This document shows positions 1-64,000 of a DNA stretch of 64,000 nt, piece after piece; within the stretch, counting starts at the first letter, position 1, and the number at the start of each line of letters is the position of its first letter. This stretch comes from Hemiscyllium ocellatum (lineage: Eukaryota), in assembly GCF_020745735.1 (NCBI RefSeq), contig NC_083435.1:25667231-25731230 (forward strand), read 5' to 3'. Below the pieces are notes generated by a model. The model ran no database searches. It was not told where the DNA came from and saw only the letters and a program-made list of their open reading frames with translations. The position numbers and the translations under genes were made by a program.

Positions 1-1670
1 AGGAAGAACACATAGGAAATGGCAGATGCATATAGATAGGTTGAGCAGCTGGGCAAAAATCTATAGATGGAGTATAACCTGGGAAATGATGTGACACAAA
101 GCATTGCCGAAATAGTGAAGGCCTATAGAATTCAGAGGTGCAGGAAGAACAATGTGTTCTCATGCATGTGTCTTAAATGTTAGTACTATATTAAACGTGT
201 ATAATATATAATTATCATATGTATTTTAAAGTATAGTGAATTAGTTTTCACATTTAGTTCTATGAATATATTCTTTTTAATAAAAGAGGTCAGAAAATTG
301 CTTGGAGTGTGAACTGAATACATCATGTACAAGATAGCATGTCACTAATGTTAAATACATAGACTGGTCCCGGTAAAAATAATTGATAAAGTGCTTACTA
401 TACTAAGAATTAGTTCATACAGAAAAACAAATGGTCAGAAATCATGACTAGGTTTAGTTCAGAAAATAAGAAGTTTCCACTTTGCAGGAGAACAGTTTTC
501 CTTATAAGGGCAGAATATAATGATCTTCAAAGGTAAGAAATTAGGTTCTAGAATCCCCAGGTTGTGAGTCTTTAGGAGTGTCATATCAGTACTGAAAAGA
601 AATTTGGACTCTCAAAACTGGAAAGAAGTTGTAGGTCTATCCAGTGTGGAAAGATTCTGTGAAGTAAGAAAATAATTAGTTCAGATGGAATGTACTTCGC
701 TGATATTGAATATCTGCAAAGGGTGTTGTTGAGAAAGGATTGGTTCCTTGTTTTTACTTACTTACATTAATTACATTTTTTTATGTTTTCGTTAACGGGC
801 ACTTACAATCTTTTTGAATATATTCAGCAACTAAGCTCCAGGATAACCAAAGTGCAAAATTAAAACTTATGGTTACCTGAACTGGTATCATAGGAGAACA
901 CAGGTACATCAAATTATTCAGAATGTTAATTGAATGTCATCCTTTATTATAAGAGGAATTGACTACGCTGTAAACACTATGCACCATTTTGACCTCCCTA
1001 TTAAAGGAAGGATGAAAACACATTGGGGGCAGTTCAGAAGAGGTTCACAAGATTGCTACTTGCACTGAATGCATTTTATGTGAGGGAAGGTTAGACTTTT
1101 TTCCATAGAAGTTTGGAAAAATGTCGACTTGATCGAAATGTAAAATTTTGGAGCAATCTTGACAATGTTGATTTGACAATGTTGATGTTTTCTTTTGTAG
1201 GTGAATCAAGAATTAGGGGGTACTGTTTAAAAAAGTAGGTGTTGTCATTTAAGTGCAGATGACAGGAGATTGTTTTTCCTTCTCTCAGAGGATTTGACAC
1301 CTTTGTAAGCATCTGCCTCAAGTGATGGTCACAGTGGAGCATTTAAATACTAAGGCAAATGTAAGTGCATTCCTTCTAGACAAGGGCATCGCAGTATATT
1401 AGAGGAAGATGGAACTGTGAAATTTGACATGCAAACACATTAGCCAAGATGTCCATATGTCCCCAGTCTGTGTCACCCTGCAGCTACATTTCTGAAAGGT
1501 TAAAGAAAAGTTTTCAATCCTGGATGAATGAAGGGAAGTGCTCAGATTTATTTCAGAATCTATTCTGTATGAATCCATTCAGTCAGCAGTGAAAACAGCT
1601 CTTGGTTCTTATTTTGGATATGATTAAGTGAAGGTAAATATTGAAATGTATGCATTGTTGTCACACTCAC

Positions 1671-1851
1671 CATTTTCATTGGGTGTATATATTGGTTTGT
1701 CCGTCTGAATGAATATGTAACCTTTTTTTGATGACAGCAGGATTGGAACCATTCTCCTTTTTGTAAACAGCTCTGGACATTCAGCAACAAGAGAAACATA
1801 TTTGGTTCGACGTGACCAAATGTTAGCCTTCTTGATGGGATGAGGAAGAGC
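1671..1851 (-). CDS. C4: Complement C4-like, exon 3 (ALPHPIKKANIWSRRTKYVSLVAECPELFTKRRMVPILLSSKKGYIFIQTDKPIYTPNEN); gene continues off the left edge
   Basis: Carries the thioester-protein motif GYIFIQTDKPIYTP. 181 bp, phase 0->1, donor gtgagt. It lies in a different frame from the listed ORF 1560..1916. The acceptor (ccccacag) is less certain. Confidence 0.85.
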
Positions 1852-2466
1852 CTGTGGGGTTTCATATCGTGGAGGTTAACAATGGTAAAACTAGTTAATT
1901 CATTCAAATATTTCACTGAGTCACACCGTAACCCATTTACAATGTGATATGGTCACTGAAAACAGTATCAGCGGACAGACAGTGTCAGCAGAGTTGCACA
2001 CCTGGTCATTGGAAAACATAAAAAGGACAGTTTCCGTCTATTACCTATTTCCAATAGATTAAATTTACCGTATTCTAAAACATGAAATGGTCCAGGTTCT
2101 AAGGCTTGGCACGTCATGCTGTTTAAGTTACTTTGGTAAAAATGGCATTCTTCACCTCTGAATGGGAAAGCTTTCTTTAAACTATTGTTCACTCAATAAC
2201 TATAGAAATGATTTGACGCATGACTTCCTGTGTGTATCCTGGTGGGTAGATGCCTGCCAAAGTTGTCAAACTTCCCATGTTTGTATTTTTTTTCATCCTT
2301 CAGTTGTTTTCACATTATTATATTGAATCATTCTCTAAATAAAGGGTAATATTAGAATAGTAATGACTTTTTAAGGCAGTGTGTCCTTTGAAAAATAGAA
2401 AACATGAGAGAATCCAGGTAGAACATACAGGTACAGTTTCATTTTCACAAACTGATTGTAACTTAC

Positions 2467-2659
2467 AGTCACAGTTTTAATTCCCTGGTAGTTGTTCCCA
2501 GCATTTAGTTCAAAGTCAACTTCTTCTGAACAACGTGTGTATGTCAAAGTGTCCAATAAATAAACGTTGATTTTGACAGACTTTTCTATTCCATCCAATT
2601 GAATGGTGATGGTCTCTGGCACCCCAACATGAATAATATTGGGGGCAGTGATTAAGTAT
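2467..2659 (-). CDS. C4: Complement C4-like, exon 2 (MG1: YLITAPNIIHVGVPETITIQLDGIEKSVKINVYLLDTLTYTRCSEEVDFELNAGNNYQGIKTVT)
   Basis: Acceptor tttttatttccctag, donor gtaagt, 193 bp, phase 2->0. The N-terminus is typical of the C3/C4/C5 family. CSEEVDFEL resembles human C4 CSPKVDFTL, which favours C4 over C3/C5. Confidence 0.85.
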
Positions 2660-3623
2660 CTAGGGAAATAAAAATGAGAAAACATGCTGTAGTCAATGTG
2701 CCAAATGGACATCTTCACTGAAGGATACACACATCCGCATAGAACAATGGTGGTGGATTTCCTCCAGTGTTGGCCGCTTGATCCACCTTTTTTTTAATGT
2801 TTCCCTGAGCTTATGATAGCACATACAACTAGCATGGGAGAAGCATGGGAACTTAAATGTGTATTTCCCAAGTCTTCCACTCTAAGTTCAACCTTTGCAA
2901 AACTTAGAGCTGAGACTAGCTAGTTGTCTTTTACCTTGTACAAATTGACACGTAATAGCAGCATCAAGTGTAACTTAACAATTGGTATAAATGACTGGTT
3001 GAGTTTAACTACATTAAATGCATCTTTGAGGGATCACTTTGTCTTCATCAGTTCAGATCGAAATTTTGCTTGCCATCATCCTAGCTTGCAACTGACCCGG
3101 TTCAATAGAGCAATTGTGACAACTGCACTGTAGGAAGATTGGCAAATTTAAATAGTTGGCTGGCTTTGCACCCTGGCCAGTTTTATCATGCTGTTGCCAC
3201 ACAGATAATTACCTTCTCTGATGCACAACAGGAGGCTAAATATTACTCTTGAATGCTACCGGATGTCAAGGACTGCCAAGTCCACCAATAAAATGAAAAT
3301 AAGGCCTTGCATATTGCTGATGTTACAAAGACATCTGAAATTCATAACGAGCCAACTTTTTAAAAATGGTTGCTCCTTCATTGCAGAAAGTTTAAGTGGG
3401 CAATTTGGGAGGTGGAGGGTAATGTGAATGCATTGATAACATGACTGATTGCAACCTAGAATCCCAGGTGAATGCTTTGCGGATCTGGATTTGGCTTCCA
3501 TCATGGCAGATAGTGACATTGGACTTTGTTCCAGTCAAAAATTGAATTCCATCAAAATCTGGAATTAAAAGCTAGCCTTATGGCGACCATGTTGTTTGTT
3601 GTTAAAAAAAATGTACACACCTA

Positions 3624-3940
3624 GGGCAGCACGGTGGCACAGTGGTTAGCACTGCTGCCTCACAGCACCAGAGACCCGGGTTCAATTCCCGACTCAGGCA
3701 ACTGACTGTGTGGAGTTTGCACGTTCTCCCCGTGTCAGCGTGGGTTTCTTCCGGGTGCTCCGGTTTCCTCCCACAGTCCAAAGATGTGCGGGTCAGGTGA
3801 ATTGGCCATGCTAAATTGCCCGTAGTGTTAGGTAAGGGGTAAATGTAGGGGTATGGGTGGGTTGCGCTTCGGCGGGTCGCTGTGGACTTGTTGGGCCGAA
3901 GGGCCTGTTTCCACACTGTAAGTCTAATCTAAAAAAAAAA
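3624..3940 (+). mobile_element. Shark tRNA-derived SINE (HE1/V-SINE type), full length
   Basis: tRNA-like head with A/B boxes (tggcacagtggtt...ggttcaattcc), conserved core, CR1-like tail, poly-A. Confidence 0.9.
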
Positions 3941-4193
3941 CCTACTTCATTGATATCTTACAAGGGGAGAAAATCTGCCATTTTTTCCCTGGTCTGGCAA
4001 ATACATGACTCCAAACTCACAGCAATGTGATTGACTTGAAATTGAGTTTTAGTCAATTCGGATTAGACAATAAATGCTGGCTTAGGCAATGGCACCCATA
4101 TCCCATGAATTACACAGATAAAGATTTCACCAAAGTGGAATGCAATAAATCTCACATGTTTCAGTGCTGTTAACTGAGGCGGGGTATGTCAGT

Positions 4194-4435
4194 AGAAAGT
4201 GAGGACTGCCGATGCTGGAGAGCAGAGTTTAGAATGTGGTGCTGGAAAAGCAATAGCAGGTTAACGTCCGAGGAGCAGGGAAATCGATGTTATGGTCACA
4301 AACCCTTCATCAGGAATAAGCCCTTCATCAGGAATGATTCCCAATGAAGGGCTAATGCCTGAATCGTCAATTGTCCTGCTTCTTGGATGTTGCCCGACCT
4401 GCCGTGCTTTTCCAGCACCACGCTCCCAACTCTGA
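4194..4435. mobile_element. Fold-back pair of Penelope-like terminal fragments
   Basis: Minus-strand terminus 4194-4335 abuts a plus-strand terminus at about 4341-4435; both are degraded. Confidence 0.7.
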
Positions 4436-4875
4436 GGGGATATATCAGGCCACCCTGTTGGACTTAGCTGGTATTCCCTGAATGCTATCTAAAATCATTT
4501 GCATCCCAGTCCCTGGGCACACCGCATCTCCATGTAAACTTTCACTCGAAACCCTCCAGAATCTTAGACTTGAAAACCTCACTGTCTTGTACTTAGTTGA
4601 TAAGACAGGGAGCAATTGGGTAACAAACGAGGAAGTGGACCTGAAACCACAATTTAAAAGGCCATGATCTTCAAGAATGGTGCATCCAACAGAAAGGACC
4701 CAATAGCTTGCTGTGGTGTTCTCATAGACTTAAAACATAAATTAGACCATGCCCTTGTGAGGAGAATGCATAAGCACTTTTGTAACCTCCCGAGACAGGG
4801 GAGCAAGCCATATTTATGTTACCCATTATACTGATTACTTAGAAGGGGCTCTAAAGAATCCATAAAAATACTTAC

Positions 4876-4940
4876 AACGGTGAAAGAACTGTTGGAGATA
4901 TAAGCACAGAACAGCACAGAAGGAAGAACAATAGATCCAT
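4876..4940 (-). CDS. C4: Complement C4-like, exon 1 (signal peptide MDLLFFLLCCSVLISPTVLSP + TT)
   Basis: ATG at 4940 and a hydrophobic leader. 65 bp coding ends in phase 2 at a gtaagt donor and joins exon 2 in frame (TT|A = Leu). This matches the 65-bp phase-2 first coding exon I recall for C4/C5. Confidence 0.8.
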
Positions 4941-6527
4941 TGTTGCAAAACAGTCAATGTCGGCAGGATGGAGAAATCTCGGGAAATGATCTTTCTGAGT
5001 CAAGCTGACTGCGTTGTAAACAATCTTTCACAATTTTTTATGCGTACGGTTCTATAATAGTGTTGACTTATAGTTATTTATTTATCTCGTTGTCTACTCC
5101 AGCCGCAGTGAGAGAGGAAAAACAATCTTGTTTATTTAGTTTTCTTTCAGTTCTTCTTTCACATTCACACTCTGCGATTTCCTTTGATCTTGCACCTCGG
5201 CCTGTAGAGAACAATTGAGAGATTTAACCTCACCACTATTTCAAGATTGTCAGCAAGAGAGCTCAGAGGGAGATGAGGAGAAACTTATTTGCTCTGAGAG
5301 TTGTCAGGGAAAGTGGTGGAGGATTCCATAGGAAGTCCCTAAAGAGAACTGGATATTTGAAAGACTTTAGAGGGCTATGGAGATGGGGCTGGAAAGTGGG
5401 ACTGGCTGGGTAGCTCTTTCAGTACAGACACAGCAGGTCAAATGGCCTCCTTCCGTACTGTAAAATTATTTGATTCTAACATTTCACAACAGTTCACAAT
5501 ATTTGCAAGTTCAACTCCATAAATTTCATTTTTGGTGTTTAATAAAACTGCACCTTCTGAATAGCTCTTTAGAATAATAGAATTCCTCGTGTGCAAACAG
5601 GCCACTCAGCCCATCAAGTCCACACTGACCCTCTGAAGGGTATTCCTCCTAAACGCAACCCCTGTAACCCTGCATTTGCTATGGCTAATCCACCTAGCCT
5701 GCACATTGTTTGGACTGTGAAAGGAAAACATAGCACCCGGAGGAAACCCACATAGACAATATGCAAACTTCACACAAGGATGGAATCAAACCCAGGTCCT
5801 TGACACTGCTTGGTAGCAGTGCTAGCCACTGTGCCACCCCATCATTGCTTAATAAACAGCAGATTAAGTTGATTGCTGGTTTGTTTTGACTTTGGGCGCC
5901 AAATGGCTTTTCATTACTATTTATAAAAAAAAAGGCCTGTAGATGCTGGAATTCAGAAACAAAAAAAAATGGAAACAGTTAGAAAGAAAAACTCAGTAGG
6001 TCTGGCAGATTCTGTGGAGAGAGAAAGTAGAGTTAACATTTCGGGTCCAGTGACCCTTCTTCAAAACTGATGGTAGTGAGGAAAAGATTGATATAGAGGA
6101 GGCGTCGGTGCAAATTATAGGGTGGGAGATAGAGATCAGAGAGAGAGGAAGAGACAGCGAGAGAGCGAGAGAGACTAAGAGAACAGTAAAGCGTTATTGT
6201 GGAGTTTGCACATTCTCCTCGTTTCAGTGTGGGTTTCCTCTTGGTGCTGCAGATTCCTCCCACAATGCAAAGAACTGCAGGTTAGATGAATTGACCATGC
6301 TAAATTGCTCATAGTGTTCAGGGATGCGCAGGTTAGGTGCACTGGTCAGGGATAAATACAGGTTGGGGGAATGGGTGTGAGTTACTCTTTGGAGGGTCAG
6401 TGTGGAGTTGTTGGGCCGAAAGGCCTGTTTCCACACTGTATGGATTCTATATTTCTGATTTGCAACACATGCAATTCATTTGCTTTTTTTTGTAAGGGAA
6501 CAGCAGTTTGACAGATAAAGGAATGGG

Positions 6528-7340
6528 GAGAAAGTGAGGTCTGCAGATGCAGGAGATCAGAGCTGAAAATGTGTTGCTATAAAAGCGCAGCAGGTCATGG
6601 AACATCCAAGGAACAGGAAATTGTTATGCTCTGGCGGTGGAGGAGTCCAAGGACCTGCATGTCCTTGGTGGAGTGGGAGGGAGAGTTAAAGTGTTGAGCC
6701 ACGGGATGGTTGGGTTGGTTGGTCCGGGTGTCCCAGAGGTGTTCTCTGAAATGTTCCACAAGCAGGCAGCCTGTCTCCCCAATATAGAGGAGGCCACATT
6801 GGGTGCAGCAGATGCAATAGATGATGTGTGTGGAGGTGCAGGTGAATTTGTGGCGGATATGGAAGGATCCCTTGGGGCCTTGGAGAGAAGTAAGGCAGGA
6901 GGTGTGGGCACAAGTTTTGCATTTCTTGCAGTTGCAGGGGAAGGTGCCGGGAGTGGCATAACAACATGACGGTTGGAGGAAGAGCGCCTCATCTTCCACC
7001 TGAGAACCCTCCAACCACAAGGGATGAACTCAGATTTCTCCAGTTTCCTCACTTCCCCTCCCCCCACCTTGTCTCAGTCGAATCCCTCGAACTCAGCACC
7101 GCCCTCCTAACCTGCAATCTTCTTCCTGACCTCTCCGCCCCCACCCCACTCCAGCCTATCACCCTCACCTTGACCTCCTTCCACCTATCACATCTCCATC
7201 ACCCCTCCCCCAAGTACCTCCTCCCTACCTTTTATCTTAGCCTGCTGGACACACTTTCCTCATTCCTGATGAAGGGCTTTTGCCTGAAACGTCGAATTTC
7301 CTGTTCTTTGGATGCTGCTTGACCGGCTGCGCTTTTCCAG
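6528..7340. mobile_element. Penelope-like insertion with internal inversion (6528-6960 minus, 6961-7340 plus)
   Basis: GIY-YIG IIYCICCTQCGLLYIGETG on minus, 3' region on plus. 16-bp TSD cagataaaggaatggg at 6512-6527 and 7341-7356. Confidence 0.9.
7262..7297 (+). ncRNA. Minimal type I hammerhead ribozyme motif in Penelope-like terminus
   Basis: ATTC-CTGATGA-a-GGGC tttt GCCT-GAAAC-GTC-GAAT: conserved core, stem II, stem I ATTC/GAAT, GUC cleavage triplet. Confidence 0.75.
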
Positions 7341-7816
7341 CAGATAAAGGAATGGGTAAAGGTCAGCCTGGGATAATGAATAGCTGCTATTGGAGCCTGT
7401 TAGTGACTGATAATGGACTATTTATGATAACACCCCATATGATCATCAGACCTTGTGTGTGGAGATTGGAATAAGGACATGGGAGAGGGTGGTCAGACCC
7501 TAAAACTATTGAACTCGTTTTGAACCCTGAAGATTACAGAATCTCCAAATGGAAAATGAGATGCAGTTGTTCCAGTTTGCGCAGTGATCTGCTTTCTCTC
7601 CACAGATGCTGGTAGCTATACAGAAAACAATACACTGTTCCATGGTATCCATGCTCTCCTGTGAAAGAGAGAGAGAAAAAACATCTATTTAAATCCCTTC
7701 CTCTTCTACTGACTCAGAAAATTTTTCAGGCATGCATGGGCATCTGATTTTTTTTTAAAGTTACTGAGTGTACCTGAGCCACGCTCTCAGGCTGCACATT
7801 CCAAATCCTATAACAT

Positions 7817-8113
7817 GGGCGGCACAGTGGTTAGCACTGCTGCCTCACAGCGCCTGTAGACCCGGGTTCAATTCCCGACTCAGGCGACTGACTGTGTGGA
7901 GTTTGCACGTTCTCCCCATGTCTGCGTGGGTTTCCTCCGGGTGCTCCGGTTTCCTCCCACAGTCCAAAGATGTGCGGGTCAGGTGAATTGGCCAAGCTAA
8001 ATTGCCCGTAGTGTTAGGTAAGGGGTAAATGTAGGGGTATGGGTGGGTTGCGCGTCGGTGTGGACTTGTTGGGCCGAAGGGCCTGTTTCCACACTGTAAG
8101 TCTAATCTAAAAA
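7817..8113 (+). mobile_element. Shark SINE (HE1 type)
   Basis: Near-identical to 3624-3940. Confidence 0.9.
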
Positions 8114-11100
8114 CCACATTCAAAAGAAATCCATGTCACATTTGATCCTTTTATGCAATCCATCTCAACTACTGCTTACTGGAACAGAGCCTGTACACTC
8201 CCTCTCTAATGGTTTCAAACATTTTAACACCTCTCAGTAATTCTTTTTTTCAAGATGAATTACAACCCCATGGAACAAGCTCTCTCGTCATTGAGGTATT
8301 TTGGTAAATGCACTTTCTCTGCAGCCTTCACATCCTCCCTCACTCTAGTGGCCAGAATTAGACATTCTGTTAAGGTCATGCTAGCATTTTGCAATTGAAT
8401 TCAGTGAAGCCTTTTTTTATTTTTGCACTTTATTCATCCATTTATAAATCACAAGTTATTTGGTGCATTTCAAACAGATTCTCAACCTGCCATGCCATCT
8501 TTGAACATCGTGCACCAAGATCCCTCTTCTTGATCCAATTTAGAACTGACCTCATAATTTTCTGCTAGGTTTCTTTGAAGGATGAAATCCTTACAGTGTG
8601 GGAACAGGCTACTCAGCCGATCAAATTTGCAATGACCCTCCAAAAAGCATCCCACCCAGACCCAGTTCCCTCACCACATTTCCTGCAGCCAATCCACCTA
8701 ACCTGCACATTGCTGGACCGTGGGAGGAAACTGGAACACCCAGAGGAAACCCACACAGACACGGGGAGAACATGCAAACTCCACACGGGCAGTCATCCGA
8801 GGCTGGAATGGAATCCGGATCCCTGGCACAGTGAGGCAGCAGTGCTAACCGCTGAACTACTGTGCTCTGGCCATGCTATCCTTCCTTCAAATATGGAACA
8901 TATCACACCTTTCTTCAATTCCTCCAGTCTGATGTTGGCCTTTTGAAATCATCCCTCTTACAGTTCACAATATTTGCAAATTTGTGACACCTGCAATTCT
9001 AAAACAAAATATCTCCTGTTATCTAAATGTAGGTGAGAAATAAATAATAAGACAAGTATTTGTCCTGGGACAGACCTCAGGGGAAATTTCATTCTAACTT
9101 TCTGCAACTCCCAAGAATGACTGCTCCCCATTATGTTCTGTTTCTCCTAAAACTCAATGAATTCACAGTGTCAATTTTATTTTCACAGTCTTTGAATTTC
9201 CTGCCAAGCCTATAAGCCAATGCGCAATTGTTGTATTTTCTTTGTTATCTGACCATTTTTGATTGATCAGGCTGCATTAATTTATCTAAATTAATGACAG
9301 ATGAACAATTTTCAAAGTTTATAAATGTGTAATTATCTTCAAACTTTACACCGTGCTGAAGTTGGGATAAGTGCTTGAAAATTCTTAACATTTCTCCAGT
9401 CTTTAGGCAGCTAAAATTAACTCATGTGTCCAATATTTTTCCTTCACAATTGAACTGCAGTCTTCATTATTGATGCTGGACATCTGAAAACTCTGGAGAA
9501 ACTCAGAATGTCTGTCGTACCTGAAGAGAGAAAAACAGAGTCAATGTTTCAACTTCTTTAGAATTAAGGGAGAGCAGGAGCAAATGGAATAGATGGTGTG
9601 AGACGCGAGAGGAAAAGACAAAAATGAGGGGCAATGATAGGAGAAGAGTGATACTGATGTGCAAAAAGTGTTAATGCTAGGTGTGAATTATAGAAAATAG
9701 GTCAGCTCAACTGAGAGTGAAATAATGCGAGCCAACACCTAGTGGAGAAATGAAAGGGAAGTGATCATCAAAACAGAGAAAGGTGCTTTTGGTATGAAAT
9801 TACTGACCTCAGTACTGAGTCCTGAAGGTTGTAATGAGCCTAGGAAGAAAACAAGATGCCTTCCTTCACTGGAGCTCTGCAACAGGCCCGATTTATATTT
9901 GGAAAGGTAGAAAATAGTAGCAGGAGCGTGCAGTGCAATATGATCGTGGCTAATCATCCAATTCAATAGCCTGTTCCCACTTTGACCCACTTCTGTTGAA
10001 CCCATTAGTGCAAAGAATTACACCTAACTCCTTCTTGAAAGCATGTAATGTTTTGGCCTTAATCACTTTCTTGTAGCATAGAATTCCACAGACACATCAC
10101 TCTCTGAGTGAAGACATGTCTCTTCATCTCAGTCCTTGTATATTTAGATTATGGCCCTTAGTTCTAGACTCCCTGGTGATCGGGAACATCTTTCATGTAC
10201 TTACCTTGACTGAAGTGCTTTCAAAATTTGATATTTTATGAAACCTCCCTTCATTTTTTGAAACATCAGTGAAAATAGTCCCAGTGCATCCAATCTCTCT
10301 TCATATGTTAGTCCTGACATTCAGGAAACCAGTCTTCATTTATCTCTCTCCTTAGCCAGAACATTCTTCCTCAGTTAAGGAGATCAAATCAGTGTACAAT
10401 TTTACCAACTGTAATTTCACCTAAGTAAAATTGCAGCAACACATTTTCTCCCATACCTTCTTCACTAGCTGCTGTACCTATGATTACTTTCAGCAACTGG
10501 TGTACAAGAATATTCAGGCTTCATTGCACCATCCCATTTCCTGATCCATAAAGATTCAGATAATAATCTGTCCACCGAAGCTGATACTCTCCCTTTTCTC
10601 CACATTACACAACATCAGCCATGCTTTTTTCCCTTGCCCTCAACTTATCCAAGTCACACCCCGTCCTCCTCTCAGCCCACCCTCCCATCTAGCTTTGTGT
10701 CATCTTCAAAGCCGGAGATATTACATTCAGCTCTCTCGTTTAAATCATTAAAATATATTGTGAATAGCTGGGGTACTAACGCTAATCCCTGTAACACTCC
10801 ATTAGTCACAGCCTGCCACTCAGAAAAGAGCTCCAGTGCTTCTGAAGAAGATTCACTGGACTGCTGAGATTTTCCATAACTGCTGTTTCTCACCCAGAAA
10901 AGACCTATCTACTCCTACCCTTTTCTTCCTGTCTGCCAACTAGCTCTCTATCCATGTCAGTACACTTCTGCACTTTAATTTTACTTCCTAAGATCTGATG
11001 TGGGATCTTATGAAAAATCTTCTAAGAATCCCACTATTTCACATTATAATTCACCTGTCACGCATTTATCCACTATTCACATTGTTTCCAGTCCAACATT

Positions 11101-12571
11101 GTTGATCAGAAGTCTATTTTATTTTAAGTTTAAAATTTGAAATATCAGTAATGCATTTTCATCGTTTTTACTTTGGGACCAACGACTGTGTGATCAGAGG
11201 AAATGTAACTTAAATTCTCCTTGTGCTCAACAGAATGTGGCTAAGAATTCGAGACGATTGTAATGAGTTGCACATTGCAATGATGATCACTGGGCCTAAC
11301 AATTTCGAGAGTTCAAGGTTGAGTGACATTAATCAGTAATGAGATATTTAACTTCAACCACCGTCAGTTTGCAAGGAAGTTACAAACAACACCACCATGA
11401 CATTAGGCTGAAAATGAGCATAGAAATGTTAACAACCAGTTATAACTTGATTCAAAATACAGATTTGTTGCATAAATATTTGAGGTCATAGCACTATACT
11501 TGACAAAGAAACTACTGCAATCTCTCAAACTTCATATCACTGAATGTATCTGTTATCATGCTGTATAAAACACAGAAATACCACAACAGTACAGCTTAAT
11601 TTAGTGGAATACCAAGTGCATTTTGAAACGGAATAAGTTATATAATATTTCACTCGATAGTTTTTTTTTGCTTTCAAGTGCAGGGATATAAATTCCTACG
11701 CTTGTCTTGGATTGTGTTTGCATGGAATTATCTCCAAATTGTCAGTGGCAGTTGACAATTATTTTTACTTTTGGGAACAATGTCCTTCTTGGCATTTCTT
11801 TCCAGACTATGCATCTGACTTACTGGAAATTTGACACATCGTCATTTTGCAATATTTACCATTGACCTCTGCCCGACGTGCCACAGAAATAAATAACATT
11901 ACTAACTAGAGCCAATGATAAGACTTCATTACATGCCCTCTGAGAAGATCTGGCTGATAGACAGCAATCAGCAGAATGAGTTAAAATGGACACAAACAAA
12001 ACTCCATTTATAAGCATCTATTCAGAGAGTTGGATTATTTGCAATTTTGGGGATTAGCATAGGATGGTGCCATGTTATAACTGCCATCCAGTTCCCTATT
12101 CTCTTGGCTTCAACTGTGCTTGACAGTCCTGCTGGTCCAATTGTGTCCTTCTGTGTTCTTCATTGTTCAATGACCCACTGAGCATTCCCCAGCATCTTTC
12201 TATACATTGTTCCAGATACACAAGCCATCTTCTTTGCTTTTGGCACGTCGTACCATCCGGATACCTTATTGGCAAATCATCCTCGCATGAACTGAAGTGG
12301 AGTGAGACAGAATGCGTTGGGAAACCGCAAAGCCTTGTTGATTCACTTGTGTTTCTGAAGCAAGTCCTTATTTAAAACTCTTGCTCACCCGAAGATGTGT
12401 AAGAGCTGAAACCAGAGTGAACGCTGACCACTCAGTGTTACAGGGGACAAACAGTTGGTGTGATGTCTTCAGTTTACCCCGTCGGTATCAACTTCACAAA
12501 AAGCCAATGGTCATCATTTAATCTGCAGGTTGTGAATCAATATGAGGCCTGATACAGTTACGGTGGAGAGA

Positions 12572-12614
12572 ATGCGCTCCAGCCTCCAACTCTGGATACT
12601 GACTCAAGTCTTTG
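12572..12614 (+). CDS. Gene A leader exon (MRSSLQLWILTQVF); in-frame upstream ATG at 12542
   Basis: 43 bp, phase 1, donor G|gtaagc. Joins either V exon as ...QVFAMS(T/A)AN. Same length and phase as the gene B leader. CCAAT box about 70 bp upstream. Confidence 0.65.
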
Positions 12615-13389
12615 GTAAGCTGCTTCAACAAGCCCCATATCGAGCGGATTGAATGTGCTTTTAGTTCAATGCAGATACACATGAAAATTCAGGTCAGTGC
12701 CACCAGGCAAAATGGAGATTTTTTAGGGATCCCCCAGGCACCAAGGGGCCGAGGTATATCACCACCCCCCCCCCCCGGTAATGTTGCAATTTTGATCAGT
12801 TGCAATTCTGTGAGCTTCCATTAAACCTTTGACTTTTGCGTTTGCTACAGTAGCTCAGCAGTCCAACTTGTCAAATTAAAGTCTGACTACAAGTCAAGAT
12901 GCTGGAAATCTGGAACAAGCACAGAGAGTGCCGAGGAAACTCAGCAGGTCTGTGCGGAGAGAAAAACAGAGTTAAAGTTTCGCGTCCTCTCATTAGCTCT
13001 CTTTTCCGGTACAAATTAGCTCAGATTGTCGGGCGGGTGGTCCACAGCGTAGAGTAATATCAACTGTATGGAGGCCCTTCCTGCACTGGTTGAGGTTGCC
13101 ACGATGGAGTCTCATTCTCAACCTCTCCCCTCACCTGAGGCATGGTGATCCTTGTGTTAAACCACCACCATGCATCTCTCTGCAAGAAAGCAGCCCTATG
13201 GTCTGTTAGGACTGTGTTGACCTTACTGTTTACCCTCAAATCCATTGAGTCTTTCAGCAAACAATGCGTTTAAATTTCAGTTTGAAAAAAAAATAGGAGA
13301 TATCAGCACAACCCAATTATTTGTTAGAGGGAGACTTTATCTTTTAAATAACACTCCCAGAAGCTTAGCAAGATTCCTCATTGTTGACT

Positions 13390-14200
13390 GGTTAGTAACA
13401 TTAGGTCACATGGAATCCAAGGAGAACTAGCCATTGGATACAGAACTGGCTTGAAAATAGGAGACAGAGAGTGGTGGTGAGGATTGCCTTTCAGACTGGA
13501 AGCCTGTGAACAGCAGTGTGCCACAAAAATCGCTGCTGGGCTCACCGCCTTTTTTAATTTATATAAATGATTTTGTTCTCAGCAAGAGCAGAGAAGATGG
13601 TAAAAGAGGCAGGGGTGTTGTATTGTTAAGAGGTATGGTTAGTAAGTTTGCAGATGTCACCAAAATTGATGGTGCAGTGGTGAGTAAAGGAGATTATCTC
13701 AGAGTGCAACTGGACCCTGATCAGATGGGCCAAGGAGTGGCAGATAGAGTTTAAATTAGATAAATGTGAGATGTTGCATTTTGATAAGGCAAATCATAGC
13801 AGGACTTGGATTTACAATGATGTTGCCGGTTTGAGCTTTAGGAAGAGGCTGAACAGGCTGGAGCTGTTTTTCCTGGAGTGTCAGAGGCTGAGAGTTGACC
13901 TTATAGTGGTTTATAAAATCATGAGAGGCCTGGATAGGTCAAATAGACAAGGTTTTTTTCTGGGGTGGGGAAGTTAAGAACTAGAGGGCATAGGTTTAGG
14001 GTGAGAGGGAAAAAGTCTAAAAGGACCTAATGGGTAACCTTTTCACCCGGATGGTAGTGCACATAAGGAATGAGCTGCCAGAAGAAGTGGTGGAGGCTGG
14101 TACAATTACAGCATTTAAAAGGCATCTGGATGGGTGTATGAGTAGGAAGGGTTTAGAGGTATTTGGGCAATGTGTTGGCAAATAAGACTAGATTGGGTTA
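13390..14200 (+). mobile_element. CR1 LINE 3' fragment
   Basis: SVPQKSLLG, FADVTK, RLRVDLIVVYKIMRG. Confidence 0.8.
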
Positions 14201-17200
14201 GTGGAGCTGAACACGTGGCTGCAAGGATGGTGTATGAGGAAGGGTTTTGGATTATTGGATAATTGGAGCTCTTTCTGGGGAAGGTGGGACCTCTATGAAC
14301 AAGGTGATCTTTACCTGAACAAGAAGGGTCCCAATATCCTGGGGGGGATGTTTGCTAATGATCTTCGGGTGGGTTTAAATTAATGTGGTGGGGGATGGGA
14401 ACCTGAATTGTAGTTCCGACACACAGGAGGTAGAGGGTATTGTGGTCAGGGATAGGTTTACAAGGTTGTGATAGTGCACGGCAATCATAGTGTTCATTTG
14501 AAATCCATGTACGTCAATGCCAGGAGAATCGGGAATAAGGTGTGTGAACTTGCAGCGTGAGTTGGTCACTGGGATTTTAATGTGTGGCCATTTCAGAGAC
14601 ATGGGTAGAGGAGGGACAGGAGTGGTTGTTGCAGATTCCGGGTTTTAGATGTTTCAGCAAGAATGGAGAAGATGGTAAAAGGGGCGGGAGTGTGGCATTG
14701 TTTATCAAGGTTGGTATTGCAGCAGCTGAGATAATGTTTGAGGACTCATCCATTGAAGCAACTTTGGCTGTGGTTAAAAACAGGAAAGGAGAGGTCACCC
14801 TGTTGGGAATTTTCCATAGGCCTCCAAATTGTTCCAGGGATGTAGAGGAAAGGATAGCAAAGATAATTCTCAACAGGAGTGAGAGTAACAGGGTAGTCAT
14901 TATGGGGGACTGGGAATGTGATAGTTCAAGTTGTTTAAATGGGTCAGTTTTTGTTCAATGTGTGCAGGAGGGTTTTCTGACACAATATGTAGATAGGAGA
15001 AAGTGAGGACTGCAGATGCTGGAGATCAGAGCTGAAAAATGTGTTGCTGGAAAAGCGCAGCAGGTCAGGCAGCATCCAAGGAACAGGAGACTCGACGTTT
15101 CGGGCATAAGCCCTTCTTCAGGAAGGGGATTCAATGTTTCGGGCATAAGCCCTTCTTCAAGAATGGAGTATGTAGATAGGCCAACAAAGAGTGATGCCAT
15201 ATTGGGTTTGGTACTGGAGAATTAACTAAGCCAGCTGTTTGATTTGGAGGTGGGTGAGCATTTTGGCGATAGTGACCATAATTTGTTTATGTTTACCATA
15301 GCAATGAGCAGGGATATATGTATAAACTGCAGGAAAAGAGGGATAACTGGGGGAAAGGCAAGGATCATGCGATTAAGCAAGATTTAGGATGCATAGGATG
15401 GGGAAGGAAACTGTAGGGGATGGACACTCTTGAAATGTGCAGCTTATTCAAGGAACAGTTACCGCGGGTCCTTGATAAGTATATACCTATCAAGCATGGA
15501 TATAGTTATCGAGAGAGGGAGCCATGGTTTCCAATAGATGTTGAAGCTCTTGTCAAGAAGAAGAAGAAGGCTTATTTGAGGATGAGGTGTGACAGGCTGT
15601 TAGGACATTTGAAAGTTATAATTTAGCCAGAAAAGATTTAAAGAGAGGGCTAAGAAGAGCCAGGAGGGGACATGAGAAGTTGTTGGTGGATAAGATCAAG
15701 GAAAACCCTAAGGCCTTCTAGAGGGATGTCGGGAATAAAAGAATGGCTAGAGTAAGATTTGAGCCAATCAAAGATAGTAATGGAAAGTTTTGTGTGGAAT
15801 CTGAGGGCATAGGGGAAGCGCTTAATGATTACTTTTCATCAGTATTCACATTGGAAGAGGGAAATGTCAGTGAGAATACGGAAATACAGGCTACACAATT
15901 AGATGGGGTTGAAGTTGAAAAAGAGGAGGTTTTAGCAATTTTTGAAGATTGGAAAATAGATAAGAGCCATGGGCCAGATGAGATTTATCCTCAGATTTTC
16001 TGGGAAACCAGGGAGGAGATTGCAGAGCCTTTTGCTTCAACCTTAATGTCATAATTGTCGACAGGAATAGTGCCAGAAAACTGGAGGTTAGCAAACATTG
16101 TTCCCTTGATTAAGAAGGGGAGTCAGGACAACCCTGGTGATTATAGGCCAGTGAGCCTTACTTCAGTTATGGATAAGATGTTGGAAATGGTTATAAGAGA
16201 TAGAATTTATAATCATCTGGAAAGGAATAATTTTGATTAGAGATAGTCAACATGATTTTGTGAAGGGTAGGTCATGCCTCAAGAATCTTATTGAGTTCTT
16301 TGAGAATGTGACAAAACAGGGAGATGAAGGTAAAGTGGTTGATGTAGTGAATATGAATTTCATTAAGGCATTTGATAAGGTTCCACACAGTAGGCGATTG
16401 CACAGAATACAGTTTCAGAATTGAAGGCGATTTAGTAGTTTGGATCAGAAATTGGCTAGCTGAAAGAAGACAGAAGGTGGTGGTTGATGGGAAATGTTCA
16501 TCCTGGAGCTCAGTTACCAGTGGTGTGCCACAAGGAACCGTTTTCAGGCCACTGCTGTTTGTCATTTTTATAATTGATCTGGAGGTGGGCAGAGAAGGAT
16601 GGGTTAGTAACTTTGCAGATGACACTAAGGTAGGCACAGTTGCGGATAATGCCAAAGGATGTTGTGGGGTACAGAGGGAACAGGGATAAGATGCAGAGCT
16701 AGGCTGAGAAGTGGCAAATGAGGTTTAATGCAGAAAAGTGTGAGGTAGTTCACTTTGGAAGAAGTAACAGGAATGCAGAGTACTGGCTAAAAAAAACTTC
16801 TTGGCAACGTAGATGAACAGAGAGCTCTGAGTGTCCAGTTCATAAATCCCAGAAAGTTGCCACCCAGGTTGATAGGGTTGTTAAGAAGGCGCATGGTGTA
16901 TTGGCATTTATTGTGAGGGGGATTGAGTTTTGGAGCCACAAGGCCATGCCTCAGCTATACAAGACACTGGTAAGGCTGCACATAGAGTATTGCATGCAGT
17001 TCTGTCACCGCATTCTAGGTGTGGAGGTTTTGGAAATGGTTCAGAGGAGATTAACTAGGATGATGCTTGATATGGAAGGAAGGTCTTATGAGGAAAGACT
17101 GAGAAAACTGAGGGTGTTTTCGTTGGAGAGAGGAAGATTGAAAGATGGCTTAATCGAGATGCATAAAATAATCGAAGGTTAGATTGGGAGGACAATAAGA

Positions 17201-17500
17201 GACTTTTTCCTTGGATGGTGGAGGCTAACATGAGGGGACATAGCTTTAAACTGAGGGGTGATAGATTTAGGACCGATAGTAGGGGTAGTTTCTTTACTCA
17301 GAGAGTAGTAGGGGCATGGAACGACCTGCCTGCAACAGTAGTAGACTTGCCGACATTAACAGCATTTAAATGGGCATTGGACATGCATATGGATAATAAT
17401 GGAACAATGTAGATTAGATGGGCATCAGATTAATTTCACAAGTCAGTGCAATATCGAGGGCTGAAGGACCTGTTCAGCACTGTAACATTCTATGTTCTGT
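14200..17500 (+). mobile_element. CR1-clade LINE, long decayed copy (ORF1 esterase C-terminus, APE endonuclease, RT, 3' tail)
   Basis: ELNTWLQGWC...DNWSSFWGRWDLY; AISETW...GGSVALFIK...VIMGD; YRPVSLTS; DFIKAFDKVPH-like; GVPQGTV; FADDTK. Many stops and frameshifts. Confidence 0.9.
14998..15168 (-). mobile_element. Penelope-like 3' terminal fragment nested in a CR1 LINE
   Basis: Same terminus as 39500-39635, with two tandem hammerhead-like units. 12-bp TSD tatgtagatagg at 14986-14997 and 15169-15180. Confidence 0.88.
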
Positions 17501-18200
17501 GATATCTGGTCAGCATGGACGAATTTGAGTGACGGGTCTATTTAGGATTGTCGAACAAAGAGACCCTGAGGTAAGGTTCATAGTTACGTGAAAGTGGAGT
17601 CACAGGTGGACAAGTTGGTGAAGAAGGCATTGGTCAGTGTATGGAATATTGAAGTCGTATGTCATCTTATGCTGTGCAGAGTATTGATTGTGCAACTTTT
17701 AGAATACTGCATTCAGTTCTGGTCTCTCTGCTATAGGTTCAGAAAAATATTCACAGGGATGTCACAGAGGTTGGAGGATTTGAGCTATGCAGAGAGGCTG
17801 AATAGACGGGACTGTTTTCCCTGCAACATTAGAGGCTGACAGACGATCGAACCGCCTCACAGTTAATAAAATCATGAGGGGCATGGATAGGGTGAATAGC
17901 CAAGGTATTTGCCTAGAGTCCAAAACTAGAGGGGGGTAGGCTTAGGGTAAGAGGGGAAAGATTTAAAAGGAACCTAAATAGCAACTTTTTCACACAGAGG
18001 GTCCTGTATGTATGGAATGAGAAGAAGTGGCACAGACTGGTACAAATACAGCATTTAAAAGGCATCGAGATGGATATATGAATAGGAAGGGTCAGGGCCA
18101 AATGCTGGCAAATGGGACTGGATTAATTAAGAATATCTGGTCAGCATGGACAAGTTGGAGCAAAGGCTCGGTTTTGATGCTGCACAACTCTATGACTCAA
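17500..18200 (+). mobile_element. CR1 LINE 3' fragment
   Basis: LLEYCIQFWS, LSYAERLNR, FFTQRV. Confidence 0.75.
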
Positions 18201-20402
18201 AGTGTTGTTGTACTGCCATATTCTTACCAGACTATAGTGGCTGCTCTCATTTTGAGAGAAGCAACTGGTGGTGATTTAACCTGATGGTTACCAGGTCTCA
18301 GGCAAGGGAAAAGGTTGCAAAGGAGGGTCCTTCACAGTAACCTCAAATCAGTGATGGGAATTGAATCCATGCCATTGGCATCACATAGCTTTGTAAACCA
18401 ACAACTCAATCAACTGAGCTAAATCAATTCCTTCTAAGTGCCATCACGCAACTGAGCAACATTTGAACCACCATGGAAATTTTTTTTAAAAAAACCAAGC
18501 TCCTCAGAAATGTTCTGACGCATCTCTGGAGTTGGTGGGACTTGAACCCAGCTCAGAGGTGGGAACACTACCACTGTGCCACAAGAACCAGCCATTGCAC
18601 TTGCGTTAAGTGTTTAGCTGGCTCTATTACCCAAGTGCCCACTAGTATTTTCTTTTCACAGCACAGACGATTGCCACAAGCCAGCCAGGTTAACATTAAC
18701 TAGTGGGATCCATAAGAACGTGTCCCGATTATGAGTGATAGAAGACCCATTTCCCTTCCTAATTCCATGGCTTCCAAGGTCTGTTGGATTTAACTGACAA
18801 CAAGCTGGAGAAAAACATTCACCTCAATCAAGATAGTAGGTCAAATGAGAAAGTTACATCTTCGTGTATTTTAAGAAAAAGGTATCCCTCATGATTCTGT
18901 AACATTGTGACTCACTCCATAGAGGTTATATTAAACATGCAGTACATGTGCACAATACAAAATGAGCTATACAGGCACACTCTTGAGTGGATGATATCTT
19001 CTGGCTTGGTTGTTACTGCCAAGATTTTTAAAACAAACTTTATTTTTCAAAACAAAATACATCTTAGCTGTCTTTAAGGAAAGTAAATAAGTTTGCTTGA
19101 GCCAATTCTCAGTTGAAATGTTGCAGTTTTACCTCTCAGAACAATGTATTAAACAAAAATAACAACAAAAAAAAACAATAAATGAGGAGATTTGCTACAG
19201 CACATTTAAGGCAGTGGTTTAACGAGGGGACGAGAATAAGAAACTGATTAATCCTATCATGCAGTCTTATGTCCTACTTCGGTTCTGCTGAGTGCACATA
19301 AATGAAATTACCAAAATTATGCAATTCTGCCAAAAATAAGCTACTGTCTTTAATATGCCATATCAAATCTTATTCACTTGTTGATTTCTTTTTATAATTT
19401 TTGCTTCTGTAGGATAATAGGCTAGGGGGAGTGGGCCTGCATAGGTTACTCTTCATAGGGTTGGTGAACTTGTTGGACCAAATGGCCTGTTTCCACACTG
19501 TAGGGATACTAGGATTCCATTCTATGATAAATCTATTAAAGTGTCTCCTGGAAAGCGGGATTGGAGTGGGCAGATTGCTCATGGTGAAGACACGATGGGC
19601 TGAAAAGTGGTTTTTTTAAAAACATGCCTGTTATTTCTGGTATATTCCCGACTTTAATTTCAATCTCCTTTTGGAGGGAGGCCAGAGGGGCTTTACAAGA
19701 ATGATCCTTGGGATGGAGGGTTTGCCATATGAGGAGCAGTTGGTGTCTGTGATTCTGTACTGATGGATGGGGGTGTGGGGGGGGGGGGGGGGCTATTTTT
19801 GAAACTAATACTGATATGCCTGGAGAGAATAGAAGTGGAAGTGATGTTGTCACTAGTGAGAGAGACTAGACTCCAGGGCACAGCCTTCTAGTGAAGGGAT
19901 GGCCCTTTAGAATAGAGACGAGGAGGAATATCTGCAGCCAGAAAGAATCTACTGAACTTAGAAGGTGGCCAAGTCATTGAGTGTCTTCAAGATAGAGATA
20001 GGTAGGTTCTTTATTAGTAAGGGAATCAAGGGTTACAAGGAGAAGGTAGGAGAATACGATTGAGAAACATATCAGGAATGATGGAATGATGGGGTAGCTT
20101 AGGGATGGGCTGAATGGCCTGAATCTGATTGTTGACTTCACGGTCTTAACATGTGATGAAATATCATGTTTATTTAAAGATTAAGTAACTAATTTTGAAA
20201 ACGTGGCATTTCCTTGACAGATATTAGAACGGGAGATTTATTTGCTTGTTTAAGCTGTTACTGTCTGTTAAAACGAACAAAGCAATTTGGGGAGCTCACA
20301 TTATGATGTTTGTGTTTCAATGTGGAATTTGAGGGAGTGGATGTTTGAACGTACTTAACCACACAGAGAGACTTCACTTTAACAATGTTTACTCTTTTAC
20401 AG

Positions 20403-20741
20403 CAATGAGTACTGCGAACATCAAAGTTCTTCAAAGCCCGGCATTTATGAATGTAACTGAGGGGAACACAGCCGCGATGCACTGTACTTACAAAGGATCT
20501 AATGAACTGAGTGTCTTCAGGTGGTTCAGGGACAGGAGAGGAGGAACCGAACTTTGCAACGACACAGCGCAATACAGAGGCCGGGTCATTGGGCCAGACA
20601 GGGAGAAAATCGAGGGAAGGATGGGCGCCTGGATTCAACTAACAAAGGTGACATTGAACGATCAGGCGACTTATTATTGTAAAGTGGAATTTGTCTCAAA
20701 CAGTGAATATTATGGACAAGGAACAACACTTATTGTGGCAG
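20403..20741 (+). CDS. Gene A V exon 1: germline-joined VJ-type IgSF domain, NCR3/NKp30 family-like
   Basis: Acceptor ctcttttacag, donor G|gtgagc, 339 bp, phase 1-1. Has the B-strand Cys (AMHC), C-strand Trp (FRWFR), DQATYYC and a J-like YGQGTTLIV in the same exon. Confidence 0.9.
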
Positions 20742-23580
20742 GTGAGCATGCTGCACACTGTAAGTTTGAAAGCTGAATAGTGGGATTCTTGTGGGGCAGA
20801 GGTATGGTCCCTACCTCTCGGCGAGGGAGACAGGGTTCAAGTGAATAGCCTCTCTGAATGAGTTGGTATCAAAATAAAGATGAATTGGTCATCATGAAAG
20901 AATGGCCTCTCATGTCTATGTGTTGAATTATATAAGCAACGTTGGAGAACAAAAACCTAAAAACAAGGGTAGCCATGACAATTCAAATTGTTTCAAATCA
21001 TTGTTGGGTTTTAGAATCTGCCACTCTAGTTTGTTGATGGTAGCAGACTCTCAATCCCTTTAAAAAGATTGTAGGTGTGGTGGAATCACTACAGCTCCAG
21101 AGCAGGATTGGAATAGGAGGTTTGTTCATGGTGAAGACACGATGGACTGAATGGCCTTTTCGGTGTGTAACATTTCCAGAGTTCAATCAAAACAGGAATA
21201 ACATTTCAATGTGACCATATGCTTCCTCTGTGTCTTCCCCACACCCAATTTTATCAATGTGGAAATGTTTACAGAAATTACATTTCATCTTATTCCCTAG
21301 ATCCTTTGATTAGTGCCTCCATATCTATGGATTGTAGAGAAAAGCAATTAAGCAACCTGTTCTGAGATGTCATTACCTATTTCTGGAACAGGAGGACATG
21401 AACCCAGGCCTCCTGGCTCAAAAGTAGGGACACTATCACCACAAGACCCCTATGCATGCTGGCTCTCTCGTTTTCCATTGGATCTCATCCATAGCCGCCC
21501 CTCATGTAGAATTGAGACTGCTCACAAATGAAGTGAGAAAATTGTCTTAATTGAAGCCTTGAATGGTCAACCCCTTCTGATATTCTGATGCCTAAAGATG
21601 CTCTCTAGTACCACCCTGTGACTTTTGACAGTGTAAAATCTCAAATAATTCAAAATCGTTCAAAGTAATTGCCTCTGAGTCTTCCAAAGCCGACTTGCAA
21701 CCTGCTCAGGGCCTCCTAATCCTAAACTCAGGTTAGCAGTGCTTTCAAATTAACCTTTTTCAAGACTACATTTAAAAAAAGAATTGGGAGGGGGCCAGCT
21801 CTGACAAGGTCAACATTGTGTTAATTGAAGTAGAAAATCAAGCTTCACAGGGAATGATCAAATCTTAAGAGAAACAGCAATGTGGGGTTGGTCTGGGGTT
21901 GCTATAATCTGTAAACTGCAGCAGAAGAATATCATTTTCAATTGATTCACGCCACTACATGATGCTCCTAAGTAACGAAATGCAGTGCTTCATCATGCTG
22001 GCATCAAGCAAACAGTAAGCAGGGAAGACCGTTGTGGTGTTTTCCAGGCAGAAGTGGAGCAGGTTACGCTTAAACCTCATGAGGAAGATGTGTCTTCTGG
22101 CGATAATATACACAGGAGGATAGTGGATGGAATCTGTTTTACAGGCAAACTCAATGGCCCCTGCTAAAAAAAACAGAAAGGCAATGAATTAAGTCAAGCT
22201 GTGGAACTGTGCCAGATCTGACATCGCCTGTTTTAAGCAGTGACGGAAAGTTAACATATCACCTAGTTTAGATACTGTTAAAGGTCCGGAGGAAACGCTA
22301 TAATCGCTTTACAAAAGCCAAAATAAACAATATAAAGAAAATCAGCAAATGAATGAAAGTTGCTGCAACACACTTAAAGCAGTCGCTTACCCAGAGACTG
22401 AGGAAATAAAAAACTCAGATCAATTCTATCTTTGAGACTCACGTTCTACTTTTTCTCTGTTGAATGCATGCTGCAATTGACATTATCATGAAACGATCAA
22501 TATAGTGCATTTCCTCTCAATTTGTAGAGTTTTTTTAAAACATACCTGTTATATCCAGAATATTGACGATTTTATTTTCAAATTCTCTTTGGATGGGGTC
22601 CAGAGGATGTTTAACAGAACGGTCCTTAGGATGAAGGGTTTGTCACATGAGGAGCAGTCCAGGTGACTCTGTACTGACGGAGTTAAGAAGGACGATGAGG
22701 TGTGGATAGGAATCTGATTGAAGCCAAGAGAATACTGATAGGCCTGAATAGAGTAGACGTGGAGATAATTTTGAAGAGTGCTTTTCTACACGTCCGTTAC
22801 TTCCGGAATGTGGATATTCCCGACTTTAATTTTAATTTCACTTTGGATGGGGTCCAGAGGATGTTTACAAGAATGATCCCTGGAATGTAGGGTTTGTCAA
22901 ATGATGTGCCATTGAGCTCTCTGGGTTTGGAGTCCATGGAGTTCAGAAGGATGAATGGGGGTGCTGATTGAAACTTACACAATGCTGATAGATTGAGTTG
23001 AGGTGGAGAAGTTGTTTTCACGGGTCGTAGAGACCAGGACTCTAGGGCACAGACTCGCTGTGAAGGGATGGTTCTGTTGAATTGAAGTGAGGAGGAATTT
23101 CTTCAGCCGCAGGATGGTGAATCTGGAACTCAGAAGGCTTTGGTGGCCAAGTCATTGAGCACCGTGAAGACAGAGATAGGTAAGTTCAATATCAGTAAGG
23201 GGATCAATGGTTATGGGTAGAATGGAGGAGAATGGGGTTGAGAAATACATCAGCCATCTTAAACTGGTGGAGTAGCTTCGAGATAGGCAGTATAGCCCAA
23301 ATCTGCTTCTAAATCTCATGTGTTTTGTATATTTTCGAGCTAACAAATTTATTTAAAGATTAAATAGCTAATTTTGAAAACATGACATATCCTTGACAGA
23401 TATTAGAGCAGAAGATCTATTTGCTTATTAAAGCTGTTCCTGTCTATTAAAACAAACAAATGAATTTGGGGAGCTCACATTGTGATGTTGGTGTTTTAAT
23501 GTGGAAATTGAGGAGTGGAAGTTTGAACATGTCTAACCACGCAGAGAGATTTCACTTTAACAGTGTTTGTTCTTTCACAG

Positions 23581-23919
23581 CAATGAGCGCCGCGAACACC
23601 AAAGTTCTTCAAAGCCCGGCATCTGTGAATGTAACCGAGGGGAGCACAGCCGCTATGCACTGTTTTTATGAAGGACCTAATGGGCCAAGTGTCTTCAGGT
23701 GGTTCAAGGACAGTAAAGGAGGAACCGAGCTTTGCAACCGCTCAGCACAATACAGAGGCCGGGTCATTGGGCCAGACAGGGAGAAAATCAATGGAAAGAT
23801 GGGCGCCTGGATTCAACTAACACAGGTGACACTGAGCGACCAGGCGACCTATTATTGTAAAGTGGAATTTGTCTCAAACAGTGAATATTATGGACAAGGA
23901 ACAACACTTATTGTGACAG
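23581..23919 (+). CDS. Gene A V exon 2: tandem duplicate VJ-type IgSF domain
   Basis: Acceptor ttctttcacag, donor G|gtgagc, 339 bp, phase 1-1. Open frame with 20 of 113 residues differing from V exon 1 (hand count). Confidence 0.9.
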
Positions 23920-25780
23920 GTGAGCATGCTGCACACTGTAAGTTTGAAAGCTGAATAGTGGGGTTCTTGTGGGGCAATGGTATCGTCCCTATTTCTGGAC
24001 CAGTGAGACAGGGCTCAAGTTAATAACCTCTCGGAATGAGCTGATATCAAAATACCTTCAAGATTAATTGGTCATCATGAAAGAATGGTCTCTCAAGTCT
24101 ATGTGTTGAATTCTATGCAGGACATAAGCACCGTTGGGCAAAAAAAAGCCTAAGAAATAGAGTCTCCGTGAAAACTCAGCATGTTTCAAAGCATTGTTGG
24201 GTGCTTGAAATTCGCCACCTCAGTCTTTTGATTGTAGCAGACCCTCGACCCATTTAAAAGATTGTGGATGTGGTGTAATCTGTTACAGCTCTACAGCAAA
24301 TCCTGAAAGTGGGATTGGAATAGGCGGCTTGTTCATGGTGAAGACACGACGGGCTGAATGGTCTTTTCTGTGTGTAACATTTCCAGAGTTCAATCAGACC
24401 AGGAATAACATTTTGAGTTGACCATATGCATTCTCTGTGTCTCCCCCACGTGCAATGTTTTCAATGTAGAAATGTTTACAGAAATTACACTTCATCTTAT
24501 TCCCAAGATCCTTTGATTAGCACCTCCACATCTACTGATTGTAGGGAAAAGCGATTAAGCAACCTGTTCAGAGATGTCATTACATACTTCTGGAACAGAT
24601 GGGACATGAACCCTGCCCCCCAGCTCAAATATAGGGACACCACCACTGCACTACAACACCCTTATATATTCTCGCTCTCTCATTCTCAATGGGACTTCAT
24701 CCATACACAGCCATCATGTAGAATTGAGAATGTTCACACAAGATGAAGTGAGAAAATTCTCTTCATTGCAGCCTTGAATGATCAACCTCTTCGGATATTC
24801 TGACATCTGTTGATACTCTCTAGTACCATGCTGTTACTTTTGACAGTGTAAAATTCCCAAGAATTCAAAATCCTTCAATGTGATGTTCTTCGATTCTTTC
24901 AAATATCTACTTCCATTCTGCTCCGGTTAACCTCAGGTAAACAGTGGATCCAAATTAGCCTTTTTAAAGTTTGCATTTTAAATACAAATTGAGGGGTGGG
25001 CAGCTCTGACAAGGTCAAGGCTGTGGGTTAATGTAAGGAAAAAAATCAAGATACATATGGAATGTCCAAGTCTTTAAAAATTGGCAATGACATACCTATC
25101 TCATGGAGCGTGGATGTCACTTTCAAGATCAGTATTTGTGTCCCATCACTAATTATGATGGAAAAGATATCGCTGCTGTCCATTTTAAAGATGATGTGGA
25201 GATGCCAGTGTTGGACTGGGGTGGAAAAAGTTAAAAATCACACAACACCAAGTTCTCATCCAACAGTTTTATTTGGAAGCACTAGCTTTCAAAGTGCTGT
25301 TCCTCCGTCAGGGAGTTAGCTTGTACTTTCAAAATAAATCTAGCATTTTGTGATTTTTGACATTTTAAGGACAAGTTGGTCATCATGAAAGAATGGCCTT
25401 TCAAAGATATGTATTGATTCCAAGCAACATATAAGCGCCATTGGGGAAAAAAAAATAAACAATTGGTACAGGGAGACCCCCAGTGCTGTTAGGGAGGGAG
25501 CTCCAGCATTTTCACTCAGAGACAGTAAAGACGTGGTGATATATTTCCAAATCATGATGGCTTGTGGCTTGGAGGGGAACTTGCTGTTGGTTGTGTTCCC
25601 ATGTATCTGGTGCCCTTATCATTCCAATTAATAGAAGTCACAGGGAAATAAAAATGCAGGACTTTTCATTGTTAGGTCCAACCTGAGATCAGAGACAGAG
25701 AGTTTCTCACCTGTATCGACTTGATTCTATCATTCCAACATATTAATCATCATAGTGCAGAGTATGTAATGCTCTGCACT

Positions 25781-26082
25781 TTTTTAGATTACTTACAGTG
25801 TGGAAACAGGCCCTTCGGCCCAACAAGTCCACACCGACCCGCCGAAGCGCAACCCACCCAAATCCCTACATTTACCCCTTACCTAACACTACGGGCAATT
25901 TAGCATGGCCAATTCACCTGAACCGCACATCTTTGTGACTGTGGGAGGAAACCGGAGCACCCGGAGGAAACCCACGCAGACACGGGGAGAATGTGCAAAC
26001 TCCACACAGACAGTCACCCGAGGCGGGAATTGAACCAGGGTCCCTGGTGCTGTGAGGCAGCAGTGCTAACCACTGTGCCACT
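25781..26082 (-). mobile_element. Shark SINE (HE1 type)
   Basis: Reverse complement of the same consensus. Confidence 0.9.
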
Positions 26083-26377
26083 CTAGAAATTAACAAATAA
26101 CTAATCAAGGCCTTCTGATATCTGTCTTAATCTTTTGCTGCACCTCACTAAATGTGTTAATCCAAATGTGATATAATCTGTCTACTGAATCCTCTTCAGA
26201 CCTGGTGCAGTGCTGAGGCCCATTCCATTCTATTCCCTTGAAAAAGGGCAATAGAGAAAAGGACAGTTACATCGCTCATTTTGTTCCCAGCAGTTTAGGT
26301 TAAATTTGCGTATAAAACATACTAATTTGGAGTGCATGGTATTTTTCATATATATAGACGATATAGAGATGACCCTA

Positions 26378-37849: not shown

Positions 37850-39635
37850 GGACGAGTTGAACAGTTCATCCACTTTACCAACACCTTCCACCCCGACACA
37901 CCTCCTCCATGATTTTTGCTTCCCCAGTCCCCAATGCCTTATCTTCACTATGGACATCCAGTTCCTGTACACCTCCATCCCCCATCATGAAGGACTCAAA
38001 GCACTCTGCTTCTTGCTTTCCCGCCATACCAACCAGTACCATTCCACTGACACCCTCCTTCGACTGACTGAACTGGTCCTCACTCTGAACAACTTCTCTT
38101 TCCAATCCTCCCACTTCCTCCAAACCAAAGCAGTTGCCATGGGCACCCGCATGGGCCCCAGCTATGCCTGCCTCTTCGTAGGATATGTGGAACAGTCCAT
38201 CTTCCACAGCTACACTGGCACCACACCCCACCTTTACCTCAGCTGCATCAATGACTGTATCGGCGCTGCCTCGTGCTCCCACGAGGAGGTTGAACAGTTC
38301 ATCCACTTTACCAACACCTTCCACCTCGACCTCAAATTCACCTGGACCGCCTCAGACTCCTCCCTCCCCTTCCTAGACCTTTCCATTTCTTATCTTGGGT
38401 GGCCAAATCAACACGGACATTTATTATAAATCGAGTGACTCCCACAGCTATCTAGACTATACCCCTTCCCCCAACCTGCCCCCTGTAATAACGCCATCCC
38501 ATATTCCCAATTCCTTCGTCTCCGCCGCATCTGCTCCCAGGAGGACCAGTTCCAATACCGTGCAACTCAGATGGCCTCCTTCTTCAAAGACCACAATTTC
38601 CCCCCAGATGTGATCAACGATGCCCTCCACCGCATCTCAACCACTTCCTACTCCTCCACCCTTGAGTCCCGCCCTTCCAACCACCATCAGGACAGAACCC
38701 CACTGGTTCTCACCTACCACCCCATCAACCTCCATATACAGCGTATCATCCGCCGTCATTTCCGCCATCTCCAAACGGACCCCACCACCAGGGATATATT
38801 TCCCTCTCATCCCCTATCAGCATTCCGAAAAGACCACTCCCTCCGTGACTCCCTCGCCCCACCAACTCAACCTCCAGTCCCGGCACCTTCCCCTGCAACT
38901 GCAAGAAATGCAAAACTTGCGCCCACACCTCCTCCCTTACTTCTCTCCAAGGCCCCAAGGGATCCTTCCATATCCACCACAAATTCACCTGCACCTCCAC
39001 ACACATCATTTATTGCATCCGCTGCACCCGATGTGGCCTCCTCTATTTTGGGGAGACAGGCCGCCTACTTGTGGAACGTTTCAGAGAACACCTCTGGGAC
39101 ACCCGGACCAACCAACCCAACCACCCCGTGGCTCAACACTTCAACTCCCCCTCCCACTCCACCAAGGGCCTGCAGGTCCTTGGACTTCTCCATTGCTAGA
39201 CCATAGCAACACGACGGTTGGAGGAAGAGTGCCTCATCTTCCGCCTAGGAACCCACCAACCACAAGGGATGAACTCAGATTTCTCCAGTTTCCTCATTTT
39301 CCCTCCCCCCACCTTGTCTCAGTCAAATCCCTCGAACTCAGCACCGCCTTCCTAACCTGCAATCTTCTTCCTGACCTCTCCGCACCCCACCCCCACTCCG
39401 GCCTATCACCCTCACCTTGACCTCCTTCCACCTATCGCATCTCCAACGCCCCTCCCCCAAGTCCCTCCTCCCTACCTTTTATCTTAGCCTGCTGGACACA
39501 CTTTCCTCATTCCTGAAGAAGGGCTTATGCCCGAAACGTCGATTCTCCTGTTCCTTGGATGCTGCCTGACCTGCTGCGCTTTTCCAGCAACACATTTTCA
39601 GCTCTGATCTCCAGCATCTGCAGTCCTCATTCTCT
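37850..39635 (+). mobile_element. Penelope-like element, 5'-truncated (RT C-terminal part, GIY-YIG, 3' terminal repeat)
   Basis: RT motifs LYTSIPH and AMGTRMGPSYACLFVGYVE; GIY-YIG-like IYCIRCTRCGLLYFGETG; frameshifted. 16-bp TSD cctataaggcagataa at 37834-37849 and 39636-39651. Confidence 0.92.
39509..39544 (+). ncRNA. Minimal type I hammerhead ribozyme motif in Penelope-like terminus
   Basis: ATTC-CTGAAGA-a-GGGC ttat GCCC-GAAAC-GTC-GATT. Confidence 0.72.
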
Positions 39636-40883
39636 CCTATAAGGCAGATAATCCATGCTACAAGTCAGTATTCATTTCAGGGGACCGCAAGCCAGGGTAA
39701 TACAGAATCTGATCATTAGGAGTTTATTAGCATGTTCCTGATTCAGTACCTTGGAAGACTCAAAAGATAAAATAAAGCCCAATTAGTAATACGTTAAGTT
39801 TAATAGGAAGTTACCTCTGATAATAAGATTTGCCACCAAGTGGAGAATATACCAGGGGTTTTTACAAGCAGTCCCTTAGTAGCACAGAGGCCTGAAATGT
39901 TTGGAAAATGAGATAAATGTTCTCAAGTCTCTTAATCATGTACTGACCAGAACAATGAAAGAATGCTAAATTTTAAATGACAGACACGACAGGTGAAGGA
40001 GAGATTCATTAGCTGAAAAGTCTTTAATAGACAAAGGCATTGCCTTTCAATAATTTTCTCTTTTTTTTGCCAATACCTGTGTGATTGACGCTTAAAAATC
40101 AAAGCTGTGTTCTTCTGGTATTCTCTGGGAAGTGCATTCCTTTTGCAAGCTCTTCCCATGTATTTACACGTGGCGAATCTGCTGTGAAGTTGCTCACGCT
40201 ACAAGTAATCTGAGGCCCTTAATCACTGCACAACTGGTAAAATACAAAAAAAAACAAAGCTAGACAGACGGGGTGGAGCATGTTGAAAGTCAGTTGTCTG
40301 ACCCAGGCAATGAACTGCTGACTCTCATATCATTATAACGCCTACTGCTCTGTTGCAATACCGAGGTGTTTAGTTCGCCTCTTGTGCATTTTTTAAAAAT
40401 CAATCTGCTCCGGTGTGAAGCTCGACCTCATAGCTTACAGATAGGGACACTACCACAGCACCAACGTGCCCTCAGTCCGCCTCTTGTCTAGTTAGTGACT
40501 GGCCCGCACAATGAGCTTAAATTACAGCCAACTTAGATAAAACTGGTCCATTGCCCACAGCTTTCCGAAATCCCATTAAATCCACTTTGCAGTAAAAAAC
40601 ATCCCTGGATAGTAACTCCCCAAGTCTGGTATAGTAATGGAAGCTTCATTGTTTTCACGATTGGCCACTTGCCTGCAACACCCGCCCGCTGGCCCCTTGC
40701 ATGGTCACTTCTCTGTCCTTGGGAAGTCTTTGTGCCATCTGAAGACTCGTCATAAATTGCGGTTCAACAGCACCGTCCACTTCTTGGCGGCCTTAATGTG
40801 GAATGGGGTTCATTTATGGATTTCGTCCATAAGGCATGACAGTTTGGAAAGGTGGAATGGAACATTGGCAGTGCCTTTACTTC

Positions 40884-41761
40884 AATGGTAGTGGTGATAA
40901 TTCCAAAATATATTGAACATTGTAGTTGGATTATCTCAAATATTGATCAGGTCGTTGATTAAATATAAACGGGCAGTCCACAAAGCAGTACAATAATACA
41001 TCACAAACCAACATGGGTTGGCATTCCCACATCAGGTGCCCTGGGCTCGGGGGGCGCTGTACAGACTCCCACAGGACCTTCTGGAATTCACTGGAGTTCC
41101 TTCCATGAGTATGACTGAAACAATTGTTCGCATAAACTTCCCTTCTCTGCCTTCCCCTCAAACGGTTGAGGTCGTACAGGTCGTTGGTGAGGCGTCTTCT
41201 GGAGTACTGTGTGCAGTTCTGGTCACTTATATCCTTATAGAATAGACTTTATTAAAGTGGAGAGGGTTCAGAGAAGACTCACGAGGATGTTGCCGAGACT
41301 GCAAGACTTGAGATAGAAAAATAGATTGAAAAGGTTTGGAGTTTTGTCACTGGAGTGTAGGAGGTTGAAGGGTGACCTTATTGAGGTTTATAATATCATG
41401 AGGGGCAGAGATAAGGTGAATGAAAATGGTATTTTTCCCGAGAAGAGATCAAAATTATGGCCCATATTTTAAAGGTGAGAAGGGAAAGATTTAAAAGGGA
41501 CCTAAAGTGGAACGTTTTCACACAGAGGGTGGTTCATGTGTGGAATGAGCTGCCAGAGAAGGTGAAGGATGCAGGCGCAGTTACAACGTTTAACAAACAG
41601 TTGGATAAGTTCATGAATAAAGGTTTGCAGCATGTTGGTTTGTGATGTATTGTTGTACTGCTTTGTGGACTGCCCGTTTATATCTAATCAATGACCTGAT
41701 AAAATTTGAGATATTCCAACTACAATGTTCAATATAGTTTGGAACTGTCACCACTACCATT
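40884..41761. repeat. Inverted repeat, about 131-bp arms (40884-41015 and 41631-41761)
   Basis: The arms are reverse complements with few mismatches. The 615-bp spacer contains a CR1 fragment. Confidence 0.9.
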
Positions 41762-42194
41762 ACATTAGCTGAACAGAACACTAATTATGTGGTCTTGCTC
41801 ACTCCATGTCCCTTGTAACAGGGCAAGTTCACTCTCCAGCGGATCTCTCTCTCTCTCTCTAGGCGGGAGATTGAGTGAACCGACTCTCGCAGGGTTAGTG
41901 CCATAGTCACCCTGTACAATTACCTGCAAACTTGCGCTGTTATTCGAAAACACTTCCACGGCTCTATGTTGCACGCTACTTTGGAAACACGAGACGCTTT
42001 TTCAAGCTTTAGCGTTGGTGCAGAGGCAACTAAATTTAAACGGCCATGACGACAGAACAGCACAGAATCTCTACCGATTTCCCCTGCTGCCGTTCGTGTG
42101 GAGATTATGAGTGGAGCATTATATGGTCGAATGTGAAACCAAGACAGTTTATAAATCATGTGTGCAGACTGATTAGCTTAATAGAAGGACTGCC

Positions 42195-44045
42195 GAGTTG
42201 ATTTGGAAATAATTGGCCTTCGACAATATAAGTATACGTATGTGAGGAATAAAAGAATGAATAGGGCAGGAATAGGGTCAGTCAAAGACAGAAGTGGGAA
42301 GTTGAGTGTGGACCCTGCAGAAACCGGAGAGGTGCTAAATGAATATTTCTCATCGGTGTTCACTCAGGAAAAGGAGAATATTGTAGAGGAGAAGAATGAG
42401 GTGCGAGATATTAGACTAGAAAGGATCGAGGTTAGTTATGCACAGGTGTTATCAGTTCAAGAAGGAGTGAAAGTAGACAAATCCCCTAGGCCAGATGGGA
42501 TTTATCCGAGAATTCTCTGGGAAGCCAGGGAATGGAATGCAGAGCCATTGGCTTTGATATTTGATTCATCATTGTCTAGAGGTTTTGTAGCAGAGGATTG
42601 GAGGATTGCAAATTTTGTGCCCTTTTTCAAAAAGGGCAGTAGAGATGACCCAGGTAATTATAGACTAGTGAACCTTTCTTCTGTTGTAGGAAAGCGTTTG
42701 GAAAGGATTATAAGCGATAAGATTTATAATCATCTATCAAGCAACAATTTGATTTCAGACAGACAACATGGTTTCGTCAAGGGCAAGTCGTGTCTCACAA
42801 ACCTCATTCAGTTTTTTTTTGAGAAGGAGACCAAGCTTGTAGACGAGGGTAGGACAGTTGACGTGGTATACTTGGATTTCAGTAAAGCCTTTAGTAAGGT
42901 TCCACATTGTAGGCTGATGGAGAAAATGCAGAGGCATGGAATTGAGGGTGATTTAGCAGTTTGGATTAGAAACTGGCTTTCTGGAAGAAGGCAGCAAATG
43001 GTGGTTGATGGAAAATATTCAGTCTGGAGTCCAGTTACAAGCGGTGTGCCAAAAGGATCTGTTTTGGGACCACCGTTGTTTGTCATTTTTATAAATGACT
43101 TAGACGCAGGCATAGGTGAATGGATTAGTAAATTTGCAGAGGACACTAAAGTCGGTGGAGTAGTGGGCAGTTTGGAAGAATGCTGCAAGTTGCAGGGGGA
43201 CTTGGGTAAACTGCAGAATTGGGCTGAGAGGTGGCAAATGGCGTTCAATGCAGCTAAATATGAGGTGATGCACTTTGGGAAGAATAACAGGAAGGCGGAA
43301 TACTGGGTCAATGGAAAGATTCTTGGTAGTGTGAATGTGCAGAGAGAACTTGGAGTCCGTGTGCTTAGATCCCTGAAAGTTGCCATCCAGGTGGATAGTG
43401 TTGTGAAGAAGGCATATGGTGTGTTAGGTTTCATTGGTAGAGGAATTGAGTTCTGGAACTGCAATATCATGACGCAATGATACAAAACATTGGTGCGGCC
43501 ACACTTGGAATGTTGTGTACAGTTCTGGTCACCCCATTACAGTTGGATGTGGAAGCATTGGAAAAGGTGCAGAGGAGATTTACCAGGGTGTTGCCTGGTC
43601 TGGAGGGAAGGTCTTATGGGGAAAGGCTGAGAGAATTGTGTCTGTTCTCACTGGAAAGAAAAAGGCTAAGGGGGGATTTGATAGAGACATACAAGATGAT
43701 CAGAGGATCAGATAGGGTAGACATTGAAATAATTTTTCCTCAGATGATGATGTCAGCTTGTACGAGAGGGCAGAACTATGAATTGAGGGGTGATTGATTT
43801 AAGACAGATGTCAGAGGCAACTTCTTTATGCAGAGAGTAGTAAGGACGGGGAATGTTCTACCTGCTAATGTAGTCAACTCAGCCACATTAGGGAGATTTA
43901 AACAATCCTTAGATAAGCACATGGATGATTTTGGGACAGTGTAGGGGGACAAGCTGAGCGTAGTTCACAGGTCGGTGCAACATTGAGGGGCGAAGGGCCT
44001 GTTGTGCACTGAATCATTCCAAGGTCTATGTTCTATGTTCTATAA
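42195..44045 (+). mobile_element. CR1 LINE, 5'-truncated, with a 425-aa open RT segment
   Basis: ORF 42203..43480: QHGFVKGKSCLTNL, YLDFSKAFSKVPH, SGVPKGSVLGP. The catalytic FADD is altered to FAED. Tail tctatgttctatgttcta. Confidence 0.93.
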
Positions 44046-44139
44046 TTCGGGAGCAAGAAATAATGAAAACATTGAATCGGCAAAGGTTATTAAATACTTT
44101 CAAATGGGATCGACAACCCAGCAATATCACCGATCTGAC

Positions 44140-44690
44140 CTTGCACAGCACAGATAGTGAAGAAAGCTAATAGCATACTGGCCTTCATAACAAGAGGGAT
44201 TGAGTATAGAAGCAAAGAGGCTCTTCTGCAGCTGTACAGGGCCCTGGAATATTGTGTGCAGTTCTGGTCTCCAAATTTGAGGAAAGACATTCTGGATATT
44301 GAGGGAGTGCAGCGTAGGTTCACGAGGTCAATTCCTGGAATGGCGGGACTATTTTATGTTGAAAGATTGGAGGGACTGGGCTTGTGTACCCTTGCGTTTA
44401 GAAGACTGAGAGGGGGTCTGATTGAGACATAAAAGATTATTAAAGGATTAAACACTCTGGAGGCAGGAAACATGTTCCGCTGATGGGTGAGTCTCGAATC
44501 AGAGGGCACAGCTTAAAAATAAGGGGTCAGCCATTTAGGACAGAGATGAGGAGAAACTTCTTCACCCAGAGAGTGGTGGGTGTGTGGAATGCTCTGCCCC
44601 AGAGGGCATCTCTGGATCCATTTAAGAAAGATTTGGATAGCGCTCTCAAGGCTAGTGGAATCAAGGGTTATGGAGATACAAGATACTGAT
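44140..44690 (+). mobile_element. CR1 LINE 3' fragment
   Basis: [40 protein letters not shown]. Confidence 0.85.
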
Positions 44691-44729
44691 TGAATTCAAG
44701 TTAAAAGTTTTGCGTAACCCTTACAAATC

Positions 44730-45405
44730 TTTGGTCCAAAACGGCCCTTCAGCCACCGTGTCTGCACCGGTCACAAATAAGGACCAACAATTCTAACTCT
44801 ATTTTCCATCACTTGACCCATAGCCTCATCTGTCTTGATGTCGCAAGTGTATATCTGAACACTTCTTCAATGTTCTGAGGTTTTCTGTCTACCATCCTTA
44901 CAGGCAGTGATTCTCACCACCGTCCTGGTGAAAAGTTTTGCCTTACATTGCCTCTAAACCACCTGCCCCTTAACTTAAACTTATGCCTCTTGGTCTTCGA
45001 TCCTTTCATCAAAAGGGAAAACGTTTCCTGCTGTCAAACCTGTCGATATCGCTCATAATTTGATACCTCTCAACCATGTCTCCTCTCAATCTCCTCTGGT
45101 CTAAGGGAAATTATTCCAGTATGTTTCAATGTCTCTTTATATTTTAAAAAAAATCAGCCGGGGCAATATTCTGGTAAATCTCCTCTGTGCCTACTTGGTG
45201 CTAACATATTCCTCCTATGTCGTGGATTCCAGAACACAGTACTCGAGCAGTGTACTCCAACATTTAACCAATATTATACACACTTTGGGCATAACCTCAT
45301 TGCACTTAATCGCCCTGGCTCGACTAATACAGGCCGTACCAGGGTTTGCCTTCCTCACCTTTTATCCATCTGCCTTGATACCTTAAGGGTCCGCTGGACA
45401 TATAC
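44730..45405 (-). mobile_element. CR1 LINE 3' fragment abutting the decayed V exon
   Basis: Reverse-complement CR1 3' region by DNA similarity to other copies. Confidence 0.65.
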
Positions 45406-45724
45406 ACAACAGGAGTTTATATAACAGAAGCAGGGTCGGTGGAGCTGAAATGTACTATTGGGGTGAGTGATGCCACGAACTGAGTTAGATTTGTCAAGGT
45501 CGCCTTATAGAAAAGTATGATCATAATTGCTTCCAACCAGAGCTGGATGCTAAAGTCAGGGTCAAAGTCATTTCTCTCGCCAAGTGAGTTTTTTTTTGAT
45601 CGAAAATGGTCTATTTCAAGAGAAAGGAAATGTCTTGGATTACACAGATACTGCTGCAATGGAGGTAGAAATCCAAGGAACAAGGAATGGAAAAGGGCAA
45701 GAAACACAACACCCTATGACGACA
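45406..45724 (+). pseudogene. Decayed NCR3-family VJ exon (copy C)
   Basis: Across frameshifts and stops: ITEAGSVELKCTIG, SPSEFFFDRKWSI, RYCC, VEIQGTRNGKGQETQHPMTT, then a gtgagg donor. The 5' end abuts a CR1 fragment. Confidence 0.55.
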
Positions 45725-46700
45725 GTGAGGAGAACAGGGAGAAGACATTTTAAGAATTTCTTCACTGTTCACACTGGTCATTACTGTGGAACTTTGCACA
45801 ACTTCTCCTTCCACAGATGCTGTTAGAGCTGCTGCGTTTCTGTTTGGATTTCAGATTTCCAGCATTCACAATACTTTGCTTTTAATTGTGTTTATCTCAC
45901 GTCTTTAACGCAGGAACGTGTCCCAAGTGCTTCACATGTAGCAATAACGACGGGACATTTGTCTGCAAGTGCAGCTATCTCAGGGTCACCTGCGTGCTAT
46001 CACTGACTGGTGGTCACTTGCTTAACACCTGATTCGGTGAATGACTGTCAGGTTATGATGGGGAACCTCCTTCACGAGGAGAACTGGGACAGTTTTTGTT
46101 CATGTTATTCACACATGGGAAATGCGGATGCCACTCACTAGGCCAGCATATATCGTCTGGAGCTCAATGCCCTTGAGATGGTCGTGTGGGCTGCCTTCTT
46201 ATACCACTGCAGTCGGTGTGTTGAAGGTTGAACCACAGTAACATTAGGGAGAGAATTTCTGGATTTTGACCCAGTGACACTGAAGGAAGGGCAACATTTG
46301 TCCAAATCGGGATGATGGGTGACTTGGAGCGAAACTTGCAGGCAGAGGGCAGCATTGCAAATATGCAAATTGTCGTTGTGAAAGCTAACAAACACTTTGT
46401 TTTGGTTGAATTCGTCTGAAAATAGAGCAACAAAAGAAAATAAAATTCAGAAATGGAGGGTCTAGTGGATGCCTGGGAAAGACCAGCGATTGAATCAATT
46501 GCTAGAAGTTGGAGTTGGGTTTATCTGACTTTTAATTCCTTTTGTATTATCTGTTCATTATGGGGAGGATATTGCTGGCAGGAGAGTCATCAAATCACTC
46601 TGATGGCTATTCGCAAACAACGCAGAGAAACCAGAAAACTGTACAAGAGCATGTTTTCAGAGATGCATTGATATTAAAATGGCGAATTAATTCTGTAAAG

Positions 46701-46822
46701 GCGGAGTGATCTCGGTCCGTCTGCATTCTGTTCGTGGCATTATTGGAAATCTGTCCTTCTTGTCTTCCCTTTGAATTTTAACTACGATGCTGAAAACGTC
46801 ACTTCGGATTTCAGGGAAGCAG
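46701..46822 (+). pseudogene. Decayed TM exon of copy C (GGVISVRLHSVRGIIGNLSFLSSL*ILTTMLK), Arg in TM
   Basis: Phase-1 acceptor gtaaag. R-x6-SFLS spacing matches human NKp30 RAGFYAVSFLS. In-frame TGA at 46772. Confidence 0.35.
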
Positions 46823-49800
46823 GTCAATCATCCGTAGTACGTTTGCTGAACAGGATGGATCTAAACATGACAGGAATGGTGCTGAATGGTAGTTAGTTAG
46901 ATATGTGGAAATTGTAAAATGGAGAAAAGCTTTAATGTTAGTTACTTAGAGCTGAGCAGCACAATTTTAATCATTAAGTGTATGTATGTGTATAATAAGG
47001 ACACCTGCAAACCCTGTTAGAAGGAAGTTCAAAGCCAATGTAAATTCAATTGAAATGCTTTTATTTCAATGAAAATTAAGAGCAAAGTTGATGTTTTTAT
47101 CTCCATCAATTTTTGACTCTTAAAAGCTTTGACTAACAAACCCAACTGAGTTCGTCCTTCATTCTTCTGTTAAAAACCTTAACATTGCAAAGGTGACAAT
47201 TATTGTGATCAATTTCGAAGAATGGTCCTGAGACGTGAAACTTTAATTCTATCTCTGTTTCTGTTTCCCTCTCTCCACAGATGATGCCATACCAGTTGAC
47301 TTTCTCAAACGTTTCCTGTTTTGAGTGGTAGATGAGACTCTTCCCAACCACTTTGCAATTAATGAGGCCTTTTTATCCCCGAAGTGTAGCAACTTTAGAT
47401 ACAGAGGAAACACGTTCGCCAATTTGTGCACAGCAAGCTCTCAGAACATAAGAACAGAAGGAGACCGTTCAGTCTCTCCAGCCAGGCTCTGCCATTCAAT
47501 GAGATCACAGCTGATCTGTGGCCTAACTCCTTGTACCTGCCCACACTCAAATGCACTGGCGTGCAGACTCCTTAGGATAAGGCTCATTTCTTTAATGGGA
47601 TTCTGGCATAGGTGGCAGGGCCAGCATTCACGGCCCTTTCCTAATTTGGCCAGCCAGGACATTTTGAGAGGGCACTTTAAGGGACATCCACCTGATGCAG
47701 GAACTAGAGTCATATATTGAACAGACCAGATAAGGACTACATGTTTCCTGACTTGAATGATTCATGTGAACACAACTATCAAAATTAATTTTGATGGGGT
47801 CCAATGTTGAGAATGGCATGACCCTTCAGATTTACAAAGTACATTCTCACTCCACAAGCTGAGGTGATGTGACGTGAACCTCTGATTCTGGATATTTTAC
47901 TCAGCACCAGATGACAATTAAATGTTGGGATGTAGGAATAGAATTAGGCCATTCAGTCAGAGAACCTACTTTTACCCCAATGGCTCCTTCTTTATCCCTA
48001 CGACGGTTGACACTCTCTACCACATTGATGACGACACTTATATCATCTAGGTGTTGATGTTCCTGGCGCCTGCATCATCACTGACATCATGGCAACAATT
48101 GACATCACCACCCATTCCTCACAGAGACCTGTGCATTCATGGGGCACGGTGGTATTGTCTCTATCTCTCAGCCCGGACATCTGGGTTCAATCCCCACGTA
48201 CTGAAGAGTTATGTGGTCTCTGAACAGGTTGATTGGAACAGAGGTCTGAGATACTGATGGTCGTAAGGCCAGTGGTGCTAGGGAAGGAATGGACTGGTAG
48301 TGGTGGTGGTGGGGGTGGGGGTGGGGTTTGGAAATGATCGATTTGAAAATCTTAAATAATTTGCAGCCACAGTCACTAGCTATCATGGTGTTGGGATCGC
48401 CAAGCTCTCCCTCCCTCTCTCTCTCTCTCTCTCTGAATCTTTCCTTACCAGCCAAAGAGAGGCATAGAGGCATGTTGTCGTTGGATAGCAGGAATGTGAC
48501 AAATAAAAGACTTGCAATGTGGGATGGTACTGTGCCTTTTAGCGAGAGGTTTTATGTGCTGCTTCACTTGCGGAGTGTTGGTGCCAGAATGTCTTATTCT
48601 GACAGGCAGGTACAGTCATAGTTGGCAAACAGCTTGTGTGTTACCCACTTTTTAAAAAAAAATAGACAAAAGAAGCATGAATGGGCCCCCCCAGGACCGA
48701 AAACTTTGGATTTTAATTTCAATTTAATTTTGAGTTAGTCGGTTGCTGGAGTTAATAGGTAGAACACTTTCCCTCTGCTGTGTGTGAAGATTTAAACACA
48801 GCTTGCCTCCTTTAAAACAGAAGAGGCTGTTTTTTTTCAGCATTTCTTACAGCAGGACTGGAGAAAGACAGCATTTAATAAAACTATTTTCCTAAATGTG
48901 TTTATGGGATGCTGTCTATATTGGAACAGCTGATGATTAAAATCATATGTTATCTTGTCAAGTACTTCAATAGATTTAAAGTTATGCTAGTTTTTCTCTT
49001 CATTTTTATTTTTACTGCTAACCTTCCTATCTCAGTGGTCTCCTCAAGCCTCAAAAATCTTTGCAATATGTACTTTCCTCTAATTCCATCCTGATGAGGA
49101 TTCTCTACTTTTATTTCTCTTTATAGTGCCTCCCCTACATTCCTGGACCCCGGGCTCCAGAATTTCCTCTTGAATTGCTCCAGGTCTGCACCTCACTTTC
49201 CTCTCCCCAAAAAACCTGACCAATCTAAGAGTCATCTATTCTAACATCACTTTCTCATGACCTGGTTTCAAATTTGGCTTGTTATGTTCCTATATTCAGT
49301 GTCTCAAAGGTAAATATTACAGAAAAATACTCTATGGTCATCGGGTTTATGCCAATACTGAACGTTCTAATGATATATTTCACTTGGCCCATAGATTTGT
49401 TTGCAATGGCATCACAAGTGTGCATCTAAATGCATCTTATCGGGATTTCTGTGTCTCCCACCCTTATGGGCATTGAGGATCAGTGTAATTGTTCCCGTGT
49501 AATGAGCACAGAGCATCTGGGTCTGTGCGACCCAGAGATAACCCACACATTGGGAAGGATGGCAGGGTCCCTGAGAGGGGGCTCAGGAGATTTACCAGAA
49601 AAGTACCAAATAAGGGGGATTTCAGTTGCAGGCTTAGTGTTTGCTTTTACATTATTTATTCATGTGACATGGGTGGTGCTCTTACACACCCAGGATATCG
49701 ATATTCAATTCTCCTTCTCAATCTCTCCCCTTGTCAGTTCTGTATAATCTTCAGTTTAGACTACCTTCAGTTATCTCTCCCCAATGAGTGCAGCCATATG

Positions 49801-51266
49801 CTCTTGTAGAGCAACGGTGACTTTACCTTTTACGCAGTGATGCCACTGTGCTTTGGTGATGGAAAGAGGGAATGCTGAAGGTAGTGGTTGGGACACCACT
49901 CACTTTCTTTAACATTGCTGGTGGCTGCACTGATGCAGGCAAGTGGAGAATGTTTCAACACAATTCTGATGTGTACTTTTTAGATAGCAAACAGACATTG
50001 GGGAATCTAGGGTTTTGAGAAACAAAGATAATTCTCCTTGTAGGAAAGGAAGTTGAGGGGAGCTGTGGCATATTTGTTCACAACAATTATACATTAGGAC
50101 AATAAAATATACATTGTGGTGAGGTGGAGACATTCACACTGTTGGTCTTAGGATGTGGGCAACACGTTGGCAATTAGAGAAGAACTTGGGAAAATGTGCA
50201 GTTGTTTATTTCGGAGGAGATAATATAAGAAGAGAACTATTTAAATAGTGAGAACTGTAGAAGGTAACATCACAAAAGGACCAGGGGGTAGTTGGACCGG
50301 AAACAGAAAACTAGCACACAATTACAACAGGTAATTAAAAAGGCTAATGAAACGCTGTTCCTTATTTCAAGGTGTTCGTAGTAGAACATTTTGGAGTCTG
50401 TGTCTTAGTGCAACTACATAATGTGATAGTGAGACCCCCTTTTTTTACATCTAAATATTTTTCATCAAATTGTTCAGATATGTTATTGCACTGCTCTGGG
50501 GCAGGGGGGACTGGAGAATGGGCCTCCAGTTCCTGAGGTAGAGCACTATCACTGCGCCACAACAGGGCCCCAACAGTATCCTTGACATCTTTTCTGACAA
50601 TGATGTGGCACCTGGGTTTGTTTGCTTGTTTAGAAGGTTCCTCAACGAGAGCTCAGGGAGGAAGCCTTTATGACACTTCACGGATTTCACATATTGGGTT
50701 TCCATAATGTCAACAGTGGCGGTGGGAGCAGCTGCTAGATGTGATACACTCTCCCCAGGAAATTAAACTACACTTCAGTCTCTTTGCGGGCTCCCCTTTC
50801 ATTAAAGAGACGTATTCCATTGCAGGTAGAATTTACCTGTCGAGTTAAATACCATACTGCTTAGACATAGCGTCAGAGTTTCAGAAGGATTCGCTAAAAA
50901 GGGAGCATCGGTTCGATATGATTGGGTTATGTAAAGAAACTGAGTGCATCTGGAGAGTGACGAGTGTGAACTGACTGCGGGTTTAACATCTGCTTCAACC
51001 CGTTTATTCATGTGGCAAAATACCGCACAAAAGACAGGACAAATACGTTTCATGAAAAGGCAGGAAGAGTTGATAACGGAACAGCCTGAACGTGAAGCAT
51101 TTGGAGAGCTCAAGTCCTCGCAACATGTGTGCATGAATGGATGGAAGGCAGCTAGGCTGATGACACTTGAGCAACCATTTGTCACCAGCACCCTAGCTCC
51201 AGTCGCTTCCCAGAGTTACTCTCGAAATTAAAGTCCAGGGACCGGTGTGATGGTGAACGGGAGAGG

Positions 51267-51434
51267 TCAGGGGGTAACTTCGGGCATGACATCTACCGCC
51301 CTCTGGCGGTCCTTCACTGGGATGAATGGCTCGTTCTTCACTTTGGCGTACACCATCGTCTGCTTATCCACCGGGCGCTTCCATCGACTACCCTCATGCA
51401 CATTGATCTCGGCGTATTGAACCCCGTCATCACC
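51267..51434 (-). CDS. Gene B terminal exon with ITIM (GDDGVQYAEINVHEGSRWKRPVDKQTMVYAKVKNEPFIPVKDRQRAVDVMPEVTP*)
   Basis: Phase-0 acceptor aacctcaatag and 56 open codons. Canonical ITIM VQYAEI (51405-51422) plus ITIM-like MVYAKV. AATAAA on the minus strand at 51003-51008. Absent from the ORF track (no upstream ATG). Confidence 0.8.
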   Translation of the reverse strand, partial: GDDGVQYAEINVHEGSRWKRPVDKQTMVYAKVKNEPFIPVKDRQRAVDVMPEVTP

Positions 51435-52004
51435 CTATTGAGGTTAAAGTTTTAGCAATGAGCTGGTGCAAAGCGAGTATAGAGCCGCGAGTCAGGAACA
51501 GTGCAGCGTCTAAAACACAACCTGAGACATGCTGTTCGGAGAGACCTTGTTCAAAAAAAAACACCAATCTCCAGAGAAGGTGAGGACGGCAGTGCTGAAG
51601 ATCAGAGTCGCAGAGTGTGAGGACTCTAAACACCAACCTCCGTCCAGCAAATAGATTTAAAGTGACTGAAGGCGTCAATTACTCGTTAAACGACCAACAA
51701 AACTGAGATCAATGGAATGCAGTCATTGAGAACCGCAGCCACAAAAGAGTCATCACTTTAAAAAACCTCTTGCAAAAAGCAGCAGGGAAAAACAAATAAC
51801 GTTACACTTGAAGCAGAGATTGGTGGAACGCAGTGCGGATATAGAGTAGCAACTGGAGACAATATTTTCTAGATATCCTGAAATAAATAAAAGCGTTTGT
51901 AGTAGCTTCATCACGTCTGAAAAAGAGATTGATCACTCAATAGCTAATAGACATGATTTGGAGACGCCGGTGTTGGACTGGGGTGTACAGCGTTAAATAT
52001 CACA

Positions 52005-52316
52005 CACGGTGGCACAGTGGTTAGCACTGCTGTCTCACAGCGCCTGAGACCCGGGTTCTAATCCTGACTCAGGCGACTGACTGTGTGGAGTTTGCACGTT
52101 CTCCCCGTGTCTGCGTGGGTTTCCTCCGGGTGCTCCGGTTTTCTCCCACAGTCCAAAGATGTGCGGGTCAGGTGAATTGGCCATGCTAAATTGCCCGTAG
52201 AGTTAGGTAAGGGGTAAATGTAGGGGTAGGGATATGGGTGGGTTGCGCTTTGGCGGGTCGGTGTGGACTTGTAGGGCCGAAGGGCCTGTTTCCACACTGT
52301 AAGTAATCTAAAAAAA
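52005..52316 (+). mobile_element. Shark SINE (HE1 type) nested in another short repeat (about 51960-52470)
   Basis: Same consensus. The flanks join into the sequence seen uninterrupted at about 25195-25320. Confidence 0.88.
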
Positions 52317-53409
52317 CACCAGATTGTAGTCCAACAGGTTCATTTGGAAGCAGTAGCTTTCGAGTGCTGCTCCTTCATCCGGTGGTTGTGGAGATTGTAA
52401 ATGCAATTTTATACTCCACAACCACCTGATGAAGGAGCAGCTGTCGGAAAGCTCATGTTTCCAAATAACCTTTCAGCTAATAGACGTGTTAGCTAAAACA
52501 AACTGTTAAATGTAACAGCATACTGCTGAAATGTGATAGCAAAGATAGACGTTTCAACCAGAGTTTATATTGAGCCCAAATAGCGAGAACAAAACATGAA
52601 AGAAGTACAACCAGACACACTTCAAATGAAGACAGGAGTATATTGTCCATAGATTAAAAAAGATCACACGCACACACACCCTGTACACCGAACAAATACT
52701 GAAAGACTGCAGCAGAAATGTGTGCAAACTATCAGCAGGTCAGGCAGCATCTGTGGAGAGAAATTAGACTTAACGTTTTGGCTCCATTCTGAGAGAAATA
52801 CATGCACTTCCAAGGCCACTGATAAAGCAGCTCATGAGATTTGTGCCCGTCGCACATTGGCAGTGTCCAAGGCTTTGAGCCAGGCGACCCATTTCAAAAC
52901 ATATCTAATCCCAGACTTGTGAAATAGCATGTCTGAACAGGTTGGTTAAAACCATCAACCCTGAGTGCATCAACTTGATATGTCCGTTACATCCGCAATT
53001 GCTGACTAATCTATCGATCTCAGTCTCTGCTTAATTCATTGACAAACAATACTGTTTGTGAAGAGCTCTCTCCTCATCTCAAACCTGCATGGCCATTTTT
53101 TTTAACCTTTGAATTACGGATCCTTCCGTTTCCACATTTCCCAGACTGCCCAACGTTGAATTCGATATTTCTGTTCCAGGCCAAATTACCACAGCTCTAC
53201 CTAAAACATGCCTCTGGAAAGCACACCAGCTAAAAAAATCTCACGCACACCCTCAAGAAGACCAATCTACATCCCCAAACCTCGTTTCTTTATCCGGATA
53301 TATTTGAATCAGTCTGTTTAGAGGTGCTGTAACACACCTCTAGATCGGTTGATCTTGAACCCAGACTTTCCAAATCAGATGAATTCTATGATTGCTGTAG
53401 AAGAAAGAA

Positions 53410-53940
53410 CACAGAACACAGAACAATACTACTCAGAACAGGCCCTTCGGCCGTCGATGTTGCGCCGACCTGTAAACTAATCTAGGCCCGTCACCCTGCA
53501 CTATCCTATCATCATCCATGTGTTTATCCAAGGACTGCTTAAATGCCCCTTATGTGGCTGTTAACTACATTGGTAGGCAGGGTATTCCACTCCCTTGCCA
53601 CTCTCTGAGTAAAGAACCTGCCTGTGACAGCTGTCGTAAATCTATCACCCCTCAATTTGCAGCTATGTCTCCTCGTACAAGCAGATGTCATCATCCTAGG
53701 GAAAAGACTTCCACTGTCCACCCTATCTAATGCTCTGATCATATTGTATGTCTCTATTAAATCCCCTCCAATGAGGACAGATCCAAATCCCTCAGCCTTC
53801 CCTCACAAGACCTTCACCCCAGACGAGGCAACATCCAGGCAAATCTCCTCTGCGTCTTTTCCAATGCTTCCACATCCTTCCTGTAATGGGGCCACCAGAA
53901 CTGTACACAATACTCCAAGTGACGCCGCACTAGCGTTTTG
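53410..53940 (-). mobile_element. CR1 LINE 3' fragment in a gene B intron
   Basis: KLRGDRFTT...FFTQRVAREWNTLP; near-match to the 3' end of the 42-44 kb copy. Confidence 0.85.
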
Positions 53941-54575
53941 TACAGAGGTCTCTACGAGAACCCTGGCTTCTTTATCTAAATCTGCACAGACAATGACGAT
54001 AATTAAAATCTTGTTGGAGATATTAACAACTAGGTCACCGAGTTTAGTCATTACATAATTAGCGTTACATACCCGATTGGTTCTTCTGCATTCAGAGCGG
54101 ACATAATTGGTCTCTAGAAAAGAGACGTATGTATTAGCATCGAGAATGTGGTACTGGAAAATCAAGCAGGTCAGGCAGCATCCGAGGAGCAGGAAAATCG
54201 ACGTTTCGGGCAAATGTCTTTCATCAGGAATTAGCATCGTAGGGAAGAGCAAAGTTTAATTTAACTAACTTGATTAAAGTTATTGCTTAAAATACAGTAT
54301 CCGGCATTATAATATTACGGGATGCAACATGGCTTAATTGTAAACAGCATGTTTGCAAATAACAACAGCTGATATGTCTCAAAGAATAAATGCCGAAGGA
54401 AAAGGAATGTGTACTCAGCTACGGCCCACGGGGGTAATTCGGATCGACCTATAAGGGCTAACTTTTGGAAGTGCTGCCAGCGCATCTTCCCAAATTATCC
54501 TGCAAGCCGTCTTATTTTAAATAAATACACATTTTTTTTAGCGAAGGTTTCTCTTAATCTCTTCCACAAGCGTAC

Positions 54576-54685
54576 CCATCTGCCAATGTTTTCCAGATCA
54601 CGCTGATTCACCGAACTAAAACAAGAAAATTCACGTGCCCCCTTTGCTTTTTCTAAGTCATCGTTAATCTTGAACTTTCTCTTTT
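54576..54685 (-). CDS. Gene B candidate linker exon to last exon (acceptor at 54694, 54685 or 54615; donor TGG|gtacgc)
   Basis: A phase 1->0 exon is needed to reach the last exon, and 54685/54694..54576 satisfies this. The strongest acceptor (54615) is phase 2->0. Unresolved. Confidence 0.35.
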
Positions 54686-54806
54686 CTGACAGATCTTCAG
54701 GTTGTAATTGACAGATAACACAATTAACCACACCATCAATTAGAAGTCGAAATCGCTCGATTGAAAGTGTTTTAATGACATATGCATACTTATCTCTGTT
54801 CCTCAC

Positions 54807-54841
54807 CTCCTTCGTCTATCTCTGCATACGGTGGATCCGAC
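54807..54841 (-). CDS. Gene B cytoplasmic microexon, 35 bp (SDPPYAEIDEG)
   Basis: Acceptor ttcctgttttgctgcag, donor GAG|gtgagg. In frame after the 22-bp exon it gives YAEI, a motif repeated in the last exon. Confidence 0.6.
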
Positions 54842-54943
54842 CTGCAGCAAAACAGGAAGGGCAGTAAGGAAAATTAGATATTGAAGAAAACATAGACAAC
54901 AAAGAAGATGCCTGTCTTGACATCAAAAAGTGCAGACGCTTAC

Positions 54944-54965
54944 CTTTCGGGTCGCTGAAGAGTGG
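54944..54965 (-). CDS. Gene B cytoplasmic microexon, 22 bp (ATLQRPER if spliced directly after TM)
   Basis: Strong acceptor ccttcctttctccacag and donor AAG|gtaagc. Confidence 0.6.
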
Positions 54966-55983
54966 CTGTGGAGAAAGGAAGGTGATAACAGCATCATTAC
55001 ATTTCTGAGTCCATGACTTAGTTTACTTCTTATGGATATAATGCATTGTCTATGTTAATGCTCCTTGAGCGACAGGCCAGGTGCGAAGGGGACAGCACCG
55101 CTTTCACTCACTAAAAGTCCCAATGCTACTTTCAACCAATGGGTAAGCGGAATCGGGTGGTTTACTGGCGGCATTCCAACTCAGCCTGGCTGACTTCTAA
55201 GGTTAAAACTTTAAAAATGTTAGTGCCTTTCGGATATTGATATGCAAGGTGGACCAGGGCAATACGTACACAATTTGTGTTAGAGCCACGGGAAACAGAG
55301 AGACCTAGTGATTCAGGCGCATGGTTCCTTGAGATTGGCATCCCCGACAGAGAGGGTGGCGAAGAAGGAATTTGGCATGCTTGCCTTCATTGATCAGAGC
55401 CTTGAGTATCCGAGCAGGAATGTCATGTTGTGGTTGTGCAGGACATTGGTGAGGCCTCTGCTTGTATATGAAGCAGTGCATGGCAATTTATCCCGCAAGC
55501 CTGCTTTACAATTAACGTTTAATCAAATACTATTTATGGGCTTTTATCCAATATCCCTAAATACATATGACCAACAAAGATTGCCACGCAGCACAGTGGC
55601 TCGGTGACTTGCGCTGCTGCCTCACGGCGCCAGGGACCCGGGTTTGATTCCCGCCTCGGGCAACTGGCTGTGTGCAGCTTGTATACTCTCCCCGTGTCTC
55701 CGTGGGTTTCCTCCCACAGTTGAATGAAGTGCAGGTTGCAGTGGGTATGCTTTTGACTTTAACACCTGCGGCCCTTAATAGGGACCGGGGCGGGGGGCAT
55801 TAGAGGTTAGTGGAAATAACACCACCTCCAAATTCCCTGCCGATTTGGAAATACGGTGAATCGACCACTCAGTCACAGTCCTGAACTCGCCCTTTTCCAG
55901 CCCCACACTGTGAACGGGAGCACAGGAAGAATATCCAATTTCTCATGGCACAACTAAGTTAAGAACAACAAACATTTCACCCG

Positions 55984-56430
55984 AGTCATAGAGTCATACA
56001 GCACAGAGACAGACCCTTCGGTCCAAGTCGTCCGTGCTGACCAGATATCCCAACCTACTCTAGCCCCATTTGCCAGCACTTGGCCCATATTCCTCTGAAC
56101 CCTTTCTATTCATATACACATCCAGATGCCTTTTAAATGCTGTAATTGCACCAGCCTCCCCCACTTCCTTTGACAGCTCATTCCATACACGTACCACCCT
56201 CTGCATGGAAACGTTGCCCCTTAGGACTCTTTTATATCTTTCCTCTCTCACCCTAAACCTCTAGTTCTGACATGTACACCCCAGGACACTATGGACAATT
56301 TAGCATGGCCAATCCACCCAGGGATAAGACTTTGTCTATTTACCTTATCTATTCCTCTCATGATTTTATAAAGTCACTCCTCAGCCTCTGACACTCCAGG
56401 GAAAACAGCCCCAGCCTATTCAGCCTCTCC
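55984..56430 (-). mobile_element. CR1 LINE 3' fragment in a gene B intron
   Basis: MQRVVRVWNELS...AFKRHLD; agagtcat tail. Confidence 0.82.
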
Positions 56431-57391
56431 CTTTGACCTGACCAATCTCAAGGATGAACAAAAGAAATCATAAAACTAAAACATGCAAATGCGCAAGGCC
56501 AAGGAGATACATTCCTGCTAATGAGTAAATGTAACAAGGGGCTATTTTACATAGGATACTGTTACAATATTGTAAGAAAGGATGCAGAGTTTGGCAAGTT
56601 ACTACAGTTCCCCCTCAGAGCGTTATAACTAGCCGCTATTGTAATTAAACAGGGTCCTCAAAGTAACATGAGCCAGTATGGGAGCTGAACTTGTGCTTTT
56701 AGAAGCTCTTCTTATTGGCAACTGGTTACCCAGCCAACTGAGCTAACCAGCAGGTAGAGGGCCGGTGCAAGATTAACAAAGCCAGCTGCAGAATGGAGAA
56801 CTTACACCAAGCAGGGAGACAGAGCTGTATATCTTTGAACAATACCATTGAGTTGACACCGTGTAATGATCACCAGGCAGGAGTGTTCTTTCCCAGTCGG
56901 GGAACACTTCAGCGGTCCAGGCCATTCGGCCTCGGATCTTCAGGTGACCATCCTCCAAGATAGACTTTGGGGCTAGCAACAATGCCGAGTAGCCAAGCAG
57001 AGGCTGATAACCAAGTTCGGTACAAATGGGGACGGCCTCAACTGGGACCTTGGGTTCGCCCTTTTATTGGAAGGACATTCAAATGTAGTGGAGTTCAGAA
57101 TGAGGGGGCATAAGTTTAAGTTGAGAGAGGAACGAATTAAAAGGAACCATAGGGGCAACTCCTTCACTCAGAGAGTGCAACGTAAGTGGAATAAACTACC
57201 AGATGGAGTATTCAGTGCACGTACATTTGGAAATGTACATAAACAGGAATAATTTAGATAGCTTGTACCAAACGCAGGGAATTGAGACTAGTTCAGTTTG
57301 GTCAGCAAGGATGGATGGATCAAAGGGTCTGTTTTCAATGCTGTATGACTCCATGTCTCTATGACATGTCCAGGTAAATTAATATTGTTAC

Positions 57392-57517
57392 CAGTTTTTC
57401 GGCAGGATTTGACAACAATCATCACGATGATGATCAGGAGAGGCACCATCACCGTTACTGCAAAGACAAATGTTGGGGTAGTTGACTTGGACTCGGTTTT
57501 GCTGCTCCCGTTGTTAC
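57392..57517 (-). CDS. Gene B TM exon (GNNGSSKTESKSTTPTFVFAVTVMVPLLIIIVMIVVKSCRKT), uncharged TM
   Basis: Acceptor tattttctcccag, donor G|gtaaca, 126 bp, phase 1-1. A 21-residue hydrophobic stretch is followed by KSCRK. Confidence 0.85.
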
Positions 57518-57984
57518 CTGGGAGAAAATATACAGAAAGAACAGTCAAGGGCAGAAAGATGGTCAGTGAATTGGGCACAAGGCTTCAATTCAATAAGATG
57601 TGTGGCTCTTGACTAATATTTTTAACTGGTCTTGATCAAACCCAGTCATCAATTGAAAACACAAACTGAGCTAATGGCCAATTGGAGTGATTCCTGTTCT
57701 TTAAGTTCCACTATCGGGATGTTGATTCAGGGACGCCACGACACTGGTATCAATTTCGTGTTGTTGGTTACCGGGTATCATTTCTCCCAAACTGAGACAC
57801 TAAGCAGTCGCCCTCATTGGCACTCTAATTCCCCAATGCCTGATTACTTGTTCAAGGTTTATCTATAACTATATTTAATACAATTTTAATAATATCTATC
57901 ATGTCTTCTGGGAAATTCGGCCATTGTTAACATAGCCAATATCCATTGTCGGCTTCTTTCTGAACATCGAGCCAAGATCACAGA

Positions 57985-59430
57985 AAATTATAGTGCAGTA
58001 AATGCCCTTCGGCCATCGATGTTGTGCTGACCTGTGAAAACAATCTGAAGCCCATCTAACCTACACTATTCCATTCTCGCCCATATGCCTATCCAATGAC
58101 CATTTATAACCACTTAATGTTGGCAAGTGTCCTACTGTTGTAGACAATGCGTTCCATGCTTCTCCTACTCTCAGAGTAAAGAAATTACCTCTGACATCTG
58201 TCCTATATCTATCACCCCCCCAATTTAAAGCTATATGCTTTCATGCTAGCCATGGCCTTCCGAGGAAAAAGGGTCTCACTGTCCAACCTATCAAACCCTC
58301 TAATTATCTTATGTGTCTCAATTAAATCACATGTCAACCTTCTTCTCTCTAACGAAAATAACCTCAACTCCCTCAGCTTTTCCTCATAATACCTTCCCTT
58401 CATACCTGGCAACATCCTAGTAAATGTCCTCTGAACCCTTTCCAAAGCTTCCACATCCTTCCTATAATGCGGTGACCAGAACTGTTTGCAATACTCCAAA
58501 TGTGGCTGCACCAGAGTTCTTTACAACTGCAGAATGATCTTTTGGTTCCAAAACTCAATCCCTGTACCAATAAAAGCTAACTCAGCGCATGCCTTCTTAA
58601 CAACCCTATCCACCTGGGTGGCAACTTTCAAGGATCTATATACCTGGACACCGAGATCTCTCTGCTCATTTACACTACAAAGAATCTTACAATTAGCCCA
58701 GTATTCTGCATTCTGTTACTCATTCCAAAGTGAATCACCTCACACTTTTCCGCATTAAACTCCATTTTCCACCTCGGAGTCCATCTCTGCAGCTTATCTA
58801 TGTCCCTCTATAACCTACAATCATCCTTCACAACTATTCATAACCCTACCAACCTTTGTGTCATCAGTAAATTTACTAATCCATCCTTCTATGCTCTCAT
58901 CCCGGTCATTTAAAAAAAATGACAAACAGTGGCCCCAGAACAGATCCTTGTGGTACTCCATGAGCAACTGAAATCCAGGATGAATACTTCCCATTAGCCA
59001 CCACCCTTTGTCTTCCTTCAGCTATCCAATTTATGATCCAAGCCGCTAAATCACCCTCAATCACATGCCTCTGTATTTTGTGCAATAGCTTACAGTGGGG
59101 AGCCTTATCAATCACCTTACTGAATTCCATATACGCCATATTAACCGCTTTACCCTCATCCAACTGTTTGGTCACCATCTCAAATAACAGTATAAGGTTT
59201 GTGAGGCACGACCCACCCTTCTCAAAACGGTGTTGACTATCCCTAAATCAACTTATTCCTTACTAGATGACTATAAATCTTATCTCTTATAACCTCTTCC
59301 AACACTTTATCCACAACCGAAGTAAGGCTCACTGGTCTATAATTCCTTCGGTTGTCTCTGCTCTCCTTCTTGAACAAGAGAACATTTGCTATAATCCAAT
59401 CTTCTGGCACTATTCCCGTAGACAATGACT
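57985..59430 (-). mobile_element. CR1 LINE RT/3' fragment in a gene B intron
   Basis: YRPVSLTSVV, GVPQGSVLGP, PHLEYCKQFWSP. Confidence 0.9.
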
Positions 59431-59809
59431 ACCATGAAGATGACAAGTTGCCTGATTGAAACTATATCATCTGAATGAGGATTTTGGAACTTAGGGGCAT
59501 ACTTTGCGAATTAAGGCCAGTCTGTTCAGGAGAGATGTTAGGAAATATATATACACACAAAGGGTGGTAGATATTTGGAAGTCGCTTCCACAATCGGTAG
59601 TGAATGTTGGAACCATTGTTAATTTAAATCGTAGATAGATATTCTTTTTTTGTTAATCAAAGGTATTAGGGTTAAAGGCCAAAGACAGGTAAATGGAGGT
59701 AGTTTATAGGTCAGATCTAATCTCATTAAGTAGTGAAACAGGCTGGAGCGCCTGATGGCCTACTTCTGGTTCCTTGTCCTATATACAACTGTGGTCTGTC
59801 TGATCTCAC

Positions 59810-59971
59810 ACACCGACAGTGCTGTAAGGGAGGGCATAACAGCATTTTGAACTAGGTGCTGCAAGCTAATAATCATTCCAAACCAGGATGGCGTGGAAAT
59901 TGGAGGGGTAACTGCAGCTGATGTCCTTGTGGTGGAGATCGCAGCATCGGTGTATTTAGTGAATAGATCGC
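59810..59971 (-). CDS. Gene B Ser/Thr/Pro-rich stalk exon (GDLFTKYTDAAISTTRTSAAVTPPISTPSWF...); 3' boundary uncertain
   Basis: Strong acceptor tttttttttcattag, phase 1 in frame with the V exon, mucin-like composition. The only phase-1 GT found is T|gtgaga at 59810; otherwise the frame reads to TAG at 59762-59760. Confidence 0.55.
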
Positions 59972-60063
59972 CTAATGAAAAAAAAACACACATTACTGCA
60001 ATACTCCCCCAGGTTTAAGTCCGCATTGTTACGTTAGGAATAACTCTGTTACCCCGCACTTAC

Positions 60064-60405
60064 CCCGTGTAACAATCACTGTGGTTCCTGCTCCATAGGC
60101 TTCCCCCTTCCCCATGAAAGCCACTTTGCAGACATAGAACCCGGTATCCTCCGGTTTCAGATCGATGATGCAGATCGAGGCGTCTCTCCTGACTCTGAAA
60201 TCCTCTTGACTGGCCGCAAGCACGCGGTCTCGGAACTCCGGTGTGCTGTTGGAGACTTCATTCCCTCGTGTGTTGCCTCGGTACCACGTGTAACCGCCGA
60301 TAGCACTGGGCCCCTGATAAGTACAGCCCAAGCGCGCTGTCTGACCCGGCATTTTGATGAGAGATTCCGGACTCTGAATTACCGTGATATTTCCAAGAAC
60401 AACTG
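60064..60405 (-). CDS. NCR3: Gene B VJ-type V exon, NKp30/NCR3 homolog
   Basis: 342 bp, phase 1-1, acceptor cctgcag (NAGNAG), donor G|gtaagt. AIGGYTWYRGNTRGNEVSNSTPEFRDRV parallels human NKp30 AIGSVTWFRDEVVPGKEVRNGTPEFRGRL. Also DTGFYVC and a J-like YGAGTTVIV. The symbol is family-level; orthology is not shown. Confidence 0.85.
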
Positions 60406-62014
60406 CTGCAGGTGGACAAAACAAACTTCATGAAAGTGCAGTCCAGTTTTTTTTAAAGCATGTTATATCATTACAGTTTCAAATTAAAATTATGCTCATA
60501 ATACATCACGGAGCATTCAAAATCTATCAGCTGCGCTATGTTATGGTTCTGGGGATATTAAGGATCCCCTTTCTCTGTTGCAGTTTTATGTTCGTCCGAA
60601 GGTGCTTAACCAGATCAAGTTCCATATTGGCCCACACAAGTTATCATTGCCTTTTTACACATTATCACGAAGTGTGAAGTAATATCACATACAAAATAAA
60701 GCCATCTGTTTTCACCAACTTGAAACATGTGCCTTTCAGGTGGGACAGATTTCCATTCAGATGGATAGCGTCAATAGGGAGAAATAGAATCTGCCTTCCT
60801 CTGCACTCTTCACTCTTCATTCCGCACCACCGTGCTACTGAGCAGTCCTGTTCACGGTGCTAGTCACATCACATTGGAATCTGTGCTGAGTCAGTTGAAT
60901 GCCTCACTGTGAAACATTAATGACTGGAAAAGGACTAAACCAGAAAGGGTTTGCATTTAGGCAAATGTCCAAAACTTTTTGCAGTGACATTACCAAGCAG
61001 TGAACGGTTTACCGCTGTATATACGCTAAATAACCAGCCAGCATCTATTTAAGAACTCTTTAATTACTGATCAAGGAAATGTTTAATCCGTCAGAGACAG
61101 AGGCGTAGTAATTACCCCACAATAAGGACTAGACAAGGGTTGTGTTAAGGTTATATACACTGGAGCTCATAGAGATGGGCCGACATGGGTAGGGTAAATG
61201 CAGGAAGGATATTTCCGATGGTCGGTGAGGCCAGAACCAGGGGTCCAGGACTAAGAAAATGTGGTAACCCATTTGGGACTGAGATGAGGGCAATGTCTTT
61301 ACCCAGACAGTGGTGAGCCTGTGGAATTTTCTGCCTCAGAAAGCAGTCGGGGCCAAACATTGACAGTTTCCAAGAAGGATTTGGATAAACACTTGGGTCT
61401 AAAAGAAGCGAAACTTGGGGTTTAGAAGAAGCAGGCTATTGAATTGGATGATCGGTCATGACCATAATGAATGGCGAAGCAGGCGAGAAGGGACGAATTG
61501 CCGACACCTCCTCCAGTTTTCCGTGTTCCTATGTGTTCTGTGAAAGGGCTAGAATTAATTGGGTTATACAAAAAAAAACTTGGAGCATGGCATTTGGCTA
61601 GATCCAGCCGACACTGCAAGACGCTCATCCGACATTCTCAGGGATAGGGAATATTTGTAAAATGTTGAATGAAAAATAAAATCCTGGAATCCTACAGCAG
61701 AGAATGAAGCTATTCACTCTGCGGAGATTGTTTTCATTCTATTGGAGATGAATCCGCTCGCACCTGCCTCTTTTTCTTTATATCGATGCACCTATATGTC
61801 TTTTAAGGATTTTGCCATTGCATTTCGAATGCTGATGTTAAGCATGTATCCATTGTCCTATGAGGCAGAAGCAAATGGCAAAGTGTCTTTCTGAAATCAA
61901 AATGCATTTTATAATCATACCAAAACGTTTTCGAAGACAGGACCCATTTCTCTTGATTTGCCTCTAATTTTCATTCATTTCTCCTCTGTTTTTCCCCTTC
62001 TTTCTTTCTGTTTG

Positions 62015-62086
62015 CCTGCCTGCCTGCCCGTCTGTCTATCTGTCTGCCTGTCTGCCTGCCCGTCTGTCTGTCTGTCTGTCTGTCTA

Positions 62087-62129
<43 letters not shown>

Positions 62130-62135
62130 TTATCC
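62015..62135. repeat. Compound microsatellite (CTGC/CTGT/CT/CTAT)n in gene B intron 1, decaying into CTAT-rich sequence to about 62420
   Basis: Direct reading. Confidence 0.9.
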
Positions 62136-62702
62136 ATCTAGCCATTGGGATTTCGTTCTGCATGTCTGTCTATCAACCTTTCTTTTCTGTACAGTTATGC
62201 CCATTTATCTGTGTATTGATTTACCTCTCCAAAAATCTATTTATTTATGTATACCCATCTATCGAAATTTCCATCCAATGATCTGTATGCCTATCTTTCC
62301 TTCACGTGCCTGTGTTTGTCTATCTACCATTTCATCGATCTGGCTATCTATCCACATTTCTCAACCGCATTCTGACTACTTAGGTAGAAGTTATCTTCAA
62401 CTCTCCTTATCTTAACCAATGCTTTTTCATTTATCTTATCAGTGTTATAATTTCATGTCGACTCCCTCGATTATTAACCGTTCAACTCAATGCTTTAGTT
62501 CACAATCAGTAACTACGAAGCATCATCTTCTGGACGACAGTTCTCTCATTCATGTAGAAATGGGTTCGGATTGCTCAGAGGTCATGCATTACCACAGTGC
62601 TGAGATATTAAGGTGCCCGCACCCTAAAAAAGCAAATAACTTGGCACAAAAATATGCTTGCTAGTGGGAACCTGGTGTGAATTCATGTCAAAACCTGCTT
62701 AC

Positions 62703-62745
62703 CTGAGAGTACAGCAGTGATCCATGTAACTGCAATCCAATGCAT
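62703..62745 (-). CDS. NCR3: Gene B leader exon (MHWIAVTWITAVLS)
   Basis: 43 bp, phase 1, donor CAG|gtaagc. Hydrophobic, and joins the V exon as ...AVLSAVVLGNITV. Confidence 0.8.
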
Positions 62746-64000
62746 TCTCCCAGCAGTCAGTCGTTTGATGATCCAGGTTGCACATGAATTGGAACATTTG
62801 AGTCATTCAACGAGCGAGTGAACTTGAGTTCAGTTTCCGGATATGAGGGAGTGGAAACAAACAAGAAAGAAAAAGAACTGCAGGCCGTTTGTAAGTTTTG
62901 TTTTCGCTCTCTATATCACAGGCAAATATCCCCAGCTTATGTCGAACACATGCAACCAGACAAGGGAGTATACAATAAATGGCATACATTAAGAACCTAA
63001 AAGGACAGAGTGATCCTGGGGTGCTTGTCTGCAATTCTCTGTAGATGGTAGGAAAGATAAATCGGGTAGTTCAGAAGACATATACGACGCTTGTTTTCAT
63101 CAGTCAAGGTATAGATTGCAAGAGCAGGGAGGCTATTTTGGAGCTGTACAAAATTGTGGTCAGACCACAGCTGCAATACTGCGTGTAGTTCTAGTAACCA
63201 CACTCAGAAAGGAGTGATTGCACTCGAGGGTGTGCAGAGCAGGCTGACCAATATGTTATCATAGCTGCCATGAGACTGGATAAGCTCGGGTTGTTTTGTT
63301 AGAGCAGAGATGGTTGGGGGTGGGTGGGTGGGGGGGGGGGGGGGTGGGGGTGGAGGTTACTAATAGAAGTGCCTGAGATTATGAGGAGACGGACAGGATG
63401 AATGTAAACTAGCGGTTCCCTTTAGTTGAAGAGTCAATAATAAGACAACACAATTTTAAAATGAAAAGTGGGAAGGTCGAAGGGGATTTGAGTAAAAATC
63501 CTTGCATTCAGCCGGAGGTGAGGGGTGGGTTTTAGGTGTGGATGATCGAGAATGGAAGATTAGTTGAGGCAGGAAACCTCACATCTTTTAAAAAGTATTT
63601 GGATTAGCACCTGAAGTACCCCACCAAGGCAATGTGCCTAGTACGGGAAAATGAGGCGAATATAGGTACTTGTGTATATTAATGAATACTTACTTCATGC
63701 TTAAAAGGGCTTTTAATGTTCTATATTATTCCCTTGTACCACTGCGCAGCTGTGATTGTGTGTGTGTGTGTGTGCGCGCAGTGACTCATGAAAAAGGCAC
63801 CATTGCACAAGAACTTTATTATACACTTCAACCACAAGAAAAAGCCCCCATATAGGTCAGCGAACCATTAACAAGCAAAGACTGATGAGGACAATGATTA
63901 TGTGAAAAAACGATGAAAGGAAAGGGTGTTAATTGAATCAAAATAAAGTTGGAGGGGGAAATAAAGCAATCCACATTCCATGTGTCCCCCTGTCCTTAAT

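Follow-up and report, generated by a model that had tools for sequence, protein, structure and literature searches.

Two neighbouring Ig receptor genes in a probable C4-adjacent NCR3/NKp30-like cluster of Hemiscyllium ocellatum

Known relatives and the layout of the locus

In mammals NKp30 is the sole gene of its kind, and encodes a receptor with one V domain and an Arg in the transmembrane (TM) segment. Xenopus reportedly has MHC-linked XMIV genes with ITIMs, and the shark NCR3 (NKp30) family is said to comprise eight subtypes. Receptors of the paired type (KIR, LILR, SIRP) come as partners with near-identical ectodomains.

We analysed a 64,000-nucleotide stretch of Hemiscyllium ocellatum DNA (the window), which is about 91% identical to that of Chiloscyllium punctatum. 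As the first-pass annotation had proposed, it contains two VJ-type Ig receptor genes arranged tail to tail: gene A on the forward strand (12572-30826) and gene B on the reverse strand (62745-51267), with 20.4 kb between their stop codons (Table 1). The splice sites are canonical throughout and all phases are compatible; the junctions rest on homology, namely predicted models and one nurse-shark cDNA. Each gene indeed opens with the 43-nt phase-1 leader described earlier, and both leaders end at a GTAAGC donor. The three intact V exons (all Pfam V-set, E 1e-13 to 1e-14) are non-rearranging, occupy one exon each and carry a J-like G-x-G-T motif (YGQGTTLIV in gene A, YGAGTTVIV in gene B). In having such single-exon VJ-type V domains, and in their MHC linkage, the genes resemble shark NCR3 (QTT61898).

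The linkage is indicated by a C4-like MG1 exon close to the window's left end, 10 kb from the gene A leader, whose solved relatives are C4-A and C4-B only. This single marker gene supports the MHC class III-like setting suggested in the first-pass annotation. Besides the two intact genes, which belong to different old lineages of the family, the cluster contains one dead V exon of a third lineage. We consider it likely that the window is a piece of a C4-adjacent NCR3/NKp30-like cluster in a bamboo-shark relative, and that the two intact genes are neighbours, not a matched pair. Indeed, since A and B come from different old lineages and both are predicted in sister species, the locus looks like an ordinary member of a known cluster.

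Table 1. Coordinates of the features in the window, with supporting evidence
Feature	Position	Strand	Length and phase	Evidence
C4-like exon, MG1 domain (context)	2374-2730	-		Pfam MG1 1.9e-14; C4_MG1 24.6 bits against a cut-off of 21.4
Gene A exon 1, leader MRSSLQLWILTQVF	12572-12614	+	43 nt, phase-1 end	Donor TTG/gtaagc
Gene A exon 2, V1 (VJ-type V-set)	20403-20741	+	339 nt, phase 1 to 1	V-set 2.6e-14
Gene A exon 3, V2 (VJ-type V-set)	23581-23919	+	339 nt, phase 1 to 1	Pfam V-set
Gene A exon 4, stalk and TM with Lys, NQTQ...LHIAIKVMVLALFSFTVTVIF RQHKAS	30318-30440	+	123 nt	88% identical to P0011
Gene A exon 5, GPSLLMLRNNED and stop	30789-30826	+	12 residues, no Tyr	Matches last 12 residues of P0011, GPSLLMLRNNKE
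Decayed V exon, third shark NCR3-like lineage	40535-40806	-		Two in-frame stops, at least one frameshift, first Cys lost
Gene B exon 7, GDDGVQYAEINV...QTMVYAKV...stop, ITIM and ITSM	51267-51434	-		93% identical to C. punctatum; aligns with horn-shark and catshark tails
Gene B exon 6, micro-exon X3, ETNYVRSECRRTNR	54073-54113	-	41 nt, phase 1 to 0	Aligns with horn-shark ETNNSSERRGTN, catshark AEPNCVSFERSTN
Gene B exon 5, micro-exon X2, R-SDPPYAEIDEG	54807-54841	-	35 nt, phase 2 to 1	Aligns with nurse-shark SNPLYADMHDRG, horn-shark RPDPINAEIPEK, catshark RSDRLCAEVKG
Gene B exon 4, micro-exon X1, ATLQRPE	54944-54965	-	22 nt, phase 1 to 2	Aligns with horn-shark ATRQQPA, catshark AARELPA
Gene B exon 3, stalk and uncharged TM, FVFAVTVMVPLLIIIVMIVV KSCRKT	57392-57517	-	126 nt	No charged TM residue
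Gene B exon 2, VJ-type V	60064-60405	-	342 nt	NKp30 top solved relative, 3e-15
Gene B exon 1, leader MHWIAVTWITAVLS	62703-62745	-	43 nt, phase 1	Identical to N-terminus of nurse-shark NCR3 cDNA QTT61898 (P0006)

Structure of genes A and B

Gene A comprises five exons, two of them V exons rather than one, and its 293-residue product is a type I membrane protein with two tandem VJ-type V domains. A RefSeq model from C. plagiosum, annotated as "signal-regulatory protein beta-1-like" (SIRP beta-1-like, P0011), is its orthologue exon for exon (V1-V2-TM(Arg)-GPSLLMLRNNKE), sharing the exon joins, both V domains, the charged TM and the 12-residue tail. V1 is 87.5% identical to its counterpart in this model (tblastn) and pairs with it in trees, while V2 is 92% identical. 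P0011 differs in that its leader is missing and in having Arg in place of Lys in the TM. The gene A leader matches the N-terminus of a horn-shark A-lineage protein (MVSSLRLWIVTLVF) at 10 of 14 residues, and a forward-strand scan of 11000-23600 yielded no second leader-like exon. Since the C. plagiosum model has no leader exon, what backs the 7.8-kb first intron is this 14-residue match together with the exon phase.

The two V exons arose within a tandem duplication (19642-21866 and 22814-25074); they are 89.6% identical in DNA, compared with 74-79% for their flanks, with a dN/dS of 0.50. Downstream, the Lys-bearing TM and the Tyr-free last exon of 12 residues are as first described. The cytoplasmic tail as a whole has 18 residues, none of them Tyr, AATAAA signals follow near 30926 and 30971, and a pattern scan of the window detected no ITIM-like exon downstream of the gene.

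Gene B has seven exons and encodes 258 amino acids; its single V domain is followed by a neutral TM and by a tail of 94 residues carrying YAEI, the canonical ITIM VQYAEI and the ITSM TMVYAKV. Both the uncharged TM and the ITIM-bearing last exon had been recognised; missing from that account were the three micro-exons that join them, through which alone the ITIM exon, the sole one of its type found by pattern scan in the window, reaches frame. Horn-shark and catshark RefSeq models agree with this arrangement, and the tail aligns with them over its full length. In C. punctatum X1 is conserved and open, and X3 is also open. A TAG inside X2 (54818-54816) lies in a frame that gene B does not use.

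The gene B orthologue in C. punctatum, GCC38504.1 (P0003), has a V domain 96% identical to that of gene B. At the DNA level the V exon shares 97.7% identity with C. punctatum, where the flanking DNA shares about 91%; across V, TM and last exon the range is 94.5-97.7%, and overall dN/dS is 0.42. The P0003 model nevertheless departs from gene B by starting at an upstream out-of-frame ATG, skipping X1 and X3 and reading X2 in another frame, differences that are probably an ab initio artefact. The nurse-shark cDNA has the same leader as gene B and a V domain 76% identical to it, but contains an extra stalk exon and ends before the ITIM, so that gene B may commonly be spliced to a form lacking the ITIM. 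In contrast, its V domain is only 37-39% identical to those of gene A, which belong to another lineage. Genes A and B are already predicted by automatic annotation in sister species; the first-pass annotation had left open how much was annotated, and both architectures turn out to be modelled, that of A in C. plagiosum and that of B in C. punctatum.

Family placement and the decayed copy

Among solved structures, the gene B V domain matches NKp30 at 3e-15 and the next structure at 2e-8, and its best scores are 74 bits for mammalian NCR3 and 60 bits for SIRP. NKp30 is therefore clearly the best of its solved relatives, and by these comparisons the domain is closer to NKp30 than to any other receptor. 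For gene A, NKp30 (8e-7) is the best solved match that is neither antibody nor TCR, ranking below scFv and TCR chains; its best scores fall to the third shark lineage (96-100 bits) and the B lineage (82-84 bits), followed by mammalian NCR3 (48-49 bits) and SIRP (45 bits). Pairwise scores thus place the V domains of both genes in the shark NCR3-like group. However, the careful version of the V-domain tree leaves gene A in a basal polytomy, and the AU test rejects neither a grouping of A with SIRP (p 0.64) nor one of shark with mammalian NCR3 (p 0.44). On this phylogeny the A lineage cannot be placed apart from SIRP, and the earlier assignment of both genes to the NKp30 family holds for gene B, with gene A at the polytomy.

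The A and B lineages form separate, strongly supported clades, and horn shark, white shark and catshark contribute orthologues to each. As judged from the sequences, their split predates the divergence of horn sharks, lamniforms, catsharks and bamboo sharks. Among the remaining sharks examined, all annotated A-lineage and B-lineage genes have a neutral TM and ITIMs, and white shark, catshark and horn shark show L, Y or F in the column of the A-lineage alignment (A1) that holds the Lys or Arg. Because the A lineage elsewhere in sharks combines a neutral TM with ITIM tails, gene A would be a derived form, and it looks like a bamboo-shark-specific conversion of an ITIM-type lineage.

The comparison with mammalian NKp30 accordingly differs between the two genes. 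Gene B shares with it a single VJ-type V domain, for which NKp30 is the best solved relative, but is of the inhibitory type. Gene A shares only a likeness of logic, a short tail and a positive charge within the outer third of the TM helix; unlike NKp30 it carries two V domains, and the homologues of its TM exon are the neutral ones of other sharks rather than that of NKp30.

A dead copy with an Arg TM had also been reported between the genes. The decayed V exon is there; the sequence it matches best is horn-shark P0020 (E 0.001), with the signature CKVDLMGF against CKVELMGF, and a catshark member of the same third lineage (P0002, second half) does have Arg in its TM. In contrast, hydropathy and homology scans between genes A and B gave no convincing Arg-bearing TM exon, the best fragment being 46628-46593 on the reverse strand (SLRCLRIAIRVI followed by two stops, E about 0.8 only).

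Possible functions and origin of the two genes

From these motifs we infer that the gene A Lys would pair with an intramembrane Asp on an ITAM adaptor (DAP12, FcR-gamma or CD3-zeta type), such that ligand binding would give an activating signal. The tail tyrosines of gene B, when phosphorylated, would recruit SHP-type phosphatases and dampen activation. However, the Lys sits close to the helix's outer end, from where it could snorkel to the membrane surface, so that the receptor may not depend on an adaptor.

The first-pass annotation went further and read A and B as a paired-receptor module. If they formed a functional pair, both would see the same or overlapping B7H6-like ligands and signal in opposite directions, as in KIR2DL/2DS or SIRP alpha/beta. 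The adjacency, the convergent orientation and the opposed TM and tail logic are as that reading claimed: one member with a charged TM and a short tail, the other with a neutral TM and an ITIM/ITSM tail, is also the arrangement in KIR2DL/2DS, LILRB/A, SIRP alpha/beta and PILR, and the NCR3-like pairwise scores of both V domains fit as well. In classical paired receptors the activating form stems from an inhibitory ancestor, and the A lineage appears to have behaved likewise. What does not fit is the recent duplication of ectodomains: A and B share 34-37% identity in their V domains, of which gene A has two where gene B has one, the lineages have been distinct since before the shark groups named above diverged, and their annotated members in the other sharks examined are uniformly ITIM-bearing with a neutral TM. 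Nor did we find, in the window, an inhibitory partner with an A-type V domain. A functional pair is therefore very unlikely in our estimation.

A different concern is whether gene A activates at all. It might be signalling-null, a decoy, or on its way to loss after deletion of the ITIM exons, with a membrane-edge Lys that has no adaptor partner; the position of the Lys just six or so residues into the hydrophobic stretch, the motif-free tail and the inhibitory ancestry of the lineage all lean this way. However, without the Lys region that stretch shrinks to 15 residues, which is not enough to form a TM helix, V1 and V2 are both intact and show slower evolution than the DNA flanking them, and the positive charge and the 12-residue tail are both retained in C. 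plagiosum. Lys and Arg are one nucleotide step apart in these close species, so that the retained charge would be a weak signal of constraint. Overall we regard a non-activating gene A as unlikely. Compatible with an activating gene A, and concerning its domains only, is the idea that V1 and V2 are used alternatively, giving single-V isoforms of different specificities. Both exons are symmetric with equally good splice sites, and their differences gather in the N-terminal, CDR1/CDR2-like half, but V1 is joined to V2 in the C. plagiosum model, and the models from horn shark, catshark, devil ray and a frog include NCR3-like proteins having 2-5 V domains. Such alternative use is conceivable, if somewhat doubtful.

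Returning to the reading of A and B as neighbours within a cluster, they probably came to lie side by side by birth-and-death evolution. The bamboo-shark branch of the A lineage would have acquired its second V exon and the charge in its TM, and shed its ITIM exons. A tentative extension, which we put forward as a speculation, is that this branch rebuilt an anciently inhibitory NCR3-like lineage into a new activating receptor, while the neighbour belonging to the lineage whose catshark member has an NKp30-like Arg TM decayed to a dead V exon. If true, the window would have caught in the act a neo-activating paralogue taking the place of the ancestral activating NKp30-type gene, next to an inhibitory NCR3 that was conserved.

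Two NKp30-like receptor genes beside a C4-type exon

A tblastn search with V-like ORFs identified three intact exons for VJ-type Ig V-set (V) domains in the window, which is free of N runs: a + strand pair near 20.4 kb and 23.5 kb and a single - strand exon near 60.2 kb. They belong to two receptor genes lying tail to tail, gene A and gene B (see table). The first-pass annotation had placed the outer ends of this pair exactly: each gene begins with an ATG, at 12572 (+) and 62745 (-), in an exon that ends in phase 1 and is followed by a GTAAGC donor. Its description of opposite transmembrane (TM) and tail logic, activating-type in gene A and inhibitory-type in gene B, was also borne out. Finally, it had proposed an MHC class III-like setting, and the macroglobulin exon near the left edge supports this. 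Since that exon passes the Pfam C4_MG1 cut-off and has complement C4-A and C4-B as its sole solved relatives, a C4-like gene begins at the window's left edge and extends beyond it. Ohta et al., in 2006, are said to have described ITIM-bearing V-type genes from the Xenopus class III region.

Features of the window, with positions in nucleotides and X1-X3 denoting the micro-exons of gene B
Feature	Position	Strand	Length (nt)	Content
C4-type exon	2374-2730	-		macroglobulin MG1 domain
GIY-YIG-like ORF	6595-7020	-		Penelope-like
Gene A exon 1	12572-12614	+	43	leader MRSSLQLWILTQVF
Gene A exon 2	20403-20741	+	339	V1
Gene A exon 3	23581-23919	+	339	V2
Gene A exon 4	30318-30440	+	123	stalk + TM, NQTQ...LHIAIKVMVLALFSFTVTVIF-RQHKAS
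Gene A exon 5	30789-30826	+	38	GPSLLMLRNNED-stop, then AATAAA signals
RT-like ORF	37857-38429	+		Penelope-like
Decayed V exon	40806-40535	-		two in-frame stops, a frameshift, first Cys lost
Gene B exon 7	51434-51267	-	168	ITIM VQYAEI + ITSM TMVYAKV
Gene B exon 6 (X3)	54113-54073	-	41	ETNYVRSECRRTNR
Gene B exon 5 (X2)	54841-54807	-	35	R-SDPPYAEIDEG
Gene B exon 4 (X1)	54965-54944	-	22	ATLQRPE
Gene B exon 3	57517-57392	-	126	stalk + uncharged TM, FVFAVTVMVPLLIIIVMIVV-KSCRKT
Gene B exon 2	60405-60064	-	342	V
Gene B exon 1	62745-62703	-	43	leader

Pieces of a Penelope-like retroelement occur at 37857-39589 (+) and 6595-7342, and 6621-7342 is an inverted copy of 38874-39589 (93% identical). A SINE-like repeat of ~300 nt is present in four copies that are mutually 91-94% identical (3630-3937, 7818-8113, 25780-26081 and 52005-52316). 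A further copy occupies the compared Chiloscyllium punctatum locus (L001) where the window holds 1.5 kb of other sequence (46182-47704).

Gene A and the origin of its charged transmembrane segment

Gene A has canonical splice sites throughout and encodes a product of 293 aa; a scan for ATG-to-GT leader-like exons upstream of its V exons gave no other candidate leader. Both V exons are carried by a 2.2-kb tandem duplication (19642-21866 versus 22814-25074, 78.6% identical), in which the V exons themselves are 89.6% identical in DNA and their flanks 74-79%. Given a dN/dS of 0.50 and the identity of the final 45 residues, both V domains look maintained, as judged from sequence. An identical run of seven bases, CAATGAG, opens both V exons and the TM exon (20403, 23581 and 30318, +) and encodes Ala-Met after the split codon; this common start may reflect chance or be a trace of the route of exon duplication.

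A protein search with the V2 ORF recovered the C. plagiosum RefSeq model 'signal-regulatory protein beta-1-like' (P0011, 278 aa), which has exactly the architecture of gene A, V1-V2-TM-GPSLLMLRNNKE, but carries Arg in place of Lys and lacks a leader. In trees, V1 groups with V1 and V2 with V2 of the two species, and the V duplication is thus older than their split. Horn shark (P0025, 'NCR3-like'), white shark (P0157 and P0001, 'SIRP beta-1-like') and catshark (P0158, 'NCR3-like') have proteins of the same V type, all with a single V domain, no charge in the TM and either one or two VQYxxL ITIMs. The stalk/TM exons of this lineage can be aligned across sharks through a common NQ(T/S)Q motif and LALF core, and at the Lys/Arg column the other sharks carry L, Y or F. 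A search of the window downstream of gene A found neither an ITIM-like exon nor ITIM remnants. Together with the single-V, uncharged, ITIM-bearing form of the other sharks, this identifies gene A as a derived form, in which a second V exon was added, the TM became charged and the ITIM exons were lost. Having two V domains is not in itself unusual, since NCR3-like models with 2-5 V domains occur in horn shark, catshark, devil ray and a frog. With about six residues of a 21-residue hydrophobic stretch before it, the Lys is placed much like the NKp30 Arg, and an Asp-bearing ITAM adaptor would be its partner.

Micro-exons and the inhibitory-type tail of gene B

The last exon of gene B cannot be reached straight from the TM exon, because joining them in phase 1 gives G/GG TGA, an immediate stop. 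Homology to the tails of a horn-shark model (P0009), the first half of a catshark model (P0002) and a nurse-shark NCR3 cDNA (P0006, QTT61898) revealed three micro-exons, X1-X3, whose inclusion keeps the frame open to the ITIM. The entire tail of the resulting 258-aa product is alignable with the horn-shark and catshark models. Identity to C. punctatum L001, which ends at window position 42631, short of gene A, is 94.5-97.7% over the V, TM and last exons and ~91% in the surrounding DNA; overall dN/dS is 0.42. At one position of the V domain (60405-60064, -), Tyr in C. punctatum and Arg in other sharks, the window has an additional Cys (ASICIIDL); unpaired and in the E strand region, it could matter for dimerisation.

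We also considered a truncated gene B, in which X2 is read as GRIHRMQR-stop. This reading borrows its frame from the C. punctatum model GCC38504.1 (P0003), and in that frame the TAC of C. punctatum is a TAG in the window (54818-54816). However, the nurse-shark, horn-shark and catshark tails all match X2 in another frame, and inclusion of X1 and X3 keeps the full tail open in the window species and in C. punctatum alike; truncation was therefore rejected. An out-of-frame ATG lies at 62797 (-), 52 nt upstream of the gene B start codon (~10001 in L001). Since GCC38504.1 starts at this ATG, omits X1 and X3 and reads X2 in a different frame, it is probably mis-annotated, an ab initio artefact.

Set against window positions 54113-51434 (-), the cDNA from nurse shark has no X3 and breaks off where the last exon begins, leaving a tail with YADM and no ITIM. 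Its end coincides with the phase 1 entry point of that exon, and X3 and the ITIM are accordingly absent. On the strength of this cDNA, an ITIM-less form, which would end in ...IDEGG, may be spliced in the window species too, and inclusion or skipping of the 41-nt exon could act as an on/off switch for the inhibitory tail. Where included, the ITIM and ITSM would recruit SHP-type phosphatases.

Family placement and the paired-receptor question

For the V domain of gene B, human NKp30 is the clear best solved relative (3e-15; next match 2e-8), and the domain falls in one clade with published nurse-shark NCR3. Those of gene A are nearest to other shark NCR3-like lineages (a third lineage, 96-100 bits; the B lineage, 82-84 bits), with both mammalian NCR3 (48-49 bits) and SIRP (45 bits) distant. 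Their best non-antibody, non-TCR match to a solved structure is NKp30, at only 8e-7. The three shark lineages came together in a quick tree (SH-aLRT 90), but we did not retain this placement of gene A: deep nodes collapse in a careful tree of 114 alignment columns, and both A+SIRP (p 0.64) and a union of shark and mammalian NCR3 (p 0.44) survive an AU test on these columns. These columns thus do not decide whether the V domains of gene A lie inside or outside the NCR3 clade.

The decayed V exon between the genes is nearest to the third lineage (horn-shark P0020, E 0.001, common signature CKV(D/E)LMGF), whose catshark member, which model P0002 fuses to the end of a B-type gene, has an Arg in its TM. 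The first-pass claim of a dead Arg-TM copy therefore fits in spirit, but its TM exon was not recovered. The search comprised two hydropathy scans, which looked for a TM holding a single Arg or Lys, a further scan with relaxed settings downstream of the dead V exon, and tblastn with catshark, newt, mammal and C. plagiosum TM exons. Its only candidates, at 48518 (+), 49604 (+) and 46628-46593 (-; E ~0.8), were at chance level and were discarded. The remaining interval between the genes consists of LINE, SINE and Penelope-like debris.

Despite their opposite signalling design, genes A and B are unlikely to form the paired-receptor module that had been proposed. Near-identical ectodomains are the defining feature of KIR-, LILR- and SIRP-type pairs, whereas the V domains of A and B are only 34-37% identical and differ in number between the genes. 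The ancestor shared by horn sharks, lamniforms, catsharks and bamboo sharks already had the two as distinct lineages, and the annotated genes of both in other sharks are all inhibitory-type. A birth-and-death cluster, one member of which switched to an activating-type build, is a better description of the locus. With V domains so different, a common ligand appears unlikely on sequence grounds.

A divergent, MHC-linked NCR3 family in sharks has been published (Kinlein et al, 2021, as cited in PMC10450919 and PMC12227049). GenBank holds eight NCR3 subtypes of the nurse shark (MT914154-MT914161). A literature search on XMIV and on paired NKp30 receptors of ectothermic vertebrates returned nothing usable. 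Since this family is published and both genes are already in the automatic annotation of sister species, they leave the picture of NKp30 evolution unchanged. What is new is the corrected seven-exon model of gene B, adding three micro-exons missed by the existing bamboo-shark model, and the switch of type by the A lineage in the bamboo-shark branch. These clean, homology-checked models of two NKp30-like genes beside C4 should be useful for annotating shark MHC-linked receptor clusters. Gene A, a two-V, charged-TM form of a lineage that is inhibitory in other sharks, provides a small example of an inhibitory receptor becoming an activating-type receptor.

Follow-up and report, generated by a model that had tools for sequence, protein, structure and literature searches.

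The analysed window, a 64-kb stretch of Hemiscyllium ocellatum contig NC_083435.1, carries on its minus strand what is, with a probability of about 0.8, an intact and expressed shark NCR3 (NKp30) family gene with a predicted inhibitory, two-tyrosine ITIM tail. Seven exons running from 62745 to 51267 are joined with GT-AG at every junction, and translation of this splice model gives an open frame of 777 nt through all seven exons. The predicted protein of 258 aa contains, in order, a signal peptide, one VJ-type V domain, a short stalk, an uncharged transmembrane (TM) segment and a cytoplasmic tail. It is an ordinary representative of a family that is already known and not a new kind of receptor. 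Its novelty had been overstated in the first-pass annotation. Related sharks have an annotated copy of the gene, and NCR3 genes of lungfish and amphibians share its tail. Public annotations already contain NCR3 genes with ITIM tails for several vertebrates outside the mammals, and a study of the shark NCR3 family has appeared (Kinlein et al. 2021, Immunogenetics 73:333). In the open full-text literature on NCR3/NKp30 and ITIM in shark or Xenopus, no paper describing these tails was found. What the present analysis contributes is a well-defined model of one shark NCR3 gene, with two micro-exons that are missed by gene finders. The two tail tyrosines that are invariant from shark to amphibian offer a concrete target for testing if early NKp30 receptors had an inhibitory function.

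Gene structure and orthologs

Exon 1 (62703..62745; all model exons are on the minus strand) contains the start codon at 62745-62743 and the signal peptide, and ends in phase 1 at a GT donor. The leader that it encodes is identical in the Chiloscyllium plagiosum RefSeq protein. Exon 2 (60064..60405) encodes a single-exon VJ-type V-set Ig domain that carries EVSNSTPEFRDRV, as first proposed, and ends in YGAGTTVIVT, its J-like segment with the GxGT of the G strand. The acceptor of exon 2 is a NAGNAG (cagCAG); in C. plagiosum, a one-residue difference between isoforms X1 and X2 falls at this acceptor. Exon 3 (57392..57517) encodes a short Ser/Thr-rich stalk, an uncharged TM helix (residues 145-164) and the membrane-proximal sequence KSCRKT. 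Exon 4 (54944..54965) is a micro-exon of 22 nt encoding ATLQRPE and a split codon, exon 5 (54807..54841) is a micro-exon of 35 nt encoding SDPPYAEIDEG, and exon 6 (54073..54113) is a micro-exon of 41 nt (TNYVRSECRRTNR) that restores phase 0. In exon 7, whose coding part is 51267..51434, the AG acceptor lies at 51434 and the stop codon is TGA at 51269-51267. Downstream is a presumed 3' UTR (51003..51266, minus strand) with a candidate AATAAA signal at 51008-51003.

The chain from the V exon to the last exon had been recognised in the first-pass annotation, but the micro-exons at 54965-54944 (22 nt) and 54113-54073 (41 nt) had been missed. Both are needed to enter exon 7 in the ITIM frame. When exon 6 was omitted, exon 7 was entered out of frame and a TGA followed immediately. 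Joining exon 5 directly to exon 7 gave G/GG TGA, joining the TM exon directly to exon 7 gave the same TGA stop, and joining exon 4 directly to exon 7 gave another frame without the motifs. Joining the TM exon directly to exon 5, as in the Chiloscyllium punctatum GenBank model chiPu_0017018, led to a TAG stop in the window; that model omits both micro-exons and takes a third exon out of frame. These four junctions were rejected.

The C. punctatum locus retains each of the seven exons together with its splice sites, exon 4 with its AG and GT sites among them. Exon 4 is also represented in RefSeq proteins from Heterodontus, Scyliorhinus and C. plagiosum, the last of which has exon 6 as well. The C. 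plagiosum proteins X1 (XP_043533716.1) and X2 (XP_043533718.1), both annotated as 'uncharacterized protein', have 258 aa, are 94% identical to the model and consist of the same seven coding segments. The alignment with X1 contains 242/258 identical residues and no gaps. VQYAEI and MVYAKV are identical and the TM segment is likewise uncharged, while the 16 substitutions leave PLYAEM in exon 5 where H. ocellatum has PPYAEI. On this comparison the gene is the ortholog of C. plagiosum LOC122541165. Two things confirm the predicted V-to-tail exon chain, this RefSeq model of the ortholog and the conserved exons of a second species, and the exon junctions in H. ocellatum rest on the orthologous Gnomon model together with that conservation. 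The dN/dS ratio against C. punctatum was 0.40 overall, 0.31 for the V domain and 0.55 for the tail, the last value being derived from 15 substitutions. The C. punctatum copy has a stop 13 codons upstream, yet downstream of both tyrosines.

Outside the model lies a stalk-exon relic of 60 nt (59912..59971, minus strand), a homolog of the exon that the nurse shark NCR3 protein QTT61898 keeps as its 20-aa stalk insert. The copy of this ORF in C. punctatum contains an in-frame stop, and the C. plagiosum RefSeq models skip it. A functional stalk exon at 59971-59912 was rejected on the basis of that stop and the lack of an in-frame GT donor in H. ocellatum.

Transmembrane segment, tail motifs and proposed signalling

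As the first-pass annotation had stated, the TM segment has no charged residue (zero in residues 145-164), and the positively charged TM residue of mammalian activating NKp30 is absent. The mammalian NKp30 sequences compared all combine an Arg in the TM segment with a short tail without a signalling motif, in agreement with the earlier statement that mammalian NKp30 has no ITIM, whereas the shark gene combines an uncharged TM segment with a two-tyrosine ITIM tail. Charged-TM members of NCR3 also occur in sharks, such as nurse shark QTT61904, which has a Lys in the TM segment and is of the activating type. As applied to non-mammals, a charged TM segment marks the activating subtype and not the NCR3 family.

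The cytoplasmic tail consists of 94 residues. Exon 7 encodes VQYAEI (51422-51405), a canonical ITIM of the form [S/I/V/L]xYxx[I/V/L] with tyrosine Y210, and MVYAKV (51356-51339), with tyrosine Y232, which is ITIM-like and non-canonical, having Met at -2. Both motifs had been reported as about 20 residues apart, and the Y210-Y232 spacing is 22 residues. The PPYAEI of exon 5 is present at 54834-54817 as described earlier, but it is not an ITIM because it has Pro at -2, and it is not conserved. VQYAEI is the one canonical ITIM among the three tyrosine motifs in this species, and no VQY-type tail exon besides exon 7 was found elsewhere in the window.

The exon 7 tyrosines are the only invariant tail columns in an alignment of Chiloscyllium, Heterodontus, Scyliorhinus, lungfish, caecilian and newt, with a spacing of 22 residues in the compared tails and 23 in newt. 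Conservation of the tyrosines in related sharks had been set as a test of the tail, and both are kept in Chiloscyllium, Heterodontus and Scyliorhinus. The motif aligned to MVYAKV is canonical in Heterodontus, Scyliorhinus and lungfish (VLYATV, VVYASV), and in other sharks it reads canonical VxYxxV. The lungfish (XP_043938374.1), caecilian (XP_029439644.1) and newt (XP_078502137.1) proteins also have a single V domain and an uncharged TM segment, and their tail tyrosines, 22-23 residues apart, align with Y210 and Y232. Their V domains are only about 34-35% identical to that of the shark, and the micro-exon region is not comparable. In pairwise BLASTP the shark tail matched the lungfish NCR3-like tail with an E value of 6e-5. 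The tail-only homolog search matched just two Chiloscyllium proteins, owing to its word index, and the deeper relatives came from a V-domain search of representatives. The chance of one ITIM in a 55-aa peptide is about 1/10, as estimated from residue frequencies; chance does not account for two tyrosines that stay unchanged, at a fixed distance, throughout several classes of vertebrates.

Mammalian NKp30 pairs with CD3-zeta or FcR-gamma through its TM Arg. PECAM-1, PD-1, KIR2DL and SIRP-alpha have an uncharged TM segment and paired tyrosine motifs about 20-30 residues apart, and the spacing of 22 is within the known range of SHP-binding motif pairs (23 in PECAM-1 and 25 in PD-1). Signalling by mammalian NKp30 proceeds via ITAM adaptors (PMC6514059). 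The shark protein would be a type I membrane protein with the V domain as its ligand-binding part, and pairing with ITAM adaptors (CD3-zeta, FcR-gamma) would not be expected because its TM segment has no charged residue. Ligand binding would lead to phosphorylation of Y210 and Y232 by Src-family kinases. With both tyrosines phosphorylated, the tail would bind SHP-1 or SHP-2 through their tandem SH2 domains, and the activation of the cell, NK-like or of another lymphoid type, would be dampened. By analogy, the shark gene probably works like the classical ITIM-pair receptors, whose ectodomains are unrelated or distantly related to it.

It is unlikely, though conceivable, that the tail of this real gene is not a simple inhibitory module and acts mainly through endocytosis or sorting signals or as an ITIM plus ITSM-like switch, with the Yxx(I/M) of exon 5 recruiting other SH2 proteins and the net output being context-dependent or activating. 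YxxI and YxxV fit AP-2 sorting signals as well, but a spacing fixed at 22 residues suggests that a tandem-SH2 protein binds in bidentate fashion. In this species the second motif is non-canonical, and the first motif of the caecilian, which has no canonical ITIM, is TxYxxL; against this, most compared species have a canonical ITIM at one or both positions, and Heterodontus, lungfish and newt have it at both. Exon 5 shows a YxxM pattern in C. plagiosum (PLYAEM) and nurse shark (YADM), but its tyrosine is kept only within orectolobiform sharks, being replaced by Asn in Heterodontus and by Cys in Scyliorhinus. The ITIM of NKp44-1 is phosphorylated without recruitment of SHP-1, SHP-2 or SHIP (PMC6514059); this ITIM isoform keeps a charged TM segment, unlike the shark gene.

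An inhibitory tail would place the shark receptor opposite to mammalian NKp30, and the first-pass annotation had described its polarity as reversed relative to mammals. The direction is better inverted: the two-tyrosine tail is common to sharks, lungfish and amphibians, and mammals look derived. That the 22-spaced tail is an ancestral NKp30 module, dating from the ancestor of cartilaginous and bony vertebrates, and that the shark NCR3 literature does not yet say so, we regard as rather unlikely. If the tail were ancestral, NKp30 would have begun as an inhibitory or switchable receptor, the tail would have been retained in sharks, lungfish and amphibians, and a purely activating, adaptor-dependent form would have arisen only on the mammal line.

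V domain and family placement

The V domain matches Pfam V-set with an E value of 8e-13, and its top match in PDB is human NKp30 (E 2.9e-15). The best four PDB matches are human NCR3 (E 3e-15 to 6e-15), followed by an antibody at 2e-8. The other V exons in the window, on the plus strand at 20414-20737 and 23592-23918, matched NKp30 at about 1e-6 and 5e-6, respectively, below many antibodies, which agrees with the earlier view that, within the window, exon 2 has the V domain closest to NKp30. Human and mammalian NKp30 (PDB 3NOI, 3PV6) likewise have a single VJ-type V domain in one exon, and the TPEFRxR motif is common to both. MHC linkage and B7H6 as a ligand are further traits of NKp30/NCR3; within the 64-kb window only NCR3-like V exons were found, and no flanking MHC marker.

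In a tree of V domains based on 111 columns, the gene falls in a shark clade with 100/99 support that includes nurse shark NCR3 QTT61898. The QTT61898 V domain is 76% identical, its leader is identical and its TM segment is uncharged. The nurse shark NCR3 family described by Kinlein et al. in 2021 is said to include inhibitory-type members. An NKp30/NCR3-family receptor with an uncharged TM segment and an ITIM-bearing tail, as proposed at the outset, is supported by the PDB ranking, this clade, the exon chain and the motifs.

It is very unlikely that the gene encodes another VJ-type IgSF receptor, SIRP-like, with a V domain that merely resembles NKp30. Antibodies aside, SIRP V domains come next after NKp30 in the PDB search (E about 6e-8), but NKp30 is ahead of SIRP by seven orders of magnitude in E value. 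Isoforms X1 and X2 of the Heterodontus ortholog bear the RefSeq name 'tyrosine-protein phosphatase non-receptor type substrate 1-like', whereas NCR3 or NCR3-like is the name given to the proteins of lungfish and amphibians that share the tail. In the V tree the shark clade and tetrapod NKp30 meet in a polytomy, but one member of the clade, from nurse shark, was deposited as NCR3. Unlike SIRP, the gene has one V domain and no C1 domains, and its V exon is spliced straight to the stalk/TM exon. The SIRP-like reading was rejected on the lack of the two C1-set domains and on the PDB ranking.

Transcription and isoforms

An RNA run from the same organism contained 0.70 of the words of 50990-51434, the stretch comprising exon 7 and the 3' UTR, and only 0.05 of the words of the whole 6.3-kb stretch, as spliced RNA would give. 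The last exon is transcribed. It is very unlikely that in H. ocellatum the V/TM unit is seldom or never spliced to the ITIM exon, with a short-tailed main product or pseudogene drift. In favour of that reading, QTT61898 stops after exon 5, skipping of the 41-nt exon leads to an immediate stop and the stalk exon has already decayed. Against it, no stop interrupts the frame across the seven exons, every splice site is canonical, the annotations of Heterodontus, Scyliorhinus and C. plagiosum give the same exon chain, the last exon is in the RNA, and dN/dS is below 1. An intact gene with the ITIM tail is the preferred reading, and ITIM-less isoforms may be produced from it in H. ocellatum too, because the cDNA-derived QTT61898 ends right after exon 5, without the ITIM exon, and Heterodontus isoform X3 uses a different tail.

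Exon structure and expression of the NCR3-family gene

Read from 64000 down to 51000, the minus strand gave a chain of seven exons with AG acceptors and GT donors, and the joined exons formed an open frame of 777 nt, 258 codons. Exon 1 (62745-62703) carried the start codon and the signal peptide, exon 2 (60405-60064) was a single V exon ending in the J-like motif YGAGTTVIVT, and exon 3 (57517-57392) encoded a short stalk, the TM helix and KSCRKT. These were followed by three micro-exons of 22, 35 and 41 nt, exon 4 (54965-54944), exon 5 (54841-54807, SDPPYAEIDEG) and exon 6 (54113-54073), respectively, and by the last coding exon, exon 7 (51434-51267). The first-pass annotation had joined the last exon to the V/TM unit through a single micro-exon; three were needed to keep the frame. 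Inclusion of the 22-nt and 41-nt exons was the sole path by which the last exon was entered in phase 0, the frame with the tyrosine motifs. Splicing of exon 5 straight to the last exon was rejected because the junction reads G/GG TGA, a stop, and splicing of the TM exon straight to exon 5 was rejected because of an in-frame TAG stop.

Three indirect lines back this chain, namely a RefSeq ortholog, the exons of a second species and RNA from the last exon. The V domain was searched against 1.8 billion representative proteins, and follow-up searches were then run; these recovered LOC122541165 of Chiloscyllium plagiosum, whose isoform X1 has 258 residues, contains the full tail and the peptides encoded by the three micro-exons, and was identical to the model at 242 of 258 positions without a gap. 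Isoform X2 differed by one residue, at a NAGNAG acceptor that is seen in the window too. At the C. punctatum genomic locus L001 (BEZZ01001197.1), all seven exons were kept along with their splice sites, and the stop lay 13 codons earlier, downstream of both tyrosines. The GenBank model chiPu_0017018, at 10001-21056 of this locus, is mis-spliced and has a wrong N-terminus: it skips exons 4 (22 nt) and 6 (41 nt) and reads the 35-nt exon 5 in another frame, which accounts for its odd middle segment. When the exon structure of the window was applied to the same interval, the resulting protein and the C. plagiosum RefSeq model were colinear. In RefSeq, the Heterodontus francisci and Scyliorhinus canicula proteins showed the same segment order, with the TM followed by three short segments and the tail.

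RNA run X3, which derives from the organism of the window itself, contained 0.70 of the words sampled from 50990-51434 but only 0.05 of those from the whole 6.3-kb stretch, as a spliced transcript would give. Against C. punctatum, dS was 0.08 and the overall dN/dS 0.40, with 0.31 for the V domain and 0.55 for the tail, on few substitutions; these values fit a functional, moderately constrained gene.

Between the V and TM exons (59971-59912, minus strand) lay the 60-nt remnant of a stalk exon, homologous with the 20-aa insert in the stalk of the nurse shark protein QTT61898, deposited as NCR3. The relic was open in frame in the window and had no in-frame GT donor, and the C. punctatum copy contained an in-frame stop. 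The introns also held two interspersed-repeat copies (52060-52300 and 55600-55730, minus strand) sharing the core GAAACCCACG.AGACACGGGGAGA.... Microsatellites (runs of GATA, GACA and GGCA, and one long run rich in C) were found on the minus strand within intron 1 and in the region upstream (62020-62140 and 63330-63350), and a CA run was seen at about 63760-63775 on the same strand.

Family placement of the V domain

The V domain of the gene was assigned to the V-set domains of Pfam and contained the motif EVSNSTPEFRDRV noted earlier. Among all solved structures, its best four matches were human NKp30, with E values of 3e-15 to 6e-15, while the next family reached 2e-8 and SIRP 6e-8. Two other V exons of VJ type, at 20414-20737 and 23592-23918 on the plus strand, matched human NKp30 at only about 1e-6 and 5e-6, respectively, so this V domain was correctly named the most NKp30-like in the window. 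A maximum-likelihood tree built from 29 V domains placed the gene within a shark clade (support 100/99) with Chiloscyllium, Scyliorhinus and Heterodontus proteins and QTT61898; this clade and tetrapod NKp30 met in a polytomy.

Members of the shark NCR3 family are reportedly of different signalling types. A published account of the family exists (Kinlein et al. 2021, as cited in PMC10450919), as do GenBank entries, and the C. plagiosum ortholog is already present in RefSeq, labelled as an uncharacterised protein. The first-pass reading of the gene is right; the gene extends a known family by one member and is of modest interest.

Tyrosine motifs and predicted signalling of the tail

All motifs that had been proposed from the sequence were located. 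VQYAEI, at 51422-51405, is a canonical ITIM, and MVYAKV, described as ITIM-like, lies at 51356-51339 with Met at -2. PPYAEI was found in exon 5 at 54834-54817 and is not an ITIM, since it has Pro at -2. The TM helix (residues 145-164) contained zero charged residues, as claimed, and the tyrosine spacing, estimated at about 20 residues, was 22 (Y210 to Y232), both tyrosines being encoded by the last exon.

Last-exon peptides were aligned from the window, two Chiloscyllium species, Heterodontus, Scyliorhinus, a second Heterodontus paralog, lungfish, caecilian and newt. The two tyrosines were the only invariant columns; a lack of their conservation in related sharks had been named beforehand as a refuting outcome. 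The spacing was 22 in the window, both Chiloscyllium species, Heterodontus, Scyliorhinus, lungfish and caecilian, and 23 in newt. In Heterodontus, Scyliorhinus and lungfish the second motif took a canonical form (VLYATV, VVYASV), but in the Chiloscyllium-like lineage it had Met at -2. The same two-tyrosine tail occurs in annotated NCR3 or NCR3-like proteins of lungfish, caecilian and newt, and in pairwise comparison the tails of the window and lungfish matched with an E value of 6e-5. Neither the exon 5 tyrosine nor that of exon 6 was conserved; Heterodontus and Scyliorhinus have Asn or Cys at these positions.

The 22-residue spacing of the shark gene falls in the range seen for SHP-binding pairs, examples being PECAM-1 (23) and PD-1 (25). 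The exon structure, the family assignment and the conserved motifs are observed, and a probable mode of action is proposed: once the V domain binds its ligand, Src-family kinases would phosphorylate Y210 and Y232, upon which SHP-1 or SHP-2 could dock bidentately via their tandem SH2 domains and dampen cell activation. The recovered mammalian NKp30 sequences had Arg in the TM and, as had been stated, lacked an ITIM, in agreement with a review in which NCR tails, NKp44 excepted, are described as lacking inherent signalling capacity (PMC6514059). Alternative tails are likely for this gene, judging from its relatives: QTT61898 has nothing beyond exon 5, and a different tail exon is used in isoform X3 of Heterodontus.

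Other V-domain sequences in the window

The two plus-strand V exons were 83% identical to one another and belonged to a second shark subfamily (support 100/100 in the 29-domain tree), whose members include Carcharodon, Scyliorhinus and Heterodontus proteins with DNVQYxxLN motifs in their tails. No VQY-type tail exon for these two exons was found within the window. A weak V-domain-like fragment (FYCKV...GNG; tblastn E about 2) at 40547-40698 on the minus strand may be a decayed V exon; its surroundings were GC-rich, with strong negative GC skew at 38-40 kb. Strong positive GC skew of 0.35-0.42 was observed at 14000-18000 and 42000-44000.
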